This document shows, piece after piece, positions 1 through 64,000 of a DNA stretch of 64,000 bases. A program made the position numbers and the translations under genes. Each line of letters begins with the position of its first letter. The stretch's first letter is position 1. A model generated the notes under the pieces. It ran no database searches. It worked only from the letters and a program-made list of their open reading frames with translations, and was not told the origin of the DNA. The stretch spans positions 3,983-67,982 of the forward strand of contig PHCF01000006.1 in the NCBI GenBank assembly GCA_002842145.1, written 5' to 3'. Source of the DNA: Betaproteobacteria bacterium HGW-Betaproteobacteria-6. Its GTDB lineage: Bacteria; Pseudomonadota; Gammaproteobacteria; Burkholderiales; Rhodocyclaceae.

Positions 1-15
1 ATTGATCTTCGGCAG

Positions 16-1215
16 TTGGTGATGACCATCGCCAACACCATCGATCTGGTGGGTGTGGACGATGTCATGCACGGTCGCCGGGTCGGCATGCTGGCCCGCG
101 AGATGGCCATCCGCATGGGGTGGAGCGAGGCCGATCAGCTGACCCTTTACGATGCCGGCCTGCTGCATGATTGCGGCGTCTCATCGACGCGGGTGCACCA
201 TCGTCTGGTCGTCGATCTCGAATGGGATGGCGCCCAAGAACACTGCATTCGCGGCGACGAATTGCTCGCCAATTTTCCGCCACTGGCCCATCTGGCCCCA
301 ATCATCCGCTATCACCACAGCGCCTGGGAATGGCTGGCAACGCAGAGCCTGGCGGGTGATACGGCACGTTTCGCCAACCTGATCTACCTCGCCGACCGCA
401 TCGATGTCCTGGCTGCGCCCTACCACGCCGACCAGAGCGTGCTGTCGCACGCTGACGAAATTCGCGCCCGTCTGGCCTCGGCGCGCGGACGCCTCTTTTC
501 GCCCGAGCTGGTCGACGTCTTCGAGCTGATTTCGCAGGAAGAGGCTTTCTGGCTGGCCCTGCAGCCAGAGTGGGTGCAGCAATATCAGGTCGAGATGGAG
601 TCGCACGGCGATCTGAAGATGATCGGCTGGGCCGAGTTCAAGCAGTGTGCCACCATTTTTTCGCGCATCATTGACGCCAAATCGCCTTACACAGAGCAGC
701 ATTCGCAAGGGGTTGCGCGGCTGTCGCGCCACCTTGCCAAACGATTCGGGCTTGATGCTATCACCTGCGAAAAGATCGAAGTGGCCGGTTTGCTGCACGA
801 CATCGGGAAGCTGCAGATTCCCGACGAGATCATCGAGGGTGAAAGTGCCCTGACGGCGCATGAGTTCGACATCATGAAGAGCCACAGCTACGGGACGCTG
901 CAAGTGCTCAAGCGTCTCCATGCCATTGCGGAGATTGCCCGCTGGGCCTCGTTGCATCACGAAACACCGGACGGCCACGGCTATCCTTTCCACATCGGTG
1001 GCGCCGCGCTGCCCATCGAGGCGCGCATCATCAATGTGGCTGACATTTTCCAGGCGCTGGCGCAGAACCGTCCTTATCGCAAATCAATGACACCGGACAA
1101 GATATTGGCCATCCTTCAAGAGCGCGCCGATCTCGGACGCGCCGATCCGGGCATCGTCGGCCTGGTTGCCGAAGATCTGGCCGAATGCTACCGGGTCGCC
1201 GTCTGTCTCGATTGA
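16..1215 (+). CDS. HD-GYP domain protein (tandem HD domains; putative c-di-GMP phosphodiesterase/signalling protein); 5' end may lie outside window
   Basis: Translation shows a degenerate first HD domain (LLHDCG) and a canonical second one (LLHDIGK ... LHHETPDGHGYPF). The frame is open back to base 1. Confidence 0.8.
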   Translation: MVMTIANTIDLVGVDDVMHGRRVGMLAREMAIRMGWSEADQLTLYDAGLLHDCGVSSTRVHHRLVVDLEWDGAQEHCIRGDELLANFPPLAHLAPIIRYHHSAWEWLATQSLAGDTARFANLIYLADRIDVLAAPYHADQSVLSHADEIRARLASARGRLFSPELVDVFELISQEEAFWLALQPEWVQQYQVEMESHGDLKMIGWAEFKQCATIFSRIIDAKSPYTEQHSQGVARLSRHLAKRFGLDAITCEKIEVAGLLHDIGKLQIPDEIIEGESALTAHEFDIMKSHSYGTLQVLKRLHAIAEIARWASLHHETPDGHGYPFHIGGAALPIEARIINVADIFQALAQNRPYRKSMTPDKILAILQERADLGRADPGIVGLVAEDLAECYRVAVCLD

Positions 1216-1235
1216 CCCTTGGCGCTGCCGGGAGA

Positions 1236-2030
1236 ATGTCCGTGATACTTCGTATTCTTTGCCTGCTGGCCTGCCTGTTCAGCACCTCGCTGTGGGCCCA
1301 GCAGTTGGAAGTCATCGAGCTCAGGAGCAAGAACGTTGACGAGGTGCTGCCGGTTCTGTTGCCGCTGGTCGAACCAGGCGGTACGCTGACCGGCATGAAC
1401 AACCAGTTGTTTCTCAAGGCCTCGCCGCGCAACCGGGCCGACATCAAGCGGGCGTTGGCAGCCATCGACAAACCGGCCCGGCGCTTGATCATCCGCGTTT
1501 CGCAAAACCGACAGGCAGAGCAGAATGCACGGGGTGCCGAGGCGAGCGGCCAGGTTGTCCTCGGCGGTACCCGGCGCAGCCATGTAGAAGCCAGTGTCTG
1601 GGACACCAAGAGAGTGCGCGGCGAAAGCGCGGCGCAGATGGTGCAGACCGTTGAAGGAGGCCAGGCTTTCATCCAGGTTGGTCGTTCGCTGCCCATCCCG
1701 ATGCGCCAGGTTTTCATTGGCCCCGGCGGCGCAGTGATCAATGAAAATGTCGTCTATCAGGATGTCGGCCGCGGCTTCTATGCGGTGCCACGGGTGAACG
1801 GCAACCGGGTCACACTCGACATCAGCCAGCAGGCAGCCAGTCAGGGCGGCTATGGCAGCATCAACAACCAGCGCCTGTCGACGACCGTTTCCGGGCGTCT
1901 CGGCGAATGGATAGAGCTCGGCGGCAGCGGTCGCCAGGCCAGCGGCAATCAGGGCGGCGCGCTCAGTCTTTCAACCAGCGACGCGCGTGACAATCGCTCC
2001 CTATGGCTGATGGTAGAGGAAGTCGAGTGA
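1236..2030 (+). CDS. Exported secretin N-domain (NolW-like) / truncated secretin-like protein
   Basis: ATG at 1236 follows GGAG. N-terminus looks like a signal peptide (ILRILCLLACLFSTSLWA). It is followed by LEVIELRSKNVDEVLPVLLPLV...LFLKASPRNRADIKRAL, typical of secretin N domains. No full C-terminal secretin pore domain. Confidence 0.55.
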   Translation: MSVILRILCLLACLFSTSLWAQQLEVIELRSKNVDEVLPVLLPLVEPGGTLTGMNNQLFLKASPRNRADIKRALAAIDKPARRLIIRVSQNRQAEQNARGAEASGQVVLGGTRRSHVEASVWDTKRVRGESAAQMVQTVEGGQAFIQVGRSLPIPMRQVFIGPGGAVINENVVYQDVGRGFYAVPRVNGNRVTLDISQQAASQGGYGSINNQRLSTTVSGRLGEWIELGGSGRQASGNQGGALSLSTSDARDNRSLWLMVEEVE

Positions 2031-2272
2031 GCGAACTGAAACGACATATCGGGCAAAAGGTGGCGCTGGCTACCGCGGTTTTTTGCGCCCTGCTGGCCTT
2101 GCCGGCTTTTGGCCTGTTCATCTGGCTGTGGATGGAGCGTGGGCTGGCCGACAGCTGGGTACCGAGCGCCCTGGCCACGGTCGGCTTTCTTGGCGCCTGT
2201 GCAGTCGTGCTCTACGTTACCAGCCGCCCGCAACCGCCGCTACCGGCCGAGGATGCCTCGGCTGACAGCTGA
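2027..2272 (+). CDS. Small two-TM membrane protein, hypothetical
   Basis: GTG at 2027 overlaps the upstream stop (GTGA) and follows GAGGAAG. Two hydrophobic segments (VALATAVFCALLALPAFGLFIWLW; ALATVGFLGACAVVLYV). An in-frame ATG at 2003 is the alternative start. Confidence 0.4.
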   Translation: MSELKRHIGQKVALATAVFCALLALPAFGLFIWLWMERGLADSWVPSALATVGFLGACAVVLYVTSRPQPPLPAEDASADS

Positions 2273-2290
2273 GCCGGACGGTCCGTCCTT

Positions 2291-3223
2291 TCAGGCAATC
2301 AGGCGAGCAATCAACGTGCTGTCGGCGATGCCGGTGGCGGGCAGGCCTGTCTTTGTCTGATATTGCTTGAGCAGATTGGCGCTGGTTTGCCCGAAAATGC
2401 CGTCGGCCTTGATCGGGACACCTTGTTCGGATAGACCCAATTGCACGAGACGGACATCGAGGCCGCGGGCCAGCGGACTTTGCAGCACGATGCTGCGGGT
2501 GCAGGGTTGCGGGCCGTCGTAGCAACCGGGTGGTGTGGCTCGCAGGGTGCTCGGCGAGATCTCGGCTCCGCGAATGACGAGCGGCAGTTCCAGCCCCCAG
2601 TAGCCTTGTTCGATCAGCCGCTGGAAGGCATCCATCCGGTAAGCCGTCTTGCGCAAGTCGCTGCGCGGATGGCTGGTTAGCCAGGCACGTCGGGTCGCAA
2701 CGTAGGCCGTCACCCACTTTTTTTCGCCAAGGGCTGAGAGGCTGCCGGACTGGGCCATGGTGCGGTCACGCATGGCTTTCCAGGAGCCGTGCACGGTGCT
2801 GTCGTAGACTACCGCCGTGCCGAGGGCCGAGGTGATGCCAAGGTTGGCGGCGATGCGGGCGGCTGTCTGCCAGTAAACCTCGTCGAAAAATTGATCCTGG
2901 GTTTCACGCATAACGGGGTCGTCTGCCGTCGCGCGGAGCAGGTTATGCAGACGGAGCTCGTTGTCCAGACTCACATCCATGGCTTCTAAACGTGGCAGCC
3001 AGGGAGACAGCCGCGGCCCGAAACGGGCACCGTCGTTGTTGCAGTAGCGCTGCAGCAGGTTGAGCAGATTACCCGAGGCGAGCGTGGTTTGTGAACGGCC
3101 GAAAGTGAGGTGGCCGGTATCGCCGGGAATGACAGTGACGCTGCCGTAATCGCCAAGCACGACACCGGTTTCAAACAGATTGACGATCGATTGTGCCGTC
3201 TGCTTCTGAGTTGGGGTCAGCAT
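2291..3223 (-). CDS. GH46 (chitosanase/lysozyme-like fold) domain protein with C-terminal peptidoglycan-binding domain
   Basis: ATG at 3223 preceded by AGGAG. N-terminal region QSIVNLFETG...GHLTFGRSQTTLASGNLLNLLQRY resembles GH46. C-terminus LVQLGLSEQGVPIKADGIFGQTSANLLKQYQTKTGLPATGIADSTLIARL is a PG_binding_1-type repeat. Confidence 0.6.
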   Translation of the reverse strand: MLTPTQKQTAQSIVNLFETGVVLGDYGSVTVIPGDTGHLTFGRSQTTLASGNLLNLLQRYCNNDGARFGPRLSPWLPRLEAMDVSLDNELRLHNLLRATADDPVMRETQDQFFDEVYWQTAARIAANLGITSALGTAVVYDSTVHGSWKAMRDRTMAQSGSLSALGEKKWVTAYVATRRAWLTSHPRSDLRKTAYRMDAFQRLIEQGYWGLELPLVIRGAEISPSTLRATPPGCYDGPQPCTRSIVLQSPLARGLDVRLVQLGLSEQGVPIKADGIFGQTSANLLKQYQTKTGLPATGIADSTLIARLIA

Positions 3224-3325
3224 GGTTCCACTCCTTTCGTCCGGATTGGTCAGTTGATTATTTTTGAACCTCCGGATCAGCATAGCACCATGGCATGTTT
3301 TTGACTGCCTCAGAATCTTTTCAGA

Positions 3326-4501
3326 TCAATTGCTTGTCAGCCCCGGTTTCGCGCAAGCGGCGCGGATGATGCGTTCGGTTTTGAGATCGTCGAGTTCGGC
3401 ATGTCCGCCGAGGGCTGCGTTGCCATGGTCGCGCAGAGCCTGCATGACGCGACTGGCGGCATCGGGGTCGCGGACATCGGTGTCGGATAGATGGACCGGC
3501 ATGTTCAGGCTGCGATAGAAGGTTTCGATTGCATCGATGGTCTCCTCGGCGCTGGGCTGGCTCAGATTGAAGACGTTGCGGCCCATCTGCTCCAGTTTGG
3601 CCCGCTTGGCTTCGATCGTCTCGCGCAACAGCCAGGGCTGGATGATTGCCAAGGTGCGGCCGTGGTCGATACCGTACAGGGCGGTTAGCTCGACGGCCAT
3701 GCGGTGCGTTGCCCAGTCCACCGGAACGCCGAGGCCGATAATGCCGCACAGCGCCTGATTGGCCGACCACATCATGTTTTGCCGCCACGTGGTTTCGTGG
3801 CGCTGGGCGAAGCTGTCGGCCAACGTCTTCAGAGCCTTCATCACGGCTTCGGCATAGCCGTCCTGGACGAGGGCGCCGACCGGGTAGGTCAGATATTGCT
3901 CGCAGACATGGACGAAGGCATCGACCAGGCCGTTTTCCAACTGGCGATCGGGCAGGCTGGCCATCACGTCCGGGTTGAGAATGGCGAAACGTGGCCGAGC
4001 CGGCGGCACGAAGAAAACGCGCTTTTCATGCGTCGCCTTGCGGGTGACGACGGCGCCGGCATTCGATTCCGAGCCGGTGGCCGGTAGCGTCAGCACGACG
4101 CCGACCGGCAGGGCTTGCTGCGGTACGTGCTTGCCGCTGACGATATCCCAGCCGTCCCCGTCGTAGAGTGCGGCACAGGCGACGTACTTGGCACCGTCAG
4201 CGACCGATCCGCCGCCAACGCCGAGAATGAATTCGATTTTTTGCTCTTTTATCAGGTTGACCGTAGCAGTCAGTGTTTCGAGCGTCGGGTTGGGCTCGAC
4301 GCCGCCAAATTCGACCACGGTGTGCCCGGCCAGCGCCGCAACTACCTGGGCGTGGACGCCGTTTTGCTTGATCGAACCGCCGCCGTAAAGCAGCAGCACC
4401 TTGGCCTCGCGCGGAATCAGGTCGGCCAGTTTGGCAAAGCTGTTCGGGCCGAAGTGGATTTGCGTCGGGTTGTGGTAGCTGAACTCGAAAATGTGCGGCA
4501 T
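3326..4501 (-). CDS. yqhD: Iron-containing, YqhD-like NADPH aldehyde reductase/alcohol dehydrogenase
   Basis: From MPHIFEFSYHNPTQIHFG the protein is collinear with recalled E. coli YqhD (GGGSxxD, LTLPATGSESNAGAV, DAFVHxxEQY, DWATHxxxxELTA). The upstream part of the track ORF is discarded. Confidence 0.85.
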   Translation of the reverse strand: MPHIFEFSYHNPTQIHFGPNSFAKLADLIPREAKVLLLYGGGSIKQNGVHAQVVAALAGHTVVEFGGVEPNPTLETLTATVNLIKEQKIEFILGVGGGSVADGAKYVACAALYDGDGWDIVSGKHVPQQALPVGVVLTLPATGSESNAGAVVTRKATHEKRVFFVPPARPRFAILNPDVMASLPDRQLENGLVDAFVHVCEQYLTYPVGALVQDGYAEAVMKALKTLADSFAQRHETTWRQNMMWSANQALCGIIGLGVPVDWATHRMAVELTALYGIDHGRTLAIIQPWLLRETIEAKRAKLEQMGRNVFNLSQPSAEETIDAIETFYRSLNMPVHLSDTDVRDPDAASRVMQALRDHGNAALGGHAELDDLKTERIIRAACAKPGLTSN

Positions 4502-4535
4502 TGCTTGTCTCCTTGGTTGCGCGGCGAACGGCGGC

Positions 4536-5537
4536 TTATTGTGTGAAAAAACTGGCGGTGATTTCAAGTGAACGCAGGCGCAGGGCCGGGTCGAAGACAT
4601 CGCTGACCAGGATCATTTCATCAGCTTTGGTCGCCTCTTTGAGTGCCAGCAGGCCATCGCGTACTGTATCAGGCCCGCCGATGACGGCGGCACCGAGAAA
4701 GTCGGCGATGCCCGAACGTTCCTGCGGATGCAGGCTGCTCAGGTAGTCGGCAATCGGCGGCGGCAGGCAGCGGCGGTCGCCGCGCAGGATGCCGAGAACG
4801 CGTTGGTAGGTGCTACTGGCCAGAAACTCGGCTTCGTCGTCGGTCGGTGCGGCAATGACCGGCACGCCGATCATTATGTAGGGTTTGTCGAGTTTGGCCG
4901 AGGGGCGGAAATTGTGTCGGTAGATGTCGATGGCCGGTAACAGCATGGCCGGTGCGAAATGCGAGGCGAAGGAGTAGGGCAGGCCGCGCTCGGCGGCCAG
5001 ACGAGCAGAAAAAAGACTTGAGCCAAGGAGCCAGATCGGCACTTCGGTGCCGTTGCCGGGTACGGCAACGACCATCTGCTCGGGCAAACGGGGGCCGAGC
5101 AGTTGCTGCAGTTCGCTGACGGCGCGCGGGAAATCGGCTTCCGTTTCGATGCGGTCGCGGCGTAGCGCACGCATCGTCATCTGGTCGGTGCCCGGGGCGC
5201 GACCGAGGCCGAGATCAATTCGGCCGGGATAGAGCTCGGCCAGCGTGCCGAAGGCTTCGGCGACGACCAGCGGCGCGTGGTTGGGCAGCATGATGCCGCC
5301 TGAACCGACGCGAATGCGGCTGGTCGCCCCGGCAATGTAGCCGACCAGCACGGCCGTGGCCGAACTGGCGATACCCGGCATGTTGTGGTGTTCGGCCAGC
5401 CAGTAGCGGGTGAAGCCGAGCTTCTCGACATGGAGGGCGGTATCGCGAGCGATGGCCAGCCCCTCGGCCGTCGTACCGCCTTCGCGGATGGCGACGAGGT
5501 CGAGCATCGAAAGTTTGGTGTCGTGCAGGGTACTCAT
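4536..5537 (-). CDS. LLM-class (luciferase-like) flavin-dependent oxidoreductase
   Basis: N-terminus [22 protein letters not shown]...[20 protein letters not shown] is typical of the YhbW/LLM family. Its start overlaps the upstream stop (ATGA). Confidence 0.85.
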
Positions 5538-6448
5538 GCCGCCTCCTGAATTTGTTTGGACGGATCGCGCCGGCTCGCCGCCCAGCCGAGCAGGGAGAGC
5601 AGGGCCAGGCCACTGCCGATCAGCACGATGCCGGCGATTTCACTGGTCTTGAAGGCCTCGCCGAAGATCAGGCGCGACGAAAGAATGGCCACCACGGGCG
5701 TGCCGAGTACCGACAGGCTGGCCTCCCAGGCCGGCACGCGGTCGAGAATGTAGATCCATAGCCACCAGCACATGGCCGTGCTGCCGATCGACATGAAAAT
5801 CAGGATGCCGACGTAACTGCCAGTCCATTCGGTCGGGTGCTCGGGCACGATGAAGGCGAGGAGGACGAGCGGCACGGCACCGATGATCATCTGCCAGGTG
5901 GTCAGGGTTAGCAGGTCGACCGGCGTCTTGCCGCGCAGGCGCTTGATCAGGATCGTCCCGGTCGCCCAGCACAGCGCCGCCATGAGGCCGAGGAATTTGC
6001 TGAACAGGCTGGCATGCATGTCCCACGGTTCGATGATGAGGATCAGACCACCCAGTGTGCTCGCCGCGGCCAGCCACTGCTTGCCGCGCACGCGCTCTCC
6101 GAGAATCGGCCAGGCGAGCAGGAGCGTCCAGATCGGCATGGTGAAAATAAGTACCGCCGTCTTGCCCGGGCCGCCTTCGACCAGCGCCCAGGTCTGGAAA
6201 ATCATGAAGCCCGACACTTGCGCCAGGCCGATGGCGACGGTCTGACGCGGGGCGACGAGTTTCAGCGAATGGCCGCTCAGCTTGACGGCAATGATCAGTG
6301 CCAGGGCGGCGCCGACGCAACGCTCGGCGGCAAAGGCAAAGGGGGGCGCGTAGGCCAGACCCTGCTTGGCGAGAACCCAGGTGTAGCCCCAGGTCAGCGA
6401 GAGGACGATCAAGGCCAGTGCGGGTAGCCAGCGGCGGTATTCGGACAT
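5534..6448 (-). CDS. DMT/EamA family transporter
   Basis: About 10 hydrophobic helices from [25 protein letters not shown]. The N-terminal extension in the track ORF overlaps nemA and is rejected. Confidence 0.8.
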
Positions 6449-6512
6449 GATTTCTCCGGGAAAGTCGGCCCCGGCCGGCGGCTGGCCGGTCCGGGTGCGA
6501 GTTAGTTGATAA

Positions 6513-7595
6513 TCAGGCCGCCAGCGCCGGGTAGTCGGTGTAACCCTCGGCCCCGCCGCCATACAGCTTGTCGGCCTGCAGTTCGTTCAGCGGCAGGTTG
6601 TCCTTCAGGCGGCGGACGAGGTCCGGCGTGCTGATGAACGGCCGGCCAAAGGCGATCAACTGGGCCTTGCCGGCTGCGACATTCTCGATGGCCAGGTCAC
6701 GCGAATAGCCGTTGTTGAGCATCCAGGCACCGGGGAAGGCGCGATGCAGGGCTTCGTAGTCGAAAGCCTTGCCCTCAGGCGTGCGCGTGCCGCCGGTTTC
6801 GCCTTCGATCACGTGCAGATAGGCCAGGCCGAACGGTGCCAACTGCTCGACAACATAGCCGTAGAGCGCCTGCGGATTGCTGTCGAGCGGTGCCGTGAAA
6901 GTTGTCATCGGGCTCAGGCGGATACCGGTGCGGCCGGCGCCAATTTCCTTGGTGATCGCTTCGACGACTTCAAGCGGCAGGCGGGCGCGGTTGGCGATGC
7001 TGCCGCCGTACGGGCCGCTGCGGTCATTGACGCTATCGCGCAGGAACTGCTCAATCAGGTAGGTGTTGGCGGCATGCAGCTCGACGCCGTCGAAACCAGC
7101 CTCTATGGCGTTGCGCGCGGCGCGGCGGTAATCCTCGATGAGGCCCGGGATTTCGTCGTCGCGCAGGGCGCGCGGGGTGGAAACGGGAACGAAGCCATCC
7201 TTGGTAAAGGTCGAAGCGTTTGCCACCCGGTTGGTCGATGAAACCGGGGCAGCACCATCCGGCAGCAGCGAGGTGTGCGAAATGCGCCCGACGTGCCACA
7301 GTTGCAGCACGATCTTGCCGCCGGCCGCATGCACGGCGTCGGTTACCTGGCGCCAGCCGGCGATCTGTTCCGGGCTGTAGATGCCCGGGGTGTCGAGGTA
7401 GCCCTGGGCCATCGGGCTGATCTGGCTGGCCTCGGCGATGATCAGGCCGGCCGTGGCGCGCTGGCGGTAATACTCGACGGTCAGCGGGCCGGCAACATTG
7501 CCGGCGATGGCGCGGTTGCGTGTCAGCGGCGCCATGACGATGCGGTTGGCGAGGGCGATGTCGCCGACTTGGATGGGATCGAACAGGGTAGTCAT
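6513..7595 (-). CDS. nemA: Old Yellow Enzyme family alkene/N-ethylmaleimide reductase
   Basis: MTTLFDPIQVGDIALANRIVMAPLTRNRA...HAANTYLIEQFL...FGRPFISTPDL are hallmark OYE motifs. It sits downstream of a NemR-like repressor and operator. Confidence 0.9.
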   Translation of the reverse strand: MTTLFDPIQVGDIALANRIVMAPLTRNRAIAGNVAGPLTVEYYRQRATAGLIIAEASQISPMAQGYLDTPGIYSPEQIAGWRQVTDAVHAAGGKIVLQLWHVGRISHTSLLPDGAAPVSSTNRVANASTFTKDGFVPVSTPRALRDDEIPGLIEDYRRAARNAIEAGFDGVELHAANTYLIEQFLRDSVNDRSGPYGGSIANRARLPLEVVEAITKEIGAGRTGIRLSPMTTFTAPLDSNPQALYGYVVEQLAPFGLAYLHVIEGETGGTRTPEGKAFDYEALHRAFPGAWMLNNGYSRDLAIENVAAGKAQLIAFGRPFISTPDLVRRLKDNLPLNELQADKLYGGGAEGYTDYPALAA

Positions 7596-7627
7596 GGTGA
7601 GTCTCCTGGATGGTAGAGAGTGAAAAT

Positions 7628-7642
7628 TAGACCGGTCGTCTA
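7628..7642. promoter_or_regulatory. Putative NemR/TetR operator TAGACCGGTCGTCTA (TAGAC-N5-GTCTA palindrome) upstream of nemA
   Basis: Perfect 5-bp inverted repeat 33 nt upstream of the nemA ATG. A near-identical copy lies at 8310-8324. Confidence 0.55.
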
Positions 7643-7651
7643 TGAAATTCA

Positions 7652-7681
7652 GTTAAAAATAGGCCGCAACAGCGTGCGGCC
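7652..7681 (-). terminator. Rho-independent terminator after the TetR/NemR gene
   Basis: Stem GGCCGCA/TGCGGCC (7662-7681) with a 6-nt loop, followed on the minus strand by TATTTTTA. Confidence 0.6.
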
Positions 7682-7702
7682 GGTAATCGGATGTTCAATG
7701 AG

Positions 7703-8287
7703 TCAAGGCGTCAGCAACTGCCTGGTAAAGCGCATGGCGTTTTCGAGGGACTGGCTGTTGCGGTGCAGCTTGCCGAGCAGGCTGGCGCCCAGCCAGAGCT
7801 GGTAAAGCAACTGCGCGGTCGGCCGCGCATCGAGGGCAGGCAGCGAGCCATCGGCGACGCCGGTTTCGATGGCTCCGGCGATGCGATCCACAATGCGGTC
7901 GGTGCCGTCGCGCAGGGTCAGGCGCATGGCATCCGACAGATCGGAAACCTCGGCAGCGAGTTTGACGACCAGGCATTTCTGCTCCGAGCATTCCGTGCAC
8001 TGCTTGTCCACCCAGCGCTGCCAGTAGCGCATCAGACGTTCGTGGCCTGACGCCGCTTCAAGCGCAAACAGGCTGTCGATATCGGCCAGATAACGCTCGA
8101 AGTAGTCCTCAAGGAGCGCCTTGCCGTAGTCTTCCTTCGATTCGAAATAGTGATAGAACGACCCCTTCGGTACGCCGGCAGCCTTCAGTAATTCATTCAA
8201 ACCCACGCTGGCAAAGCCCTTCCCGGCAAAAATGCCGAGACCTGTGTCAAGAATGTGCTGGCGCGTGTTGTCGTGACGAGTGTTCAT
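7703..8287 (-). CDS. nemR: TetR-family repressor, NemR-like (electrophile/HOCl-sensing type)
   Basis: VPKGSFYHYFESKE, KCLVVKLAAEVSDLSDAMR and LLYQLWLGASLLGKLHR...LENA are collinear with recalled E. coli NemR, including the Cys in the GCLTVKLSAEV position. Start taken at ATG 8287; the track start at 8305 is a TTG. Confidence 0.85.
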   Translation of the reverse strand: MNTRHDNTRQHILDTGLGIFAGKGFASVGLNELLKAAGVPKGSFYHYFESKEDYGKALLEDYFERYLADIDSLFALEAASGHERLMRYWQRWVDKQCTECSEQKCLVVKLAAEVSDLSDAMRLTLRDGTDRIVDRIAGAIETGVADGSLPALDARPTAQLLYQLWLGASLLGKLHRNSQSLENAMRFTRQLLTP

Positions 8288-8309
8288 GGGGTAGGAGTTT
8301 GTCAAAAAA

Positions 8310-8324
8310 TAGACCAGTCGTCTA
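8310..8324. promoter_or_regulatory. Second operator copy TAGACCAGTCGTCTA, upstream of nemR (autoregulation)
   Basis: Matches the 7628-7642 site at 14 of 15 positions. Lies 23 nt upstream of ATG 8287. Confidence 0.55.
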
Positions 8325-8417
8325 GTATTTTTTGTACGCCTTGCGGGTTAGCTCGTTGGTGATTCTGTTAAATACCCCTGATGCGAATTCCGGGAAGCCT
8401 TTAGCTTTCCGAGAAGG

Positions 8418-8693
8418 CTAATCAGCGCGCAGTGGTATTCCAAAGTCACTTTCCATGTTTGATAATTGTGTGAGTATTTTGCTCACATGCCGTAGTGCTA
8501 CAGAACCGGCAATCGTTGGAGTTAGACCGCGGGCTCGCCGTATAAATAGCAAAACATTTAACGTCGATTCAACCTGTGAAAGGCGAACACTGGCCGAAGA
8601 AGGAGAGAGCCCAATTTTTGCGGCAGCTTGGGTTAAGGTGCCACATTCGGCAATTGCCTGGACTAATTTCAAATCAATCAAATCGTAGCTCAT
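8418..8693 (-). pseudogene. LysR-family regulator fragment (HTH domain only, about 90 aa)
   Basis: MSYDLIDLKLVQAIAECGTLTQAAAKIGLSPSSASVRLSQVESTLNVLLFIRRARGLTPT is a LysR wHTH. There is no effector-binding domain, and it lies in an AT-richer patch at the block boundary. Confidence 0.6.
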
Positions 8694-8828
8694 GAGCGCC
8701 TGACTGATGACTTATCGGTTGGTCCCGAAAAAGAACCAAGAAAAACCCTCCCCAATTTCTTGGGGAGGGAAAAATGCACGTCCCGGGGGAAGTAGTGCAA
8801 AGGAGGCTGCAATACCCTATCGATGGAT

Positions 8829-10199
8829 TTAAAAGCTGTAGACGTAATCGATATAAAAGCGATGCTGCTCCCAATCTTGACGCGTCATACCTTTGATCGT
8901 GGCTGAAGTTGAACCACCGTCAACATGCGAATCGTAGTTGTAGTAGACATAGCGCATGCTTACGTTCTTAACAAAAGGCACTGCGTAGCGAACGTCAAAC
9001 TCCCGGAAGTTTTCTGAACCTTCCGCATTGTTTGAGCGATTGCTGCTATGCGCACCTGTTCCCCTCGAATACTTGAATGAGGTCTTGAGGCCCTTGATGT
9101 AGTCTTTCCAGTCGTAAGCAATACGAACAGAGGTGACGAGTTCATCGTTGTTCGCCAGATCAGGACCGAGACCGGCCGAAGTTGGGAAAGGATTGGTGCC
9201 GTGATCCTGATTGAGGCTGCCATTCTTGCTGGCGTTTGCGGCAAAATTATCCTCGATCCATAGCCCGTCGAATTTCGCAACTGCGCCACCAATGGTGAAG
9301 TTGCTTACTTTCCACTCGGCGTCGATATAGATTCCCATCCCGTTATTTTCGATCCGGCCGGTTCCTGAACAGTCGACTTCCTTTTCCGCACTGCATACGA
9401 AGAGGTCGCCGGCGTCACGCGACGTAAACAAGCCCGAAGATAATTTCAGGGAGTTCTTGCCAAGAGGGATGGTGTACGCGCCAACCAGACCAAATTTGGA
9501 GAGATAGTTCTTCGAATTCAGGTATTCGGCGGTGACCGCTATCGGGCCCTCGCGATACGTTGCGCCAACCAGACTGATGTAATCGATCTCTTTGGCAACA
9601 TTGGTCGCCGTCGCCTCTGTTCTGAAGCTTTCAAAAGAGTCGTTGCTGCGGGCTCGCCACTGATCGTAAACGGCACCGTAGATTTTCACGGCCTTGATTG
9701 GCGTAACCGACACGGAGGCACCCGAATAGGTATCGGGTACTGCTCGGGTATAGGAACTTTTCAAAAGCAGGCTGGACTGAACTTGGCGACCGAGTTTGGC
9801 CTCCACATAGTTCGCATATTTCAACTTGACGGCAGCCTGACCGAGGGTGGCATAACCATCATTGAGCTGACCGCTATTACCTAGCTCGACCATATTGGTC
9901 GTCGGCTTTCCACTATCGGCAATCTTGGCAACGCCATAAAGGGAGGCGTCGACACCGACGAATCCACCCCAATAGGGCGACAGGTAATTCAACTGGACGC
10001 CAAGCGCGCTCTGCTCGTAGGCGCTCGGCACCGGATTAGGGACCGACGACGTTGGATAGGCGGTACTTTCATCATTGAAATAGACACCCCGAAAAGCGAT
10101 ATTCAGCTTGTGCTCTCCATCAGCAGCCTGCGAAGCAAGCGGCAGCAGAAGTGCTCCGATCGCGGCAGCCAGTACGCCACTCTTGAATTTTTGTCTCAT
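8829..10199 (-). CDS. OprD-family outer-membrane porin
   Basis: Signal peptide MRQKFKSGVLAAAIGALLLPLASQA, alternating beta-strand pattern and a C-terminal ...YIDYVYSF aromatic terminus. Resembles OprD/OccK-type carboxylate channels. Confidence 0.85.
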   Translation of the reverse strand: MRQKFKSGVLAAAIGALLLPLASQAADGEHKLNIAFRGVYFNDESTAYPTSSVPNPVPSAYEQSALGVQLNYLSPYWGGFVGVDASLYGVAKIADSGKPTTNMVELGNSGQLNDGYATLGQAAVKLKYANYVEAKLGRQVQSSLLLKSSYTRAVPDTYSGASVSVTPIKAVKIYGAVYDQWRARSNDSFESFRTEATATNVAKEIDYISLVGATYREGPIAVTAEYLNSKNYLSKFGLVGAYTIPLGKNSLKLSSGLFTSRDAGDLFVCSAEKEVDCSGTGRIENNGMGIYIDAEWKVSNFTIGGAVAKFDGLWIEDNFAANASKNGSLNQDHGTNPFPTSAGLGPDLANNDELVTSVRIAYDWKDYIKGLKTSFKYSRGTGAHSSNRSNNAEGSENFREFDVRYAVPFVKNVSMRYVYYNYDSHVDGGSTSATIKGMTRQDWEQHRFYIDYVYSF

Positions 10200-10274
10200 A
10201 AAAACTCCTCCAGATATTTTTACTTGCCCCGCTACTGCGAAACACCTTGCGCAGAGTCACTTAACTGAGCGCTG

Positions 10275-10291
10275 ATTGCAGTTTATGCAAT
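10275..10291. promoter_or_regulatory. Palindrome ATTGCA-N5-TGCAAT (T-N11-A type) upstream of the porin gene
   Basis: Perfect 6-bp inverted repeat in the PrpF-porin spacer. LysR-box-like geometry. Confidence 0.3.
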
Positions 10292-10310
10292 CCATTGAAT
10301 TGTAGATAAT

Positions 10311-10329
10311 GAATAAATTCGGTTTATTG
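10311..10329. promoter_or_regulatory. Palindrome GAATAAATTCGGTTTATTG, putative regulator site
   Basis: AATAAA/TTTATT inverted repeat. Closely resembles 26176-26198 (GCAATAAATTTCAGATTTATTGC). Confidence 0.35.
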
Positions 10330-10373
10330 TTGCGACTATCGAATAAATTGAACTGTCTTCCCGTTAACGCGGA

Positions 10374-11468
10374 CTAGGCTTCAACGCCTTCTTCCATCGG
10401 GAGCAAAACCTGCCCCATGAACAATTTGCGTGCGGTTCTAATCAGTCCGGCCGAGACTATTTCGGACGCCGAATCAGCCTTGCTATCGTCGATTTCAAGG
10501 CGAATTTCCAAGCGACCGGCCGGCTGTTCAATAGTGATCAACTGCGGGTCGACATCGTTGCGACGGGCAATTTTCTGTACCACGGTTCCCGGCAGAATGC
10601 AGGCGGCCGACAAACACAGAGCCCCCGTCACGGCATAGGCCGAGTGGCAGCTCCAGGGGGTGAAATAGCGTGAAGCAATCACCGCCTTGCCTACCGGTGG
10701 GGCCACCAGGGCGATTTTCGGCAACACCTTGCCGCTGACATCGCCCATCCCGGCCTTGAGGGCAATTTGCAGGCGAATCGACTCGAGACGCGATTTCAGA
10801 ACACTGTCGGCGTCGAGCTCCTTCTTGCTCTCGTAACCGGTTTTTCCAAGCGCGGCGGCAGAGACGAAAGCGAGCGGCGTGGCAAAGTCGACCAGCGACA
10901 CTTCGATGCCGTCAACGACATCGAGACAGTTTCCGGTCGGGAACAAACGGCCGGTCTTGGCGCCAGTGGCATTCAGGAAATTGAGCTGGATCGGTGCGCC
11001 ACTGCCCGGCACGCCATCGATTCTCGCTTCGCCGTCGTAAGTTACCCGGCCATTGGGCGTCTGGATGACGGCCTCGACCACCTTTTGTGTATTGACGTTA
11101 AAAATGCGCAACTTGGTGACCGGATGGGTCGCAGCGATCAGGCCATTTTCAATGGCGAATGGCCCGACCCCGGCCAACATGTTGCCGCAGTTCGGCGTGG
11201 TGTCGACCGTCGCTGTTTCGACGGACACTTGGGCAAAGAGGTAATCGATATCGATACCGGGGCGCTGCGACGGACTGACGATAACGACCTTGCTGGTCAG
11301 CGTGTCGCCGCCGCCGATGCCATCGATCTGGCGCACATGAGGCGAGCCCATGGCCGCGAGCAGAATGCGATTGCGCTCCTGCGGGTCGGCAGGCAGGTCT
11401 TTGGCGTGGAAATACGGACCTTTCGAGGTCCCGCCACGCATCAGCATACAGGGAATGGCAACGAGCAT
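10374..11468 (-). CDS. PrpF-family isomerase (aconitate isomerase / 4-oxalomesaconate tautomerase family), copy 1
   Basis: MLVAIPCMLMRGGTSKGPYFHAKDLPADPQERNRILLAAMGSP...NCGNMLAGVGPFA are PrpF family hallmarks. Confidence 0.85.
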   Translation of the reverse strand: MLVAIPCMLMRGGTSKGPYFHAKDLPADPQERNRILLAAMGSPHVRQIDGIGGGDTLTSKVVIVSPSQRPGIDIDYLFAQVSVETATVDTTPNCGNMLAGVGPFAIENGLIAATHPVTKLRIFNVNTQKVVEAVIQTPNGRVTYDGEARIDGVPGSGAPIQLNFLNATGAKTGRLFPTGNCLDVVDGIEVSLVDFATPLAFVSAAALGKTGYESKKELDADSVLKSRLESIRLQIALKAGMGDVSGKVLPKIALVAPPVGKAVIASRYFTPWSCHSAYAVTGALCLSAACILPGTVVQKIARRNDVDPQLITIEQPAGRLEIRLEIDDSKADSASEIVSAGLIRTARKLFMGQVLLPMEEGVEA

Positions 11469-11584
11469 TTGGGCTCCTTCATCGAGAAGAAAGGCGCATT
11501 CTTGGCCTTCCGGCCATGAATGGAAAATGAATTAATTGTGTTGATTATTTCGGTGTGGGCATTAATAAACCGCCGCCTCGCCGC

Positions 11585-12538
11585 TCAGCTCTGAAGGAAC
11601 TGGCGGATGTGCGTGAAAGCCTCGCGGAAATACGATTCGTAGGTATCCTGCTCGACAAATCCGAGGTGCGGGGTGCACAGGATGTTCGGGTGATTCAGGT
11701 AATCCGCGACGCCTTCCGGCTCGTTTTCAAAGACATCGAGCGCCGCCGTGCCGGGCCGCCCGCCGGCCATCGCCTGCAACAAGGCCCCGGGTGCGATCAG
11801 TTCGGCACGGCTGGTATTGACCAGCAAGGCATCGGCACGCATGCCGGCCAGATCGTCGGCGCTGATCATGCCGCGGGTTTCCGCACAGAGGCGCAAGTGC
11901 AGGCTGAGCACATCGACCTGCGCCAGAAAGCGGCGGCGGTCTGCTTCGTAGGAAATACCGGCCGCTTCGGCAGCCGTGCGCGTCTGTTCCCGGCCATGGA
12001 CAAGAACGGTCATGCCCAATTCCTGGCCAACCGCCGCCACGCGTTTGCCGATCTTGCCCAAACCCCAGATGCCGAGGGTGCGTCCGCATAGCGAGCGGCC
12101 CAGGCGTTCATCGCCAATCTGTTCTGCACTACGCTGCCATTTGCCACGCGCCAGCTGGCCGGCATAGGGCAGGATGCGCCGCGATGCGGCCATGATCAGC
12201 GCCCAGGTCATTTCCGCCGGCGCAATCGGATTGCCGGTGCCGTCACGCACCGTCACCCCCTGGCGGGCACAGGCATCGAGATCGATGCAGCCGCTCAGGC
12301 GGCCGGTCTGGACGATCAGTTTGAGTCTGGGCAAAGCGCCGATGATCTCGGCCGTGATTTGGCTTCGCTCACGAATCAGCACCAGGCATTCCGTATCGGC
12401 AAGCAAATCAATCAATTCACCCGCCTCGCTGACCCGACGCTCAAGCACCGTCACCTCGACGGGAAGCCCCTCCAATACCGCCATGGCCGCCAGGCGAGTG
12501 ACGATCCCCTGGTAATCATCCAGTACGGTAACTTTCAT
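11585..12538 (-). CDS. D-isomer-specific 2-hydroxyacid dehydrogenase family protein
   Basis: From MKVTVLDDYQG; GIWGLGKIGKRVA Rossmann motif; C-terminal TPHLGFVEQDTYE. ATG 12538 abuts the MFS stop at 12541. The 567-aa track ORF is a read-through artefact. Confidence 0.85.
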   Translation of the reverse strand: MKVTVLDDYQGIVTRLAAMAVLEGLPVEVTVLERRVSEAGELIDLLADTECLVLIRERSQITAEIIGALPRLKLIVQTGRLSGCIDLDACARQGVTVRDGTGNPIAPAEMTWALIMAASRRILPYAGQLARGKWQRSAEQIGDERLGRSLCGRTLGIWGLGKIGKRVAAVGQELGMTVLVHGREQTRTAAEAAGISYEADRRRFLAQVDVLSLHLRLCAETRGMISADDLAGMRADALLVNTSRAELIAPGALLQAMAGGRPGTAALDVFENEPEGVADYLNHPNILCTPHLGFVEQDTYESYFREAFTHIRQFLQS

Positions 12539-12540
12539 CT

Positions 12541-13866
12541 TCACATCTCCTGGCCGCGTGGCTTTTGACGGGTAATCCCCTGGCTGGCGTAGATCGGTCG
12601 CAGATACATCCGCAACCATTCCAGCTTGGAATAGAAATAAAGCGATGTACAAACCAGGATGGCGGCCAGCACAGCGAGTGCCTGCGCCGGCCCCAGACGT
12701 TCGGCCAGGGCGCCGCTTAGCAGGCTGCCCAGCGCCGCCGCCCCGAGATTGGCCGCGCTGTAGATGGCCAGAACACGTCCCCGCAGATGCTCGGGAAGAA
12801 TGGTTTGCAAAATTGTATTGCTCGAGGCGTTGCCGTTGACCATGCCGTAGCCCAGCAGAAACAACATGACGCCGCCGAGCCAGGCGGCAGAACTCAGCGC
12901 GAAGGCAAGTAAAGCCAGCCCGGTCAGCAAACAGCCCTGGGTAATCGCCCCGCTCAGGCCGCGTACACTGGGCCGCACTGCGAGGCTCAGCGAGCAGCAA
13001 AGCGCTCCCGCCCCGGCACAACCGAGCAGGGTTCCCAGCATATTCGCTCCGCCGTGGAAAATTTCGCGGGCAAAAGCCGGCATCAGCGGGATGTAATTGG
13101 CGGCGAGGAAATTGAGAACCGCGACCTGGAGCAGTAGCAAGCGGACAGGAACGCTGCCGCGAATGAATTTCACGCCTTCCACCATCGCTTCCCGGAAACT
13201 CGCCTGGCTGTGGCGCTGCGCGCCGGTCTGCAGGCTCATCATGACGGCGAGAATGACGAGGAATGACAGCCCGTTCAGCGCAAAACACAGGGATTCGGAT
13301 GTCAGCGAAAGAATCAGGCCGGCCAGTGGCGGCCCGATGAAGCGAGCGATATTGAAAAACAGCGAGTTGAGCGCAATCGCATTCGGCAAGTCCTGGCGAT
13401 CGGTCACCAACTGGCTGGTATAAGCGTGGCGCAGCGGCACGTCGAAACTGTTCAGGACACCGAAGAACGCGGCTACCAGCAGAATGTGCCAGGGTTGAAC
13501 CCAGCCGAAATACGTGATCGCCGCGAGCAGGACGGCCAGCAGAAACATGGCAAACTGGATCAGGATCATCAGCCGCCGGATGTTCGAGCGATCGATGATG
13601 ATGCCGGCAACCGGCGCCACGACCAATTGCGGAATCTGCGTCAGGAAGGCGGTCACGCCGAGCAGCATGGCCGAGCCGGTCAGTCGATATACCAGCCAGC
13701 CCAGTGCCACCTGCTGTACCCAGTTGCCGAGAATCGAGATCGCCTGCCCGGCGAAATAGGCACGATAGTTGGCGTGGCGCAGGGCGCGCCAGGCATGGCC
13801 CCGGCCTGTCACGGTGACATGGGAGCGAAAGAACCGGATGGTGGAAGCCATCCGGTTGGCCGGCAT
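12541..13866 (-). CDS. MFS transporter
   Basis: 12 predicted TM helices. N-terminal ...YRAYFAGQAISILGNWVQQVALGWLVY is typical of the MFS_3/enterobactin-exporter-like subgroup. Confidence 0.8.
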   Translation of the reverse strand: MPANRMASTIRFFRSHVTVTGRGHAWRALRHANYRAYFAGQAISILGNWVQQVALGWLVYRLTGSAMLLGVTAFLTQIPQLVVAPVAGIIIDRSNIRRLMILIQFAMFLLAVLLAAITYFGWVQPWHILLVAAFFGVLNSFDVPLRHAYTSQLVTDRQDLPNAIALNSLFFNIARFIGPPLAGLILSLTSESLCFALNGLSFLVILAVMMSLQTGAQRHSQASFREAMVEGVKFIRGSVPVRLLLLQVAVLNFLAANYIPLMPAFAREIFHGGANMLGTLLGCAGAGALCCSLSLAVRPSVRGLSGAITQGCLLTGLALLAFALSSAAWLGGVMLFLLGYGMVNGNASSNTILQTILPEHLRGRVLAIYSAANLGAAALGSLLSGALAERLGPAQALAVLAAILVCTSLYFYSKLEWLRMYLRPIYASQGITRQKPRGQEM

Positions 13867-13897
13867 AAACCGCTCACAGGCAACATCCCGGCGAGAC

Positions 13898-15064
13898 CTA
13901 CTCGGCCCCCAGTTGCAGGCCGTTGGGCTGGCGTTTTTCGATCGACCACTTGAGCAAGGCGGCCGAGCGGAAGATGCCGTGGGCGAATTTGCCGTAGGGC
14001 AGCGTCAGGAACAGGGCCATGACCACGCCCAGGTGAATGGCCAGCAGCAGGCCCATGGCCGAAGTGTCGCGCAGGGCGAGCAGGAGCAAGCCGGTCAGGC
14101 TGGTCAGCAGCAGCAGGGCAATGAAGCCGCGATCCATCGGTTTTTGCGCCGCATCGCCGTGCAAGGGATGACGCTTCAGGTTGAGCCAGAGCAGACCGGT
14201 CGGCCCGATCAGCAGACCGATGCCACCGGCGATGCCGAGCATGACGGGCAGACTGTTCAGCGCATAGGGGGCATGCAGGTCAAGCAGATAGTGATAGAGC
14301 GTTGCGACGCTGGTGGCCGCGAAGCAGAGCATGAAGCCGTAAAAGGTGAAGTGGTGAAAACGGCGACGCAACAAGGTATAGGCGTCGTCTTCGTTATTGC
14401 AGCCCTGACCGTGACCGCCGTCGAGATACTTCAGGCGGAGCACGTTGCCGGCCGCTTCGGCACTGGCCTCGCCACTGATTTCGCCCGGCGAGACCTCGCC
14501 CCAGAAACGCCGCACGCCGAGGCTCAATGCCAGGATCGCGTAGCCGAAAACCGCACCGAACATCAGCGCCAGCGTGTTGTGCGGGAAAATGGCGAAGAAA
14601 TTGCCGGCCAGCGGTTCATGCAGCAGACCGCCGGTGACTTGTACGGTCAACAGCAAAAAAAGCGCAAAACTGAAGGCTAGAGCCAGCGCCACGGTCAGTC
14701 CGTTATTTTTGTAGAGGCGGCCCAAAGCCCTGGGCCAGGCATAGCTGGAATAGGTTTCGCCGCGCACCTTGGCCATCGCCTGCGGCACATTGACCGCAAA
14801 CTCGTGTGGCGGTGCGTATTGGCAGGCATGCAGGCAGGCGCCGCAGTTGTGACAAAGATTGGCCAGGTAATGAATATCCGCCTGACCGAATTCCAGACGG
14901 CGGGTCATTGCCGGAAAGACGGCGCAGAAGCCCTCGCAATAGCGGCAGGCATTGCAGATCGACATGATGCGGCCGACTTCGGCCTCGTTCGCACTCGGGG
15001 AAAGCTCGCCCGTCGCCAGGCTGCGTGCCTCGCCGACCAGTTTTTCAAGCGCCTGCATGTTCAA
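13898..15064 (-). CDS. tcuB: Tricarballylate utilisation membrane Fe-S protein TcuB
   Basis: Two Cys clusters ([11 protein letters not shown]; [11 protein letters not shown]) followed by multiple TM helices. It is directly downstream of tcuA and overlaps it. Confidence 0.85.
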
Positions 15065-16472
15065 CTCCTTTTTCCAGCACGGCCTTGGCTGCCTGTGTGC
15101 CGGCGATGCGGCCGAATACGGTGCCGATGGTCATGCCGACCCCGGCGGTGTAGCCCTTGCCCAACACATTGCCGGCCATCATTTCACCGGCCACGAACAG
15201 GTTACGACTGGGCTTGCCGGCGAAATGCACGGCCGCCTCCTCGTTGATTTTCAAACCGAGGTAGGTGAAGGTAATGCCCGGTTTCAGCGGGTACGCATAG
15301 AACGGCGCCTTGTCGATCGGCAGGGCCCAATGGGTCTTGGCCGGTAACAGTCCTTCGGTATGACAGTCGTCGAGTACGGTGTGGTCAAAAGTACCGACCC
15401 GGCAGGCGGCGTTGTAATCGCTGACGGTCTGGACGAAAGTCGCTGCGTCGAGGCCGAGCTGACGGGCCAGGTCTTCCAGCGTGTCGGCCTGGGTGCCCGG
15501 AAAAACCGGCGGCATGAAACGTCCGACCGCTTTGGCATCAATGATCGAATAGCCGACCTGGCTGGGCTGCTGGGCGACCAGGCGGCCCCAGATGGCGTAG
15601 CGTTTGGGCCAGAAGTCCTCGCCCTCGTCATAGAAGCGCCGGGCAAATTTGTTGACCACGATACCGAGCGAAACGCAGTCGATACGGGTGCAGATACCGC
15701 CATCGTAAAGCGGTGCCCGGGCGTCGACGGCGACGCAATGCGACTGCGACGGATCGCCGATGAAATCGGCGCCGGCATTCATCATGGCCTTGAGCAACAC
15801 ACCCTGATTGAAACGCGTGCCGCGGATCGCGAAGTTGTCGGCCGGCCATTCGCCATCGGCGTTCTGCCCCCACGCTTCGCGCAGCCATTTGCGATTCGAT
15901 TCGAAGCCACCGGCTGCCATGACGCATGCCTTGGCAGCAATGCGTTGGCCGCCGACCCAGGCCGCTTGAAACTGGCCATCGACGATCTCCATACGGTCGA
16001 CCGGCGATTCGTAGCGAATTTGCACACCCAGCGCCTCGGCACTTCGATAGTAGGCATTGACCAGTGCCTTGCCGCCGCCCATGAAAAACGCGTTGGTCCG
16101 CGACAGTTGCAGCGTGCCGGACAACGAAGGCTGGAAATGCACGCCATGCTTGCGCATCCAGTCGCGGCACTGCGATGAGCCGCGGATGGCCAGGCGGGCC
16201 AGTTGTTCATTGGTATTGCCGCCCGTGACTTTGTACAGATCCTGCCAGAATTCTTCTTCCGGATAGGCTTCGGTCAACACATCCTGCGGCGCATCGTGCA
16301 TGCAGCGCAGGTTTCGGGTGTGGCTGGAATTGCCGCCGCGATACTCGCGCGGTGCAGCTTCCAGCAAGAGTACTGTGGCCCCCGCCTCGCGGGCCATCAG
16401 GGCCGCGCACAGCGCGGCATTGCCGCCGCCGATGATCAGTACATCGACGGCCGGTGAATTTATGTTACTCAT
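15045..16472 (-). CDS. tcuA: FAD-dependent tricarballylate dehydrogenase TcuA
   Basis: ATG 16472 preceded by [25 protein letters not shown] fold with succinate-dehydrogenase/fumarate-reductase flavoprotein-like body, paired with tcuB. Confidence 0.9.
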
Positions 16473-16560
16473 CGTTCGCTCCTCGTGAGCCTTGATTGGT
16501 TTCAGCAACGACACTATGCCGGTCTATGCTGACCACGCCCTAAGCCACAACGATATTCCG

Positions 16561-17496
16561 CTATCTCGAATCGAGATGGCTGTTTGCCACCCCTTGCCAG
16601 CGTCCATCGTCGACCATCTGCCGCACCAGCTGGCGCAAGACACCACGTGTCGCCAACGCCGCCGGCGACAACTCATCGTCGGACAGGCTGCATAGCAAGT
16701 TGCGCCGCGTTGTAGCTGCATCGGCGATTTCCACCCAGCGCAGGCGACTGCCGACCACCGGTTGGCGCGCCAGCGCTGACCAGGGCTGCAAGCTTGAAGC
16801 AATGCCCGCGTCGACCATATCCATCAGCACCGACAGCGAATCGACTTCGGCCACGATATTGGGTTGCAGCTTCAGCGCGGCAAACAAGGCATCGATCACC
16901 CGGCGCAAGCCGTGGTGATGGGTCGGCAGAACCAGTGGTAATTTACTGATGGCCGCCAGCGTCGACGGCAATTCGGGCGCCCCGGGCTGTTCGCGACGAA
17001 CCAGGAAAAGGCGCTCGTCAAGCAGGTGCTGAATCGTCCACCGCCTGGCCTGATCGGCGTCAAACAACACCGCCAGATCGATCTCGCGGGCATTGAGCAT
17101 CTGACCGAGATGGCCGGACATGCCTTCGACCAGATGGATGCGAATATCCGGATATTGTGACTGCATGGCCTGGAGCAGCGGCAGGCCAAGCACCCCGGCC
17201 GTGGTCGGCGCCAGCCCCAGCCCGACGACGCCGGAAAGACGCGATTGCTGGGCCGCCAGCATCGCCTGGTCGGCGTGACGCAAAGCCAGTTGGGCGTGCG
17301 ACAGAAAGGCGATACCGGCATCGGTCGCGATCACCCCGCTCGTCGTTCGCTGCAACAGACGCGTCGACAACTCACCTTCGAGACGCTGAATTTGCAAACT
17401 GACGGCCGACTGCGCGATGCCCAGATCGAGCGCCGCCTGACTGATGCTGCCCAGTTCGATGGTGCGAACCAGATAACGCAGTTGCCGTAGTTCCAT
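16561..17496 (-). CDS. LysR-family transcriptional regulator
   Basis: MELRQLRYLVRTIELGSISQAALDLGIAQSAVSLQIQRLE wHTH plus a full effector-binding domain. Confidence 0.85.
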   Translation of the reverse strand: MELRQLRYLVRTIELGSISQAALDLGIAQSAVSLQIQRLEGELSTRLLQRTTSGVIATDAGIAFLSHAQLALRHADQAMLAAQQSRLSGVVGLGLAPTTAGVLGLPLLQAMQSQYPDIRIHLVEGMSGHLGQMLNAREIDLAVLFDADQARRWTIQHLLDERLFLVRREQPGAPELPSTLAAISKLPLVLPTHHHGLRRVIDALFAALKLQPNIVAEVDSLSVLMDMVDAGIASSLQPWSALARQPVVGSRLRWVEIADAATTRRNLLCSLSDDELSPAALATRGVLRQLVRQMVDDGRWQGVANSHLDSR

Positions 17497-17508
17497 GCGT
17501 GAAGCGCC

Positions 17509-18864
17509 TTATCGTGAAGCCGCCGCCCGCCGCAAAACCTTGTCGACCATGACGCCGGCCTGACCGAGGTAATTGGCCGGATCGCAGAGCTTGGCCAACG
17601 CCGCGCGATCGAGGTGCGGGTTGATTTCCGGGTGCTCGGCCAGCAGATCGAGCAAAGGGCGCTGGCTCTTGATCGCTTCGCGGCACAGGTCATAGACCAG
17701 GTCGTGGGCGTATTCGCGGCCGATGTAGGGGCCAAGGCCCATCATCACGGCTTCCGACATGACCAGACCATTGGTCAGCTCAATGTTTTCCATCATCGCC
17801 GCCGGATCGACTTCCAGCCCTTCGAGAACGAAACGGGTCTGCTTCAGGGCGCCGGCCGTCAGGCAGAAGGCTTCCGGCAGCGCGATCCATTCGATTTCCC
17901 ACGGGCCGGTCGAGCGCTCGTGATCGGCAATCATCGCATCCATCAGGGCGGCGGAATGCTGGCGAACAACTGAGACGGCGGCATGAATGTAGCAGCTCGA
18001 AATCGGATTGCGCTTCTGCGGCATGGTGCTGCTTGAACCACGACCCGGGGCGAAGGGCTCGAAGACTTCAGCCACTTCGTGCTGCATCATCAGCTTGACG
18101 TCCATGGCGATCTTGCCGAGTGAACCGCCGACCAGGCCAAGGAAAGCGCCAACTTCGGCAATGGTGTCGCGCACCGTGTGCCAGGCGATGTCCGGCTGGG
18201 CCAGCCCCAGTTCGGCCATCAGGCCGGCCTGGGTTTCCATGGCGCCGGATTCAATCGAGGCCAAGGTGCCGCAGGCGCCGCCGAACTCACCCATCAGCAC
18301 ACGCGGACGCAGTTGCTGCAGACGTTCGCGATGGCGTTCCATGCCGGCCAGGATGGCTGCCGTCTTGAAGCCGAAAGTCACCGGAATGGCCTGTTGAAGA
18401 TTGCTTCGGCCAATCACCGGGGTGTCGCGATAACGCGTCGAGAGATTGATCAAGGCTGCACAGATGGCGTCGATTTCGGCGCCGACCAGATCAAGACCTT
18501 CGCGGATCTGCATGACGGTCGCGGTATCGGTGATGTCCTGCGTGGTGGCGCCCCAATGACAGAATTCGCCAAGACGGTCGCGGCACAGGGCGTTCAGTTG
18601 TGAGACCACGCCGAGTACCGGATAGCCGATGCGCTCGGTCTGGGCGCGCAGCTTGTCCATGTCGATTTTGTCGATGTCGCAGTTGCGCACGATTTCGTCG
18701 GCCGCTTCCTGCGGAATGATGCCGAGCCGGCCTTGCACGACGGCCAGCGCCCGTTCGATGTCGATGTATTTTTCGGTACGGTTGCGGTCGGACCAGACCT
18801 GACGCATGGCGTCGGTGCTGAAGATGTTGCCGAAAATACTAGAGTCAATGATGCTCGCGCCCAT
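17509..18864 (-). CDS. Class-II fumarase/aspartase superfamily lyase (adenylosuccinate lyase / 3-carboxymuconate cycloisomerase-like; candidate Tad1-like decarboxylase)
   Basis: Superfamily signature GSSSTMPQKRNP. N-terminus SSIFGNIFSTDAMRQVWSD... is typical of the PurB/PcaB branch. Confidence 0.8.
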   Translation of the reverse strand: MGASIIDSSIFGNIFSTDAMRQVWSDRNRTEKYIDIERALAVVQGRLGIIPQEAADEIVRNCDIDKIDMDKLRAQTERIGYPVLGVVSQLNALCRDRLGEFCHWGATTQDITDTATVMQIREGLDLVGAEIDAICAALINLSTRYRDTPVIGRSNLQQAIPVTFGFKTAAILAGMERHRERLQQLRPRVLMGEFGGACGTLASIESGAMETQAGLMAELGLAQPDIAWHTVRDTIAEVGAFLGLVGGSLGKIAMDVKLMMQHEVAEVFEPFAPGRGSSSTMPQKRNPISSCYIHAAVSVVRQHSAALMDAMIADHERSTGPWEIEWIALPEAFCLTAGALKQTRFVLEGLEVDPAAMMENIELTNGLVMSEAVMMGLGPYIGREYAHDLVYDLCREAIKSQRPLLDLLAEHPEINPHLDRAALAKLCDPANYLGQAGVMVDKVLRRAAASR

Positions 18865-18933
18865 GATGTTGTCTCCTGATTCAATGTGGGGAAGGATTCT
18901 GTTTTGCTGCGTTTTTGTTCAAATGCTGTCTTG

Positions 18934-19740
18934 CTACGTGCTTCGCGCGAGAATGGCTTCCGCCTTGAGGACGACCGGCCGATCCACCATTTTGCCGTCA
19001 AGCTGAACTGCGCCGGATGCGCTTGCGGCGGCCGCCAGAACTCTGTTGGCCCAAAGCACTTCCTGCTCGGTTGGCCGGCTCAGTTGCTCGATCAATGCGA
19101 CCTGCTTCGGATGAATACACATCTTTGCCGTGCAACCGAAGGCTCGGGCAAAGGCGTAATCCGCTTCGGTCCGGCTGAGGTCGTCGATATTGGGCGTGAC
19201 CCCGGCAATCGGCGGCGCCAGTTCGGCTGACCGGGAGGCGATGGCAATCTTGCTGTAGGGGTAAATCAGGCCGCGCTCGTCGCCCGAGAGGCTGAGATCG
19301 GCGGCGTAATCGAGCGTGCCGAAGGCTATGCGTTGAACGCCATTGGCCAGGGCGATTTGTTCAACGTTATTGACGCCGCGTGCCGTTTCCACCAGCGGCA
19401 GGACAGCCAGATCGCTGCACGTTGCGGCAATCGTCATCGCCACTTGCCCGGCGAATTCCGTCTTCGGCAACATAACCTGTTTGATGCCGGCCGCTTTGAT
19501 CATTGCCAGATCGTCGGCAAACCACGGTGACAAAGCATCGTTGATGCGCACCACCAGCCGTTCTGGCGCCGCGTTGGCCGTCGCGACCCATTCGGCGATA
19601 GCCTGCCGAGCGCGCTCTTTGTCCTCCGGGGAAACGGCATCCTCAAGATCGAGGATGATCGCCCCTGCGCCGCTGGCCAGCGCCTTGGCAAAGCGTTCAG
19701 GACGATTGCCAGGAACAAAGAGGTAGCTGACGGGCAACAT
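18934..19740 (-). CDS. HpcH/HpaI-CitE family acyl-CoA lyase ((S)-citramalyl-CoA lyase, Ccl-like)
   Basis: SYLFVPGNRPERFAKALASGAGAIILDLEDAV is the CitE-like N-terminal motif. 1-nt TGATG overlap with the upstream CoA-transferase gene. Confidence 0.8.
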   Translation of the reverse strand: MLPVSYLFVPGNRPERFAKALASGAGAIILDLEDAVSPEDKERARQAIAEWVATANAAPERLVVRINDALSPWFADDLAMIKAAGIKQVMLPKTEFAGQVAMTIAATCSDLAVLPLVETARGVNNVEQIALANGVQRIAFGTLDYAADLSLSGDERGLIYPYSKIAIASRSAELAPPIAGVTPNIDDLSRTEADYAFARAFGCTAKMCIHPKQVALIEQLSRPTEQEVLWANRVLAAAASASGAVQLDGKMVDRPVVLKAEAILARST

Positions 19741-20921
19741 CAGATGGCTCCGGCAGCGCGCAGTTCGGCGATCGCCTCGCTGGAATAACCGAGGCCGGTC
19801 AGAATGGCGTCAGTATGCTGGCCGAGGGCAGGCACCGCATCCATACGCGGTTCACATTCGCTCCACGAACCCGGAGGTAACAGGGCCGGTACCTTGCCGA
19901 CTGCGGTGTCGACTTCGCGCCAGCGGTTTCGCCCCTTGAGTTGCGGGTGTGCCCAGACATCATGCATGTCATTGAGGTGGGCGTTGGCGATCTGTGCGGC
20001 CTCCAGTCGCTCGACGACCTGTTCTGCGGTCAACCCGGAAAAAGCCTCAATAATGAGTTTGCGCACTTCGTCCCGGGCGGCACTGCGCTTGGAGTTGGAC
20101 GAGAAGCGTTCTTCCTTGCTCAGTTCCGGACGGAGCAATACCTTTTCGCAGAAAGCCGCCCATTCGCGTTCGTTCTGCAAGCCAAGCATGACGCTCTTGC
20201 CATCGCCGGCCGGGAACGGGCCATACGGGTAGATCGTGGCATGGCTGGCGCCGGCCCGACGTGGTGGCGAAGCGCCGTCGATGGCGTAATAGAGCGGGTA
20301 GTTCATCCACTCCACCAAGCTTTCCAGCATCGAGATGTCGAGATGCTGGCCACGACCGGTGATCTGCTTTTGCAGCAGCGCTGCCAGGATATTGCTGTAG
20401 GCGTACATGCCGGCCGAAATATCGGCGATCGACGGACCAGCCTTCGACGGCTCATCCTCGGTACCCGTCACCGAAACGAAACCGGATTCGCTCTGGATCA
20501 GCAGGTCGTAAGCCTTTTTGTCGCGGTAGGGGCCATCGTTGCCGTAGCCGGAAATGTCGCAGACGATGATCTCCGGCTTGATTGCCGACAAGGCTTCGTA
20601 GGACAGACCGAGCCGGGCGGCGGCGCCGGGGGCCAGATTCTGAACCAGAATGTCGGCCTCTTCGGCAACCAGTCGCTGCAAAATCTTCTGGGCTTCCGGA
20701 TGCTTGACGTCGAGGGTCAGGCTTTCCTTGGAGCGATTGGTCCACACAAAGTGCGAGGCCAGACCATGCACGCGCTCATCGTAGCCGCGGGCGAAGTCGC
20801 CCACACCAGGGCGTTCGATCTTGATCACGCGAGCCCCGAGGTCAGCCAACTGACGCGTGGCGAACGGGCCGGCAATGGCGTGTTCCAGGGTGATGACGGT
20901 AATACCTTCCAACGGTCTCAT
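19740..20921 (-). CDS. Family III (CaiB/BaiF) CoA-transferase (succinyl-CoA:itaconate CoA-transferase, Ict-like)
   Basis: MRPLEGITVITLEHAIAGPFATRQLADLGARVIKIERPG is the family III signature N-terminus. Confidence 0.8.
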   Translation of the reverse strand: MRPLEGITVITLEHAIAGPFATRQLADLGARVIKIERPGVGDFARGYDERVHGLASHFVWTNRSKESLTLDVKHPEAQKILQRLVAEEADILVQNLAPGAAARLGLSYEALSAIKPEIIVCDISGYGNDGPYRDKKAYDLLIQSESGFVSVTGTEDEPSKAGPSIADISAGMYAYSNILAALLQKQITGRGQHLDISMLESLVEWMNYPLYYAIDGASPPRRAGASHATIYPYGPFPAGDGKSVMLGLQNEREWAAFCEKVLLRPELSKEERFSSNSKRSAARDEVRKLIIEAFSGLTAEQVVERLEAAQIANAHLNDMHDVWAHPQLKGRNRWREVDTAVGKVPALLPPGSWSECEPRMDAVPALGQHTDAILTGLGYSSEAIAELRAAGAI

Positions 20922-20931
20922 GCGGCTTTCC

Positions 20932-21777
20932 TTATTTCAGCACCACGGTGGCGTCCATGGTCAGCCAGCCTTCGTGGTCTTCCGCCCATAGATGGATGGT
21001 CTTGCCATCGGCCGAGGGCGTGCCATTGACGAAGAAATGATTGATGTCGAAAGTCGGCCGAATGGCGCGGAATTCGAACTTCGCCACCTCGGCATCCGGC
21101 ATCTGATGGCGGAGCAGATCGAGCAGCAGCGTGGCGATCATCGGGCCGTGCACAATCAGGCCGGGATAGCCTTCGACTTCGGTCACGTATTTGCGGTCGT
21201 AATGAATGCGGTGGCCGTTGAAAGTCAGCGCCGAGTAACGAAAGAGCAGAACGTCGTCCGGCACCCACTTGGTTCGCCAGACGGGATCCGGGTAGGTGGC
21301 CTTGGGCGGAGGTGCGACGTCGTTCGGACCGGCCGCCTCGCGATAGACGATGTCGTGGAACTCGGTCAGGGCGATGGCGCTTTCGCCGGCACGGCGCAGT
21401 TCGTGGCGGACCTTGACGAAAACCAGCGGACCGGTGCGGCCGCTCTTTTCGGTGACGTCATGGATGGTCGACGTACGGGTCACTGTTTCGCCGATATGCA
21501 GGGGAGCATGGAATTCGAACTGGCTACCCGCCCACATCCGGCGGGGCAACGGCACCGGCGGCAGGAAACCGCCACGCTTGGCATGGCCGTCAGGGCCGAT
21601 TTCGGATTGGCGGTGCATCGGCAGGAAATACAGCCAGTGCCACAGTGCCGGCAGCGGCGTGCCGTTGGCCGGGCGCTCGGCCGGGCGGTCGAAGGTAGCA
21701 GACAGCGCGGCGTAAGGGGTGGCCGTGAACAGGTCGGTGACTTCTTCCGAACGGCCGATCCATGTCTTGAGATTCAT
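20932..21777 (-). CDS. Double hot-dog MaoC/FAS1-like dehydratase (itaconyl-CoA / mesaconyl-C4-CoA hydratase-like)
   Basis: ATG 21777 preceded by AGGAG. MNLKTWIGRSEEVTDLF...ALWHWLYFLP...FNGHRIHYD...PGLIVHGP resembles the Pseudomonas-type Ich family. Confidence 0.7.
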   Translation of the reverse strand: MNLKTWIGRSEEVTDLFTATPYAALSATFDRPAERPANGTPLPALWHWLYFLPMHRQSEIGPDGHAKRGGFLPPVPLPRRMWAGSQFEFHAPLHIGETVTRTSTIHDVTEKSGRTGPLVFVKVRHELRRAGESAIALTEFHDIVYREAAGPNDVAPPPKATYPDPVWRTKWVPDDVLLFRYSALTFNGHRIHYDRKYVTEVEGYPGLIVHGPMIATLLLDLLRHQMPDAEVAKFEFRAIRPTFDINHFFVNGTPSADGKTIHLWAEDHEGWLTMDATVVLK

Positions 21778-21851
21778 TGAGGTGACTCCTGGATTCATCT
21801 TGTTTGCAAAGGCTTGAAAGCAGCGCCCTGTACCAGCGGCGCTGGAATATG

Positions 21852-23135
21852 TCAGAGCATGCCCAGGGAGCGGGGCAACCAGAGCGACAGGCCTGGCCAG
21901 TAGGTAACCAGACCAAGGAAACAAAGCATCGACAGCAACCATGGCCAGACGGCTACGGTCAGTTCGGTGATGCCCATTTTGGTGATGCCCGATGCGACGT
22001 AGAGATTCAGGCCAACTGGCGGGTGGCACATGCCGACTTCCATATTCACCACCATCAGGATGCCGAAGTGAATCGGATGAACACCGAGCGCCACGGCCAC
22101 CGGGAAAAGCAGGGGGGCGAAGATCAGGACAATGGAGGAAGGTTCCATGAAGTTGCCGGCCAACAGCAGGATGACATTGACTGCCAAAAGGAAGGTGATG
22201 ACGCCAAAGCCTTGGTTCAGCATCCAGTCGGCCAATGTCTGCGGTATGCCTTCATTGGTCATGATGAAGGAGAAAAGGACCGCATTGGTGATGATGTAGA
22301 GCAGCATCGCCGACATGTTGGCTGAATTGAGCAGCACCTTTGGCACGTCTTTCAGGCCCATATCCTTGTAAATGAATATTGCGCAGATAAAGGCGTAGAC
22401 CGCTGACATGGCCGCCGCTTCGGTCGGTGTAAAGATGCCGCTGTAAATGCCGCCCATCACGACAAAAATCAGCAACAGTCCCCAAACCGAGCCACGGAAA
22501 GCAACCCAGCGCTCCCCCCAGGATGCCTTTGGCTGACGTGGGTAATTGTATTTACGAGCGCGGTACCACGTGACGCCACCGAGGGTCAGTGCCAGGGCCA
22601 GCCCCGGAATAACCCCCGCCATGAAGAGTGCACCGACTGAGGTATTGGTTGCGACCGAGAACATCACCATACAGATCGACGGCGGGATCAGGATACCCAG
22701 CGCCCCAGACGTAGAGATAACGCCCGCCCCAAAACGATTGGGAAACCCGGCCTTGACCATGGCTGGCAAGAGGATCGAGCCGATCGCCACGACGGTCGCC
22801 GGACTGGATCCCGAAACAGCGGCAAACAGCGCACAAGCAACCACCCCAGCCAGACCCAGGCCGCCGTACCAGTGGCCGACCATCGCCGAGGCAAAGTTGA
22901 TCATTCGTTTCGCGACGCCACCGTGCGTCAGAAAGTTACCGGCCACGATAAAAAATGGAATAGCCATGATCTCGAACTTCTCAATGCCGGTGAAGAGCTT
23001 GAGGGCTACGGATTCAAGCGGCACATCGGTCATGCCGAACAAGAAGGTCATTACCGTCAGGCCGAGGGAAATCGATATCGGCATGCCGGTCAGCATGAGG
23101 ACGGCCAAGAGACCGAAAATTACAAGTGCGCTCAT
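21852..23135 (-). CDS. dctM: TRAP transporter large permease DctM
   Basis: 427 aa, 12+ TM helices. MSALVIFGLLAVLMLTGMPISISLGL is a typical DctM start. Overlaps the dctQ stop. Confidence 0.9.
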   Translation of the reverse strand: MSALVIFGLLAVLMLTGMPISISLGLTVMTFLFGMTDVPLESVALKLFTGIEKFEIMAIPFFIVAGNFLTHGGVAKRMINFASAMVGHWYGGLGLAGVVACALFAAVSGSSPATVVAIGSILLPAMVKAGFPNRFGAGVISTSGALGILIPPSICMVMFSVATNTSVGALFMAGVIPGLALALTLGGVTWYRARKYNYPRQPKASWGERWVAFRGSVWGLLLIFVVMGGIYSGIFTPTEAAAMSAVYAFICAIFIYKDMGLKDVPKVLLNSANMSAMLLYIITNAVLFSFIMTNEGIPQTLADWMLNQGFGVITFLLAVNVILLLAGNFMEPSSIVLIFAPLLFPVAVALGVHPIHFGILMVVNMEVGMCHPPVGLNLYVASGITKMGITELTVAVWPWLLSMLCFLGLVTYWPGLSLWLPRSLGML

Positions 23136-23872
23136 TTCGGTTCTCCTCCGAGATCTTCTTTGCGGCGTTCTTCTGCTACGGTTTCCTCGCTGATACGACG
23201 GTCATCGCCGATCATGACGTGCTTGGTGTCATGCGGATGCAGGTTGTCGTCCATCGAGTACACGTCGATATCCACCGGTAAGACTGCGTCCTCCAACCCA
23301 TCAACATGGCCGTGATCATGGTGGGGAAGTTCGCCCGTCCGAATGAACGAAACGCAGACCTGCAGGAAGCGGAAGCACATCAGCGATGAGCCAAGCGGAA
23401 CCGCGCTGTAAACCAACCAGGTTTGCCACTCAAGATCAGGCGTCGCTGGCCCTTCGATAAGGCCGTCAAGACTCAGGCCAAAGAAATGGCGTAAACCGTA
23501 ATTTGCCCCGTTTTCCCAGACAAAGTGGCCGCCCATATAAGCCACAATGCCAGTAAATAAAGCGCCGGCCAGCAGGCCGAAGACAATGAACTTGGAGCGA
23601 AGCGTATCGCTCATGCGATTGATCAATACATCAACGCCGACGTGGATGCCGGTACGGACGCCATAAGCGGCACCGAATTTGGCCATCCAGACAAAGAGAA
23701 TGATGGTCAGTTCCTGGGCCCAGCTCATGTCGAGGGAAAGCAGCCAGTCCTGTAAAACCGGAATGGCGTAGCCAGACATATAGCGATGAATGACAGCGGC
23801 AAAAGTGACGAGTGTCGCCACGCCAATCAGCAGTGTGATAATCAGCTCTTCCAACCGATCAAGTATTCTCAT
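23132..23872 (-). CDS. dctQ: TRAP transporter small permease DctQ with a roughly 65-aa His/Asp/Glu-rich C-terminal tail
   Basis: ATG 23872 preceded by GAGGA. Four TM helices, then ...GELPHHDHGHVDGLEDAVLPVDIDVYSMDDNLHPHDTKH...EERRKEDLGGEPK. Confidence 0.8.
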   Translation of the reverse strand: MRILDRLEELIITLLIGVATLVTFAAVIHRYMSGYAIPVLQDWLLSLDMSWAQELTIILFVWMAKFGAAYGVRTGIHVGVDVLINRMSDTLRSKFIVFGLLAGALFTGIVAYMGGHFVWENGANYGLRHFFGLSLDGLIEGPATPDLEWQTWLVYSAVPLGSSLMCFRFLQVCVSFIRTGELPHHDHGHVDGLEDAVLPVDIDVYSMDDNLHPHDTKHVMIGDDRRISEETVAEERRKEDLGGEPK

Positions 23873-23937
23873 GTTTTCCTCACTGAGAAATGATTGGGCT
23901 GGCATTACGCGCTTGCAATGCCAGCCAATGGTTCTGG

Positions 23938-24933
23938 TTACTTGGTCTGGCCGGTTTCCTCGCGGATTGCGGCAATCAAATCCTTGCCGACGCGCGGGGA
24001 CAGCTCATTTTGGACACCGATCATGGCATTAACCCAGAGCGCCTTTTCTGCAGCGGTCGGTGTGTAGATCGTTGTTTTTCCCGAAGCCTTCATGGCAGCC
24101 ACAGCCTTTGCTTCGTCTTCCTCGGCGACCTTGTCGTTATAGGCTGTCGAATCTTCGATCGCGCCCTTGACCGCCGTCTTGATATCGGCCGGAAGCTTGT
24201 CCCAGAACGCCTTGTTAATGACGACAACATAGCCGCTGTAGGTGTGACGCGTTAGCGTCACATGCTTTTGCACTTCGTATTGCTTCTGGGTATAGAGATT
24301 GGCCAGATTTCCATCGGCGCCGTCAACGACCCCGGTCTGCAGCGCTTGGTAGACTTCCGAGAAAGCCATCGTTTGCGGGATAGCACCAATTGACCTGATG
24401 ATGGCCTGATTGACTTTCGATGAATTGATACGGATTTTTTGACCCTTGGCATCATCCGGCACATGCATCGGCTTGTTCGAACTCAGCACCCGGAAACCCG
24501 CATCCCAATAAGTCAAACCAATCATGCCGCGAGGCTCGAGTTTTTTCAGAAGCGAGGCACCAATCGGCCCGCGTGTCACACGATGCAGTGCCGCCTCGTC
24601 CGGGAAAATATAGGGCAGGTCAAAAGCCTCAAATTCCTTGACGCCCAGGGGACCAAATTTCCCCGCGACCGGTGCCAGCATCTGGACGCTTCCCAATTGC
24701 AAGGCTTCCAACTCTTCCTTGTCTTTGTAAAGGGTGGAGTTGGCAAACACCTCGACCTTGACTCGGCCATTGGTGCGCTTTTCTAGCTGCTGTTTGAAGT
24801 ATTCGGCCGCTTGGCCTTTTGGCGTGTCGATCGCGGCAACATGCGAAAATTTGATGACAATGGGTTCCTGGGCATAGGCAAAGCCTGACAGGGCAATGCC
24901 AAGAGCAGCGGTAAGTGTAAGAATCGGTTTCAT
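23938..24933 (-). CDS. dctP: TRAP transporter substrate-binding protein DctP
   Basis: Signal peptide MKPILTLTAALGIALSGFAYA followed by the DctP-family fold (KFSHVAA.DTPKGQAAEYF...). Confidence 0.9.
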   Translation of the reverse strand: MKPILTLTAALGIALSGFAYAQEPIVIKFSHVAAIDTPKGQAAEYFKQQLEKRTNGRVKVEVFANSTLYKDKEELEALQLGSVQMLAPVAGKFGPLGVKEFEAFDLPYIFPDEAALHRVTRGPIGASLLKKLEPRGMIGLTYWDAGFRVLSSNKPMHVPDDAKGQKIRINSSKVNQAIIRSIGAIPQTMAFSEVYQALQTGVVDGADGNLANLYTQKQYEVQKHVTLTRHTYSGYVVVINKAFWDKLPADIKTAVKGAIEDSTAYNDKVAEEDEAKAVAAMKASGKTTIYTPTAAEKALWVNAMIGVQNELSPRVGKDLIAAIREETGQTK

Positions 24934-24998
24934 GTGGTGTCTCCTCTATTTTGAAAAACGGTACCGGAAAGGCCGGCCGCATCATTGGTGCAATCAGG

Positions 24999-26105
24999 TC
25001 AAGACAAGATTGCTTCTTGAATCAATCCAAGGCAGTGGTCAGCAATAAATACGTCGCCGACCAGCAATGGACGAGCTGAGGTCAGTAGCGCAGCGCCGAC
25101 CAGTTTTGGAATCCCCGTCCATGGATCGGGGGACGAGATGATGTTGCAAGCCATTTTGCCGCTGGGGTGTTCAATCACGATTTGGTGCGGCGTGTTTTGA
25201 TTAAGGACTGAAATCTCTTCAGCAATTGTGTCCGGGGTTTGGCACGCTGCGGCCAAAGCCATCGCGCCGGTGGCCGCGAAAACGGGGTGGCAGTTCGATG
25301 GAACAAAATAACGCGAGGCAATGGCACCGCCTTCACGTGGCGGCGCAATGATGGCGATCTTCGGAATGCCAAGGCCTGGCGCATCCGAGAGTCCCATCAA
25401 GCGCGCACCGGCACAACGTATCTCTTCAAGCGCCTTCAGAAAAACTGGATCATCGTCAAGCTCTTGCTTGCTCTCGTAACCTGTTTTTCCAAACGACTTG
25501 GCGTTGACCAGCACGATGGGAATGGCGAAATCCATGCAAGTCACCGGAATACCGAGAATGACGTCGCGCGGCGAACCAGTCGGTAGCAAACGACCCGTTT
25601 TTGTCCCAGTAGGGTCAAAAAATTGCAATCCGATTGGGGCGCATTTGTGGGGCACGCCGTCCACAGCAAAGTTGCCGCTGTACGTGACCTTGCCACCCGG
25701 CGTTTGAACCGTCGCTTCGACGATTTTCTGGCTATTGGTGTTGAGAATTCTGACCTTTGTAACCGGACTGGATGCTTTAACAAGGCCATATTCAATGGCG
25801 AATGGAGCGACGCCGGCCAGCATGTTGCCACTATTTGGCAGAACGTCCACCAGATCACGGGCCACCGAAACTTGAGCAAACAGATATTCGACATCAGCGT
25901 CGGGTTGTGACGACGGCGCTACAATTACAACTTTGCTGCTGTGATCGTTACCGCCTCCCATGCCATCAATTTGCCGGGCATCAGGCGACCCCATGGCAGC
26001 GAGGAGCATGCGATCACGATCCGCCGGGTTGGATGGCAAATCCTTCGCGAAGAAGAACAGGCCTTTCGACGAACCACCTCGCATCAGAACGCAGGGAATG
26101 CGCAA
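24999..26105 (-). CDS. PrpF-family isomerase, copy 2
   Basis: Paralogue of 10374-11468 (RIPCVLMRGGSSKGLFFFAKDLPSNPADRDRMLLAAMGSPD...NSGNMLAGVAPFA). Best start is TTG 26105, 6 nt after GAGGAG. The track ORF N-terminus is rejected. Confidence 0.8.
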   Translation of the reverse strand: MRIPCVLMRGGSSKGLFFFAKDLPSNPADRDRMLLAAMGSPDARQIDGMGGGNDHSSKVVIVAPSSQPDADVEYLFAQVSVARDLVDVLPNSGNMLAGVAPFAIEYGLVKASSPVTKVRILNTNSQKIVEATVQTPGGKVTYSGNFAVDGVPHKCAPIGLQFFDPTGTKTGRLLPTGSPRDVILGIPVTCMDFAIPIVLVNAKSFGKTGYESKQELDDDPVFLKALEEIRCAGARLMGLSDAPGLGIPKIAIIAPPREGGAIASRYFVPSNCHPVFAATGAMALAAACQTPDTIAEEISVLNQNTPHQIVIEHPSGKMACNIISSPDPWTGIPKLVGAALLTSARPLLVGDVFIADHCLGLIQEAILS

Positions 26106-26175
26106 CTTTGTCTCCTCATTGGTTTTAACGTTTTCTTGAATTGAATAATAGGCAATTCGTCGCTTGACTTGAAAT

Positions 26176-26198
26176 GCAATAAATTTCAGATTTATTGC
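26176..26198. promoter_or_regulatory. Perfect 9-bp inverted repeat GCAATAAAT-N5-ATTTATTGC in the divergent PrpF-2/LysR promoter region
   Basis: Seen directly. Lies between the TTG of PrpF-2 (26105) and the ATG of LysR (26306). Its core is shared with 10311-10329. Confidence 0.4.
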
Positions 26199-26305
26199 GA
26201 TGTGCGCATATATCAAGAGCGTACAATCGGGGTGGTCGGCGCAATAGCGCCAGACATAAAAAGCCATTGCCAGTTACCGATGGCTGTTTCACGGAGAGAA
26301 GACGG

Positions 26306-27247
26306 ATGAAGATCGACTTCGATGGAATTCAGGCGTTTGTGGTGATCGCGGAATTAGGTGGCTTTAACAAGGCTGCCGAGCATCTTCATGTCACCCAAAC
26401 CGCATTGACTCGCCGGATACAAAAACTCGAGGCTTATCTTGATTTGAAGCTTCTCGACCGTACAACTCGGTACGTTGAATTGACGGCAGTGGGACGCGAA
26501 TTTCTGCCGCAAGCCAGGGCAATCGTCGGAGAGATGACGGCTGCAGTGAGTCGCCTCAAAGACATGTCAAAAAATTCCAGGGGTAATTTCACGCTCGCCT
26601 GTGTGCCCACGATGGCGGGCCAAATCCTGCCGAAGCTGATGCGTGAATATGCCAATACTTGTCCACGAAACAGGATTCGCCTGCTCGATGCCACTTCATA
26701 CGAAGTACGAGATGCTGTACTCAACAGTCAGGCCGAGCTAGGCATCGGAATTCATGGAGAGCAGCATCCGGATCTGAACGAAACGCCTTTGTTCGATGAT
26801 CCACTGATGTTTTTTTGCCGCGAATCAAATCCACTGAGCGACAGGGAGTCAGTAACTTGGTCTGACATGAGCGGGGCCGATCTCATCGTCGTCAGCAATC
26901 TGACTGCCACCCGAGTTTTCATGGACTATCAACTCGCCAAGCGCGGAATCAGCCTGAGTGGTGCTTATGAAGTCCAGCACCATGCCACAGCGATCAGCCT
27001 GGTTGCAGCTGGGGTCGGTTGTGCCATTCTTCCGGCATCAACGTTCCAGGAAGGCGATAGACCTGGCGTTCGCAGAATCCCGTTGATCAGTCCGGTTGTA
27101 AAACGCAAGGTCATCCTGATCACAAGAAAGAACAATACCCTCTCGCCAGCAGCAGAGGCATTTTTCGAATTAATCAAGAAAACGCATTTCGGCCTCACTG
27201 CGCCAACCGGAATACGGGCTACCCGAGATGGCCTTTTCGACGAGTAG
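26306..27247 (+). CDS. LysR-family transcriptional regulator (divergent from the catabolic array)
   Basis: MKIDFDGIQAFVVIAELGGFNKAAEHLHVTQTALTRRIQKLE wHTH plus an effector domain. Confidence 0.85.
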   Translation: MKIDFDGIQAFVVIAELGGFNKAAEHLHVTQTALTRRIQKLEAYLDLKLLDRTTRYVELTAVGREFLPQARAIVGEMTAAVSRLKDMSKNSRGNFTLACVPTMAGQILPKLMREYANTCPRNRIRLLDATSYEVRDAVLNSQAELGIGIHGEQHPDLNETPLFDDPLMFFCRESNPLSDRESVTWSDMSGADLIVVSNLTATRVFMDYQLAKRGISLSGAYEVQHHATAISLVAAGVGCAILPASTFQEGDRPGVRRIPLISPVVKRKVILITRKNNTLSPAAEAFFELIKKTHFGLTAPTGIRATRDGLFDE

Positions 27248-27420
27248 ACAATCGCATTGATCGACCCAGGTTGCTGCTGCTTAAGAAAAAACCGAGCACA
27301 AGGTCGCTTACTGCCAATAGCCGAGTGCTTCCTGGTAGCGTCGGCTCACCATGAGCTTGGAATGCTGGCTATCTGATCCATCAAATGTCTGCTCAAGGAG
27401 TGCATGTAACCTCGTCATTG

Positions 27421-30400
27421 TCAGGTATCTATGTACTTGTCTATGTCGGAAAGCCCGTCAACCACGACTTTCAGTTTCGCCAAGACTTCTGGTAAAAGCC
27501 GATCACTGCCTTCGGCTGAAGCATTTTTCGCTTCCACCTCCAGCGCAAAAGCAGCTTCGCCTAACTCGGTTGCGCCAATAGAGTTTGCCGCCCCTTTCAG
27601 GGAGTGCGCCAGCAGCCGTTGGGTCGCCCAATCTTCTGCTTTCCGGGCAGCCTCATACTGCCGCCCGAAGTCATTACCGTGCCGGTCCCGGAACTTCTTT
27701 AGAATACGTAGCAGCATCGGCATCCGGCCGCCCAGAACCGATAAACCAATCGCCATCTCAATACCAGGAAAGTCCGGAACATTCTGAGTCGGCCGCTCTG
27801 CCACAACCACCTCCGGTGACACCTCAAATGCTGTTTCAGGCACGGCAACAAGATCGGGAAAGCATTGCGACAGGCGATCATGAAGCACTTCCAGGCTGAT
27901 TGGCTTGGCGGCATGGGCATTCATGCCCACATCCAGACATTCTTGCTGATCGGCAAGTGTGGCATGCGCTGTCAGGGCAATGATCGGTAATTCCCGATAT
28001 TCAGCCTGCGAGCGAAGTCGCCGCGTTGCCTCGTAGCCGTCCATGACCGGCATTTGGCAATCCATCAGAATCACATCCGGCCGTTTTTCGGCAACCGCAG
28101 CAAGCGCCTCGACACCATTCGAAGCCGCTCGCGCAGAGAGGCCTACGGTTTCTAAAAGCCCAAGGATGACCTCTTGATTAACTTCTACGTCTTCCACCAG
28201 CAGAATATCCAGATGGCGGAAACGGGCCCACTGGCTTGCAACTGCCGTCCGCTGTTCCAGAGCCGGTTTTTCCCGACTCGAGATACCAAGACAGCGACCA
28301 AGCTCAACGTAAAGATGACGTGCGCTGACAGGCTTTGCGAGTAACCCATCAAGCTCATGAGCAACGTCATCGAGGCCGGTGTTATGGCTGTAAGAGGTGA
28401 CTAGCAACATGGGCGGAACGGGTAGTTGACGATTGGCAAATGCCTTGCGCAAGCGACGAATCGTTTCGATCCCATCCGTTTCCGGCATTTGCCAATCGCT
28501 AAGGCAGGCCAGATAGTTGGGCGGCACATCAACATTGACGTGCTCAAGGGCTTCCGTCGCATCACGCGCGGTGACGACATCGAGTCCGAGATGTCTGATC
28601 AATCGGCTGAGAATACGCAACGCAATCGGATTGTCGTCAATCAGCAACACTGGCTGGTGGGCATGTTCAGCCAGGGCTTCAGCAAACTTGACGATGTTCA
28701 ACCTGCTGCCATCTTTTGAGACAGCGAGTTTTACAGTGAAATGGAAGGTACTCCCATTACCAACTTCGCTCTCTACCCAAATCTTGCCATGCATCACCTC
28801 GACCAGATGCCGGCATATGGCGAGCCCGAGACCGGTGCCGCCGAATTTTCGTGTTGTCGAGGTGTCCGCCTGAGAAAACGGCTGGAAGAGATTGGCAATC
28901 TGGTCTTCCGTCATGCCAATGCCTTGGTCACTGACCGAGAAGTGCAATTTCACTTCTTCTGCCTCGACTTCTTGTCCTCTGACCTGAACGACCACATTGC
29001 CGCCGGCAGAGAACTTCAGCGCATTTGATACCAGATTGGTGAGAATCTGGGACAAACGCAGCGGGTCTCCCACCAGAACCCGGCTATTCTCTTCAAAGTC
29101 ATAGGCCAGTTCGATGCCTTGTCTCTCGGCTCGAAGTGCGACGACCCCCGAGAGTTGATCAAAGACTTCCTCGAGAGTGAACGGGATGCATTCGACGTCG
29201 AGTTTTCCCGATTCGATCTTGGAGAAATCCAATATGTCGTTAATGATTCGCAACAGGGAGTCCGAGGCTGTTTTGATTTTCTCTACATAGTTCCTTTGCC
29301 GGTTGCTCAACTCCGTAGCCAAAGCCAAATCAGCCATCCCTGTAATGGCATTCATTGGCGTTCGGATCTCATGCGACATGTTGGCCAGAAAGGCGCTTTT
29401 GGCCATATTGGCAGTTTCCGCCGACTGAAGCGCCGATTTAAGCGCCTGGGTACGGTTCTCAACCGTCTCTTCAAGGAGACGGTTGGACTCTTCCTGCATC
29501 TCCAAGGCTTTTAGAATGGCCGCATTCGATTGATTCAGCCTTCGCTCAATTTTTCTGGTCAGAAGGATCGTCAACCAACCCACGACCCAGAAGACAATAC
29601 CGCAAGCCACCAAGGCTTGTTTGATCGCTAGAGAATATTCAGACTGGCCTTGGGTCAATTCCTGGAAAAGCGTTATCGACCCGTGACCGTCGTGAAAATC
29701 TTGAGTCTCTGCAAAATAGGCCTTTCCATTGGCGCTGAAATAATGGTCTTTAGTGGTCAGGAAATCCGGTTCCATATGAATGGTGCTTATGGAATGACCG
29801 CCGTCCTTTCCAAATCTGTCATCAAAGTCTTTTATGAGATTTGAACCAACGGTGGAGTCGATATCCTTTAATTCCAGAAAGCTTCGATCGCCAAAACGAA
29901 CCCTCATGAAGACGGGGGCGGTGAATTTCGATTTATCGAGATAAAGCTCCTGATCAAGGTGCTTTGAAAATTCAAGTTCCGTAGCTTCCCGATTGTTGGA
30001 TTTCCAGATGCGGATATCTTCGTCAAAATGGTTGGCCAAATACTGGAGGCGGACCATGAAGGTTTCCAGTTCCTTCCGCTGCCCTATTTCTTTTGCGGTG
30101 GCCCCAATCTCGTAGATATAGCCTGCGCAAGCCAGGACAAGAAGGGGGATGACCCACATCAGAATGCTGTTGCGAAGATCGTCGGGACGTTGAAGAAGTT
30201 CTTTCGGATCGACAACCTGTTCAACACCGGCGTCGGTCGCTAGCGCTTTGGTAATTCGGTTGGTGGAAAAGCCAAACAAGGCATAGCCAAAACACCATCC
30301 CGAAACTGCTGCAAAGATGTTGAGTAGCGAAAATATGAAGATGACCTGTTTCAGGAGCCCCTCTTCGAGAAAGGGCATGCCTGGCGCTGAGATGGCAGCA

Positions 30401-30483
30401 AGCGTTACGCCCAGAAAGAAGCGAACGCTCCGATCAAGAAAAGATTGATTGCAGGTTAAAGGCAAGCGTCTCAATGAAAGCAT
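27421..30483 (-). CDS. Hybrid sensor histidine kinase (membrane sensor - HisKA - HATPase - REC - REC - Hpt)
   Basis: H-box [16 protein letters not shown] boxes NLVSNALKF and DQGIGM...GGTGLGLAI. Two receiver domains (LLIDDNP..., [11 protein letters not shown]...DCQMPVMDG). C-terminal Hpt ([14 protein letters not shown]). Confidence 0.85.
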
Positions 30484-30985
30484 CCTAATCTACCGATCAC
30501 TTATAAATTCTCCGATTTTTCAGGTCCGTCCAGGGCTTTCTGACTCAAGGACCGTACACGATTACGGCAGAAAGAAGCGCTCCAACCAAAAAAGCTGGGG
30601 GCTATCTCGAGCAGGGCAATTTCATGATGCCAATTGAATTTGGCGATAAGAGGCCCGGCCATTGGCAACAGAAAAATCAATGTATGCGCCCGATTATTGC
30701 ACTTCATTCGCTTTCCCACGGCATTGCCGTCGTCTGTACTTCCAACCTGCTGGCACCTCAGGACACGGAGTACGCATTCGCCAGTAAAGGAAGCGGCCAT
30801 TCCGTCGAAATTCCAACCCAGTGTCGGCAACCTGCGCAACACCGGCCGCTTACCTAAGCCAGCGCGACCGGCGGCAATGGCCGACGAGTAGCTAGTCAAT
30901 CATCCGTCTGCTCAACTGCTCTACTTAGCAACCGGCCGTTGGTTCGCTCAATAGGCGAATGTCTCTTGCCTGCGCATTTCAGACT

Positions 30986-31014
30986 TGAAAATCAAGCGCA
31001 GCGCTTGCTGCGCT
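30986..31014 (-). terminator. Putative rho-independent terminator downstream of metY
   Basis: Perfect 9-bp stem AAGCGCAGC/GCTGCGCTT with a 4-nt loop, followed on the minus strand by GATTTTC. A weaker hairpin lies at 31027-31043. Confidence 0.45.
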
Positions 31015-31063
31015 TGAAGGTAAAGGCCCGGCGCTTGGCCGGGTCATTGTTGAGTTTGTTTGA

Positions 31064-32335
<1,272 letters not shown>

Positions 32336-32450
32336 GCGTGTCTCTCTTCGTGTTGTTGTTGAAAAAGGGCGGTCGGGAAACGGACTGGCTAGCTTAGCGC
32401 GCCCGGCGATGGGCGCCAATATCGATGTCTTCTATCGATATGCCCGAATG

Positions 32451-34385
32451 TCATGCGGCCGGGGCGCTTGCTTCTTCATCACCGGGAAAGGTCTCGGCTG
32501 AATGGCGCGCTGCCTTGATCATGAAACGACCCGGGTCGAGGGCGTCAACGAGGTCGCGTTCGAGCGGCAGCGGCTCGCCTTCGATCTGGCTGAGCAGCAG
32601 GTCGGCCATCAGCGCCGACCACACGATGCCGCGCGCGCCAAAGCCCTGGACGCACCACAGGCCGGGCTGGCGCGGGATGTTGTGGAGGCGCGTGTTGGGC
32701 GTCGCCGCCATGGCATCGGGCACGGCGCCGACGATGGGCAGGCGGTCCGGCGACATCGGGCGGAAGCCGACGCGGCCGTGCAATGCTGCCGGGTCGAGGC
32801 CGGCGGCGAAGTCGGGCAGGGTCAGACGGAGGCGGGCGAGGTTGTCGCGGTGGTCGGATTCGCGCTCGGCTGATTCGTCGTCCTCGTAGGAGAGCGAGGC
32901 GCCGATCAACTGCGTACCGTCGAGGTCCGGGATGGCGTAGCCGACCTGAAAGAGCACGGCCTTGAGCGGTGTGCCGTTGGTTGCCGGCAGATGGCTGACC
33001 TGGCCGCGACCCGAGCGTTGCGGCAGCCAGGCGAACTGTTCGAAACGTGGGGCGGCGGCGCCGCTGGCCATGATCAGGACAGGCGCCTCGGCCAGGATGT
33101 TGCCGGCCGCATCAAGCGCCTGCCATTCCGTTTTTGGCCGAAAAATCCGGTTGACCGTAGCATTGAAGCGCGTCGTGATTTTTTCTGGAAAAGCAGCCAG
33201 CGCGGCCTGGCAAACCGATGGCGGTTGCACCCAGCCGCCATTCGGGAACCACCAGCCGCCGATATTCACCGTTTGCCCGAGCAGCAGGCTGGCTTCTTCC
33301 CGGTCGACGAACCGGAGAAGGTCGGGCGGCAAGCCGAGTTGTTCGACGGTGCGCCTTTGCTGTGCTTCGTGCTCCGGTTCGCGCGCCAGATGCAGCACGC
33401 CGCAGGGCGACCAGCGGGCATCGGGCAGGCCGGCGAGCAGGGCGCGGGTGGCGAGGAAGCCGGCGCGGGTCAGGCGTGACAGGCGGTTGTCGTCGGCGCT
33501 GGGTAGCGGGCGCAGCATGCCGGCCAGGTTGCTCGAGGCTCCGGTGGCCGGGGCGGCAGCCTGCTCAAGGACGGTGACCTGCCAGCCGGCGGCGGCCAGC
33601 GCGTAGGCCGTGGCGCTGCCGGCAATCCCGGCGCCGATGACGATCGCCCGGCGATCGGTCGGCGCGAGGTGGCGATCCGGTCGGCGCGAACGGAAACGGC
33701 CGACCAGCATCTGCCGTTTGCCGACCGGTCCCGGGCGTTTTTCGACATCGAACTCGGCGTCTTTCAACGCCTGGCGGACATGGCCGGCGACTGTCCACGT
33801 GGCCAGCGTGGCGCCGGGTGCAGTCAGGCGGGCGAGGCCCTTGCAGAATTGCGGCGACCACAGTTCCGGATTCTTTTGCGGGGAAAAGCCGTCGAGGAAG
33901 AAGGCATCGACCGAGGCGTCGATGGCTCGCAACTCGGTCGAAGCGTCCCCGAAAAGCAGGGTCAGGATGACCTGGCCGCCATCGAGATGCAGGCGGTGCA
34001 TGCCCGGCACCAGCGGCGGCCAGTGTCTTTGCAGTTCCGCTGCCAGTTCGCCGAATTCCGGCCAGGCCTGCTGGCAGGTGGCGAGGTCCGCTACGGTCAA
34101 CGGGAATTTTTCGCAAGAAATGAAATGCAGACGCCGGCAGCGGTGCGGGTCGTCGCGCCAGGCCTGCCAGGCGGCGAGAAAATTCAGCCCGGTGCCGAAG
34201 CCGGTTTCAAGGATGACGAAGCGGTCGCGACCCTGCCACCGTTGCGGCAACCCATTGCCGCCAAGAAAGACATGCTGCGCCTGCATCGGGCCGCCCAGGG
34301 CGGAGTGATAGACGTCGTCAAAAGCGGCTGAGTAGGGCGTGCCGTAGGCGACAAATTCAATCGTGGCGGGCTGCAGCTTGTCCAC
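32451..34385 (-). CDS. mnmC: Bifunctional tRNA (mnm5s2U34) methyltransferase / FAD-dependent cmnm5s2U34 oxidoreductase MnmC
   Basis: N-terminal SAM-MTase part ([33 protein letters not shown]) and C-terminal DAO domain ([18 protein letters not shown]). GTG 34385 overlaps the stop of the upstream ORF (TAGTG). Confidence 0.85.
33133..33163 (+). repeat. Dispersed motif copy: TTTGGCCgaaaaatCCGGTTGACCGTAGcat (inside mnmC, antisense)
   Basis: Seen directly. Shares TTTGGCC and CCGGTTGACCGTAG with the other copies. Confidence 0.7.
34091..34114 (-). repeat. Dispersed motif copy, reverse orientation: (rc) GCGAAAAATTCCCGTTGACCGTAG (inside mnmC, sense)
   Basis: Seen directly. Encodes EKFPLTVA. Confidence 0.55.
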
Positions 34386-34879
34386 TAGTGGAGGCGCGAA
34401 AGGTGCTCGCTGCGTGGTGTCGTGCTGGCTGTTGCCGGTATGTCCTCGAGTGCCAGATTCCATTGCGCATGGTCGGCGCCGGCGCGCAGCATGGTGCACA
34501 GGGTTTGCAGCAGATCGGCGTTGACGGCGAGCTGAAAACTTCGCTCCCGGCCTTCGCGGAAAGTCAGGTTGAACGTGCCGTCGCCCAGGGTGTCCACCTT
34601 GAGTTCGCTGCTGAGCAGAGGCGTCGAACCTAGCGGGAAAGTCGCATTTTCTTCAGAAAAGGCCTGGTCGAAATTGACTGCCTCGTCGGTCGGGGTTTCG
34701 CCAACAATCGGCATTGCAGCCGTTTGCTTCCCGGCCAGCCGGGACAGATGCGGCCACAACTCGCGCAGGAAACGCCGGGTCAGCCAGATCCGGTATTCCT
34801 CGTCATCCTGCGACGAGATGCGCAGAAGCAGGCGATCCTGCACTTGGTCGCAAGCAACTTGAAGCTGACGAATTTGCAT
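34385..34879 (-). CDS. Hypothetical protein (164 aa), translationally coupled to mnmC
   Basis: Coding-like composition, no recognisable motifs. The stop overlaps the mnmC GTG by 1 nt. Confidence 0.5.
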
Positions 34880-34967
34880 CAGAAATTACCGGAAAAACCC
34901 GATGGGTGAGCGAGCGCAGCCAAGACAAGGTGCCGTGCAACGCCGTATTGGCAAGCGCAGCCACGCA

Positions 34968-36473
34968 TCACTCGGGGCGCATGGAGGGGAAGAGGATCAC
35001 ATCGCGAATCGCGGCGGCGTCGGTCAGGAGCATGATCAGCCGATCGATCCCGATGCCGCAGCCACCGGTCGGCGGCAGCCCGTATTCCAGCGCGCGGATG
35101 AAATCGGCGTCGTAATACATCGCTTCCTCGTCGCCGGCATCCTTGGCCTTCATCTGTTCCTGGAAGCGCGCCGCCTGGTCTTCGGCATCGTTCAGTTCGG
35201 AGAAGCCGTTGGCAATCTCGCGGCCAACGATGAACAGCTCGAAGCGCTCGGTGATTTCCGGATTGCTATTGGAGGCGCGGGCCAGCGGCGACACTTCGAC
35301 CGGGTAGTCGATGATGAAGGTCGGCTCCCAGCACTGGGCTTCGGCACAGGCTTCGAACAGTTGCAGCTGCAGGCTGCCGAGGCCGCCCGGCTTGACCGGC
35401 TCGCCGAAGTGCTTGATCTTGGCCTTGAGAAATTCGGTATCGGCCAGCTCGGCATCGGAGAATTCCGGATGCTGGCGCTGGATGGCCTGGTTGATGGTCA
35501 GGCGATGGAAAGGCTTGGAGAGGTCGAGTTCGCGGCCCTGATAGACGAAGACTTCCTTGCCCAGCGCTTCGCGTGCGGCGTGGCGGAGCAGGCCTTCGGT
35601 GAAGTCCATCAGCGTGTTGTAGTTCGCGTACGCCTCGTAGAACTCCATCATCGTGAATTCGGGGTTGTGGCGCGGCGACAGACCTTCGTTGCGGAAGTTG
35701 CGGTTGATCTCGAAAACCTTCTCGAAGCCGCCGACGACCAGACGCTTCAAATACAGCTCCGGGGCGATGCGCAGGAACTGCTGCATGTCGAGCGCGTTGT
35801 GATGCGTCACGAAGGGCTTGGCCGAGGCGCCGCCGGGGATCGGGTGCATCATCGGCGTTTCGACTTCCATGAAGCCGTGGCCGGTCATGTAGTTGCGGAT
35901 CGAGGCGACGATGGCCGAACGGGCGCGGAAGGTGAAGCGCGTTTCCTCGTTCATGATCAGGTCGACGTAACGCTGGCGATACTTCATTTCCTGGTCGGCC
36001 AGGCCGTGGAACTTGTCCGGCAGTGGGCGCAGGGATTTGGTCAGCAGGCGGATTTCGGCGGCCTGGATGGACAACTCACCGGTCTTCGTCTTCATCAGGA
36101 TGCCGCGCACGCCGATGATGTCGCCCAGGTCCCAGGTCTTGAAGTCGGCATAGACCTCTTCGCCAACGCGGTCGCGGGTGATGTACAGCTGGATGCGCCC
36201 CGACAGGTCCTGAATGGTGGCGAACGAGGCCTTGCCCATGACGCGCTTGAGCATCATGCGGCCGGCAAGCTTGACTTCGACCGGCAGACCTTCAAGCTCT
36301 TCCGCCGATTTGTCAGCGTAACCTTCGAGGACCTTGGCAGCGGTGTTCTCGCGCTGGAAGTCGTTCGGGAAGGCTTTCCCTGTCTTTCGCCACTCGGCCA
36401 GTTTGGCGCGGCGCTCGGCGATGAGCTGGTTTTCGTCCTGCAGGACCGGGGCTTGCTGTTCGGGGTTGGACAT
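34968..36473 (-). CDS. lysS: Lysine--tRNA ligase (class II)
   Basis: [25 protein letters not shown]...; class II motifs ([31 protein letters not shown]). Confidence 0.95.
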
Positions 36474-36692
36474 GAAGAATCCTTGGGAAAATGGGCGGCG
36501 CTGTGAGCAAATGCCAAGAACCTTTGATTTTCGCCGATTTTGGCTATTGGGGACAAGGTTGGTGCAGCTTGTTTCGGCCGGATTTTGGGTCGGCCAGCCG
36601 ATTGAAACCGTCACCCAGACCGGGAGCGCCAGCAGCAAATGACCAGGGTGTGCCGCGAGCGCCTGCCGTCCATCAACTGGCGGGGCAGTCAA

Positions 36693-37037
36693 TCAGGCAT
36701 AGACATTGACCACGCTGCCGACGCCGCTGGCCCTGGATGCTGAGTCGATAGCCGCCGCGGTGTCGCTCGGGCTGTTGAGAGTCTCAGCTTGATTGGAACG
36801 AGGCCTGCTGGCGTCCTGTTTTGACAGCTCGGCAGATTCGATGCGCTGTTTTATTTCGCTGATCTTTCCAGCGATTTCAGCGATCTTGGCCTTCCCCTCG
36901 GTGGTTTTGCACGATGGACAGTTTTCCCAACTGGCCAGCTCCGCCTCATATCTCGCGAGTTGTGCGCTGAGCGTGACAGCAGAATTACCTGCTGAGGCCT
37001 GAGCCGGTGGCAAGGAACTGGAGATGGCACTCAGCAT
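36693..37037 (-). CDS. Hypothetical small protein with a predicted coiled-coil (FlxA-like?)
   Basis: ORF only. LARYEAELASWENCPSCKTTEGKAKIAEIAGKISEIKQRIE. No strong family call possible. Confidence 0.4.
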   Translation of the reverse strand: MLSAISSSLPPAQASAGNSAVTLSAQLARYEAELASWENCPSCKTTEGKAKIAEIAGKISEIKQRIESAELSKQDASRPRSNQAETLNSPSDTAAAIDSASRASGVGSVVNVYA

Positions 37038-37043
37038 GGGTTT

Positions 37044-37706
37044 TTATTGGTAAAGGTCCGGGAATTGGCGCCGGAGATGCTCGATCTTGGGGAGGTCGTT
37101 GATCACGATGTAGGGTTGGGTGAGATGCCGGGCCAGATAATTCTGGTGGTACGGTTCAGCGGGATAGAACTGCTGCAGCGCGGCGATTTGCGTGACGACG
37201 GGTTTGCCGAAAGTACGCTCGGCGGTCAGCTTTTTGATCTGATCGGTTGCGGTTTTGTGCTGCTCGGGATCGGTGAAGAAAATTGCCGAACGATATTGGC
37301 GGCCGACATCCGGACCTTGGCGGTTGAGTTGCGTCGGGTCATGGGCGACGAAAAAGAACACTTGCAGCAACTGCTGATACGAGACCTGCGCCGGATTGAA
37401 ACGAACGCGCACGGCTTCGGCATGACCCGTCCGGCCACCGCTGACCGCACCGTAACTGGCGCTATCGGCATTGCCGCCGGCATATCCCGACTCGACGCTG
37501 GCAACGCCCTTGACGTGCTTGAACACCGCATCGACGCCCCAGAAACAGCCGCCGGCGAAAACAGCGGTCTGCAAGCTTGCCGTCGGGCGATCCACCTTGC
37601 TTTCGGCGATCACCAAAGCGCTATGGGCGGGGATCAGGACCGCAAGGAACAGTCTGGCAAGCAGTACCAGCCGGCCAGCTTTCGTCGAACTGGATAGAAA
37701 GGACAT
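37044..37706 (-). CDS. msrA: Peptide-methionine (S)-S-oxide reductase MsrA with an N-terminal export/anchor signal
   Basis: Catalytic GGCFWGV motif. Hydrophobic N-terminus RLVLLARLFLAVLIPAHSALV suggests a periplasmic location. Confidence 0.9.
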   Translation of the reverse strand: MSFLSSSTKAGRLVLLARLFLAVLIPAHSALVIAESKVDRPTASLQTAVFAGGCFWGVDAVFKHVKGVASVESGYAGGNADSASYGAVSGGRTGHAEAVRVRFNPAQVSYQQLLQVFFFVAHDPTQLNRQGPDVGRQYRSAIFFTDPEQHKTATDQIKKLTAERTFGKPVVTQIAALQQFYPAEPYHQNYLARHLTQPYIVINDLPKIEHLRRQFPDLYQ

Positions 37707-37825
37707 GATTCACTCCTGTTTCACTTGGTTGGCCACAAGGCCAGTCATTGCCTTGCGTACGGCGGACTGGTCGTGCCAGGACGCCGGTGGGGCCAGCGAT
37801 CAGCGCCAGGCCCCACCTGGGGCGA

Positions 37826-38095
37826 CTACTTCTTCATGTCGTCCTTGCCCATGCCCATGCCATCCTTGGCCATGGCGTCTTTCTTCATGGCGCCCTTCTT
37901 CATGTCGTCCTTGGCCATCGCATCTTTTTTCATGCCATCTTTGGCCATATGGTCCTTGTCCATCGGCTTCTTCATGCCATCCTTGGCCATGCCGTCGGTG
38001 GCCATCGCGTCTTTTTTCATCATGTCGTCGGCAAAAGCGGTGCTGCCGGCAAGCATCAAACAGGCGGCGAAAATACTGGAAATGATCGTTTTCAT
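37826..38095 (-). CDS. mrpX: Secreted methionine-rich pentapeptide (MXKDX) repeat peptide, MrpX-like
   Basis: Signal peptide MKTIISSIFAACLMLAGSTAFA, then about 13 tandem M-x-K-D-x units. I count 15 Met in 66 mature residues. The DNA shows 15-nt periodicity. Confidence 0.8.
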   Translation of the reverse strand: MKTIISSIFAACLMLAGSTAFADDMMKKDAMATDGMAKDGMKKPMDKDHMAKDGMKKDAMAKDDMKKGAMKKDAMAKDGMGMGKDDMKK

Positions 38096-38165
38096 GGTGG
38101 ACTCCGTGGTGGTTGGTAAATCGTGGCAGGAATGCCGGGTTTTCAGGGCTGTTGCGCGGAATCGC

Positions 38166-38954
38166 TCAACTGCCGCCGAACCAGTTGTACCCCTGGTCTT
38201 CCCAGTAGCCCCCGGGGTAGGTATTGGTGACAAAAATGGCTTGAATGTGTTTCGGGTTCTTGTAGCCGAGCTTGGTTGGCATGCGCAGTTTCATCGGAAA
38301 GCCGTAGCGCGGCGGTAAGGGCTGGCTGTCATAAGTCAGCGTCAGCAGTGTCTGCGGATGCAGGGCGGTCGGCATGTCGATGCTGGTGTAGTAGTCATCG
38401 GCGCATTTGAAGCCGACATATTGGGCGCTGAGATCGGCGCCGACCCGGCGCAGGAAACTGGCGAAGGGCACGCCGCCCCATTTGCCTATGGCACTCCAGC
38501 CCTCGACGCAGATATGGCGGGTGATCTGGTCGGTCTGCGGCATGGCGCGCAACTCGGCAAGCGTCCAGGCGTGCTTGTCGGCGACCATGCCGGTTACTTC
38601 CAGGCGGTAGCTTTCTTCCTCCACGTGCCGTATCTCGTCCTCGCCGTAGTAGGCATTGAACGGAAAGGGGCGGGTGATCATCGAGTCTGGATAGGTCGGG
38701 GCCAGCCGGTTAGGGTCGAACAGCCAGGCCTGGACCTTGTCGTTGAAGCGGGAGACGGTCATCAGCGCGTTCTCGACGCTGCTGTCATCGACCAGGCTGC
38801 AACCGCTGAGCAGCGACAGCCCGCCGAGGCTCAGCGAGCGTTGCAGAAAGGCGCGCCGGGTCGGCTGGTCAAGGCGACGACTGATTTCCTTCGTTGCGTC
38901 CTTGAGTACAAGGTCGCCATCGATGGCAAGTTGTCGGAAGGGCTTCTTGATCAT
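38166..38954 (-). CDS. Periplasmic molybdopterin-dependent oxidoreductase (sulfite-oxidase fold, YedY/MsrP-like)
   Basis: Twin-Arg-like TRRAFLQRSLSLGGLSLLSGC leader, then the Oxidored_molyb-type core (ITRHICVEGWSAIGKWGGVPF). Confidence 0.8.
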   Translation of the reverse strand: MIKKPFRQLAIDGDLVLKDATKEISRRLDQPTRRAFLQRSLSLGGLSLLSGCSLVDDSSVENALMTVSRFNDKVQAWLFDPNRLAPTYPDSMITRPFPFNAYYGEDEIRHVEEESYRLEVTGMVADKHAWTLAELRAMPQTDQITRHICVEGWSAIGKWGGVPFASFLRRVGADLSAQYVGFKCADDYYTSIDMPTALHPQTLLTLTYDSQPLPPRYGFPMKLRMPTKLGYKNPKHIQAIFVTNTYPGGYWEDQGYNWFGGS

Positions 38955-38966
38955 GTCGATGGCTCC

Positions 38967-39563
38967 CTAACGGCCGCGGATCATGGCCAGCAACGTGCGA
39001 GGGACGAGCGCTACCATGAGCAGATGTATGGCGGCGAAGGCGACCAGGGCGGCCATCGCCAGGAAATGCTCGCGGCGTGCTGCTTCGTAACCGCCGAGGA
39101 GTTCGCGCAGAATGGGGAACTGCACCGATTTCCAGAGCACCAGGCCGGACAGCACGAGGAGTACCGAATCGACCATCACGAACAGATAGGCGGCCCGTTG
39201 CACCATGTTGTAGTGGCTCAGATCGACGTGTGACAACCTGCCTTTCACGGCGGCCAGGACATCGGCTAAAAAGGCGCGCGGTGATAGCGGGAAGAACTTG
39301 CGCCACAGGCGCCCGCTGACGATGTTGCAGGCCAGGTAGATCAGGCCGTTGCCGACCAGCACCCACATCGCCGCGAAATGCCACTGAATGGCGCCGCCCA
39401 GCCAGCCACCCAGGGTGATCTCGCGGGGAATTGCAAAGGCGAAAAAGGGCGACGCGTCATAGATGCGCCAGCCGCTGGTCGCCAGAACGACGATGGCGAG
39501 CGCATTGATCCAATGCGTCAGGCGGACCCAGAGCGGGTGAATGAGATCGGTGTCGTTGGCCAT
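38967..39563 (-). CDS. Membrane di-haem cytochrome b (cytochrome b561/PF01292-like) partner of the Mo-enzyme
   Basis: From MANDTDLIHPLWVRLTHWINALAIVVL. Four TM helices with conserved His (HW..., WHF...). The track ORF N-terminus is rejected. Confidence 0.75.
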   Translation of the reverse strand: MANDTDLIHPLWVRLTHWINALAIVVLATSGWRIYDASPFFAFAIPREITLGGWLGGAIQWHFAAMWVLVGNGLIYLACNIVSGRLWRKFFPLSPRAFLADVLAAVKGRLSHVDLSHYNMVQRAAYLFVMVDSVLLVLSGLVLWKSVQFPILRELLGGYEAARREHFLAMAALVAFAAIHLLMVALVPRTLLAMIRGR

Positions 39564-39611
39564 TGCTTCCCTCTTGGCGAGGTCCCTTTTTGTGTTTCGT
39601 CTGGAAGGTAG

Positions 39612-39637
39612 TTCGGGCCCGGGTGGCGAATGGTTAC
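39612..39637 (-). promoter_or_regulatory. SigF-type ECF promoter GTAACC-N16-CGAA driving the cyt b / Mo-oxidoreductase / mrpX (/msrA) genes
   Basis: Minus strand reads GTAACCattcgccacccgggccCGAA, about 50 nt upstream of ATG 39563. Matches the recalled SigF consensus. Confidence 0.55.
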
Positions 39638-39693
39638 AAGCTAGGGCAATATTTGTTTTCCCATGACGGCGGCAGGTATTTTTTCCGGCTGAT

Positions 39694-39719
39694 GTAACCA
39701 AAGGCATTGATGCAACGAA
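39694..39719 (+). promoter_or_regulatory. SigF-type ECF promoter GTAACC-N16-CGAA (autoregulatory, sigF-nrsF)
   Basis: Plus strand reads GTAACCaaaggcattgatgcaaCGAA. It overlaps the first in-frame ATG (39710), which suggests the true start is downstream. Confidence 0.5.
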
Positions 39720-40282
39720 TAGATAGAGAAGCGGGGTTTCGCGCCAGGGAAGATCGCCTGAAGGATTTGCTGGTGCGCGGTCTTGCCGGCGATAACGCCG
39801 CCTATCAGGTGTTTTTGACGGAATTGAGTGCGCATCTGCGCGCCTTCCTGCGAAGACGCCTTGTCAGCTTGCCAGACGAAGTCGAGGATCTCGTGCAGGA
39901 AACGCTCCTGGCCGTACATAACCAGCGCCATACCTACGATAGCGCTCAGCCGTTGTCGGCTTGGGTGCAGGCCATTGCACGCTACAAGCTGGTCGATCTG
40001 TTCCGCCGGCGGGCCGGGCATGAGATGTTGAACGATCCGCTGGATGAGGAAATGGAACTGTTCACCACGGCGGATTCCGAGGCTGCCGAGGCGCGACGGG
40101 ATCTGAACAAGTTGCTGGCTGACCTGCCCGATCAGCTCCGCCTGCCGATCATGCACACCAAGCTGGAAGGATTGTCGGTAAAGGAAACGGCGGAAATGAC
40201 CGGCATGTCGGAGTCAGCCGTCAAGGTTGGCGTCCATCGAGGCCTGAAGGCGCTCGCTGCGAAGATACGAGGCATCACATGA
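39710..40282 (+). CDS. sigF: ECF sigma-70 family factor, SigF-like
   Basis: Region 2 ([18 protein letters not shown]) and region 4 ([25 protein letters not shown]). Followed by an overlapping NrsF gene. The real start may be GTG 39773 (AAGGA 7 nt upstream). Confidence 0.85.
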
Positions 40283-40920
40283 AAACTGAAGATCTGATCA
40301 CCATGCTGGCAACCGGTGCCGGTCCCGTCGAGCAAGCAACTGCGACGCAGCGCTACGCGCTTGCCATCGGCTGGGGCGCGGCGGGCGCCACCCTGCTCAT
40401 GTTCATGCTCCTGCAGGTTCGTAACGATCTCGGTCAAGCGCTCCTGCTGCCGATGTTCTGGGTCAAGGTCGGGTTTGTCGCCAGTCTTGCCGCCGGTAGC
40501 CTGTTTGCTGCGCTCCGCCTGTCGCGGCCGGGGGCAGAAACCAGGTGGGTGCCGGTCGTGCTCAGCCTACCCGTCCTGGGTATCTGGGCCGTCGCCGCCT
40601 TCACGCTGATCGAGGCAGAGCCGATTGAGCGCTCGAAGCTATTTTTTGGCGACACCTGGAAATCCTGTCCGCTCCTGATTGCCTTGCTCTCGGTCCCGGT
40701 GTTTGTCGCCGTGCTGCGGTCCATGAAGGATTTGGCGCCAACCCGGCCGAGGCTGGCCGGTTTCGCCGCCGGTCTGCTTTCCGGCTCGGTTGCGGCCGTC
40801 GTCTATAGCCTGCATTGCCCTGAAATGGGGGCGCCATTCGTTGGCTTCTGGTACCTCCTGGGAACGCTGATTCCGGCCGGTGTCGGTGCCTTGCTCGGAA
40901 ACTCGGTTCTGCGCTGGTAG
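40279..40920 (+). CDS. nrsF: NrsF-family (DUF1109) membrane anti-sigma factor
   Basis: [19 protein letters not shown]... followed by six TM helices. ATGA overlap with sigF. Confidence 0.8.
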
Positions 40921-41015
40921 CGGTCGTGTAGCGCCGTATTGGCGGGCGCAAAACCAGGATGCGATTTGGCGGTGGGCTTGGCATGCCCGCCCCGGGCCTA
41001 AGCGGGATTTCATTT

Positions 41016-41045
41016 TTTGGCCTTTTTTCCGGTTGACCGTGGGAT
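41016..41045 (+). repeat. Dispersed motif copy: TTTGGCCTTTTTTCCGGTTGACCGTGGGAT (intergenic)
   Basis: 23-mer TTTTTTCCGGTTGACCGTGGGAT is identical to the copies at 42707 and 51134. Confidence 0.85.
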
Positions 41046-41134
41046 AGACGTCAGCCGCCAGGCGGAGCCCAAAACCCCAAACAAGGGAAATCGCCAATAC
41101 GACGGATTCCGCACGCCAATGCAATAATCCGGTT

Positions 41135-42073
41135 ATGGAAATCCTCATTGAAATCATTCTCAAAGCCGGGCGTTCGGCCGTCGAGCTGGCCTTCTTCGTT
41201 CTGCTCCCCGTCATGGTCGTCATGCTCTCGCTCATGCGCCTGCTCGAAGCGCGCGGTGTGCTCGATTGGGTCGTCGCTCGTCTAGCTCCGCTACTCAAGC
41301 CGGTCGGGCTGACCGGGCTGGGCGTCTTCGCTGCCCTGCAGATCAACTTCGTGAGCTTCGCCGCCCCGATGGCGACGCTGACCATGATGGAACAGCGTGG
41401 CGCTTCCGACCGCCACATCGCCGCTACGCTGGCCATGGTTTTCGCCATGTCGCAAGCCAACGCAGCGTTGCCGATGATGACCATGGGCCTCGATCTGGCG
41501 CTGACCCTGACCTACTCGCTGATCGGCGGCTTGACCGCGGCGGCGGCGACTTATTACCTGTTCGGCCGGGCGTTGTCGAACAGTGAAAGCCGGCTCGACG
41601 AAACCCTGCATCATCCGGTCGCCGAGAGCGCCAAGGGGGTGCTCGATGTCATCAACCGGGCCGGGGCCGAGGCATTCAAGCTGTCCGTCGGGGCCATTCC
41701 GATGCTTGTCCTGTCGCTGGTCGTCGTTACCGCGCTGCGCAGCGGCGGCGCCATCGATGCGCTGACCCGCCTGCTGGAACCTGCGCTGACTGCGGCTTCC
41801 ATCGACAGCGCGCTGATCCTGCCGACGCTGACCAAATACATGGCCGGCGGCACGGCGATGATGGGGGTCATGGACGAAATGCGCAAAGCCGGCCAGATCA
41901 GCGTCGAACTGCTCAACGCCAGCGCCGGCTTCCTGATTTCCCCTTTCGATCTGCCCGGCGTCGCCGTGCTGATTTCCGCCGGGCCGCGCATCGCGGCGGT
42001 GTGGAAACCGGCGGCCCTCGGTGCTTGTATCGGTATCGCTGTACGCACTGTCGGACATATACTCGCGGTATGA
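41135..42073 (+). CDS. Nucleoside-recognition (Gate) domain membrane protein
   Basis: MEILIEIILKAGRSAVELAFFVLLPVMVVMLSLMRLLEARGVLDWVV... with multiple TM helices. Resembles the SpmA/SpmB-type Gate domain. Confidence 0.65.
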   Translation: MEILIEIILKAGRSAVELAFFVLLPVMVVMLSLMRLLEARGVLDWVVARLAPLLKPVGLTGLGVFAALQINFVSFAAPMATLTMMEQRGASDRHIAATLAMVFAMSQANAALPMMTMGLDLALTLTYSLIGGLTAAAATYYLFGRALSNSESRLDETLHHPVAESAKGVLDVINRAGAEAFKLSVGAIPMLVLSLVVVTALRSGGAIDALTRLLEPALTAASIDSALILPTLTKYMAGGTAMMGVMDEMRKAGQISVELLNASAGFLISPFDLPGVAVLISAGPRIAAVWKPAALGACIGIAVRTVGHILAV

Positions 42074-42423
42074 ACAGACGAACATTGCCCCGCTTGATCC
42101 TGGCTGCCGCGGCCGGCCTGACGATGGCCAGCGCGTCGGCTGCCGCCCTCAACCTGCTCGGTTTGGACGACATGTCGTGCACCGCCTGGAGCCAGTCGAA
42201 GGACGACGAAGACCAGCGTGCTGCCTACGTCGTCTGGGTGCGCGGCTTTTTGACCGGACATAACTACGCCTTGCCGAGCCAGCAGGTTTCGAACTTTTCC
42301 AGCGGGACGCTGGCGCTGAAACTGGATCAATATTGTCGGCGGAATCCGACCGGTCAGGTCAGCGATGCGGCGATGCGCCTGAGCGACGAGCTGTCCGGGC
42401 GCAACAAGCCGATAAAGAAATAA
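42070..42423 (+). CDS. Hypothetical exported protein (117 aa)
   Basis: ATGA overlap with the upstream gene. Signal peptide MNRRTLPRLILAAAAGLTMASASA. Two Cys. Confidence 0.5.
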   Translation: MNRRTLPRLILAAAAGLTMASASAAALNLLGLDDMSCTAWSQSKDDEDQRAAYVVWVRGFLTGHNYALPSQQVSNFSSGTLALKLDQYCRRNPTGQVSDAAMRLSDELSGRNKPIKK

Positions 42424-42750
42424 TCAGTCGGCTGCGTAATGAATGGCCAGCCAGATCGTCGGCTGGTCGGGGTCGGTCCATTCGACGCGGTGCCGACGAT
42501 GCGGGGCGATGTCGATGCAATCGCCAGGGGTGAGCTGAACAGGTTCCGGCGAGTCTTCAAAACGCAGCCTTGCCGCGCCCTGCAGAACCACCACCCATTC
42601 GCCCTCGGCCTGGTCGTACCAGAAATCCGCCGGGCTGCACTGGCCAGTCGACACGATGCGTTCTATACGCAGGCCGGGGCGCTGGAGCAGATTTGAAAAT
42701 TGCTCGTTTTTTCCGGTTGACCGTGGGATTGCGGCAAACAGGTTATCCAT
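42424..42750 (-). CDS. Cupin-domain protein
   Basis: WVVVLQGAARLRFED....LTPGDCIDIAPHRRHRVEWT is a cupin_2-type barrel motif. Confidence 0.75.
   Translation of the reverse strand: MDNLFAAIPRSTGKNEQFSNLLQRPGLRIERIVSTGQCSPADFWYDQAEGEWVVVLQGAARLRFEDSPEPVQLTPGDCIDIAPHRRHRVEWTDPDQPTIWLAIHYAAD
42707..42729 (+). repeat. Dispersed motif copy: TTTTTTCCGGTTGACCGTGGGAT (5' end of cupin gene, antisense)
   Basis: Identical 23-mer. Encodes ..AIPRSTGKN.. on the minus strand. Confidence 0.85.
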
Positions 42751-42755
42751 CTTCG

Positions 42756-43923
42756 TTACTCCGGCTTGTAGAGCGGCAGGGCGTCGAGGCGGCGTTCGAT
42801 CTCGGTGGTCAGTTGTCGGTAGGCCGGACTGCCCGTGTTGCCGAACTGGCGCCGGAACTCGGCTGCGCTGATCGATTCCGGCAGGTCGCTGATCAGCGGA
42901 ATCAGGTCGCCGTCGGAAAACGCCTTGTCGAGCAGCGCATCGAGACGTGGGGCCGCGCCGCTCAGCAACTCGCCGAAACGGGTCCCGGCCCGGTCGGCGG
43001 CGAGGTCGGCAAACGAAAAACCTCTGCCGTGACGGGCGTCAGCCATTTCCTTGTAAACACCGATGGCATCGGCCACCGGCTCGCCGGCCCAGGCGGCAAG
43101 GGTGGCGGAGACGACGAAATGCTGGGCGCTGTCGTTGCGCCCGGCCAGCATCAGCGCCACCGGGCGAAGCTGCGGCCAGTTGCGGGCTTCGGGAATGAGC
43201 GAGGCGGAGCAGGGGGCGCAGAACATCGGTCAGCGGCACCGGGCGGCCCGGTGCGTGGTGGTCGAGCATGGCAGCCAGCGATTCCTGGGCGGAGCGGATG
43301 CGGACCAGATCATCGGGCTGGAAGGCAATGGACCGGGCACGATCGAGCAGGGCCGGTTCCCAGACGTAGGCGACGACAATGCGCCGGTGCTGCGGGTCGA
43401 AGATCAATTGGCGGACGGCTTGGCGGGCCAGCCGCCATTCCGACCCGTAGCCGGCGGCCTGGATGGCCGAAGCGAGGGCGAATTCAAGTAATTCCGGCGG
43501 TATCGGCAGCCAGCCGATGGCGGCGGAAACGATCTTCGGCTCACCCTTGCCTTCGCGGAAGGTGGCGCGCAAATTGACGTAAGGCTCACCCGGCAACCAC
43601 GGCAGGCGGCGGCTGATGCGGATTTCCGCCGTTTCTTCGCCGAGGACGAGGGCGCCGCGCCCGCGCAGGCTGCGCCCGGTCAGATAGTTGATGCCTTCGT
43701 CGATCAGTGCGGCTGGAATGGCCGTCCGGCGGGCCTCGCCGGATTGCAGGCGGCGCGGGTCGTTGGTATGGAACAGCCAGCGCGCCTGATTGACCGCAGC
43801 TTGCGAGATGGTTTCGCCGCGCTCGACCAGCGGCTGGCTGTCGAGCGCCGCCAGCAATAGTCCGCCGGCGGCCAGCACGAGTACCAGCAGCGTGCCGGCC
43901 AGCCAGGCGAGGAGGCGAGTCAT
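42756..43923 (-). pseudogene. Membrane-anchored conserved hypothetical gene split by a 1-nt frame change (pseudogene or sequencing error)
   Basis: ORFs 43039-43923 and 42756-43226 overlap by 188 nt in different frames. Both have coding-like sequence only outside the overlap. Total span is 1168 nt (not a multiple of 3). A C5/G5 run lies at about 43213. Confidence 0.5.
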
Positions 43924-43941
43924 GGCTGACTCACCGCCGTC

Positions 43942-45021
43942 TTAGACGCCTTGTTTCAGGCTGGCCTCGATGAACGGATCGAGGTCGCCGTCGAGCACGC
44001 CTTGCGTGTTGCCGGTTTCGTGGTTGGTGCGCAGGTCCTTGATGCGGCTCTGGTCGAGCACGTAGGAGCGGATCTGGTGGCCCCAGCCGATGTCGGACTT
44101 GGCATCTTCGAGCTTCTGCTGTTCGGCCTGCTGCTTGCGCAACTCGAACTCGTAGATGCGGGCGCGCAGCATCTGCCAGGCTTCGTCGCGGTTGCGGTGC
44201 TGCGAACGGTCGTTCTGGCACTGTACGACGATGCCGGTCGGGACGTGGGTCAGACGCACGGCCGAGTCGGTCTTGTTGATGTGCTGACCGCCGGCACCGG
44301 AGGCGCGGTAGGTGTCGGTACGCACGTCGGCAGGGTTGATGTTGATCTCGATCGAGTCGTCGACTTCCGGAAAGACGAAAACGCTGGTGAACGAGGTGTG
44401 GCGACGGGCGGCAGAGTCGAACGGCGATTTGCGGACCAGGCGATGAATGCCGGTTTCGGTGCGTAGCGTGCCGTAGGCGTAGTCGCCGGTGAATTTGACG
44501 GTGGCGCTCTTCAGGCCGGCGACGTCGCCTTCCGACTCTTCCATGACCTCAACCGTGAAGCCCTTTTTCTCGCCGTACTTCAGGTACATGCGCAGCAGCA
44601 TCGAGGCCCAGTCTTGGGCTTCAGTACCGCCCGCACCAGCCTGAATTTCCAGGAAGCAGGGCATCGGATCGGACGGGTTGTTGAACATGCGGCGGAATTC
44701 GAGGGCGGCCACCTTCGTTTCCAGTTCGGCGTTGTCGGCTTCGACGGCAAGCAGGGTGTCTTCATCGCCGTCTTCCTTGCCCATGTCGAACAGTTCGCGG
44801 CCATCGTCGAGGCCGGCCGCAACTTCTTCCAGCACCAGCACGATATCTTCCAGCGATTTCTTTTCGCGCCCGAGTTCCTGGGCACGCTTGGCGTCGTCCC
44901 AGATTTTCGGGTCTTCCATCTCCTGCGTGAGGAGGGTCAGGCGCTCGCGTTTCTGATCGTAGTCAAAGATACCTCCGCAGCTCGGCGGCGCGCTGCGCCA
45001 GATCATGTGTTCGGCTTCCAT
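43942..45021 (-). CDS. prfB: Peptide chain release factor 2
   Basis: DYDQKRERL...; SPF tripeptide in VRKSPFD; GGQ motif in [19 protein letters not shown]. Coordinates run from the ATG of MEAEH..., which is continuous with the body of the protein. Confidence 0.9.
44962..44968 (-). other. Canonical prfB +1 programmed-frameshift cassette (GGAGG TAT CTT TGA C)
   Basis: Minus strand reads ...GAGCTGCGGAGGTATCTTTGACTACGAT. It has the SD-like GGAGG, the slippery CTT and the in-frame TGA followed by C. Confidence 0.7.
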
Positions 45022-45223
45022 GGTCGGGCGTCCAGATACTTGAAAACCGGACATTATAAAGGTTTAAGACGGGGCTTCGGGCATCGCTTTGGTGCCAATA
45101 TTTTTGCTGTCGAATGGCATAAATGCTTGCTGGGCGGGCGTAGAATGGGCTTGCTGCGTCGCAACAAACAACAGGAGGGAAGTCTCCTCCGCGGGCGGCG
45201 CGCTTTTCAGGGCTGGACCGAAA

Positions 45224-48200
45224 ATGAACAAGATGCTGACCATCGACGGTAACGAAGCCGTCGCCAACGTGGCTTACCGCGTTTCCGAAGTGATCGCGAT
45301 TTACCCGATCACCCCATCGTCCGGCATGGGCGAGCTGTCCGACGAATGGGCCGCACAAGGCAAAACCAATGTCTGGGATTGCGTCCCGCGCGTCGTCGAG
45401 CTGCAGTCCGAAGGCGGCGCCGCCGGCACGGTCCACGGGGCCCTGCAGGCCGGCTCGCTGGCGACGACCTTCACGGCGTCGCAGGGCCTGCTGCTCATGA
45501 TCCCGAACATGTACAAGATCGCCGGCGAACTGACGCCGACGGTGTTCCACGTTGCTGCCCGCACCGTCGCGACGCACGCGCTGTCGATCTTTGGCGACCA
45601 TTCGGACGTGATGGCGACGCGCGGGACGGGGTTTGCGCTACTGGCGTCGAATTCGGTCCAGGAAGCGCAGGACATGGCGGCCATCGCCTCGGCGGCGACG
45701 CTGGCCGGGCGTTTGCCGGTGCTGCATTTTTTTGATGGCTTCAGAACCTCGCATGAAGTGTCGAAGATTACCGGTATCGACGACGACGTCCTGCGCAAGA
45801 TGATCCCGCAGGCGCTGATTGCAGCCCATCGCCACCGCGCCCTGTCGCCGGAACACCCGGTGTTGCGCGGCAGTTCGCAGAATCCCGATGTCTTCTTCCA
45901 GGCCCGCGAGGCCCAGAACCCGTGGTTCGACGCTTTCCCTGGCGTCGTTCAGCAGGCCATGGACCACTACGGTGAACTGACCGGGCGGCAATACAAGCTG
46001 TTTGACTACGTCGGCGCGCCCGATGCCGAGCGCGTCATCATCATGATGGGCTCGGGAGCGGAAACGGCGCAGGAAACGGTCGAGCATCTGAACCGTCAAG
46101 GTGAGAAGGTCGGCCTGCTCAAGGTTCGCCTCTACCGGCCGTGGGCGCCGGATGCGCTGCTCGCAGCCTTGCCGGCGACGACCCAGGCTCTCGCCGTACT
46201 CGACCGCTGCAAGGAGCCGGGCGCCGACGGCGAGCCGTTGTTCAAGGATGCCATGGTGGCGCTGGCTGAAAACGCGAGCAGCGAATCGCCGCGCTTCGCC
46301 ACGCAGCCCAAGGTGATCGGCGGGCGCTACGGGTTGGCTTCCAAGGAATTCACGCCAGCCATGGTTTTTGCCATTTTTTCCCGGTTGACCGTAGGAATGG
46401 GCAACAAACGCTTCACCATCGGCATCAACGATGATGTGACGCACCTTTCGCTGCCCACCGACCCGACGTTCCGTACCGATGCCGTGCGCGAAACCTTCGG
46501 CGCCGTGTTCTACGGCCTGGGTTCGGACGGCACCGTTTCGGCCAACAAGAATTCGATCAAGATCATCGGCGACGAAACCGATCTGCATGCCCAGGGCTAT
46601 TTCGTTTACGACTCCAAGAAGTCGGGGGCGATGACGGTCTCGCACCTGCGTTTCGGCTCGCAGCCGATTCGTGCCACCTACCTGACCGGCGAGGGCGACG
46701 CCAGGTTCATCGCCTGCCATCAGCCGCTCTTCCTCGAAACGCACGACCTGCTGGCCCACGCCGCGTCGGGTGCCGTTTTCCTGCTCAACACGCCGGTCCC
46801 GGCCGACAAGGTGTGGGCCACGCTGCCGGCCACCATGCAGCAGCAGATGATCGCCAAACGCATCCGTTTTCACGTCATCGACGCCTACCAGGTCGCCCTC
46901 GAAGCCGACATGGGGCGGCGCATCAATACGGTCATGCAGACCTGCTTTTTCGCCATTTCCGGGATTCTTCCTCAGGACGAAGCTATCTCCGCGATCAAGC
47001 ATGCCGTCGAAAAGACCTACGGTCGGAAGGGGCGGCGCATTGCCGAACTGAACTACAAGGCCATCGACAAGACCCTGGTCTGTCTGCATGAAGTGCCGGT
47101 GCCGGACGAGTTTGCCGCATCCGACATCCGCATCTCCGAGCGCGCCGTTCAGCCGGCATCCGAATTCGTCCGCAAGCTGACGCTGCCGATGATCGCAGGC
47201 AAGGGCGACAGCCTGCCGGTCTCGCTGTTTCCGGCCGATGGCACCTTCCCGACCGGCACCGCCCAATACGAAAAGCGCAATTTGGCGCTGCAAATTCCGG
47301 TCCTTGAAACGGATCTGTGCACCCAGTGCGGCAAGTGTGTTTTCGTCTGCCCGCATTCCGCCATTCGCGCCAAGGCTTTTCCGCCCGAGCAGGTTGTCGA
47401 AGCGCCGGCAACATTCAAGACCATGGCCATCCGCAGCAAGGATTACCCGGCCGGTTGGCGGATGAGCTACCAGGTGGCGCCCGAGGATTGCACCGGTTGT
47501 ACCCTGTGCGTTGAGGTCTGCCCGATTCGCGATAAATCCAATGTTTCGCGCAAGGCGCTCAACATGGCCGAACAGGCGCCGTTGCGGGGTCCGGAAGCCG
47601 AAAACTGGGACTTTTTCCTCAAGCTGCCCGATTACGACCGCACGGTGGCCAAGCGCAACACCATTCCCGGCTCCATGCTGCTGCCACCGATGTTCGAGTT
47701 TTCCGGCGCCTGCGTCGGTTGTGGCGAAACGCCCTACATCCGGCTGGCGACACAGCTTTTCGGCGACCGCATGCTGGTCGCCAACGCGACCGGTTGCTCG
47801 TCGATTTACGGCGGCAATCTGCCGACTACGCCTTACACCACCGATGCCAACGGGCGCGGTCCGGCCTGGAGCAACTCGCTGTTCGAGGACAACGCCGAGT
47901 TCGGTCTCGGCATGCGCGTCGGTACCAACAAGCTGGTCGATGCGGCACGCGGGCAGTTGCGCGCCATGGCGCTGGAAATCGGCGACGCCCAGGTTCAGGC
48001 GCTGCTGCACGCCGACCAGAGCACGGAAGCCGGCATTCACGAACAACGCGAGCGGGTTGCCGCGCTGCTCGTCAAACTCTCGGCCATTGGTTCGCCAGCC
48101 GCCGATCAGCTGGCCGCCGTTGCCGAGTACCTCATCCGGCGCAGTGTGTGGATCATCGGCGGCGACGGCTGGGCCTACGACATCGGTTTCGGTGGTCTCG

Positions 48201-48850
48201 ACCATGTTCTGTCGTCGGGAGAGGACGTCAATATCCTCGTCCTCGACACCGAGGTCTATTCCAACACCGGCGGACAGAACTCCAAGGCGACGCCGCGCGG
48301 CGCCGTCGCCAAGTTCGCGGCCGGCGGCCAGCCCAACCGCAAGAAGGATCTGGCGCGCATCGCCATGGACTACGAGAACGTCTATGTCGCCCAGGTGGCC
48401 TACGGTGCCAAGGATGTGCACACGCTCAAGGCCTTCCTCGAGGCCGAAAGCTATCCCGGCGTCTCGATCATCATCGCCTACAGCCCGTGCATCGCGCATG
48501 GCGTCGATCTCTCGAACAACCTGCGCCAGCAGGATCTGGCCGTCAAGGCGGGGCACTGGCCATTGCTTCGGTACGACCCGCGTCTGCGCGGGCAGGGCAA
48601 GAATCCGCTGTCCGTCGATAGCGCCGCGCCGAGTATTCCGTTCAGCGATTTCGCCGGCAACGAAGCGCGCTTTACCATTCTTGAACGACTGAAGCCGGAC
48701 GCTTCGGTCTATTTCATGGCGCAAGCCGGCAAGGACGCCCGGCTGCGCCATCAGGAATATGTCGAACTCTCTGAAATGGTGCTGCCAGAGGCCGCCATCG
48801 ATGAAAAGGCCCAGGCGGCCGCCGAACAAAAGGAAGAACCGAATGCCTGA
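45224..48850 (+). CDS. nifJ: Pyruvate:ferredoxin/flavodoxin oxidoreductase (single-polypeptide PFOR)
   Basis: MLTIDGNEAVANVAYRVSEVIAIYPITPSS, two ferredoxin CxxCxxCxxxCP motifs (CTQCGKCVFVCP, CTGCTLCVEVCP) and the TPP domain GGDGWAYDIGFGGLDHV. An alternative ATG lies at 45233. Confidence 0.95.
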   Translation: MNKMLTIDGNEAVANVAYRVSEVIAIYPITPSSGMGELSDEWAAQGKTNVWDCVPRVVELQSEGGAAGTVHGALQAGSLATTFTASQGLLLMIPNMYKIAGELTPTVFHVAARTVATHALSIFGDHSDVMATRGTGFALLASNSVQEAQDMAAIASAATLAGRLPVLHFFDGFRTSHEVSKITGIDDDVLRKMIPQALIAAHRHRALSPEHPVLRGSSQNPDVFFQAREAQNPWFDAFPGVVQQAMDHYGELTGRQYKLFDYVGAPDAERVIIMMGSGAETAQETVEHLNRQGEKVGLLKVRLYRPWAPDALLAALPATTQALAVLDRCKEPGADGEPLFKDAMVALAENASSESPRFATQPKVIGGRYGLASKEFTPAMVFAIFSRLTVGMGNKRFTIGINDDVTHLSLPTDPTFRTDAVRETFGAVFYGLGSDGTVSANKNSIKIIGDETDLHAQGYFVYDSKKSGAMTVSHLRFGSQPIRATYLTGEGDARFIACHQPLFLETHDLLAHAASGAVFLLNTPVPADKVWATLPATMQQQMIAKRIRFHVIDAYQVALEADMGRRINTVMQTCFFAISGILPQDEAISAIKHAVEKTYGRKGRRIAELNYKAIDKTLVCLHEVPVPDEFAASDIRISERAVQPASEFVRKLTLPMIAGKGDSLPVSLFPADGTFPTGTAQYEKRNLALQIPVLETDLCTQCGKCVFVCPHSAIRAKAFPPEQVVEAPATFKTMAIRSKDYPAGWRMSYQVAPEDCTGCTLCVEVCPIRDKSNVSRKALNMAEQAPLRGPEAENWDFFLKLPDYDRTVAKRNTIPGSMLLPPMFEFSGACVGCGETPYIRLATQLFGDRMLVANATGCSSIYGGNLPTTPYTTDANGRGPAWSNSLFEDNAEFGLGMRVGTNKLVDAARGQLRAMALEIGDAQVQALLHADQSTEAGIHEQRERVAALLVKLSAIGSPAADQLAAVAEYLIRRSVWIIGGDGWAYDIGFGGLDHVLSSGEDVNILVLDTEVYSNTGGQNSKATPRGAVAKFAAGGQPNRKKDLARIAMDYENVYVAQVAYGAKDVHTLKAFLEAESYPGVSIIIAYSPCIAHGVDLSNNLRQQDLAVKAGHWPLLRYDPRLRGQGKNPLSVDSAAPSIPFSDFAGNEARFTILERLKPDASVYFMAQAGKDARLRHQEYVELSEMVLPEAAIDEKAQAAAEQKEEPNA
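46367..46398 (+). repeat. Dispersed motif copy: TTTGCCATTTTTTCCCGGTTGACCGTAGGAAT (inside PFOR gene, sense)
   Basis: Seen directly. Encodes AIFSRLTVGMG. Confidence 0.8.
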
Positions 48851-49853
48851 TCTGTCCACAACCTACCTCGGACTGCACCTCAAGAACCCGCTGGTGCCCT
48901 CGTCGAGCCCGCTCAGCCGCGATCTCGACGCCGTGCTGCATCTGGAAGACGCCGGTGCGGCAGCCATCGTCATGCATTCCTTGTTTGAAGAGGATGTCCG
49001 CCACGATGAGCGAATGATCGACCGCTTCCTGGTTCATCCCGACACCTTCGGTGAATCGGCCGGCCATCTGCCTTTCGGTCATGACTACCAGAGCCGGCTA
49101 GACAGCTATCTCGAAAAAATCCTGCGTCTCAAATCGCGCCTTTCCATTCCCGTCGTCGCCAGCCTCAACGGCTCAACCCTGAACGGCTGGGTCGAACTGG
49201 GCAAGGAACTGGAGTCGGCCGGCGCCGATGCGCTCGAGCTCAACGCTTGGTACATGCCGAGCGATCCCAAGGTTTCCGGCGCCGCCATTGAGGACCACCA
49301 CATTTCGCTGCTGCAGGAACTCAAGGGTGCGGTCAGCATTCCGGTGGGCATGAAACTGTCGCCCTTCTTCTCCTCGCTGCCGCATTTCGTCCATCAGGCC
49401 GAAGCGGCCGGCGCTGCCGGGATTTCGCTTTTCAACCGCTTCTTTCAGCCGGACATCGATCTGGAGACACTGAGCGTGGTTGATCGTGTGCAACTGTCGT
49501 CCTCGGCAGATATCCTGCTCGCCATGCGCTGGATCGCCATCCTGCGCGGCAGCACGAGGCTGTCATTGGCTGCCACCGGCGGCGTACACACGGCACAAGA
49601 TGCCCTCAAGATGCTCCTCGCCGGTGCCGACGTCGTGCACATGGCCAGTGCCCTGCTCAAGCGCGGCCCACAGGCGCTCAGCGACGCCCTGCAAGGCATG
49701 ACCGACTGGCTGCGCGAGCGCGAATACACCTCGGTCGCCCAGATGAAAGGCTCGATGAGCCAGCAGAATTCCCCCAACCCGAGCACCTTCGCCCGGGCTT
49801 CCTACCTGCATGTGCTCAATTCGTTTGTGCAGCCGGCGGGAGTGCGCTACTAG
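48843..49853 (+). CDS. Dihydroorotate-dehydrogenase-like (class 1 DHOD fold) flavoprotein
   Basis: ATG overlaps the PFOR stop (ATGCCTGA). DLSTTYLGLHLKNPLVPSSSPLS...ELNAWY...GISLFNRF has DHOD/DHPD-like TIM-barrel motifs. Confidence 0.75.
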   Translation: MPDLSTTYLGLHLKNPLVPSSSPLSRDLDAVLHLEDAGAAAIVMHSLFEEDVRHDERMIDRFLVHPDTFGESAGHLPFGHDYQSRLDSYLEKILRLKSRLSIPVVASLNGSTLNGWVELGKELESAGADALELNAWYMPSDPKVSGAAIEDHHISLLQELKGAVSIPVGMKLSPFFSSLPHFVHQAEAAGAAGISLFNRFFQPDIDLETLSVVDRVQLSSSADILLAMRWIAILRGSTRLSLAATGGVHTAQDALKMLLAGADVVHMASALLKRGPQALSDALQGMTDWLREREYTSVAQMKGSMSQQNSPNPSTFARASYLHVLNSFVQPAGVRY

Positions 49854-49995
49854 CGGCAGTCTTCGCTGTTTCGGGGCTGTAGCGCTTTGTGGTGTCGGGC
49901 AATTTTACACACGGTTATTTTTGATTTATGAAAATGCCATTTTGGCCGTCTGGAGGGGCTTGCCGGCTGTTTGTCTATTCCATGTGACTGTTGAA

Positions 49996-50011
49996 TGGCA
50001 TGAGTTGTGCT
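49996..50011 (+). promoter_or_regulatory. Possible sigma-54 promoter TGGCAT-N5-GTGCT upstream of the PEP-CTERM gene
   Basis: GG and GC have the correct -24/-12 spacing, 62 nt upstream of ATG 50073. The match is imperfect (consensus TGGCAC-N5-TTGCW). Confidence 0.3.
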
Positions 50012-50072
50012 TTGTGGTGACTGGGGCCGATAAATTCAATATATGGTTCAAGCAAAGCACAAGGTGACCAAC

Positions 50073-50975
50073 ATGAAATCGCTAAAATCAAAATCCCTGA
50101 CTGCACTGTCCGTTGCTCTGCTGACGAGTGTCGTCTTTGCAAATGCAGCGCAAGCAGCTACGTGTACTCTGGATAGCGTTACGATTACCAGCATAGAGAC
50201 CAGTCCGTTAGATGGTTCCGGGGTGGTTTTTTTGGGTTCGCAGCCTGCTACCGGTTGTGTCGGAACGTATAAGATCAATGGGGTAAATGGTGATGGATCT
50301 CTTTCGACCGACGAGAATATCGGCCGGATTGAAGATGGCCTTTTAAACGGCGAGCAGAAAGGTTCCACTACGGTTTTAGTCGGCAATGAGTTTCTGACCA
50401 CTTCGGCAGATCAAATGCTTGATCTTGATGGCGACGGTGTTGCAACTGACCCGGGTTGGATCAAGCTGGCCAAGAGTAATTATTCAGGCGGAGCGTGGTC
50501 TGCTATGGAGTACTCGACGAATCCACTTGATGCGCTTGGAAACTCTCTGATCGAGCAGGTTCTGCGGGTAGCCTTCAGTTGTTCCAATACGGGCTGTACT
50601 GAAGGTTCCTGGGAAATTGAAACTACTACGGACATCATTTCGAAAGTTCAGGCTGTGCTGGGCAGAAATGCCTTCGATCATCTGGCCTTCGTTCTTCACT
50701 CCGGGCAGGATGGATTCGCAGTCTACGATTTCAATTTCAATATTCTTGGCCAAGGGCTACCGGGGTTCGATTTTGTGACCCCTTATTCCTTCACCGGCGA
50801 GTGGAATACGGATGATTTCACGAACGATCAGGGAGCGGCTCAAACCATTTCGTACATTTCGGTTTGGGCACGGGATCCTCAGCCCTCGAGCGACGTTCCT
50901 GAACCGGCCAGTCTTGCGCTACTTGGCTTGGGACTGCTTGGTGTTGCAGCAATGCGGTGCCGGAAAACTAAATAA
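50073..50975 (+). CDS. PEP-CTERM sorting-domain secreted protein
   Basis: Signal peptide MKSLKSKSLTALSVALLTSVVFANAAQA. C-terminal VPEPASLALLGLGLLGVAAMRCRKTK. AT-richer than the flanks. Confidence 0.8.
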   Translation: MKSLKSKSLTALSVALLTSVVFANAAQAATCTLDSVTITSIETSPLDGSGVVFLGSQPATGCVGTYKINGVNGDGSLSTDENIGRIEDGLLNGEQKGSTTVLVGNEFLTTSADQMLDLDGDGVATDPGWIKLAKSNYSGGAWSAMEYSTNPLDALGNSLIEQVLRVAFSCSNTGCTEGSWEIETTTDIISKVQAVLGRNAFDHLAFVLHSGQDGFAVYDFNFNILGQGLPGFDFVTPYSFTGEWNTDDFTNDQGAAQTISYISVWARDPQPSSDVPEPASLALLGLGLLGVAAMRCRKTK

Positions 50976-50995
50976 ACTCTTTCCGGTGGTTCATT

Positions 50996-51028
50996 CAGGG
51001 GCGCCTTAGGGCGCCTCTTTCATTTTTT
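50996..51028 (+). terminator. Rho-independent terminator after the PEP-CTERM gene
   Basis: Stem AGGGGCGCC/GGCGCCTCT with loop TTAG, followed by TTCATTTTTT. Confidence 0.6.
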
Positions 51029-51125
51029 ATCTTCGCTTACCCTGTTGTTGATCAAATGTAGTGGGCAGAACTGAATTGCTCGCCATCGCTTTTTACGATG
51101 TTGATTCGGGCAGTGCTGTTGCGAT

Positions 51126-51156
51126 TTTGGCCATTTTTTCCGGTTGACCGTGGGAT
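51126..51156 (+). repeat. Dispersed motif copy: TTTGGCCATTTTTTCCGGTTGACCGTGGGAT (between convergent PEP-CTERM gene and recJ)
   Basis: Identical 23-mer plus the TTTGGCC left arm. Confidence 0.85.
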
Positions 51157-51181
51157 TGGTGCCATCCCCCTCGGTTAACGC

Positions 51182-52870
51182 CTATTCCAAATGCTCGACC
51201 ATCAACTGCGGGCTTTCGACGCCCATGTATTCGTTGATGGTCAGCCGGTAGGCGAGGCGGGCGCGGTTGCCGGGCTGGGTGCTGAAGTTGAACTGGATGG
51301 CGTCGATGCGGGTGTCGCCCTTGCGCAGGCGCAGCTTGAGGTGTTTTTCCTTGAGCACGCGTTGCTGTTCGACCTCGAAATCGTCCATGAACAGCGGCGC
51401 CGGGAAGCCCTGGCCCCAGATTTCGTTTTCCAGCAGACGGGCGGTGGCCAACGAAATGTAGCCGCCTTCGAGGTTGCCGTCGGTTTCCAGGGTGCGGGTC
51501 AGGTCGGCCGGGGCGAGCAGTTCGCCGGCGACTTCGGCAAACAGCGATTTGAATTTTTCGAAGTTTTCCGCGTTGACCGTGGCACCGGCCGCCATGGCGT
51601 GGCCGCCGAAACGGATGAGCAGGCCGGGGGCGCGTTTGGCGACGAGGTCGAGGGCGTCGCGCAGGTGCAGGCCGGGGATCGAGCGGCCGGAGCCTTTGAC
51701 GATCCCGCCTTCGCCGGGGGCGAAGGCGAAGACCGGGCGGTGCAGCTTGTCCTTGATGCGCGAGGCGAGGATGCCGACGACGCCTTCGTGCCAGCTTTCG
51801 TCGAAGAGGGCGATGCCGGGCGACGCCTCGTTGGCGTCGAGCGAGTCGAGCAGGGCCAGCGCCTGTTCCTGCATGCCGGATTCGATCTCGCGGCGTTCGC
51901 GGTTCAGGGTGTCGAGTTCCTGGGCGATCTGCAGGGCGCGGCTGGCGTCGTCGGTGAGCAGGCATTCGACGCCTAGGCGCATGTCAGCCAGGCGGCCGGC
52001 GGCGTTGAGGCGGGGGCCGAGGATGAAGCCGAGATCCATCGCCGTCGCTTTTTTCGCATCGCGGCCAGCAGCCTTGAACAGGGCGGCGATGCCGGGTTGC
52101 ATCTGGCCGGCACGCATGCGCTTCAAACCCTGACTGACGAGGATACGGTTGTTGCGGTCGAGCTTGACGACGTCGGCCACGGTGCCCAGCGCGACGAGGT
52201 CGAGCAGGGTGGCGAAATTGGGTTCCGGGCGTTTGGCAAAATAGCCGCGTTCGCGCAGTTCGGCGCGCAGGGCGAGCATGACGTAGAACATGACGCCGAC
52301 GCCGGCGATGCATTTGGACGGAAAGTCGCAGCCGGGCTGGTTGGGATTGACGATGCAATCGGCCTCGGGCAGCGTTTCTGCGGGTAAATGGTGGTCGGTG
52401 ATCAGCGTCGCGATGCCGTGCTGCTGGGCGCGGGCGACGCCTTCGAGCGAGGCGATGCCGTTGTCGACGGTGATGATGAGGTCGGGCGATTGCTGGGCGG
52501 CGACATCGACGATTTCCGGCGACAACCCGTAGCCGAGCTTGAAGCGGTCGGGGAGCAGGAAGTTGACGTCGGCGCCGAGCATTTTCAGGGCGCGCATGCC
52601 GACCGCCGTCGCGGTGGCGCCATCGCAGTCGTAGTCGCCGATGATCAGCATCTTCGCGTCGGCCTCGATGGCGTCGGCCAGCAGATGGGCGGCAGCGGTA
52701 GCGTTGGTCAAGGCGGTCGGCGGAATCAGCGATTTCAGCTCGTAATCGAGCTCGGATTTGTCCTTGATGCCGCGCGCGGCATAGAGCCGGGCGAGCAGCG
52801 GGTGCAGGCCCTGCTGTTCGAGTTGCCAGACGACGCGCTGCGGCGCGCTGCGGGTGGTGATGTTGGTCAC
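51182..52870 (-). CDS. recJ: Single-stranded-DNA-specific exonuclease RecJ
   Basis: GTG 52870 (AAGGA upstream, GTGA overlap with the upstream stop). DHH motifs (IIGDYDCDGATA, ITDHH) and DHHA1 (GGHAMAAG). The track ORF N-terminal extension is rejected. Confidence 0.9.
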   Translation of the reverse strand: MTNITTRSAPQRVVWQLEQQGLHPLLARLYAARGIKDKSELDYELKSLIPPTALTNATAAAHLLADAIEADAKMLIIGDYDCDGATATAVGMRALKMLGADVNFLLPDRFKLGYGLSPEIVDVAAQQSPDLIITVDNGIASLEGVARAQQHGIATLITDHHLPAETLPEADCIVNPNQPGCDFPSKCIAGVGVMFYVMLALRAELRERGYFAKRPEPNFATLLDLVALGTVADVVKLDRNNRILVSQGLKRMRAGQMQPGIAALFKAAGRDAKKATAMDLGFILGPRLNAAGRLADMRLGVECLLTDDASRALQIAQELDTLNRERREIESGMQEQALALLDSLDANEASPGIALFDESWHEGVVGILASRIKDKLHRPVFAFAPGEGGIVKGSGRSIPGLHLRDALDLVAKRAPGLLIRFGGHAMAAGATVNAENFEKFKSLFAEVAGELLAPADLTRTLETDGNLEGGYISLATARLLENEIWGQGFPAPLFMDDFEVEQQRVLKEKHLKLRLRKGDTRIDAIQFNFSTQPGNRARLAYRLTINEYMGVESPQLMVEHLE

Positions 52871-53858
52871 GAGGGCGTTCCTTCGGCTAGCTCTTTTGCC
52901 ATGGCTTGCAGCGGACGGCTCTTGCGCCAGAATTTCCAGCGGTCCTTGCCGTGCAGCGTCCAGGTCAGCTGGCCGTAGATGGTCGGGGCGACGATGGTCA
53001 GGCTTTCGATCTTGCCGCCGAGCGCGGCACGGAGCGGGACGAACCAGTCGCGTTCGAGCGCAGCGAAGGCGGCGCGCCAGTCGTCGCTGTTTTCGTAGAG
53101 GACGGGCGGCAGCAGCGTATCGAGCAGGATTAGCGGGGTGTCGTTCGGTGCCGAGTCGGCGAGGAGTGTGCCGAGGCTGGCCGGGCAGGGCGGGGCCTCG
53201 ATTCCGGCGGCGAGGGCGAGGCCGGTCGCCAGCGGATTGTCGCTGCAGACAGCCGAGAATTGCGGTGCCGGCACTTCGGCCAGCGGTCCGCCGCCCCACA
53301 GCCACAGGCTGTTCACGGCCGGCTTGCCTTCGGCCTGACGGCGGGCATTGACCGGATGGCCATGGAGGAACATCTGCACTTCGTTGAGCCAGCGGTTGAG
53401 CGGGCCGTTCTTGTCGGTCAGGTCGCTATCGAGGCGACGGCCGGCAATGGTTGAAATCGGGGCACGGTGGCCACATGGAATCGCCCGATGTCGGCAAATT
53501 CGGAATTGAGGGAAGCCGTGATGGCTTGGGCTTCGTCGAGTTCGAGTTCGAAGGCCCCGGCATCGGCGAGGACGATGCGTTCGTGGTGGAAGCGCAGGTG
53601 CACGGGGTCGGCGCACAGCCAATCGCCCGCCGAAACCTGTCCTTTTCCCGTTTCCCCGAGCAGGCGCAGGGCTCCGAATGGCGCGTCGGTCAGCCCGAAA
53701 TGATCGGCCAGGGTGTGTTCGAAAGCCCGGCGCGGCTGACGCGAAAATTCGGCATGGGCGGCCAGCCATTCGAAGCCGGGAGCGGCCAGTTTCCCGAGGG
53801 TCAGTTGGTCGTTCGGTTCGGGCCAGATCAATTCGGGGACAAGCAGGGTGAGGCGCAC
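52867..53858 (-). pseudogene. Conserved hypothetical gene upstream of recJ, split by a 1-nt frame change (pseudogene or sequencing error)
   Basis: ORF 53418-53858 (MRLTLLVPELIWPEP...) and the coding-like C-terminal part of ORF 52867-53769 join only after a frame shift near the C4 run at about 53462. Span is 992 nt (not a multiple of 3). Confidence 0.5.
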
Positions 53859-53926
53859 GGGGAGGGCTTCAGGCAGGGGGAAGCCGGGAGTCTATCATCG
53901 GCCGGCAGCCGGCGCCGAATCGCTGG

Positions 53927-54769
53927 TCAGGTGGCCTTCATGAAGCCCGGCAGGGACGTGGCCGATGGGGGTTGCGGCCGGGCGTGGCGGGCCGAGAATT
54001 CCCGGATGCGGGCAATTCGCTGGTTAACGTCGGGGTGGGTGTTGAACATCGTCGGACTATGTGCCGCCGACTGGCGCTCGGCAACCTCCTCGAAAAAGGC
54101 GGCGGCGTCGCCGACATGGCCATACAGATCGAGTACCGCCTGCAGCGCGGTGGCATCGGCGGCTTCTTCCTGGCTGCGGCTGAAGGAGAGGATGGGCAGC
54201 ATGCCGACGCCTCCCAGCCATTGCTGAAGCGCGCCATCGCCGACGCCGGAGAGGCTGGAGAGGGCAAGCATGACAGCGAAGCCGCGGCCCATGGCGACAA
54301 CCGGGTCGCGGTGGCGGACGTGGGCGATTTCATGGGCGAGGACCATGGCCAGCGCATTTTCGCTGGGCAGGGTATCGATCAACCCCTGGAAGACAACGAC
54401 GTGGCCGCCCAGCGTGGCCATGGCGTTCAAGGTTTTGCTCGACGAGTAATGCATGGTTATCGGCATCTCCGGCGGCAATTCCATTGTGCCGGCGAGACGG
54501 TCGGCCAAGGATTGCAGGTATTGCTGGCGTTGCCGGTCGACCGGCGAATCGGGCGGCTCCGGCAGCCAGCGGCCTAGGCTGGCCGCCAAGGCCTGTTCCT
54601 GTTCGAACGGGATATGGCGGGCAAGCTGACCGGCAAGCAGCGACACCGCCAGCACCGCGACGATGAGCAGTGCGCTGATGCCGGCGACGAGCAGCGCGAA
54701 ATCCTTGAGCGGATGGGTCGGGCTGACGTTGATACCCTCCGGAATCTCCGGGTTTTCGTAGTCGGCCAT
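53927..54769 (-). CDS. M48-family zinc metallopeptidase, membrane-anchored
   Basis: HEIAHVRHRD (HExxH). N-terminal TM helix FALLVAGISALLIVAVLAVSLLA. Start at MADYENPE. Confidence 0.8.
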   Translation of the reverse strand: MADYENPEIPEGINVSPTHPLKDFALLVAGISALLIVAVLAVSLLAGQLARHIPFEQEQALAASLGRWLPEPPDSPVDRQRQQYLQSLADRLAGTMELPPEMPITMHYSSSKTLNAMATLGGHVVVFQGLIDTLPSENALAMVLAHEIAHVRHRDPVVAMGRGFAVMLALSSLSGVGDGALQQWLGGVGMLPILSFSRSQEEAADATALQAVLDLYGHVGDAAAFFEEVAERQSAAHSPTMFNTHPDVNQRIARIREFSARHARPQPPSATSLPGFMKAT

Positions 54770-54773
54770 GGCC

Positions 54774-55220
54774 TCAGCGCGGCTTGACGGCAGTCCCGTA
54801 GGCGACGACTTCGACGCTGCCCACCCCTCCCTGTTGTCGGCCTTTACCGATCGACGCGGTTTCCAGGCGCACGTTCCACACACTGGCTGCACCGAAGTCC
54901 TGGGCTTTTTCCTTCATGCGCAGAACCGCTTCGCGGCGGGCGCGTTCGAGCAGGGACTCGTAGGCGCTGACGCGACCGCCGACCAGATTGCGCAGGCCGG
55001 CCACGAAGTTCTTGAAGAAATCGACGGAGATGACGACGCTGCCGCTGACCAGCGTGCCTTGCAGATTGGCTTCATCGGGAATGCGCCGTTCGGAGAAGGT
55101 CAGGATGCCGCGCAACTGCTTCTCGCGCTCGATGATCGAGCGGAAATGCTTCTTTTCGGCATGTTGACCGAAGACATAGCCGAGCAGCAACAGGACGAGA
55201 AAAAATATCAGGTCGTACAT
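54774..55220 (-). CDS. YbjQ/DUF74 family protein with an N-terminal TM anchor
   Basis: MYDLIFFLVLLLLGYVFG TM helix, then the YbjQ-type core (GTLVSGSVVISVDFFKNFVAGLRNLVGGR...AVLRM...VVAYGTAV). Confidence 0.75.
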   Translation of the reverse strand: MYDLIFFLVLLLLGYVFGQHAEKKHFRSIIEREKQLRGILTFSERRIPDEANLQGTLVSGSVVISVDFFKNFVAGLRNLVGGRVSAYESLLERARREAVLRMKEKAQDFGAASVWNVRLETASIGKGRQQGGVGSVEVVAYGTAVKPR

Positions 55221-55224
55221 GGCG

Positions 55225-55539
55225 TCATTCCGTCACGACGGCGGTGCCGTAAGCGAACAATTCGGCCGCACCGGCGGCGACCGACGAGGTCGAGAAGCGC
55301 ACATTGACCACCGCGTTGGCGCCAACCGCCCTGGCCTGGTCGATCATGCGCGCCACGGCTTCGTCGCGGGATTCGGTGAGCAGTTCGGTATAGCCCTTGA
55401 GTTCGCCGCCAAAAATGTTTTTCAGGCCGGCCATCAGGTCTCGGCCGGCGTGTTTGGAGCGTACGGTGTTGCCGCTGACCAACCCGAGGTGCTTGACGAT
55501 GGCTTTGCCGGGGACGGTTTCAATATTGGTGACGATCAT
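55225..55539 (-). CDS. YbjQ/DUF74 family protein (soluble)
   Basis: MIVTNIETVPGKAIVKHLGLVSGNTVRSKH..GRDLMAGLKNIFGGE...ANAVVNVRF...YGTAV is the typical UPF0145 sequence. Confidence 0.85.
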   Translation of the reverse strand: MIVTNIETVPGKAIVKHLGLVSGNTVRSKHAGRDLMAGLKNIFGGELKGYTELLTESRDEAVARMIDQARAVGANAVVNVRFSTSSVAAGAAELFAYGTAVVTE

Positions 55540-55623
55540 GGCGAAAATTTCCTGAACAGGTTGATGGGCCGGCGCTTCCGGGTCCGTGTACCATAGCGTT
55601 TTTGTTGCGTTGCGGGAATACCG

Positions 55624-56871
55624 ATGGCATTACCCTATGAGTTGCTGATTGGCCTGCGCTACACGCGCGCCAAGAAACGCAATCACTTCATTTCATTCAT
55701 TTCGCTGATCTCGATGCTCGGTATCGGCCTTGGCGTGGCCGCGCTGATCGTCGTGCTGTCGGTCATGAACGGGTTCCAGAAGGAACTGCGGACGCGCATT
55801 CTCGGCGTTGCCTCGCACATCCAGATCACCGGCATCAATGGCGAGCTGCCGAACTGGCAACTGGTCGCCGGGCAGGCCGCCAAGCATCCGGAAGTTCGCG
55901 CCAGTGCCCCGTTCGTCCAGTCGCAGGGGATGTTCAGCGTCGATGGTACGGTCAAGGGCACCATCGTGCGCGGCATCATTCCCGATCAGGAGGACCGCGT
56001 TGCCGATTTCCGCAAAACCATCCAGAGCGGCAGCCTCGATGATCTGCGGCCGGGCGAGTTCGGTGTCGTGCTGGGTTCCGATCTGGCCCGCTCGCTGCGC
56101 GTATTCACCGGCGACAAGGTCACGCTGATCGCGCCGCAAGGGACGGTGACGCCGGCCGGTGTGATGCCGCGGCTGAAGTCGTTCAAGGTGGTTGGTATCT
56201 TCGAGGTCGGCATGTTCGAGTACGACTCGGGGCTGGCCCTGATCAATCTTGAAGACGCGCAAAAGCTCTACCAGATGGACGACCGGGTGACCGGCGTGCG
56301 GCTCAAGGTCGACGATCTCTTCCAGGCACCGCGCATCGCCCGCGAGCTGGTCCGCTATATCGATGCCGACGCCTACCTGAGCGACTGGACGAAGAGCCAC
56401 GCCAATTTCTTCCGCGCCGTGCAGATCGAGAAGAACATGATGTTCATCATCCTCTCGCTGATCGTTGCCGTCGCCGCCTTCAACCTTGTGTCGACGCTGG
56501 TCATGGCGGTCACCGACAAACAGGCCGACATCGCCATCCTGCGTACGCTGGGGGCGCGACCGCTGTCGATCATGGCGGTCTTTGTCGTGCAGGGGGCGCT
56601 GGTCGGCTTCATCGGGCTGGGCATGGGCATCGTCGGCGGGGTGTTGCTGGCGCTCAATATTGATGTCGTGGTGCCTTTCATCGAGCAGTTGCTCGGCGTG
56701 CATTTTCTGTCGAAGGAGGTCTATTACATTTCCGACCTGCCTTCCGAGTTGCAGTGGAGCGATGTCTGGGGCGTCACGCTGATTGCCTTCGTGCTCGCCC
56801 TGCTGGCGACGCTTTACCCAAGTTGGCGGGCTTCCCGCGTCAATCCGGCGGAGGCCCTGCGTTATGAGTGA
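55624..56871 (+). CDS. Lipoprotein-releasing ABC transporter permease (LolC/LolE family)
   Basis: [51 protein letters not shown] is the LolCE N-terminus. FtsX-like C-terminal domain. Confidence 0.9.
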
Positions 56872-57541
56872 ACCGATTCTGATCGCCCGCGGGCTGTCCA
56901 AGGTATTTCGCGGCGGCGGGCTGGAAGTGCCTGTTCTCTCCGGTATCGATCTGCAGGTCAATCCGGGCGAAACGGTCGCTATCGTCGGTGCTTCGGGTTC
57001 TGGCAAGAGCACCTTGCTGCACCTGCTGGGCGGCCTGGATACGCCTACGGCCGGCGAGGTGACGCTGAAGGGGCGTGATTTTTCGTCTCTGGGCGAGGTC
57101 GACCGTGGTGATTGGCGCAACCGGCATCTTGGTTTCGTCTATCAGTTCCACCATCTGCTGGCCGAGTTCTCGGCACTGGAAAACGTCGCCATGCCCCTGC
57201 TGATTCGGCGTATGGAACGCAGCGAAGCGCTGGCCAAGGCGGGGGACATACTGACTGCGGTCGGTCTCGGCCATCGGGTCGAGCATCGCCCCGGCGAACT
57301 GTCCGGTGGCGAGCGCCAGCGCGCCGCTATCGCCCGAGCCCTGGTCAGTGATCCATCATGTTTGCTGGCCGATGAACCAACGGGGAATCTTGATAGTCAT
57401 ACGGCATCCGTTGTCTTCGGGTTGCTTATCGACCGGGTACGAGAGCAGCAGGCGAGCCTGATCGTAGTCACACACGATCAGCAACTGGCGCAGAGAGCCG
57501 ATCGGATTCTTCACTTAAATGATGGTGTCCTTTGTAAATAA
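56864..57541 (+). CDS. lolD: Lipoprotein-releasing system ATP-binding protein LolD
   Basis: Walker [13 protein letters not shown] signature LSGGERQR and Walker [12 protein letters not shown]. Its start overlaps the end of the permease gene by 8 nt (stop 56869-56871). Confidence 0.9.
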
Positions 57542-57612
57542 TTTAATAAGTATTAAATTTGAGGCGATGTGATTAATTTAACATCTGCCATGTCGCAAAC
57601 GGCTCGACATAG

Positions 57613-59640
57613 ATGAGGTCTCAAATGCAAGTCCTTTTTTCCCCTGCTGTCGCCTTGATGAACCGTCTGCGCTACACCAGCAAGTTCTTGCTGCTGGGTT
57701 CGGCGGTATTCCTTGTCTTGGCCGTCTTGCTTTATTCCGTATTTTCTTCGCTGAGCCGGGATATCAACAGCGCTCAGCAGGAACTGGCGGGACTCGAGAT
57801 GCTCAAGCCGCTCAACCGGATGGTGCAGATGATGCAACAGCACCGCGGCCTCTCTTCCGGTGTCTTGAACGGCAACGAGGCGATGAAGGAAAAACGGGCT
57901 GCCAAGGAAAAGGAAGTGACCGATTTTGTCGCCGCAACCGATGCCGGCCTGTCGGCGACCTTGCGCGACAGCGCAACCTGGAAATCCATTCGTCAGGATT
58001 GGGGGGCCATTCAGGGGCAGGGCCTGGCCTGGACGCCGCCGGAAAATATCAAGCGTCATTCGGCCATGATTGCCAATGCCCTGCAACTGATGGTCGACAT
58101 TGCCGACGAGAGCCAGCTGACGCTTGATCCGGTCATGGATACCTATTACTTCATGGATTCCATCGTGACCAAAATGCCGGCCATGCTGGAGCCGATGGGC
58201 GTGACGCGGGCGCGGGGTACCGGTGTGCTGACGAAGAAGGAATTGTCGCCGCAGATGCGTATCGACATCGCCTCGCAGATTGCCCAGATGAACGGCACGC
58301 TGCGCGCCCAGAACGCCAATCTGGATAAGGTTGTTCGTATCGTGCCTGAACTCGGGGCATCGATTTCGGGGCCGGCAAAGGAGTTTACGGACGGCGCCGA
58401 GCGCGTGTTTGCCCTGCTTCGCGACGACATACTGGGCGAAAAATTCACTACTTCGCCGCAGGACTATTTCGCCATGACCACCCAATTGATCGACGTTGGT
58501 TACAAGGTCATGTTCGATACGCTGATGCCGCAATTCGAAAAGCAGTTGCAGCGCCGCGTCGATGAAGCACGTCGGCTCCTGTTTATGGAGCTTGGCCTGT
58601 CTGTTCTGGTAGTCATGCTCGTCGGCTATCTGGGGATTGGCACCTACTATTCGGTCATCAACAGCGTGGCTGATTTTTCGCGGGGAGCCAGTCGTCTGGC
58701 CGACGGCGACCTGACTGCCGAATTCGATGCACAAGGGGTCGATGAATTGCACTCGGCCGGCAAGGATTTCAACGGCATGGCGGCGGCGTTCCGCAAGTTG
58801 CTTGGCGGCGTGCAGAGCGATGTTGGACACCTCAATCGGGCGGCCGAACAACTGGCTGCATCGAGCCAGCAGATCTCGGCCGGGACAGCGGCGCAAAGCG
58901 ATGCTGCCTCCAGCATGGCAGCGGCCGTCGAGGAAATGACCGTGGGTATCGACCATATTTCGCGCAATGCCCAGGACGCCCAGCAGTATTCGCGGGAATC
59001 CGACCAGGTCGCGACGCGCGGCGGCCAGATTGTCCAGAGCGTCGTCAGCGAAATCCAGGGCATTGCGCTGACCGTCAACGAATCGGCGGCCGCGGTCGAA
59101 GCGCTGGGCGAGCAGTCCGGACAGATTTCGACCATTGTCGGCACCATCAAGGATATTGCCGACCAGACCAACCTGCTGGCGCTCAACGCGGCCATCGAGG
59201 CGGCGCGGGCCGGGGAATCGGGCCGCGGCTTTGCCGTGGTGGCCGACGAAGTCAGGAAGCTCGCCGAACGCACGGCCAAGTCGACACAGGAAATTTCAGA
59301 CATGATCGCCGCTGTTCAGACCGGCACGGCATCCGCCGTCTCGAGCATGAAACAGGGCGTGCACCGGGTTTCTTCCGGGGTTGCCCAGGCGCAGCTGGCC
59401 GGCGAGACCATTGGTCAGGTTCAGGACCGATCACGCCAGGTGCTCAACGCCGTTTCCGAAATCACCAATGCCTTGCGCGAACAGGCGGCGGCCAGTACCG
59501 AAATCGCCCAGAACGTCGAGCGGATTGCCCAGATGGCCGAGGAGAACAGCGCTGCGGCCGGCGGCAATGCGGCAACCTCGGATACGCTGCGCAAGTTGTC
59601 GCGGACCTTGACATCGGCCATCTCGCAGTTCAAGACCTGA
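57613..59640 (+). CDS. Methyl-accepting chemotaxis protein with an N-terminal helical (NIT-like?) sensor and HAMP
   Basis: Signalling hairpin [35 protein letters not shown]-terminal roughly 300-aa periplasmic helical domain between two TM helices. Confidence 0.9.
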
Positions 59641-60175
59641 GTGCCTTCCGGCGCCGCCAGGCGCTGATCAGGTAGACGCGCCATGCCGCTTTCATGACGA
59701 AATAGCCAGTCACGGCCAGCCCGCTGGCGAGCAGGATGAGGCCGATGCCGAGCGGCTCTGCGACGCTCAGCATCCACGTTTGCATGGCCTTGCTCCAACC
59801 GATGAAATCCGTTGCGCTGAAGGCCGGGGGCGTTATGAATCCATTGCTTTCGCCGATGGTCAGCCGGCCGATCTGGTAGGCCAGGAGGTAGAGCGGAACG
59901 ATGGTGAACGGATTGGTGTAGAGCGTCATCAAGATGGCCAGTGGCAAATTGACGCGAAAGGCCAGCGCGCAGCCCGCGGCGCCAAGCATTTGCAACGGCC
60001 CGGGGATCAGCCCGCAGAACAAGCCGACGGCCACCGCGCCCGCCGCCGAGTGGCGGTTCAGGTGCCATAGCCGCGGGTGCAACAGAGACGATTCAAAAGG
60101 CTTCAACCAGGGGTTGTTGCGGATCGTCTGGTGATCGGGCAGGTATTTTTTTAGGGTCCGGCGCATGGCGGCCAT
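59630..60175 (-). CDS. DUF2062-family membrane protein
   Basis: [20 protein letters not shown]...[33 protein letters not shown] matches the DUF2062 pattern. ATG 60166 is an alternative start. Confidence 0.7.
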
Positions 60176-60255
60176 TTTAACCCGGCCAGCAAAGTCGGCA
60201 CGCCAGTGCAAACGGCAGTCCTTCTTGCGCACGATAGCCAGTTTATTATGACGGC

Positions 60256-62504
60256 ATGCGCCTGAATATTCTCGCCTTCGCTGCCGGTATCCTTGGCGTA
60301 CAGATGCAGCCGGAGTTGCCCGGCTGGGCGCTGTGGGCGATTGCCGGGGTATTTCTTGTGCTGCCGCGTGCGCGCTGGTCGGGCTGGCCGGTTCGCGGGC
60401 TTGCTCTGTTGGGTTGCCTGGCGCTCGGCGTCGCCTGGGGCGGCTGGCGGGCGGAAAGCCGGCTGGCCGATCAGCTCGGGGCCGAGTGGGAAGGACGCGA
60501 TGTCGAGGTAGTTGGCGTTGTCGCCGGTTTGCCGCAGGATTTCAGCAACGGGATTCGTTTCGAATTTGACGTAAATTCCCGGTTGACCGTGGGATCGGTC
60601 ATTCCGGAGCGGATCATGCTCTCGTGGTACCAGAGCAGGCGCGACGAGGGGCAGCTTGAGCGTCGGATGGTCCGGCCCGGCGAGCGCTGGCGTTTTACGG
60701 TGCGCCTGAAGCGGCCGCACGGCAACGCCAATCCGGGCGGCTTCGATTACGAAGCCTGGCTGCTCGAACGGAATATCCGGGCAAGCGGCTACATCCGCCC
60801 GAATCCACCGCAACGGCTCGACGACATGGTGTGGCGGGCGGACTACGCTTTCGAGCGGATGCGTCACGCCATCCGCGATTCGTTTGCCCGGCTGTTACCG
60901 GAAGCCGACTATCCGTGGGGCGGGGTGCTCGTGGCGCTGGTCATCGGCGACCAGAAGGCGATACAGGGCGATCAGTGGACGACCTTCAACCGGACCGGGA
61001 CGACGCACCTCATGTCGATTTCCGGGCTGCATGTGACGATGGTTGCCGCCTTGTTCGGCTGGCTCGTCAATGTTGGCTGGCGGCGTGTGCCGGTGCTGGC
61101 CCTGCGCCTGCCGGCGCAAAAGGCCGGGCTGCTCGCCGCGGGGCTGGCGGCATTCGCTTATGCCTTGCTGGCCGGCTTTGCCGTGCCTGCCCAGCGCACC
61201 CTTTACATGTTGCTGGTCGCCGCCGCGGCCATGCTTTCGGGGCGCATCGTGGCGCCGAGCCGGATTCTTTGTCTGGCTCTGCTCGTCGTGCTTGTTCTTG
61301 ACCCATGGGCAGTGCTCGCGGCCGGCTTCTGGCTGTCCTTCGGCGCCGTCGGCGCGCTGCTCTATATCGGCTCGGCGACGGTCGGCGAGGCCACCGGATG
61401 GCGGGCAAAATTCCGCGCCTGGGGCGTCGTGCAATGGGCCGCGACTCTCGCTTCGCTACCCGTCCTGCTCCTCGTCTTCCAGCAATTCTCGCTGGTCTCG
61501 CCGCTGGCCAATGCGCTGGCCATTCCGGTCATCAGCTTCATCGTCACGCCGCTCGCCCTGTCCTGACCTGGTGCGCCGGCTGGCCGGTCTGGCTGGCGCC
61601 GGCACCCCCGCTGTGGGCTGTCCTGGCAGCCGGTCTCGGTGCGGCCATCTGCCTGCTGCCTCGCGGGTTGCCCGGGCGCTGGCTGGGGGCGATGCTGTTC
61701 GTGCCTGCCTTGTTCTGGCCGGTCGACAAACCGCCAGAGGGCGAGGCTTGGATCAGTGTGCTCGATGTCGGGCAGGGGCTGGCCAGCGTCATCCGGACGC
61801 GTGAACACACCCTGATTTACGATCCCGGGCCTCTCTACAGCGCCGAATCGGATGCCGGTCAGCGCGTTGTCGTGCCTTATCTGCGCGGGCTCGGGATCGG
61901 TCACGTCGACAAGCTCATGGTGACCCATCGCGATGCCGATCATGCCGGTGGAACGGCTTCGGTGCTGGCGGCACTGACGGTCGATGAAGTCGTTTCGTCG
62001 GTCATCGGGATTGATGGGCAACCGTGCTCCGCCGGCCAGCGCTGGGTTTGGGATGGCGTAGTTTTCGAGGTGCTGCACCCGCTGGCCGAGGCCTATGCCG
62101 CGGCCGGCAAGTCGAATCATCTGTCCTGTGTGTTGCGCGTTGAAGCGGCAGGCCATCGCATGCTGTTGACTTCCGATATCGAGGCACCCGACGAGGTAGC
62201 CCTTGTCCAGCGTTATGCGGACAGGCTGGAGGCCGATGTCCTGCTCATGCCACACCATGGCTCGAAGACGTCGTCTACGCCGGCTTTTCTGCAAGCGGTC
62301 GGGGCGCGTCAGGCGGTCATCCCGGTCGGCTATCGTAACCGCTTCGGGCACCCCAAGGCTGAAGTGCTGGCGCGCCACGAAGGCATGGGTGCCGAAATCT
62401 GGCGAACCGATCGTGATGGTGCCGTGCGCATCCGGCTTGGTGCGGGCGGTGTCGGCTTGTCAGCCTGGCGGCAGGAACATCGTCGCTACTGGCATGGCCG
62501 GTGA
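60256..62504 (+). pseudogene. comEC: ComEC/Rec2 DNA-internalisation channel, interrupted by a frame change near 61565
   Basis: ORF 60256-61566 carries the competence TM domain (TTHLMSISGLHVTM). ORF 61305-62504 carries the metallo-beta-lactamase domain (VLDVGQGLASVIRT...THRDADHAGG...MPHHGS). Span is 2249 nt (not a multiple of 3). Confidence 0.75.
60576..60595 (+). repeat. Dispersed motif copy: TTCCCGGTTGACCGTGGGAT (inside comEC, sense)
   Basis: 17-mer CCGGTTGACCGTGGGAT is identical to the core. Encodes VNSRLTVGS. Confidence 0.8.
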
Positions 62505-62528
62505 TACATTTGAAGCGGAGGAAAAAAG

Positions 62529-63383
62529 ATGCAATTCAAACAACAGATCGTGCAATGTCTCGGGCCGTCCGGCCTGCACCGCATGGCTTACACTGAGTGG
62601 GGTGCCCGCGACAATCCGCGTGTCCTTGTCTGCGTTCATGGCCTGACCCGCAATGGCCGCGATTTCGATGCGCTGGCCGAGGCCATGTCGGGACACTACC
62701 GGGTGATTTGTCCGGATGTTGTCGGCCGCGGTCAAAGCGGTCATCTGCGTGATCCGGCAGCTTACGCCATCCCGCAATACGTCGCCGACATGGTGACGCT
62801 GATCGCCCGCCTCAATGTCGAGACTGTGCATTGGGTCGGCACGTCAATGGGCGGCCTGATCGGCATGGCGCTGGCGGCCCAGGAGGGGACGCCGATCCAC
62901 AAAATGGTGCTCAATGATGTCGGGCCGGTGATCACTGCCGAATCGCTACAGCGCATCGGCACCTATGTTGGCACCGATCCGGATTGGGCCACCTTCGACG
63001 AGGCACTGGCTTTCGTCAAATTCGTCAGCGAGCCCTTTGGTGCGCTGACCGAGGCGCAGTGGTATCACCTGACCGAAACCAGCATTGTCCAAGGCGCCGA
63101 CGGTCGCTGGCGTTTCCGTTACGACCCGCGCATCGCCGAGCCGTTCCGGGCTGCCTTTGCCGACAAGGATGTCGACCTCTGGCCGCTCTACGAGCAAATC
63201 AAATGCCCGACGCTGGTCATTCGCGGCGCCCAGTCGGATCTGCTGACCCGCGACACTTGGGAAAAGATGGCTTCCTGCGGTCCACGGGCAAAACTGGCCG
63301 AAATCGAGGGCGTCGGTCATGCCCCGATGTTCCAGTCGGAAGACCAGATCGCTGTCGTTCGCGATTTCCTGTTGAGCGCATGA
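62529..63383 (+). CDS. Alpha/beta-fold hydrolase
   Basis: VCVHGLTRNGRDFD and nucleophile elbow GTSMGG. C-terminal GVGHAPMF. Confidence 0.8.
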   Translation: MQFKQQIVQCLGPSGLHRMAYTEWGARDNPRVLVCVHGLTRNGRDFDALAEAMSGHYRVICPDVVGRGQSGHLRDPAAYAIPQYVADMVTLIARLNVETVHWVGTSMGGLIGMALAAQEGTPIHKMVLNDVGPVITAESLQRIGTYVGTDPDWATFDEALAFVKFVSEPFGALTEAQWYHLTETSIVQGADGRWRFRYDPRIAEPFRAAFADKDVDLWPLYEQIKCPTLVIRGAQSDLLTRDTWEKMASCGPRAKLAEIEGVGHAPMFQSEDQIAVVRDFLLSA

Positions 63384-64000
63384 AGCACATCAATATTCAC
63401 GGGCTGAAGCTCGAATATCGCGATTTCGCGTCTACCGTCGATGGGCGGCCGACGCTGTTGCTGCTCCATGAAGGCCTCGGTTGCATCGGCATGTGGCGGC
63501 ATTTTCCGGAAAAACTGGCTGCGGCAACCGGTTGCCGGCTGATCGTTTGGTCGCGTGCCGGTTATGGCGGTTCGCAGGCCTACCCGGAACCCCGCACGCC
63601 ACGCTACATGCACCGCGAGGGCGAGGAAATGCTGCCGGCGCTCATCGCCGGGCTGGGCATCGAGCGGCCGTTACTGATCGGCCACAGCGACGGCGGCAGC
63701 ATTGCGCTGATCTTCGCCGGCGCTTTTCCGGAGGTGCCGCTCGGTATTGCCGCCATGGCCCCGCACGAGTTTGTCGAGGAGGTCACGCTGGCCGGCATTC
63801 GCGAGGCCAGAGCGGCCTGGCAAACGACTGATTTGCCGAAAAGGCTGGCGCGATACCACCATGAACAGACCGAACGCGTCTTCCTCGACTGGAACGATAC
63901 CTGGCTGTCACCGGCTTTCCGCGACTGGAACATCGAGGCCTGCCTGCCCCGAATTCGCTGTCCGGTGCTCGCTATTCAAGGTGAGGACGATGAATACGCC
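63380..64000 (+). CDS. Alpha/beta-fold hydrolase (3' end outside window)
   Basis: My own translation from ATG 63380 (ATGA overlap): MKHINIHGLKLEYRDF...LLLLHEGLGC...LIGHSDGGSIAL (GxSxG)...VLAIQGEDDEYA. Open to the end of the window. Confidence 0.7.
   Translation, partial: MKHINIHGLKLEYRDFASTVDGRPTLLLLHEGLGCIGMWRHFPEKLAAATGCRLIVWSRAGYGGSQAYPEPRTPRYMHREGEEMLPALIAGLGIERPLLIGHSDGGSIALIFAGAFPEVPLGIAAMAPHEFVEEVTLAGIREARAAWQTTDLPKRLARYHHEQTERVFLDWNDTWLSPAFRDWNIEACLPRIRCPVLAIQGEDDEYA

Follow-up and report, generated by a model that had tools for sequence, protein, structure and literature searches.

A Tad1-clade lyase in a proposed bacterial gene cluster for tricarboxylate catabolism via itaconate

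The window analysed here, a 64,000-nucleotide stretch of DNA from Betaproteobacteria bacterium HGW-Betaproteobacteria-6, encodes a lyase and a PrpF-family isomerase together with a candidate itaconate-degrading trio and an importer. This arrangement raises the question of whether a bacterium could break down aconitate by way of itaconate. We consider it likely that the locus encodes a two-module system for catabolism of C6 tricarboxylates (trans-aconitate, cis-aconitate, and tricarballylate) via itaconate rather than by feeding aconitate into the TCA cycle. Most likely, the cluster would let a soil or water bacterium degrade the plant acids trans-aconitate and tricarballylate via decarboxylation to itaconate.

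Gene content and boundaries of the cluster

The first-pass annotation described nine co-directional, tightly spaced genes at 17509-26105. Its observation is confirmed in that the genes in this block are intact, all lie on the minus strand, and either overlap by up to 4 bases or are separated by up to 77; their number, however, is eight, and the LysR regulator gene at 16561-17496, which would be the ninth in this direction, lies outside that interval. The genes listed for a PrpF-family isomerase, a DctPQM TRAP importer, a MaoC hydratase, a family III CoA-transferase, and a CitE-like lyase are all present and intact. The co-directional block is longer than had been described, running from 26105 down to a terminator at 8746-8769, the sole strong one between 8 and 27.5 kb. 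Directly 3' of the eight genes lie lysR1, tcuA, tcuB, a second PrpF gene, and a porin gene, all absent from the first-pass annotation; genes for an MFS transporter and a 2-hydroxyacid dehydrogenase complete the block, and the tcuB-prpF2 spacing differs from genome to genome. The features are as follows.

8746-8769, minus strand: strong intrinsic terminator (10-bp stem with 7 G-C pairs, then a T run), closing the co-directional block
8829-10199, minus strand: OprD-family outer-membrane porin (Pfam OprD, 92 bits)
10374-11468, minus strand: PrpF2 (Cys-type), linked to tcuAB (NCBIfam OMA_tautomer, 499.5 bits versus a cut-off of 440; PNCGN kept)
11585-12550, minus strand: D-isomer-specific 2-hydroxyacid dehydrogenase (Pfam 2-Hacid_dh_C, 150 bits); variable insert
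12541-13866, minus strand: MFS_3 (EntS-like) transporter (Pfam MFS_3, 199 bits); variable insert
13898-15064, minus strand: TcuB, tricarballylate utilization 4Fe-4S protein (NF011607, 705 bits versus 524)
15045-16514, minus strand: TcuA, FAD-dependent tricarballylate dehydrogenase (NF006130, 765 bits versus 369)
16561-17496, minus strand: LysR1, LysR-family regulator in the TcuR position (HTH_1 and LysR_substrate domains)
17509-18864, minus strand: Tad1-clade lyase, 451 aa, proposed trans-aconitate decarboxylase (Lyase_1/ADSL_C)
18934-19740, minus strand: CitE/HpcH-family acyl-CoA lyase, proposed (S)-citramalyl-CoA lyase (Ccl) (PDB 8khl/9nzb, E 1.9e-50, 45% identity)
19740-20921, minus strand: family III CoA-transferase, proposed itaconate CoA-transferase (Ict) (Pfam CoA_transf_3, 361 bits; best solved relative, human SUGCT)
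20932-21774, minus strand: MaoC-like itaconyl-CoA hydratase homolog (Ich) (PDB 8khg, E 3.6e-72, 50% identity over 254 residues)
21852-23135, minus strand: TRAP large permease DctM (TIGR00786, 514 bits versus 268)
23132-23905, minus strand: TRAP small membrane subunit DctQ (Pfam DctQ, 72 bits, residues 31-189 of 257; acidic/His-rich C-terminal tail)
23938-24933, minus strand: TRAP solute-binding subunit DctP (TIGR00787, 306 bits versus 175; N-terminal signal peptide in the translation)
24999-26105, minus strand: PrpF1 (Ser-type), proposed aconitate isomerase (Pfam PrpF, 347 bits; OMA_tautomer, 434 bits versus 440)
26176-26198, no strand: candidate LysR operator, palindrome GCAATAAA-N7-TTTATTGC, the sole match in the window
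26306-27247, plus strand: LysR2, divergent LysR-family regulator (HTH_1 and LysR_substrate domains)

The prpF1 gene at the head of the block starts with a TTG six bases 3' of the ribosome-binding site GAGGAG. The lysR2 open reading frame opens at 26195, and the ATG at 26306 is its presumed start. For all neighbor counts, we used 48 related genome loci whose flanking DNA was long enough. In 18 of these loci, as well as in L083 and L084, lysR2 is divergent to the PrpF gene that heads the module, and the palindrome with its flanking TATGCG is also kept between lysR2 and prpF1 orthologs of other genera, in 11 intergenic regions. LysR2 probably activates the prpF1...tad1 operon through this conserved palindrome. 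LysR1 is probably the regulator of tcuAB; in 11 of the 48 loci, its gene separates the lyase gene from tcuA.

Relationship of the lyase to Tad1 and to cycloisomerases

The 451-residue protein contains the signature loop GSSSTMPQKRNP noted previously. Of the solved proteins, the trans-aconitate decarboxylase Tad1 of Ustilago maydis (PDB 9h4e; E 4e-160, 536 bits) is closest to it, with 247 of 439 aligned residues identical (56%) and no gap, while scores are at most 366 bits against solved CMLEs (PcaB-type cycloisomerases) and at most 164 bits against PurB. All seven functionally tested Tad1 residues (Q152, S320, S321, R360, T362, W365, and W369) are conserved in the lyase; mutagenesis showed Tad1 residues including S320 and T362 to be needed for decarboxylation (PMC11880804). 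At the S320 position, every member of the Tad1 clade has Ser, all five CMLE representatives have Gly, and Ser occurs in just 3% of the remaining superfamily representatives; at the T362 position, the lyase has Thr and four of the five CMLE representatives have Leu or Ile. The lyase motifs are nearly invariant, with 79/80 and 77/80 bacterial orthologs being identical.

Public records label orthologs of this protein "pcaB" or "3-carboxy-cis,cis-muconate cycloisomerase," and its top-scoring NCBIfam model is the cycloisomerase model PRK09053, as expected if the lyase were a genuine PcaB or PurB and the block served aromatic ring-cleavage products. However, it misses every curated cut-off (PRK09053, 489 versus 595 bits; TIGR02426, 348 versus 356 bits; purB, 288 versus 326 bits). 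Genuine Tad1 is also below cut-off with the same models (464 and 326 bits), whereas the cycloisomerase representatives P0139 and P0149 pass with 666 and 602 bits. The first-pass annotation had called for a phylogeny with PurB, PcaB/CMLE, and Tad1 and had named firm clustering with PurB or PcaB, together with inactivity on aconitate isomers, as evidence against its proposal. In our distance tree, the lyase groups with Tad1 in 100 of 100 bootstraps, apart from the cycloisomerase clades; the supported clade unites the window group with Tad1 and two fungal representatives. No pca genes were seen among the neighbors examined. A PcaB or PurB identity is contradicted by cut-offs, tree, and residues, and we regard it as extremely improbable. 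By these sequence comparisons, the lyase belongs to the Tad1 clade and is neither PcaB nor PurB, and we propose that it is a trans-aconitate decarboxylase. Against this proposal, the optimum of Tad1 is at acidic pH (PMC11880804), which is not obviously suited to the bacterial cytoplasm.

Conserved neighbors and the proposed route

A survey of the co-occurrence of the lyase with ict/ich/ccl, as had been suggested, showed that genes for the hydratase, the CoA-transferase, and the CitE-like lyase adjoin it in 36, 31, and 26 of the 48 loci, respectively; the corresponding numbers are 20 for tcuA and 24 for a PrpF gene. In 42 loci, tcuA or one or more genes of the trio can be found no more than 10 kb from the lyase gene. 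Because this linkage recurs across the 48 loci, the gene arrangement is not a matter of chance. About a quarter of the related loci have no trio beside the lyase, which counts against the itaconate route. Further copies of the module occur in Rhodocyclales, Burkholderiales, Azospirillum, and Bradyrhizobium; synteny is kept across several orders, and in some relatives the TRAP importer is swapped for TctA/TctC tricarboxylate transporters or DctA. The next-closest lyase clade, which lacks S320, is found in a GntR-lyase-symporter context instead; the module linkage is specific to the Tad1 clade.

The solved relative of the hydratase is titled "Itaconyl-CoA hydratase" and those of the CitE-like lyase "(probable) acyl-CoA lyase beta chain," in line with the earlier assignment of these two proteins to itaconate degradation. 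Against it, the best NCBIfam model for the CitE-like lyase, RipC_Ccl, gives 149 bits, far under its cut-off of 375; the model is named for RipC and presumably rests on Yersinia-type sequences. The CoA-transferase, encoded between the Ich and Ccl homologs in an order that matches the Pseudomonas cluster, is proposed to be Ict.

The trio might also form a plain operon for uptake and degradation of itaconate or C5 dicarboxylates, with the lyase and PrpF as accessory or detoxifying passengers and tcu as an unrelated operon. The Ich and Ccl homologs and the DctA dicarboxylate carrier in some relatives fit such an operon, as does the slower itaconate consumption after deletion of operon2 (ict2-ich2) in Cupriavidus necator (PMC13491972), whose arrangement matches the maoC-coaT-lyase arrangement in C. 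oxalaticus. However, itaconate, methylsuccinate, mesaconate, and citramalate all failed to induce the operon2 promoter (PMC13491972); together, the deletion phenotype and this lack of induction are published experimental support for the aconitate route. Pseudomonas-type clusters have an acyl-CoA dehydrogenase and MmgE/PrpD but no such lyase (PMC12290011). Moreover, the lyase is the module's most conserved protein (79-99% identity across loci versus 50-91% for the CitE-like lyase), has a fixed position 3' of the trio across several orders, and is tied to tcuAB even without the trio, as in L029, L030, L034, and L045 (order tcuA-tcuB-dctP-lyase). A plain itaconate operon is therefore very unlikely.

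The PrpF proteins were described as belonging to the same family as fungal Adi1, and this holds at the family level, at which aconitate isomerases are established by experiment (SoPrpF, TarA, TbrA, and Adi1). A closer kinship does not: both proteins in the window share only 33-34% identity with the fungal PrpF encoded next to a Tad1-like gene, which counts against the itaconate route. The best solved relatives of PrpF1 are Escherichia coli YbhH and LigU/GalD. PrpF1 has PNSGN in place of PNCGN, with Ser, common to 104 of its 120 closest homologs, where characterized family members have the catalytic Cys. Also counting against the route, SoPrpF C107S, with Ser at this position, had no detectable activity in vitro (PMC5690661). 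A PrpF2-type paralog lies 3' of tcuB or the lyase gene in many loci.

The sequence shows to which family or clade each protein belongs, that active-site residues are conserved, and that the gene linkage is kept; from this we infer the substrates, products, inducer, direction of flux, and split of roles between the PrpF proteins in the following route. Tricarboxylates would cross the outer membrane, perhaps by the OprD-type porin, and the inner membrane by DctPQM. TcuA and TcuB would convert tricarballylate to cis-aconitate, a PrpF-family isomerase would interconvert cis- and trans-aconitate, and the Tad1-clade lyase would irreversibly decarboxylate trans-aconitate to itaconate and CO2. Itaconate would then be converted to itaconyl-CoA by the CoA-transferase, to (S)-citramalyl-CoA by the Ich homolog, and to pyruvate and acetyl-CoA by the Ccl homolog. 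The lyase product would match the substrate of the trio, given the 50% identity of the Ich homolog and the 45% identity of the Ccl homolog to solved proteins; its substrate would match the product of its neighbors, since tcuA and tcuB are adjacent, TcuA makes cis-aconitate, as cited in PMC2606687, and the PrpF family includes established aconitate isomerases. As for a possible rationale, the aconitate isomerase equilibrium favors trans-aconitate, and aconitase is inhibited by trans-aconitate; an irreversible decarboxylation would therefore pull flux. Against this, a bacterium with aconitase has no strict need of an itaconate route.

The lyase might instead act on another unsaturated or substituted acid (methyl- or homo-aconitate, a 4-oxalomesaconate-like tricarboxylate, or hydration/elimination on mesaconate or citraconate), in which case the trio would handle the C5/C6 dicarboxylate so formed instead of itaconate. 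An identity of 56% to Tad1, which is not near-identity, leaves room for another substrate, the 4-oxalomesaconate tautomerase model is the top-scoring model for both PrpF paralogs, and the presence of two isomerases hints at more than one unsaturated substrate; Ict-type transferases and clusters also take methylsuccinate, citramalate, and mesaconate (PMC12290011; PMC13491972). We nevertheless consider another acid unlikely: the seven Tad1 residues, including the clade-specific S320 and T362, are kept, bona fide tcuAB is repeatedly adjacent and at times directly beside the lyase gene, TctA importers occupy the same slot, and the nearest solved relative of the hydratase is specifically an itaconyl-CoA hydratase.

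Finally, itaconate could be an end product, for example an antimicrobial or chelator, as in Ustilago, with PrpF and the Tad1-like enzyme as the biosynthetic pair and Ict/Ich/Ccl serving self-protection or recycling. PrpF and Tad1 suffice for itaconate production in yeast (PMC4720413), and the block contains an exporter-type MFS gene. That gene is a variable insert, however, and the lyase gene is putatively co-transcribed with importer genes (for a periplasmic binding protein, TctC, or DctA) and the full degradation trio and is linked to the catabolic dehydrogenase genes tcuAB and the porin gene; production for its own sake is hardly to be expected.

Altogether, each sequence-testable step (lyase clade, residues, and trio matches) favors the route from aconitate via itaconate to citramalyl-CoA that had been suggested, and further support comes from tcuAB being adjacent here and in many relatives and from TctA replacing TRAP in some. 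The route was not previously known as an established bacterial pathway, and our literature search for bacterial breakdown of aconitate via itaconate found no published description. The Cupriavidus version of the module was given no assignment in a 2025 paper.

Comparison with known systems

The lyase resembles PcaB/CMLE of the protocatechuate pathway in superfamily branch, fold, and the Arg and two Trp of the HER...W...W segment; unlike these enzymes, it misses the cut-offs, has Ser rather than Gly at S320 and Thr at T362, where most cycloisomerase representatives have Leu or Ile, forms a separate clade, and has no pca neighbors among those seen. Like the inducible tar operon for trans-aconitate in Bacillus velezensis (TarR, TarA, and TarB), the locus combines a PrpF-family isomerase with an importer, but tar ends at the conversion of trans- to cis-aconitate, without a decarboxylase or CoA-dependent steps (PMC11495376). 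TcuA and TcuB score well over equivalog cut-offs, and, as in tcuRABC of Salmonella and Acinetobacter, their genes are preceded by a LysR gene read in the same direction. Instead of a TcuC-type carrier, the locus encodes TRAP components, a porin, and an MFS_3 transporter, and while tcuRABC sends cis-aconitate straight to the TCA cycle, the module here should divert aconitate to itaconate.

With the itaconate clusters of Pseudomonas aeruginosa and C. necator, the locus shares Ich and Ccl homologs, the ich...ict-ccl order, and an associated LysR regulator. It differs from them in having the Tad1-clade lyase, PrpF genes, importers, and tcuAB in place of methylsuccinyl-CoA dehydrogenase, the MmgE/PrpD methylsuccinate isomerase, and the glyoxalase-like gene. 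As for Adi1/Tad1 of U. maydis, the lyase is in the Tad1 clade and a PrpF-family isomerase is encoded alongside; unlike in the fungal pair, the PrpF proteins are distant from the fungal cluster PrpF (about 33-34%) and the one at the operon head has Ser for the catalytic Cys. The U. maydis cluster includes an exporter, a P450, and a mitochondrial carrier, and itaconate accumulates, whereas here the host is a bacterium and the apparent setting catabolic, with importers and an itaconate-degrading trio in the operon and linkage to tcuAB. To our knowledge, a Tad1-type enzyme has so far been known only from the corn-smut fungus; if the proposed route is correct, a close bacterial relative of that enzyme works in catabolism.

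The eight-gene block and its lyase

The first-pass annotation described nine co-directional genes at 17509-26105. All genes in this interval are on the minus strand and tightly packed, as proposed, but their number is eight; the ninth is a LysR gene that lies outside the interval, at 16561-17496. The TTG start assigned to PrpF1, located six bases past GAGGAG, was confirmed, as was the DctPQM TRAP importer, for which the P, Q, and M subunits are encoded together with all model scores above the cut-offs. DctQ has 257 amino acids with the Pfam DctQ match spanning residues 31-189, and past this match is a C-terminal tail of ~65 amino acids rich in Asp, Glu, and His.

Genes at 17509-26105
24999-26105, minus strand: PrpF-family protein (PrpF1), intact
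23938-24933, minus strand: DctP, intact, model score above cut-off
23132-23905, minus strand: DctQ, intact, model score above cut-off
21852-23135, minus strand: DctM, intact, model score above cut-off
20932-21774, minus strand: MaoC-like hydratase, intact
19740-20921, minus strand: family III CoA-transferase, intact, 361 bits to the family III model
18934-19740, minus strand: CitE/HpcH-family lyase, intact
17509-18864, minus strand: 451-aa Lyase_1/ADSL_C lyase, intact, loop GSSSTMPQKRNP

The 451-aa lyase contains Pfam Lyase_1 (133 bits) and ADSL_C (81 bits) and has the GSSxxPxKxN "SS loop," which reads GSSSTMPQKRNP. In a phmmer search against solved structures, its best relative was Tad1 of Ustilago maydis (9h4e; 536 bits, E 4e-160), compared to 454 bits for an unnamed "fumarate lyase" (3c8t), 366 and 346 bits for 3-carboxy-cis,cis-muconate cycloisomerases (CMLE; 1re5 and 1q5n, respectively), 250 bits for CreD, and 164 bits or less for PurB. 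The alignment to Tad1 is gapless over 439 residues, 247 of which are identical (56%). Based on mutagenesis of Tad1, residues Q152, S320, S321, R360, T362, W365, and W369 matter (PMC11880804), and all seven are identical in the lyase (Q109, S277, S278, R317, T319, W322, and W326). Two of these positions were compared in 114 aligned sequences, most of them representatives of superfamily clusters. At the S320 position, every member of the Tad1 clade has Ser, the five CMLE representatives all have Gly, and only 3% of the remaining sequences have Ser; at the T362 position, four of the five CMLE representatives have Leu or Ile. S320 and T362 discriminate between the families. Across 80 bacterial orthologs, the stretch HERSTGPWEIEW and the SS loop show essentially no variation.

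In a phylogeny including PurB, PcaB/CMLE, and fungal Tad1 (a distance tree, generated by neighbour-joining of Kimura distances over 450 columns), the lyase grouped with Tad1 and not with PcaB or PurB. Specifically, the window group, Tad1, and the two representatives P0122 and P0126 formed one clade apart from CMLE in 100 of 100 bootstraps. Both of these representatives come from fungi: one lies among eukaryotic genes, and the other has as neighbours an MFS gene and a PrpF gene split by an intron, an arrangement that resembles the tad1-itp1-adi1 cluster of Ustilago. The fungal-looking metagenomic contig L085 matches the Ustilago cluster in gene order at 3532-10159, where a Tad1-like gene is accompanied by a split MFS gene and a PrpF gene interrupted by an intron. 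Because the L085 lyase is just 54% identical to Tad1 while the gene order is kept, similar clusters may exist in other fungi.

An identity of the lyase as PcaB or PurB was considered and rejected based on the curated cut-offs, the tree, and the discriminating residues. The lyase scored 489.3 bits against the PcaB model NF006554 (cut-off 595), 347.6 bits against the PcaB model TIGR02426 (cut-off 355.75), and 288.1 bits against the PurB model TIGR00928 (cut-off 326.2). CMLE representatives pass NF006554 and TIGR02426 (666 and 444 bits, respectively, for P0139; 602 and 393 bits for P0149), and the real Tad1, like the lyase, is below both cut-offs (464 and 326 bits). No pcaC, pcaD, pcaG, pcaH, or similar genes were found among the annotated neighbours in the window or in annotated relatives. 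The phmmer scores, the seven residues, and the bootstraps agree with the earlier suggestion of a Tad1-like lyase. As judged from its sequence, the lyase is a member of the Tad1 clade of the aspartase/fumarase superfamily, and we propose that it decarboxylates trans-aconitate. The acidic pH optimum of Tad1 is a caveat for a bacterial route (PMC11880804).

Neighbouring genes and their conservation

By comparison with the PDB, the hydratase is of the MaoC_dehydrat_N-type itaconyl-CoA hydratase kind. Its best solved relative is 8khg, "Itaconyl-CoA hydratase" (E 3.6e-72, 50% identity), and its only other solved match is 8huc, a "MaoC_dehydrat_N domain-containing protein" with a near-equal score. 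The best solved relatives of the CitE-like lyase are 8khl and 9nzb (45% identity), and its best NCBIfam model is RipC_Ccl (149 bits; cut-off 375). Both structures are named "acyl-CoA lyase beta chain," which we take to be the PAO1 name of PA0883, the citramalyl-CoA lyase of Pseudomonas. Membership of the CoA-transferase in family III is clear (361 bits), while its best solved relative, human SUGCT, leaves the substrate unsettled. Its position between the Ich and Ccl homologs, together with the ict2-ich2 operon of Cupriavidus necator (PMC13491972), suggests that it may act as Ict.

The co-directional block continues on the minus strand past 17509 to a porin gene.

Features from the LysR gene to the end of the extended block
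16561-17496, minus strand: LysR regulator, upstream of tcuA
15045-16514, minus strand: tcuA, 765.5 bits (cut-off 369)
13898-15064, minus strand: tcuB, 704.6 bits (cut-off 524)
12541-13866, minus strand: MFS_3 transporter, EntS-like (Pfam MFS_3)
11585-12550, minus strand: D-2-hydroxyacid dehydrogenase (Pfam 2-Hacid_dh_C)
10374-11468, minus strand: second PrpF paralog (PrpF2), OMA_tautomer 499.5 bits (cut-off 440)
8829-10199, minus strand: OprD-family porin (Pfam OprD)
8746-8769, minus strand: strong terminator past the porin gene, the sole strong one within 8-27.5 kb

TcuA oxidises tricarballylate to cis-aconitate according to Lewis and Escalante-Semerena (2006), as cited in PMC2606687. Because TcuA yields cis-aconitate, neighbours of the lyase would make the compound required by the pathway that the first-pass annotation put forward. 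The MFS_3 and D-2-hydroxyacid dehydrogenase genes form an insert between tcuB and prpF2 (11585-13866), the size of which varies from 0.4 to 2.4 kb across related genomes.

The two PrpF paralogs bracket the pathway, are 53% identical, and both recur alongside the module in relatives. Both have the PrpF fold (Pfam PrpF, 347 bits for PrpF1 and 394 bits for PrpF2), and the catalytic Lys (K73 of SoPrpF) is visible by eye in the translations (HSSKVVIV in PrpF1 and LTSKVVIV in PrpF2). PrpF2, the tcu-linked copy, has the second active-site Cys (C107 of SoPrpF) of the xNCGN motif, reading PNCGN, while PrpF1, at the head of the operon, lacks this Cys, which is catalytic in characterised family members, and reads PNSGN; the Ser is common to 104 of the 120 closest PrpF1 homologs. 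For SoPrpF, the C107S substitution left no detectable activity in vitro (PMC5690661). As a PDB search with PrpF identified no Adi1 structure, the PrpF of L085 served as a stand-in for Adi1, the PrpF-family aconitate isomerase of U. maydis. This fungal PrpF keeps the Cys and is only 33-34% identical to PrpF1 and PrpF2; therefore, the link between PrpF and Adi1 is at the family level only, and the isomerase, unlike the Tad1-like lyase, is not a close orthologue of its fungal counterpart.

We scanned a single genome for each species and identified at least 579 relatives of the lyase, of which the best 80 are 79-99% identical to it. We counted neighbours at the 48 loci with enough flank among the matches listed. 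At these loci, the lyase gene co-occurs with genes of the itaconate degradation trio: it adjoins the hydratase gene in 36, the transferase gene in 31, and the CitE-like lyase gene in 26. Also among these matches, tcuA adjoins it at 20 and a PrpF gene at 24 of the 48 loci, and 42 loci have tcuA or one or more genes of the trio. The module is found in Rhodocyclales (Aromatoleum, Azoarcus, Thauera, and Denitromonas), Burkholderiales, Granulosicoccus, an Azospirillum replicon, and a Bradyrhizobium plasmid. The importer slot is taken by the TRAP system in the window, by TctA/TctC tricarboxylate transporters in Thauera and at the related locus L083, and by DctA elsewhere. On the metagenomic contig L084, the whole route lies in one run, with a LysR gene divergent from the rest, in the order PrpF, DctA, Ich, Ict, Ccl, lyase, TcuA, TcuB, and PrpF. 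Four genomes have tcuA-tcuB-dctP-lyase with the trio absent nearby, which connects the lyase with the product of TcuAB even apart from the trio. Aromatoleum evansii KB740 has two complete copies of the cluster on different contigs, and both of its lyases are 90% identical to that of the window.

This linkage is specific to the clade of the lyase. Members of the next clade (50-54% identity) have a GASSTMPQK loop, lack the Tad1-type Ser at S320, and are found with a GntR regulator, a dicarboxylate symporter, and sometimes a class II fumarase, as on an Agrobacterium vitis plasmid (L087, 7001-9758) and a Paraburkholderia plasmid (L088, 6096-11277). One of these records labels the gene pcaB, and the other "adenylosuccinate lyase family protein." This sister clade looks like another system of its own.

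Regulation and surroundings of the block

A second LysR gene (about 26306-27247, plus strand) is divergent from the PrpF1 gene. The region between the two genes contains a perfect palindrome, GCAATAAA-N7-TTTATTGC, at 26176-26198. The palindrome has no second copy in the window, is kept in 11 orthologous intergenic regions of other genera, and is probably a LysR operator. A promoter scan identified nothing above expectation (4 promoters compared to 7.9 expected from shuffled sequence), and the terminator at 8746-8769 was the sole informative outcome of the promoter and terminator scan.

Across 22000-30000, which includes prpF1, dctP, dctQ, the divergent LysR gene, and a gene for a 1020-aa hybrid sensor histidine kinase (27421-30483), G+C drops from ~0.61 to 0.52-0.55; this stretch may be a mosaic or acquired segment. 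The region 31064-62000 resembles ordinary chromosome, with genes for a Cys/Met-metabolism PLP enzyme, an MnmC-like domain pair, a RecJ-type nuclease, a class II (Asp/Lys/Asn-type) tRNA synthetase, a chemotaxis receptor, a ComEC-type competence protein, and, at 45089-48850, a large pyruvate:ferredoxin oxidoreductase.

Proposed route and comparison with known systems

The sequences themselves show to which family or clade each protein belongs and how the genes are linked. In the scheme that we infer, including all its substrates, its direction of flux, and its inducer, TcuAB would oxidise tricarballylate to cis-aconitate, a PrpF isomerase would interconvert cis-aconitate and trans-aconitate, the Tad1-clade enzyme would decarboxylate trans-aconitate to itaconate and CO2, and Ict, Ich, and Ccl would convert itaconate to pyruvate and acetyl-CoA. 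The PrpF family includes proven aconitate isomerases (PMC5690661 and PMC11495376, among other sources). The rationale for such a route may be that trans-aconitate, the favoured isomer, inhibits aconitase, and that irreversible decarboxylation would pull flux and give acetyl-CoA directly. The earlier interpretation of a path from aconitate through itaconate to pyruvate and acetyl-CoA is supported by the results for the lyase and the gene linkage and is extended by tcuAB. We consider it likely that the block as a whole functions in the catabolism of C6 tricarboxylates via itaconate.

We lean, by a small measure, towards a broader proposal in which bacteria from several hundred species, many of which associate with plant roots (Azoarcus, Aromatoleum, Azospirillum, Bradyrhizobium, and Variovorax), catabolise the TCA-cycle inhibitor trans-aconitate, plus tricarballylate via TcuAB, through itaconate to pyruvate and acetyl-CoA, in which fungal Tad1 descends from a bacterial enzyme by horizontal transfer, and in which the Ser-type PrpF is a new functional isomerase subtype. 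If correct, this would be a new catabolic pathway for trans-aconitate and tricarballylate, which are abundant plant and rumen acids, and a trans-aconitate decarboxylase would for the first time have a role in bacteria and in catabolism. It would also suggest an origin for the fungal itaconate genes, offer many bacterial Tad1 homologs for itaconate production, possibly with a neutral pH optimum, and correct the labels of lyase orthologs now called pcaB or adenylosuccinate lyase family protein and of PrpF genes now called 4-oxalomesaconate tautomerase. Finally, some bacteria would generate itaconate internally. Itaconate inhibits isocitrate lyase, and internal itaconate would therefore be relevant to the evolution of itaconate tolerance.

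In the full-text literature searched, with subscription-only papers outside its scope, we found neither a bacterial Tad1 nor a catabolic route from aconitate to itaconate. The enzyme families are known; with the bacterial route that they appear to form, for which we found no description, the Tad1 clade would gain its first bacterial members. A structural paper from 2025 describes trans-aconitate decarboxylase as unique to Ustilago and Tad1 as the first decarboxylase of its superfamily, and barely mentions bacteria, the word occurring once (PMC11880804). In C. necator, a cluster of an [quoted passage not shown] was left unassigned (PMC12290011), and we found a matching maoC-coaT-lyase arrangement in C. 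oxalaticus. Deletion of this C. necator operon (ict2-ich2) slows itaconate use, and its promoter is unresponsive to itaconate, methylsuccinate, mesaconate, and citramalate (2026; PMC13491972), which fits with an upstream inducer such as aconitate. The proposed route, if correct, would explain both this cluster and the indifference of the promoter to itaconate.

Compared to the TcuRABC system for tricarballylate utilisation, the window encodes the TcuA flavoprotein and the TcuB 4Fe-4S membrane protein, whereas the sole MFS gene in the block is for the EntS-like MFS_3 protein, and a TRAP system stands in the carrier's stead. Compared to the Adi1/Tad1 pair of Ustilago, the lyase is close to Tad1, while the likeness of the PrpF proteins is at the family level only. 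The known bacterial trans-aconitate system ends at cis-aconitate (PMC11495376), whereas the route proposed here would go on to itaconate.

What the first reader, a model, noticed from the sequence alone, without database searches (positions are those of the whole stretch)
33133..60595. Over-represented 19-30 nt dispersed motif TTTGGCC-N6-7-CCGGTTGACCGTRGGAT in genes and spacers (uptake-signal-like or protein-binding word)
An identical 23-mer, TTTTTTCCGGTTGACCGTGGGAT, occurs three times (41023, 42707, 51134). Near-identical copies lie at 33133, 46367 and 60576 on the plus strand and at 34091 on the minus strand. Weaker relatives lie at 4255, 14642 and 51564.

A specific 19-mer is expected far less than once by chance in 64 kb, so the copies are not random.

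The copies are not parts of paralogous genes. Two sit in spacers, one of them between convergent genes. Five sit inside unrelated conserved genes: mnmC twice, the cupin gene, PFOR and comEC.

When motif and gene share orientation, the motif is read in one frame: AIFSRLTVG in PFOR, VNSRLTVG in ComEC and EKFPLTVA in MnmC. Frame-constrained occurrence of a fixed word inside ORFs, together with spacer copies, is the pattern known for DNA uptake sequences (Neisseria DUS, Pasteurellaceae USS). I know of no such element in this lineage.

Other possibilities are a binding site for a nucleoid or segregation protein, or a strand-oriented architectural sequence, since 6 of the 7 strong copies are on the + strand.

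The motif has no hairpin symmetry, so it is not REP-like.
Basis: seen in the sequence. Interest (0 to 1): 0.7.

Follow-up and report, generated by a model that had tools for sequence, protein, structure and literature searches.

The report
Candidate DNA-uptake signal in Azonexaceae genomes
A sharply bounded ~40-base word (an invariant 12-base core preceded by phased T-rich tracts) is scattered hundreds of times through the genomes of Dechloromonas/Azonexus-type bacteria and behaves, by every sequence test I could run, like the DNA uptake signals known so far only from Neisseria and Haemophilus relatives; actual uptake is untested.

Summary
The 23-mer occurs exactly three times, and the 19-mer (up to 3 mismatches) six times against 0.03 expected. 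The full element is longer than reported: about 36-40 nt, ATTTCAATTTTGGSC-N-WWWWTT-CCGGTTGACCGT-RGNAWT. It has sharp borders, no hairpin and no Rfam match.

The exact 19-mer hit at least 111 places in at least 15 species-level Azonexaceae/Rhodocyclaceae genomes. Copies that were not selected for occur about once per 8.7 kb.

About 60% of copies are intergenic. They favour gene 3' ends and convergent spacers, in either orientation. About a fifth lie inside genes.

In PFOR, MnmC and RecG the copy replaces ordinary codons with no or almost no length change. In MnmG, relatives show no-element, core-only and full states, so it is not a pasted mobile unit.

The core is kept more strictly than its flanks between species, and the 5' half never occurs without the core. 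Strand bias is weak and vanishes over long range, so it is not KOPS/Chi-like.

Best reading (about 0.5): a third-lineage DNA uptake signal, built like the Pasteurellaceae USS. Main rival: a site for an unknown chromosomal DNA-binding protein. I found no published description.

The parts
33124..33163 (+). Element copy inside mnmC, antisense to the gene. Sequence CATTCCGTTTTTGGCCGAAAAATCCGGTTGACCGTAGCAT; encoded peptide [13 protein letters not shown].
   Evidence: nhmmer E = 6e-6. The core is exact. The alignment to E. coli MnmC shows only a 1-residue gap in a variable stretch, so this is not a 40-nt insertion.
34090..34127 (-). Weak copy, sense in mnmC (CATTTCATTTCTTGCGAAAAATTCCCGTTGACCGT). It encodes [13 protein letters not shown].
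   Evidence: nhmmer E = 0.014. The peptide is the conserved MnmC motif, HFISFEKFPLT in E. coli. The match is therefore partly dictated by the protein.
41006..41046 (+). Full copy in the spacer between NrsF (40279-40920, +) and the Gate-domain gene (41135-42073, +).
   Evidence: nhmmer E = 4e-11. Contains the exact 23-mer. A GC-rich hairpin lies just upstream.
42690..42731 (+). Full-core copy, antisense in the N-terminal tail of the cupin gene (42424-42750, -). Encoded peptide IPRSTGKNEQFSNL.
   Evidence: nhmmer E = 1.6e-10. Contains the exact 23-mer. The orthologous copy is kept in L017, a relative about 90% identical in DNA.
46362..46397 (+). Copy, sense inside PFOR (45089-48850, +). Encoded peptide MVFAIFSRLTVGM.
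   Evidence: nhmmer E = 9e-4. The core is exact. It aligns without a gap to Moorella PFOR (MVKAVFDNLAATTP) and with a 1-residue gap to the second PFOR structure, 7plm.
51122..51158 (+). Copy in the convergent spacer between the PEP-CTERM gene (50043-50975, +) and recJ (51182-53305, -).
   Evidence: nhmmer E = 1.6e-11. Contains the exact 23-mer. The predicted terminator of the upstream gene lies separately at 50997-51018.
60558..60597 (+). Copy, sense inside comEC (DUF4131 region). Encoded peptide FDVNSRLTVGS.
   Evidence: nhmmer E = 1.5e-8. The core is exact.
4230..4264 (+). Degenerate relative with core CAGGTTGACCGT, antisense in the Fe-ADH gene.
   Evidence: nhmmer E = 1.4. The core has 1 mismatch. 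It may be a decayed or nascent copy, or chance.
51547..51582 (+). Degenerate relative (ATTTGAATTTTTCGAAGTTTTCCGCGTTGACCGTGG) inside recJ, antisense.
   Evidence: nhmmer E = 0.16.
60256..62504 (+). comEC, the DNA-import channel gene. It carries one copy of the element and shows that the organism encodes part of the DNA-import machinery.
   Evidence: Pfam finds DUF4131 and Competence and Lactamase_B. The gene is an intact 772-aa ORF in the public record of the same contig.

Best explanation
The element is a lineage-specific 'self-DNA' word of the Azonexaceae (the Dechloromonas/Azonexus/Ferribacterium group). It most likely works as a DNA uptake signal, as the USS of Pasteurellaceae and the DUS of Neisseriaceae do.

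Proposed mechanism (inferred):
1. A surface or periplasmic component of the type IV pilus/competence machinery recognises the 12-bp core CCGGTTGACCGT.
2. The adjacent T tracts, spaced about 11 bp apart, make the DNA easy to bend or kink during passage.
3. Fragments that carry the word are taken up preferentially and recombine into the chromosome.
4. Over time, mutations toward the word are therefore driven to accumulate wherever they are tolerated: 3' spacers, convergent spacers and poorly conserved stretches of proteins.

Shown: over-representation, the anatomy of the element, its family-wide spread, its placement, its in-situ origin inside genes, and stronger conservation of the core.

Inferred: uptake bias, the existence of a receptor, and molecular drive.
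For: 1. Abundance. The counts in the window are far above chance. There are 98 non-ascertained copies in 848 kb of related genomes, about 1 per 8.7 kb.
2. Spread. The exact 19-mer occurs in at least 111 stretches of at least 15 species-level genomes, all in this clade and dispersed over many contigs and across a 3.46-Mb chromosome.
3. Anatomy. The borders are sharp. A nearly invariant 12-nt core is preceded by two to three W tracts phased about 11 bp apart. [quoted passage not shown]
4. Hierarchy. The 5' half occurs without a core only 3 times, against 117 times with one. The core occurs 78 times out of 251 with a degenerate 5' half.
5. In-gene copies are not insertions of the unit. PFOR and RecG align with no length change and MnmC with a 1-residue gap. 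In the MnmG linker, relatives show a no-element state, a core-only state and a full state, differing by only 2-6 codons. One orthologous coding-sequence pair has the element in one species and unrelated sequence of almost the same length in the other. [quoted passage not shown]
6. Constraint. Between species the core is 96% identical, against about 80% in the 10 nt immediately upstream.
7. Placement. Copies favour permissive sites in both orientations, with 47 in convergent spacers and 9 in divergent ones. There is no long-range strand polarity.
8. Competence gene. An intact comEC is present.
9. Core versus accessory DNA. Copies are absent from the accessory catabolic half of the window and frequent in the housekeeping half.
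Against: - No experiment shows competence or uptake bias in this group, and I found no report of natural transformation for it.
- Density is about 5-8 times lower than the USS/DUS figures of 0.8-0.9 per kb.
- The motif is longer and richer in information than known uptake signals: about 52 bits over about 40 nt, a value inflated by how the copies were found.
- Inverted pairs are rare (4-5 of 212 copies). They have T tracts upstream of the stem, so they cannot act as intrinsic terminators. In known DUES about half of all copies lie in terminators.
- No ComP-like receptor was found in the roughly 0.9 Mb held. That sample is far too small to be informative.
- The gene calls behind the location statistics come from a crude caller of my own.
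Confidence: 0.5

Rival explanations
1. The element is a high-affinity binding site for an unknown chromosomal DNA-binding protein, for example a nucleoid-associated, condensin-loading or topoisomerase-positioning factor. It would be kept by direct selection at hundreds of places, and the phased T tracts would provide a bend next to a specific core.
For: The motif is long, asymmetric and information-rich. The core is under constraint between species. W/S tracts with an 11-bp period suit wrapped or bent DNA. Copies avoid divergent promoter regions.
Against: Known architectural sites number tens per genome, or are 8-mers with strong polarity (my own knowledge). Selection at each of about 400-600 sites would have to build a 36-nt word by point mutation inside genes such as PFOR, RecG and MnmG, which is hard without a directional drive. 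There is no polarity. No candidate protein is known.
Confidence: 0.25
2. The element is a non-autonomous mobile element (MITE-, REP- or REPIN-like) copied and pasted by a transposase acting in trans, and tolerated mainly at gene 3' ends.
For: The borders are sharp. The length (about 40 nt) and copy number are REP-like. Copies are enriched at 3' ends and in convergent spacers. A few head-to-head pairs exist. In MnmG the region carrying the element is 5-15 residues longer than in relatives that lack it.
Against: - The element has no terminal inverted repeats and no hairpin; its folding z-score is about +0.7.
- In-gene copies show no or minimal length change in PFOR, RecG and MnmC.
- The MnmG length differences are 2-6 codons with intermediate states, not 36-40 nt.
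- Conservation depends on position, with the core much better kept than the flanks, instead of uniform decay.
- A 40-nt unit would break reading frames.
- BLAST found no real copy in the plasmid collection (no hits) or the phage collection (two chance-level partial hits).
Confidence: 0.07
3. The element is a replication-oriented polar sequence of the KOPS or Chi type, or another strand-oriented architectural signal.
For: In the window, 6 of 7 strong copies are on the G-rich + strand. There is a weak overall association with local GC skew: 124 of 212 copies, p = 0.016.
Against: Co-orientation is only 58-64%. Copies in different 8-kb bins of the same contig agree in strand 27 times and disagree 24 times. 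The motif is about five times longer than KOPS or Chi. Its T-rich composition alone could explain a mild leading-strand preference (inference).
Confidence: 0.03
4. The element is a transcription signal: either a promoter (UP-like T tracts plus the -35-like TTGACC) or part of intrinsic terminators.
For: TTGACC preceded by A/T tracts resembles an UP element plus a -35 hexamer (seen in the sequence). About half of the copies that follow a gene have a strong hairpin in the 40 nt upstream, so the T-rich 5' half could serve as a U tract.
Against: Nothing is conserved where a -10 hexamer should lie. The promoter scan found 0 sites in 11 kb around four copies. There is no orientation preference relative to flanking genes in tandem spacers (27 against 30), and copies are rarest in divergent spacers. 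The element itself has no stem. Many copies lie inside genes in either orientation.
Confidence: 0.05

Closest known systems
[quoted passage not shown]
   Same: - Same plan: a short, strictly kept core with phased W/T tracts on one side only (PMC3458573).
- The core matters more than the flanks.
- Hundreds of copies in both orientations.
- Present in coding regions without insertion of the unit, in preferred reading frames and at poorly conserved residues (PMC2817400).
- Shared by a family of species.
   Different: - The sequence is unrelated.
- The core is longer (12-14 nt against 9) and the flanks are more sequence-specific (ATTTCAATTTTGGSC).
- Density is about 0.12-0.16 per kb against 0.8 per kb.
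- Inverted terminator pairs are rare.
- The host is an environmental betaproteobacterial group.
- Uptake has not been tested.
Neisseriaceae DNA uptake sequence (DUS, AT-GCCGTCTGAA and its dialects; receptor: the minor pilin ComP)
   Same: - A family-wide over-represented word within the Betaproteobacteria.
- Variation in the 3' tail (GTGGGAT, GTAGCAA, GTGGAA) is reminiscent of dialects.
- Intergenic enrichment near gene 3' ends.
- Copies in genome-maintenance genes such as recG and comEC, and one next to recJ. This is anecdotal.
   Different: - DUS is a simple 10-12-mer without phased tracts, at about 0.9 per kb.
- DUS mostly occurs in inverted pairs that form terminators.
- No ComP homologue was identified here (uninformative sample).
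REP/BIME and REPIN elements of Enterobacteria and Pseudomonas
   Same: Similar length (about 35-40 nt), similar copy number, and a similar preference for 3' and convergent intergenic spacers.
   Different: REPs are imperfect palindromes mobilised by RAYT transposases and are extragenic. This element has no hairpin, occurs inside genes by substitution and is mostly solitary.

Membership tests
DNA uptake enhancing sequences (USS/DUS) | Preferential uptake of DNA carrying the motif by competent cells | not testable with these tools
   This needs uptake or transformation competition assays. No report of competence in this group was found.
DNA uptake enhancing sequences (USS/DUS) | Genomic over-representation by orders of magnitude, with copies dispersed over the genome | tested here: met
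   Observed 6 against 0.03 expected, 3 against 0, and 9 against 0.35. About 1 copy per 8.7 kb in non-ascertained DNA. Copies are spread over many contigs and across a 3.46-Mb chromosome.
DNA uptake enhancing sequences (USS/DUS) | Density near 0.8-0.9 copies per kb | tested here: not met
   Density here is about 0.12-0.16 per kb, against 0.80 and 0.89 per kb for USS and DUS (PMC2817400).
DNA uptake enhancing sequences (USS/DUS) | The same word is shared by related species of one family | tested here: met
   At least 15 species-level genomes, all Azonexaceae/Rhodocyclaceae-type. Orthologous copies are kept between species.
DNA uptake enhancing sequences (USS/DUS) | Copies arise by mutation and recombination, not by insertion of a unit | tested here: met
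   No or minimal length change in PFOR, MnmC and RecG. Graded states in MnmG. A coding-sequence pair of almost equal length with and without the element. Only a handful of genes were examined.
DNA uptake enhancing sequences (USS/DUS) | Both orientations, with no replication polarity | tested here: met
   58-64% co-orientation with local GC skew. 27 concordant against 24 discordant long-range pairs.
DNA uptake enhancing sequences (USS/DUS) | Many copies form inverted pairs that act as terminators | tested here: not met
   Only 4-5 close inverted pairs among 212 copies, and their T tracts lie on the wrong side of the stem.
DNA uptake enhancing sequences (USS/DUS) | A dedicated receptor (ComP, or the predicted ComN/PpdA) is present | tested here: inconclusive
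   tblastn with ComP against the roughly 0.9 Mb held found only generic pseudopilin N-termini. Whole genomes were not searchable.
Pasteurellaceae USS (architecture only) | A core flanked on one side by helically phased T-rich tracts | tested here: met
   Logos: W tracts centred about 11 bp apart, 5' of the core.
REP / REPIN | An imperfect palindrome that forms a hairpin | tested here: not met
   Minimum free energy -1.6 to -3.0 kcal/mol, z-score +0.6 to +0.8, on both strands.
MITE | Terminal inverted repeats, target-site duplication, and presence/absence as a clean insertion | tested here: not met
   There is no conserved flank or terminal inverted repeat. In-gene copies are not 36-40-nt insertions.
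KOPS / Chi-type polar motifs | Strong co-orientation with replication | tested here: not met
Sigma-70 promoter | A -10 hexamer 16-18 bp after the -35 hexamer, and orientation toward a downstream gene | tested here: not met
   No conservation at positions +29 to +34 of the logo. 0 promoter-like sites. No orientation preference.

The most novel reading that the evidence does not exclude
The Azonexaceae, abundant denitrifying and phosphate-accumulating bacteria of wastewater, aquifers and sediments, have evolved a DNA uptake signal independently. It would be the third lineage known after the Neisseriaceae and Pasteurellaceae. Its bipartite layout of about 40 bp (a 12-bp core plus phased T tracts) converges on the Pasteurellacean USS plan. 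That would imply self-biased natural transformation, and an undiscovered sequence-specific DNA receptor, in an environmental clade.
Probability: 0.45. Interest if true: 0.85.

Novelty: new variant of a known kind. Interest (0 to 1): 0.72.

Why it matters
Sequence-specific DNA uptake has been studied in only two families, both host-associated (bioRxiv 10.1101/2025.10.24.684340). A third, independent case in free-living environmental bacteria would matter in several ways.

- It would allow a test of whether the layout of a core plus phased T tracts is a general physical solution for pulling DNA through the secretin.
- It would give a new system in which to look for an uptake receptor.
- It would bear on how genes, including resistance and catabolic genes, move within wastewater and groundwater communities.
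- Practically, adding the 40-mer to constructs might make Dechloromonas or Azonexus strains easier to transform.
- The word is also a near-diagnostic marker for assigning metagenomic contigs to this clade.

Even if the function turns out to be protein binding and not uptake, a conserved 40-bp site present hundreds of times per genome would point to an unknown chromosomal system.

Tried and rejected
- Hairpin or REP structure: folding of both strands and of the AAAA-spacer variant is no better than shuffles.
- Known RNA family: no Rfam hit in the whole window.
- Plasmid or phage origin: BLAST of the consensus gave nothing in 72,556 plasmids and only two chance-level partial hits in 50,697 phages. 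The 16-mer core pattern hit 26 IMG/VR contigs, of which about 8 hits have the T-rich upstream half. These look like prophages or phages of the same hosts.
- Replication polarity: tested with local GC skew and with same-contig concordance, and rejected.
- Promoter: no -10 hexamer, no scan hits, no orientation preference.
- Terminator: the element has no stem. Upstream hairpins are found only when a gene ends there, so they are that gene's own terminator.
- Inverted-pair terminators as in DUS: rare.
- ComP-like receptor: tblastn on the held loci found nothing useful.
- Apparent comEC frameshift as evidence of lost competence: rejected. The window lacks 70 nt that are present in public assemblies of the same contig, where comEC is an intact 772-aa gene.
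- Literature: no paper links uptake sequences or this sequence to Dechloromonas, Rhodocyclaceae or Rhodocyclales.

Limits of this work:
- The location statistics rest on my own crude codon-usage gene caller, which over-extends 5' ends.

Full report
**1. The observation**

The 23-mer TTTTTTCCGGTTGACCGTGGGAT occurs exactly at 41023, 42707 and 51134; no shuffle gave any match. The 19-mer with up to 3 mismatches occurs six times, all on the + strand, against 0.03 expected. The 12-mer core CCGGTTGACCGT with up to 1 mismatch occurs nine times against 0.35 expected.

It also identifies the gene on the far side of the convergent spacer as RecJ.

**2. Anatomy of the element**

I aligned the 110 exact-19-mer instances fetched from other genomes. 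The conserved block is longer than reported and has sharp edges. Information content rises from about 0 to about 1 bit at position -20 and falls back to about 0 at position +21, and the flanks share nothing.

A profile search found 98 further copies that had not been selected for the 19-mer. Their consensus is ATTTCAATTTTGGSC-N-WWWWTT-CCGGTTGACCGT-RGNAWT, about 52 bits over about 40 nt. That value is inflated by how the copies were found.

- The 12-nt core is 89-98% invariant per position.
- The 3' tail varies (GTGGGAT, GTAGCAA, GTGGAA).
- The spacer is either T-rich or AAAA, but always W.
- The W tracts are centred about 11 bp apart.

The element has no hairpin on either strand and no Rfam match.

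The 5' half is subordinate to the core. It occurs without a core 3 times, against 117 times with one. The core occurs with a degenerate 5' half 78 times out of 251.

**3. Distribution among genomes**

All hits were in at least 15 Azonexus, Ferribacterium, Dechloromonas or Rhodocyclaceae-type genomes. Roughly four chance hits would be expected in the whole collection, by my own estimate from the 19-mer's length.

Hits are spread over many contigs and over a 3.46-Mb chromosome. Non-ascertained copies occur about once per 8.7 kb. The window has 7-8 copies in 64 kb. Together these suggest several hundred copies per genome, which is an inference.

The window matches contig JAEMOG010000046 of GCA_017973855.1.

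**4. Placement**

I used a crude codon-usage gene caller of my own.

- 126 of 212 copies are intergenic.
- Of the intergenic copies, 47 lie in convergent spacers, 27 and 30 in tandem spacers in the two orientations, and only 9 in divergent spacers. They lie close to stop codons.
- About a fifth of all copies are robustly inside genes.
- Several 'edge' or 5'-proximal calls are artefacts. The element itself contains TTG and GTG start codons and TGA stop codons.

Hairpins upstream of copies appear only where a gene ends there. Close inverted pairs are rare, 4-5 in all.

**5. How the copies arise**

- In PFOR the element-encoded MVFAIFSRLTVGM aligns without a gap to Moorella MVKAVFDNLAATTP, and with a 1-residue gap to the second PFOR structure, 7plm.
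- In RecG, EFLFGQFPGLTVG aligns without a gap to EELKLALPELNVG. The element sits on a pre-existing L-x-V-G motif.
- In MnmC the antisense copy lies in a variable stretch with a 1-residue gap.
- In MnmG the copy lies in a linker whose length varies. Among 120 relatives there is a short state without the element (AGEAQT), core-only states (CGRPENSPEI) and full states (HGQPEFSAKIDM), differing by 2-6 codons.
- One orthologous coding-sequence pair has the element in one species and unrelated sequence of almost the same length in the other.

None of this fits pasting of a 36-40-nt unit. It fits stepwise change in place. Between species the core is 96% identical, against about 80% for the 10 nt immediately upstream.

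**6. Strand**

Co-orientation with the locally G-rich strand is 58% overall (p = 0.016) and 64% where the skew is clear. Copies in different 8-kb bins of the same contig agree in strand 27 times and disagree 24 times. The plus-strand run in the window is therefore local. A mild preference is expected for a T-rich word (inference).

**7. Interpretation**

Four findings point one way:
- the word is family-wide and highly over-represented;
- it has a strict core and looser phased T tracts;
- it occurs in both orientations and accumulates at permissive sites;
- inside genes it is made by substitution.

Together these match the description of DNA uptake signals. [quoted passage not shown] They sit at poorly conserved residues and in preferred reading frames.

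An intact comEC is present. The accessory catabolic half of the window has almost no copies, while the housekeeping half has seven. This fits the known absence of uptake sequences from recently acquired genes, but it is a single window.

I therefore put a DNA uptake signal first, at about 0.5.

Points against:
- density is 5-8 times lower than for USS or DUS;
- the motif is unusually long and information-rich;
- terminator pairs are almost absent;
- neither competence nor a receptor is shown.

**8. Rivals**

- A selected binding site for an unknown chromosomal protein (about 0.25) explains the length and the constraint. It does not explain how hundreds of 36-nt words are built inside genes.
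- A MITE- or REP-like mobile element (about 0.07) is contradicted by the lack of a hairpin or terminal inverted repeats, by the unchanged lengths of host genes, and by position-dependent conservation.
- A polar KOPS/Chi-type signal (about 0.03) fails its defining test.
- A promoter or terminator role (about 0.05) also fails its defining tests.

**9. Novelty**

Full-text searches found no paper linking uptake sequences, or this sequence, to Dechloromonas, Rhodocyclaceae or Rhodocyclales. A survey from October 2025 still treats uptake-enhancing sequences as confined to the Neisseriaceae and Pasteurellaceae.

I class the element as a new variant of a known kind. Membership in that kind is unproven, because the defining feature, preferential uptake, could not be tested.

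**10. Caveats**

- The fetched loci are biased toward exact-19-mer copies. I used the secondary copies wherever an unbiased view was needed.
- Many loci are orthologous to one another, so the counts are not independent.
- Gene calls are approximate.

Noticed in passing
window 61560|61561, 43206|43207 and about 45005: The window lacks 70, 80 and 25 nt that are present in otherwise 99.4-100% identical public assemblies of the same contig (GCA_017973855.1 and JGI/ENA assemblies). The missing pieces are ordinary coding sequence. Their absence makes comEC and a 415-aa hypothetical gene look frameshifted, and fuses the prfB reading frames. In the public record comEC is an intact 772-aa gene.
   Followed up: yes
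window 43942-45054 (-); L139 13744-14881: This is prfB (release factor 2). Public assemblies show a short 38-aa ORF followed by a 325-aa ORF, as expected for the programmed +1 frameshift. The 25-nt gap in the window removes this feature.
   Followed up: partly
L050 5661-5745, L093 600-680, L058 5300-5385: A rare long variant of the element carries 17-20 extra nt (for example ACGCTTCGCGTAGTAAAC) between the T tract and the core. The insert resembles a degenerate second core (CGTAGTAAA against CGTGGGAAT), so it may be a partial tandem duplication.
   Followed up: partly
L053 7814-7895, L107 466-547, L098 2250-2331, L060 5654-5735: Head-to-head pairs of the element overlap at their tails (CCGGTTGACCGTGGGATTGCCACGGTCAACCGG). 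They form a 12-14-bp inverted repeat flanked by T tracts upstream and A tracts downstream, which is the wrong polarity for an intrinsic terminator.
   Followed up: partly
window 34090-34127 (-): The conserved MnmC motif HFIS(F/C)EKFPLT, also present in E. coli, is encoded here by codons that mimic the element. It could be a chance resemblance, or a protein motif whose synonymous sites have drifted toward the word.
   Followed up: partly
window 1-33000: This half holds accessory-type genes and almost no element copies:
- a glycoside hydrolase family 46 (chitosanase-type) gene;
- an OprD porin;
- a PrpF / CoA-transferase / HpcH-lyase / TRAP-transporter catabolic cluster with a LysR regulator;
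- a large hybrid histidine kinase in a lower-GC stretch (0.53-0.54) at about 25-31 kb.
   Followed up: partly
L133 (IMGVR_UViG_3300029891_000082), 830-845 (+) and 9384-9399 (-): A predicted viral contig from the same JGI sample as one assembly of the window's organism carries two element-like copies within 12 kb. It is either a resident prophage that has acquired the word or a mis-called provirus.
   Followed up: no
element copies at gene ends in several loci, for example L071 6327, L049 6080, L104 121: Genes reading into the element from the antisense side often stop at the TGA inside ATTGAAAT. Their last 11 or so codons (..PTVNRKK.PK.K*) are therefore supplied by the element, which can remodel protein C-termini.
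   Followed up: no
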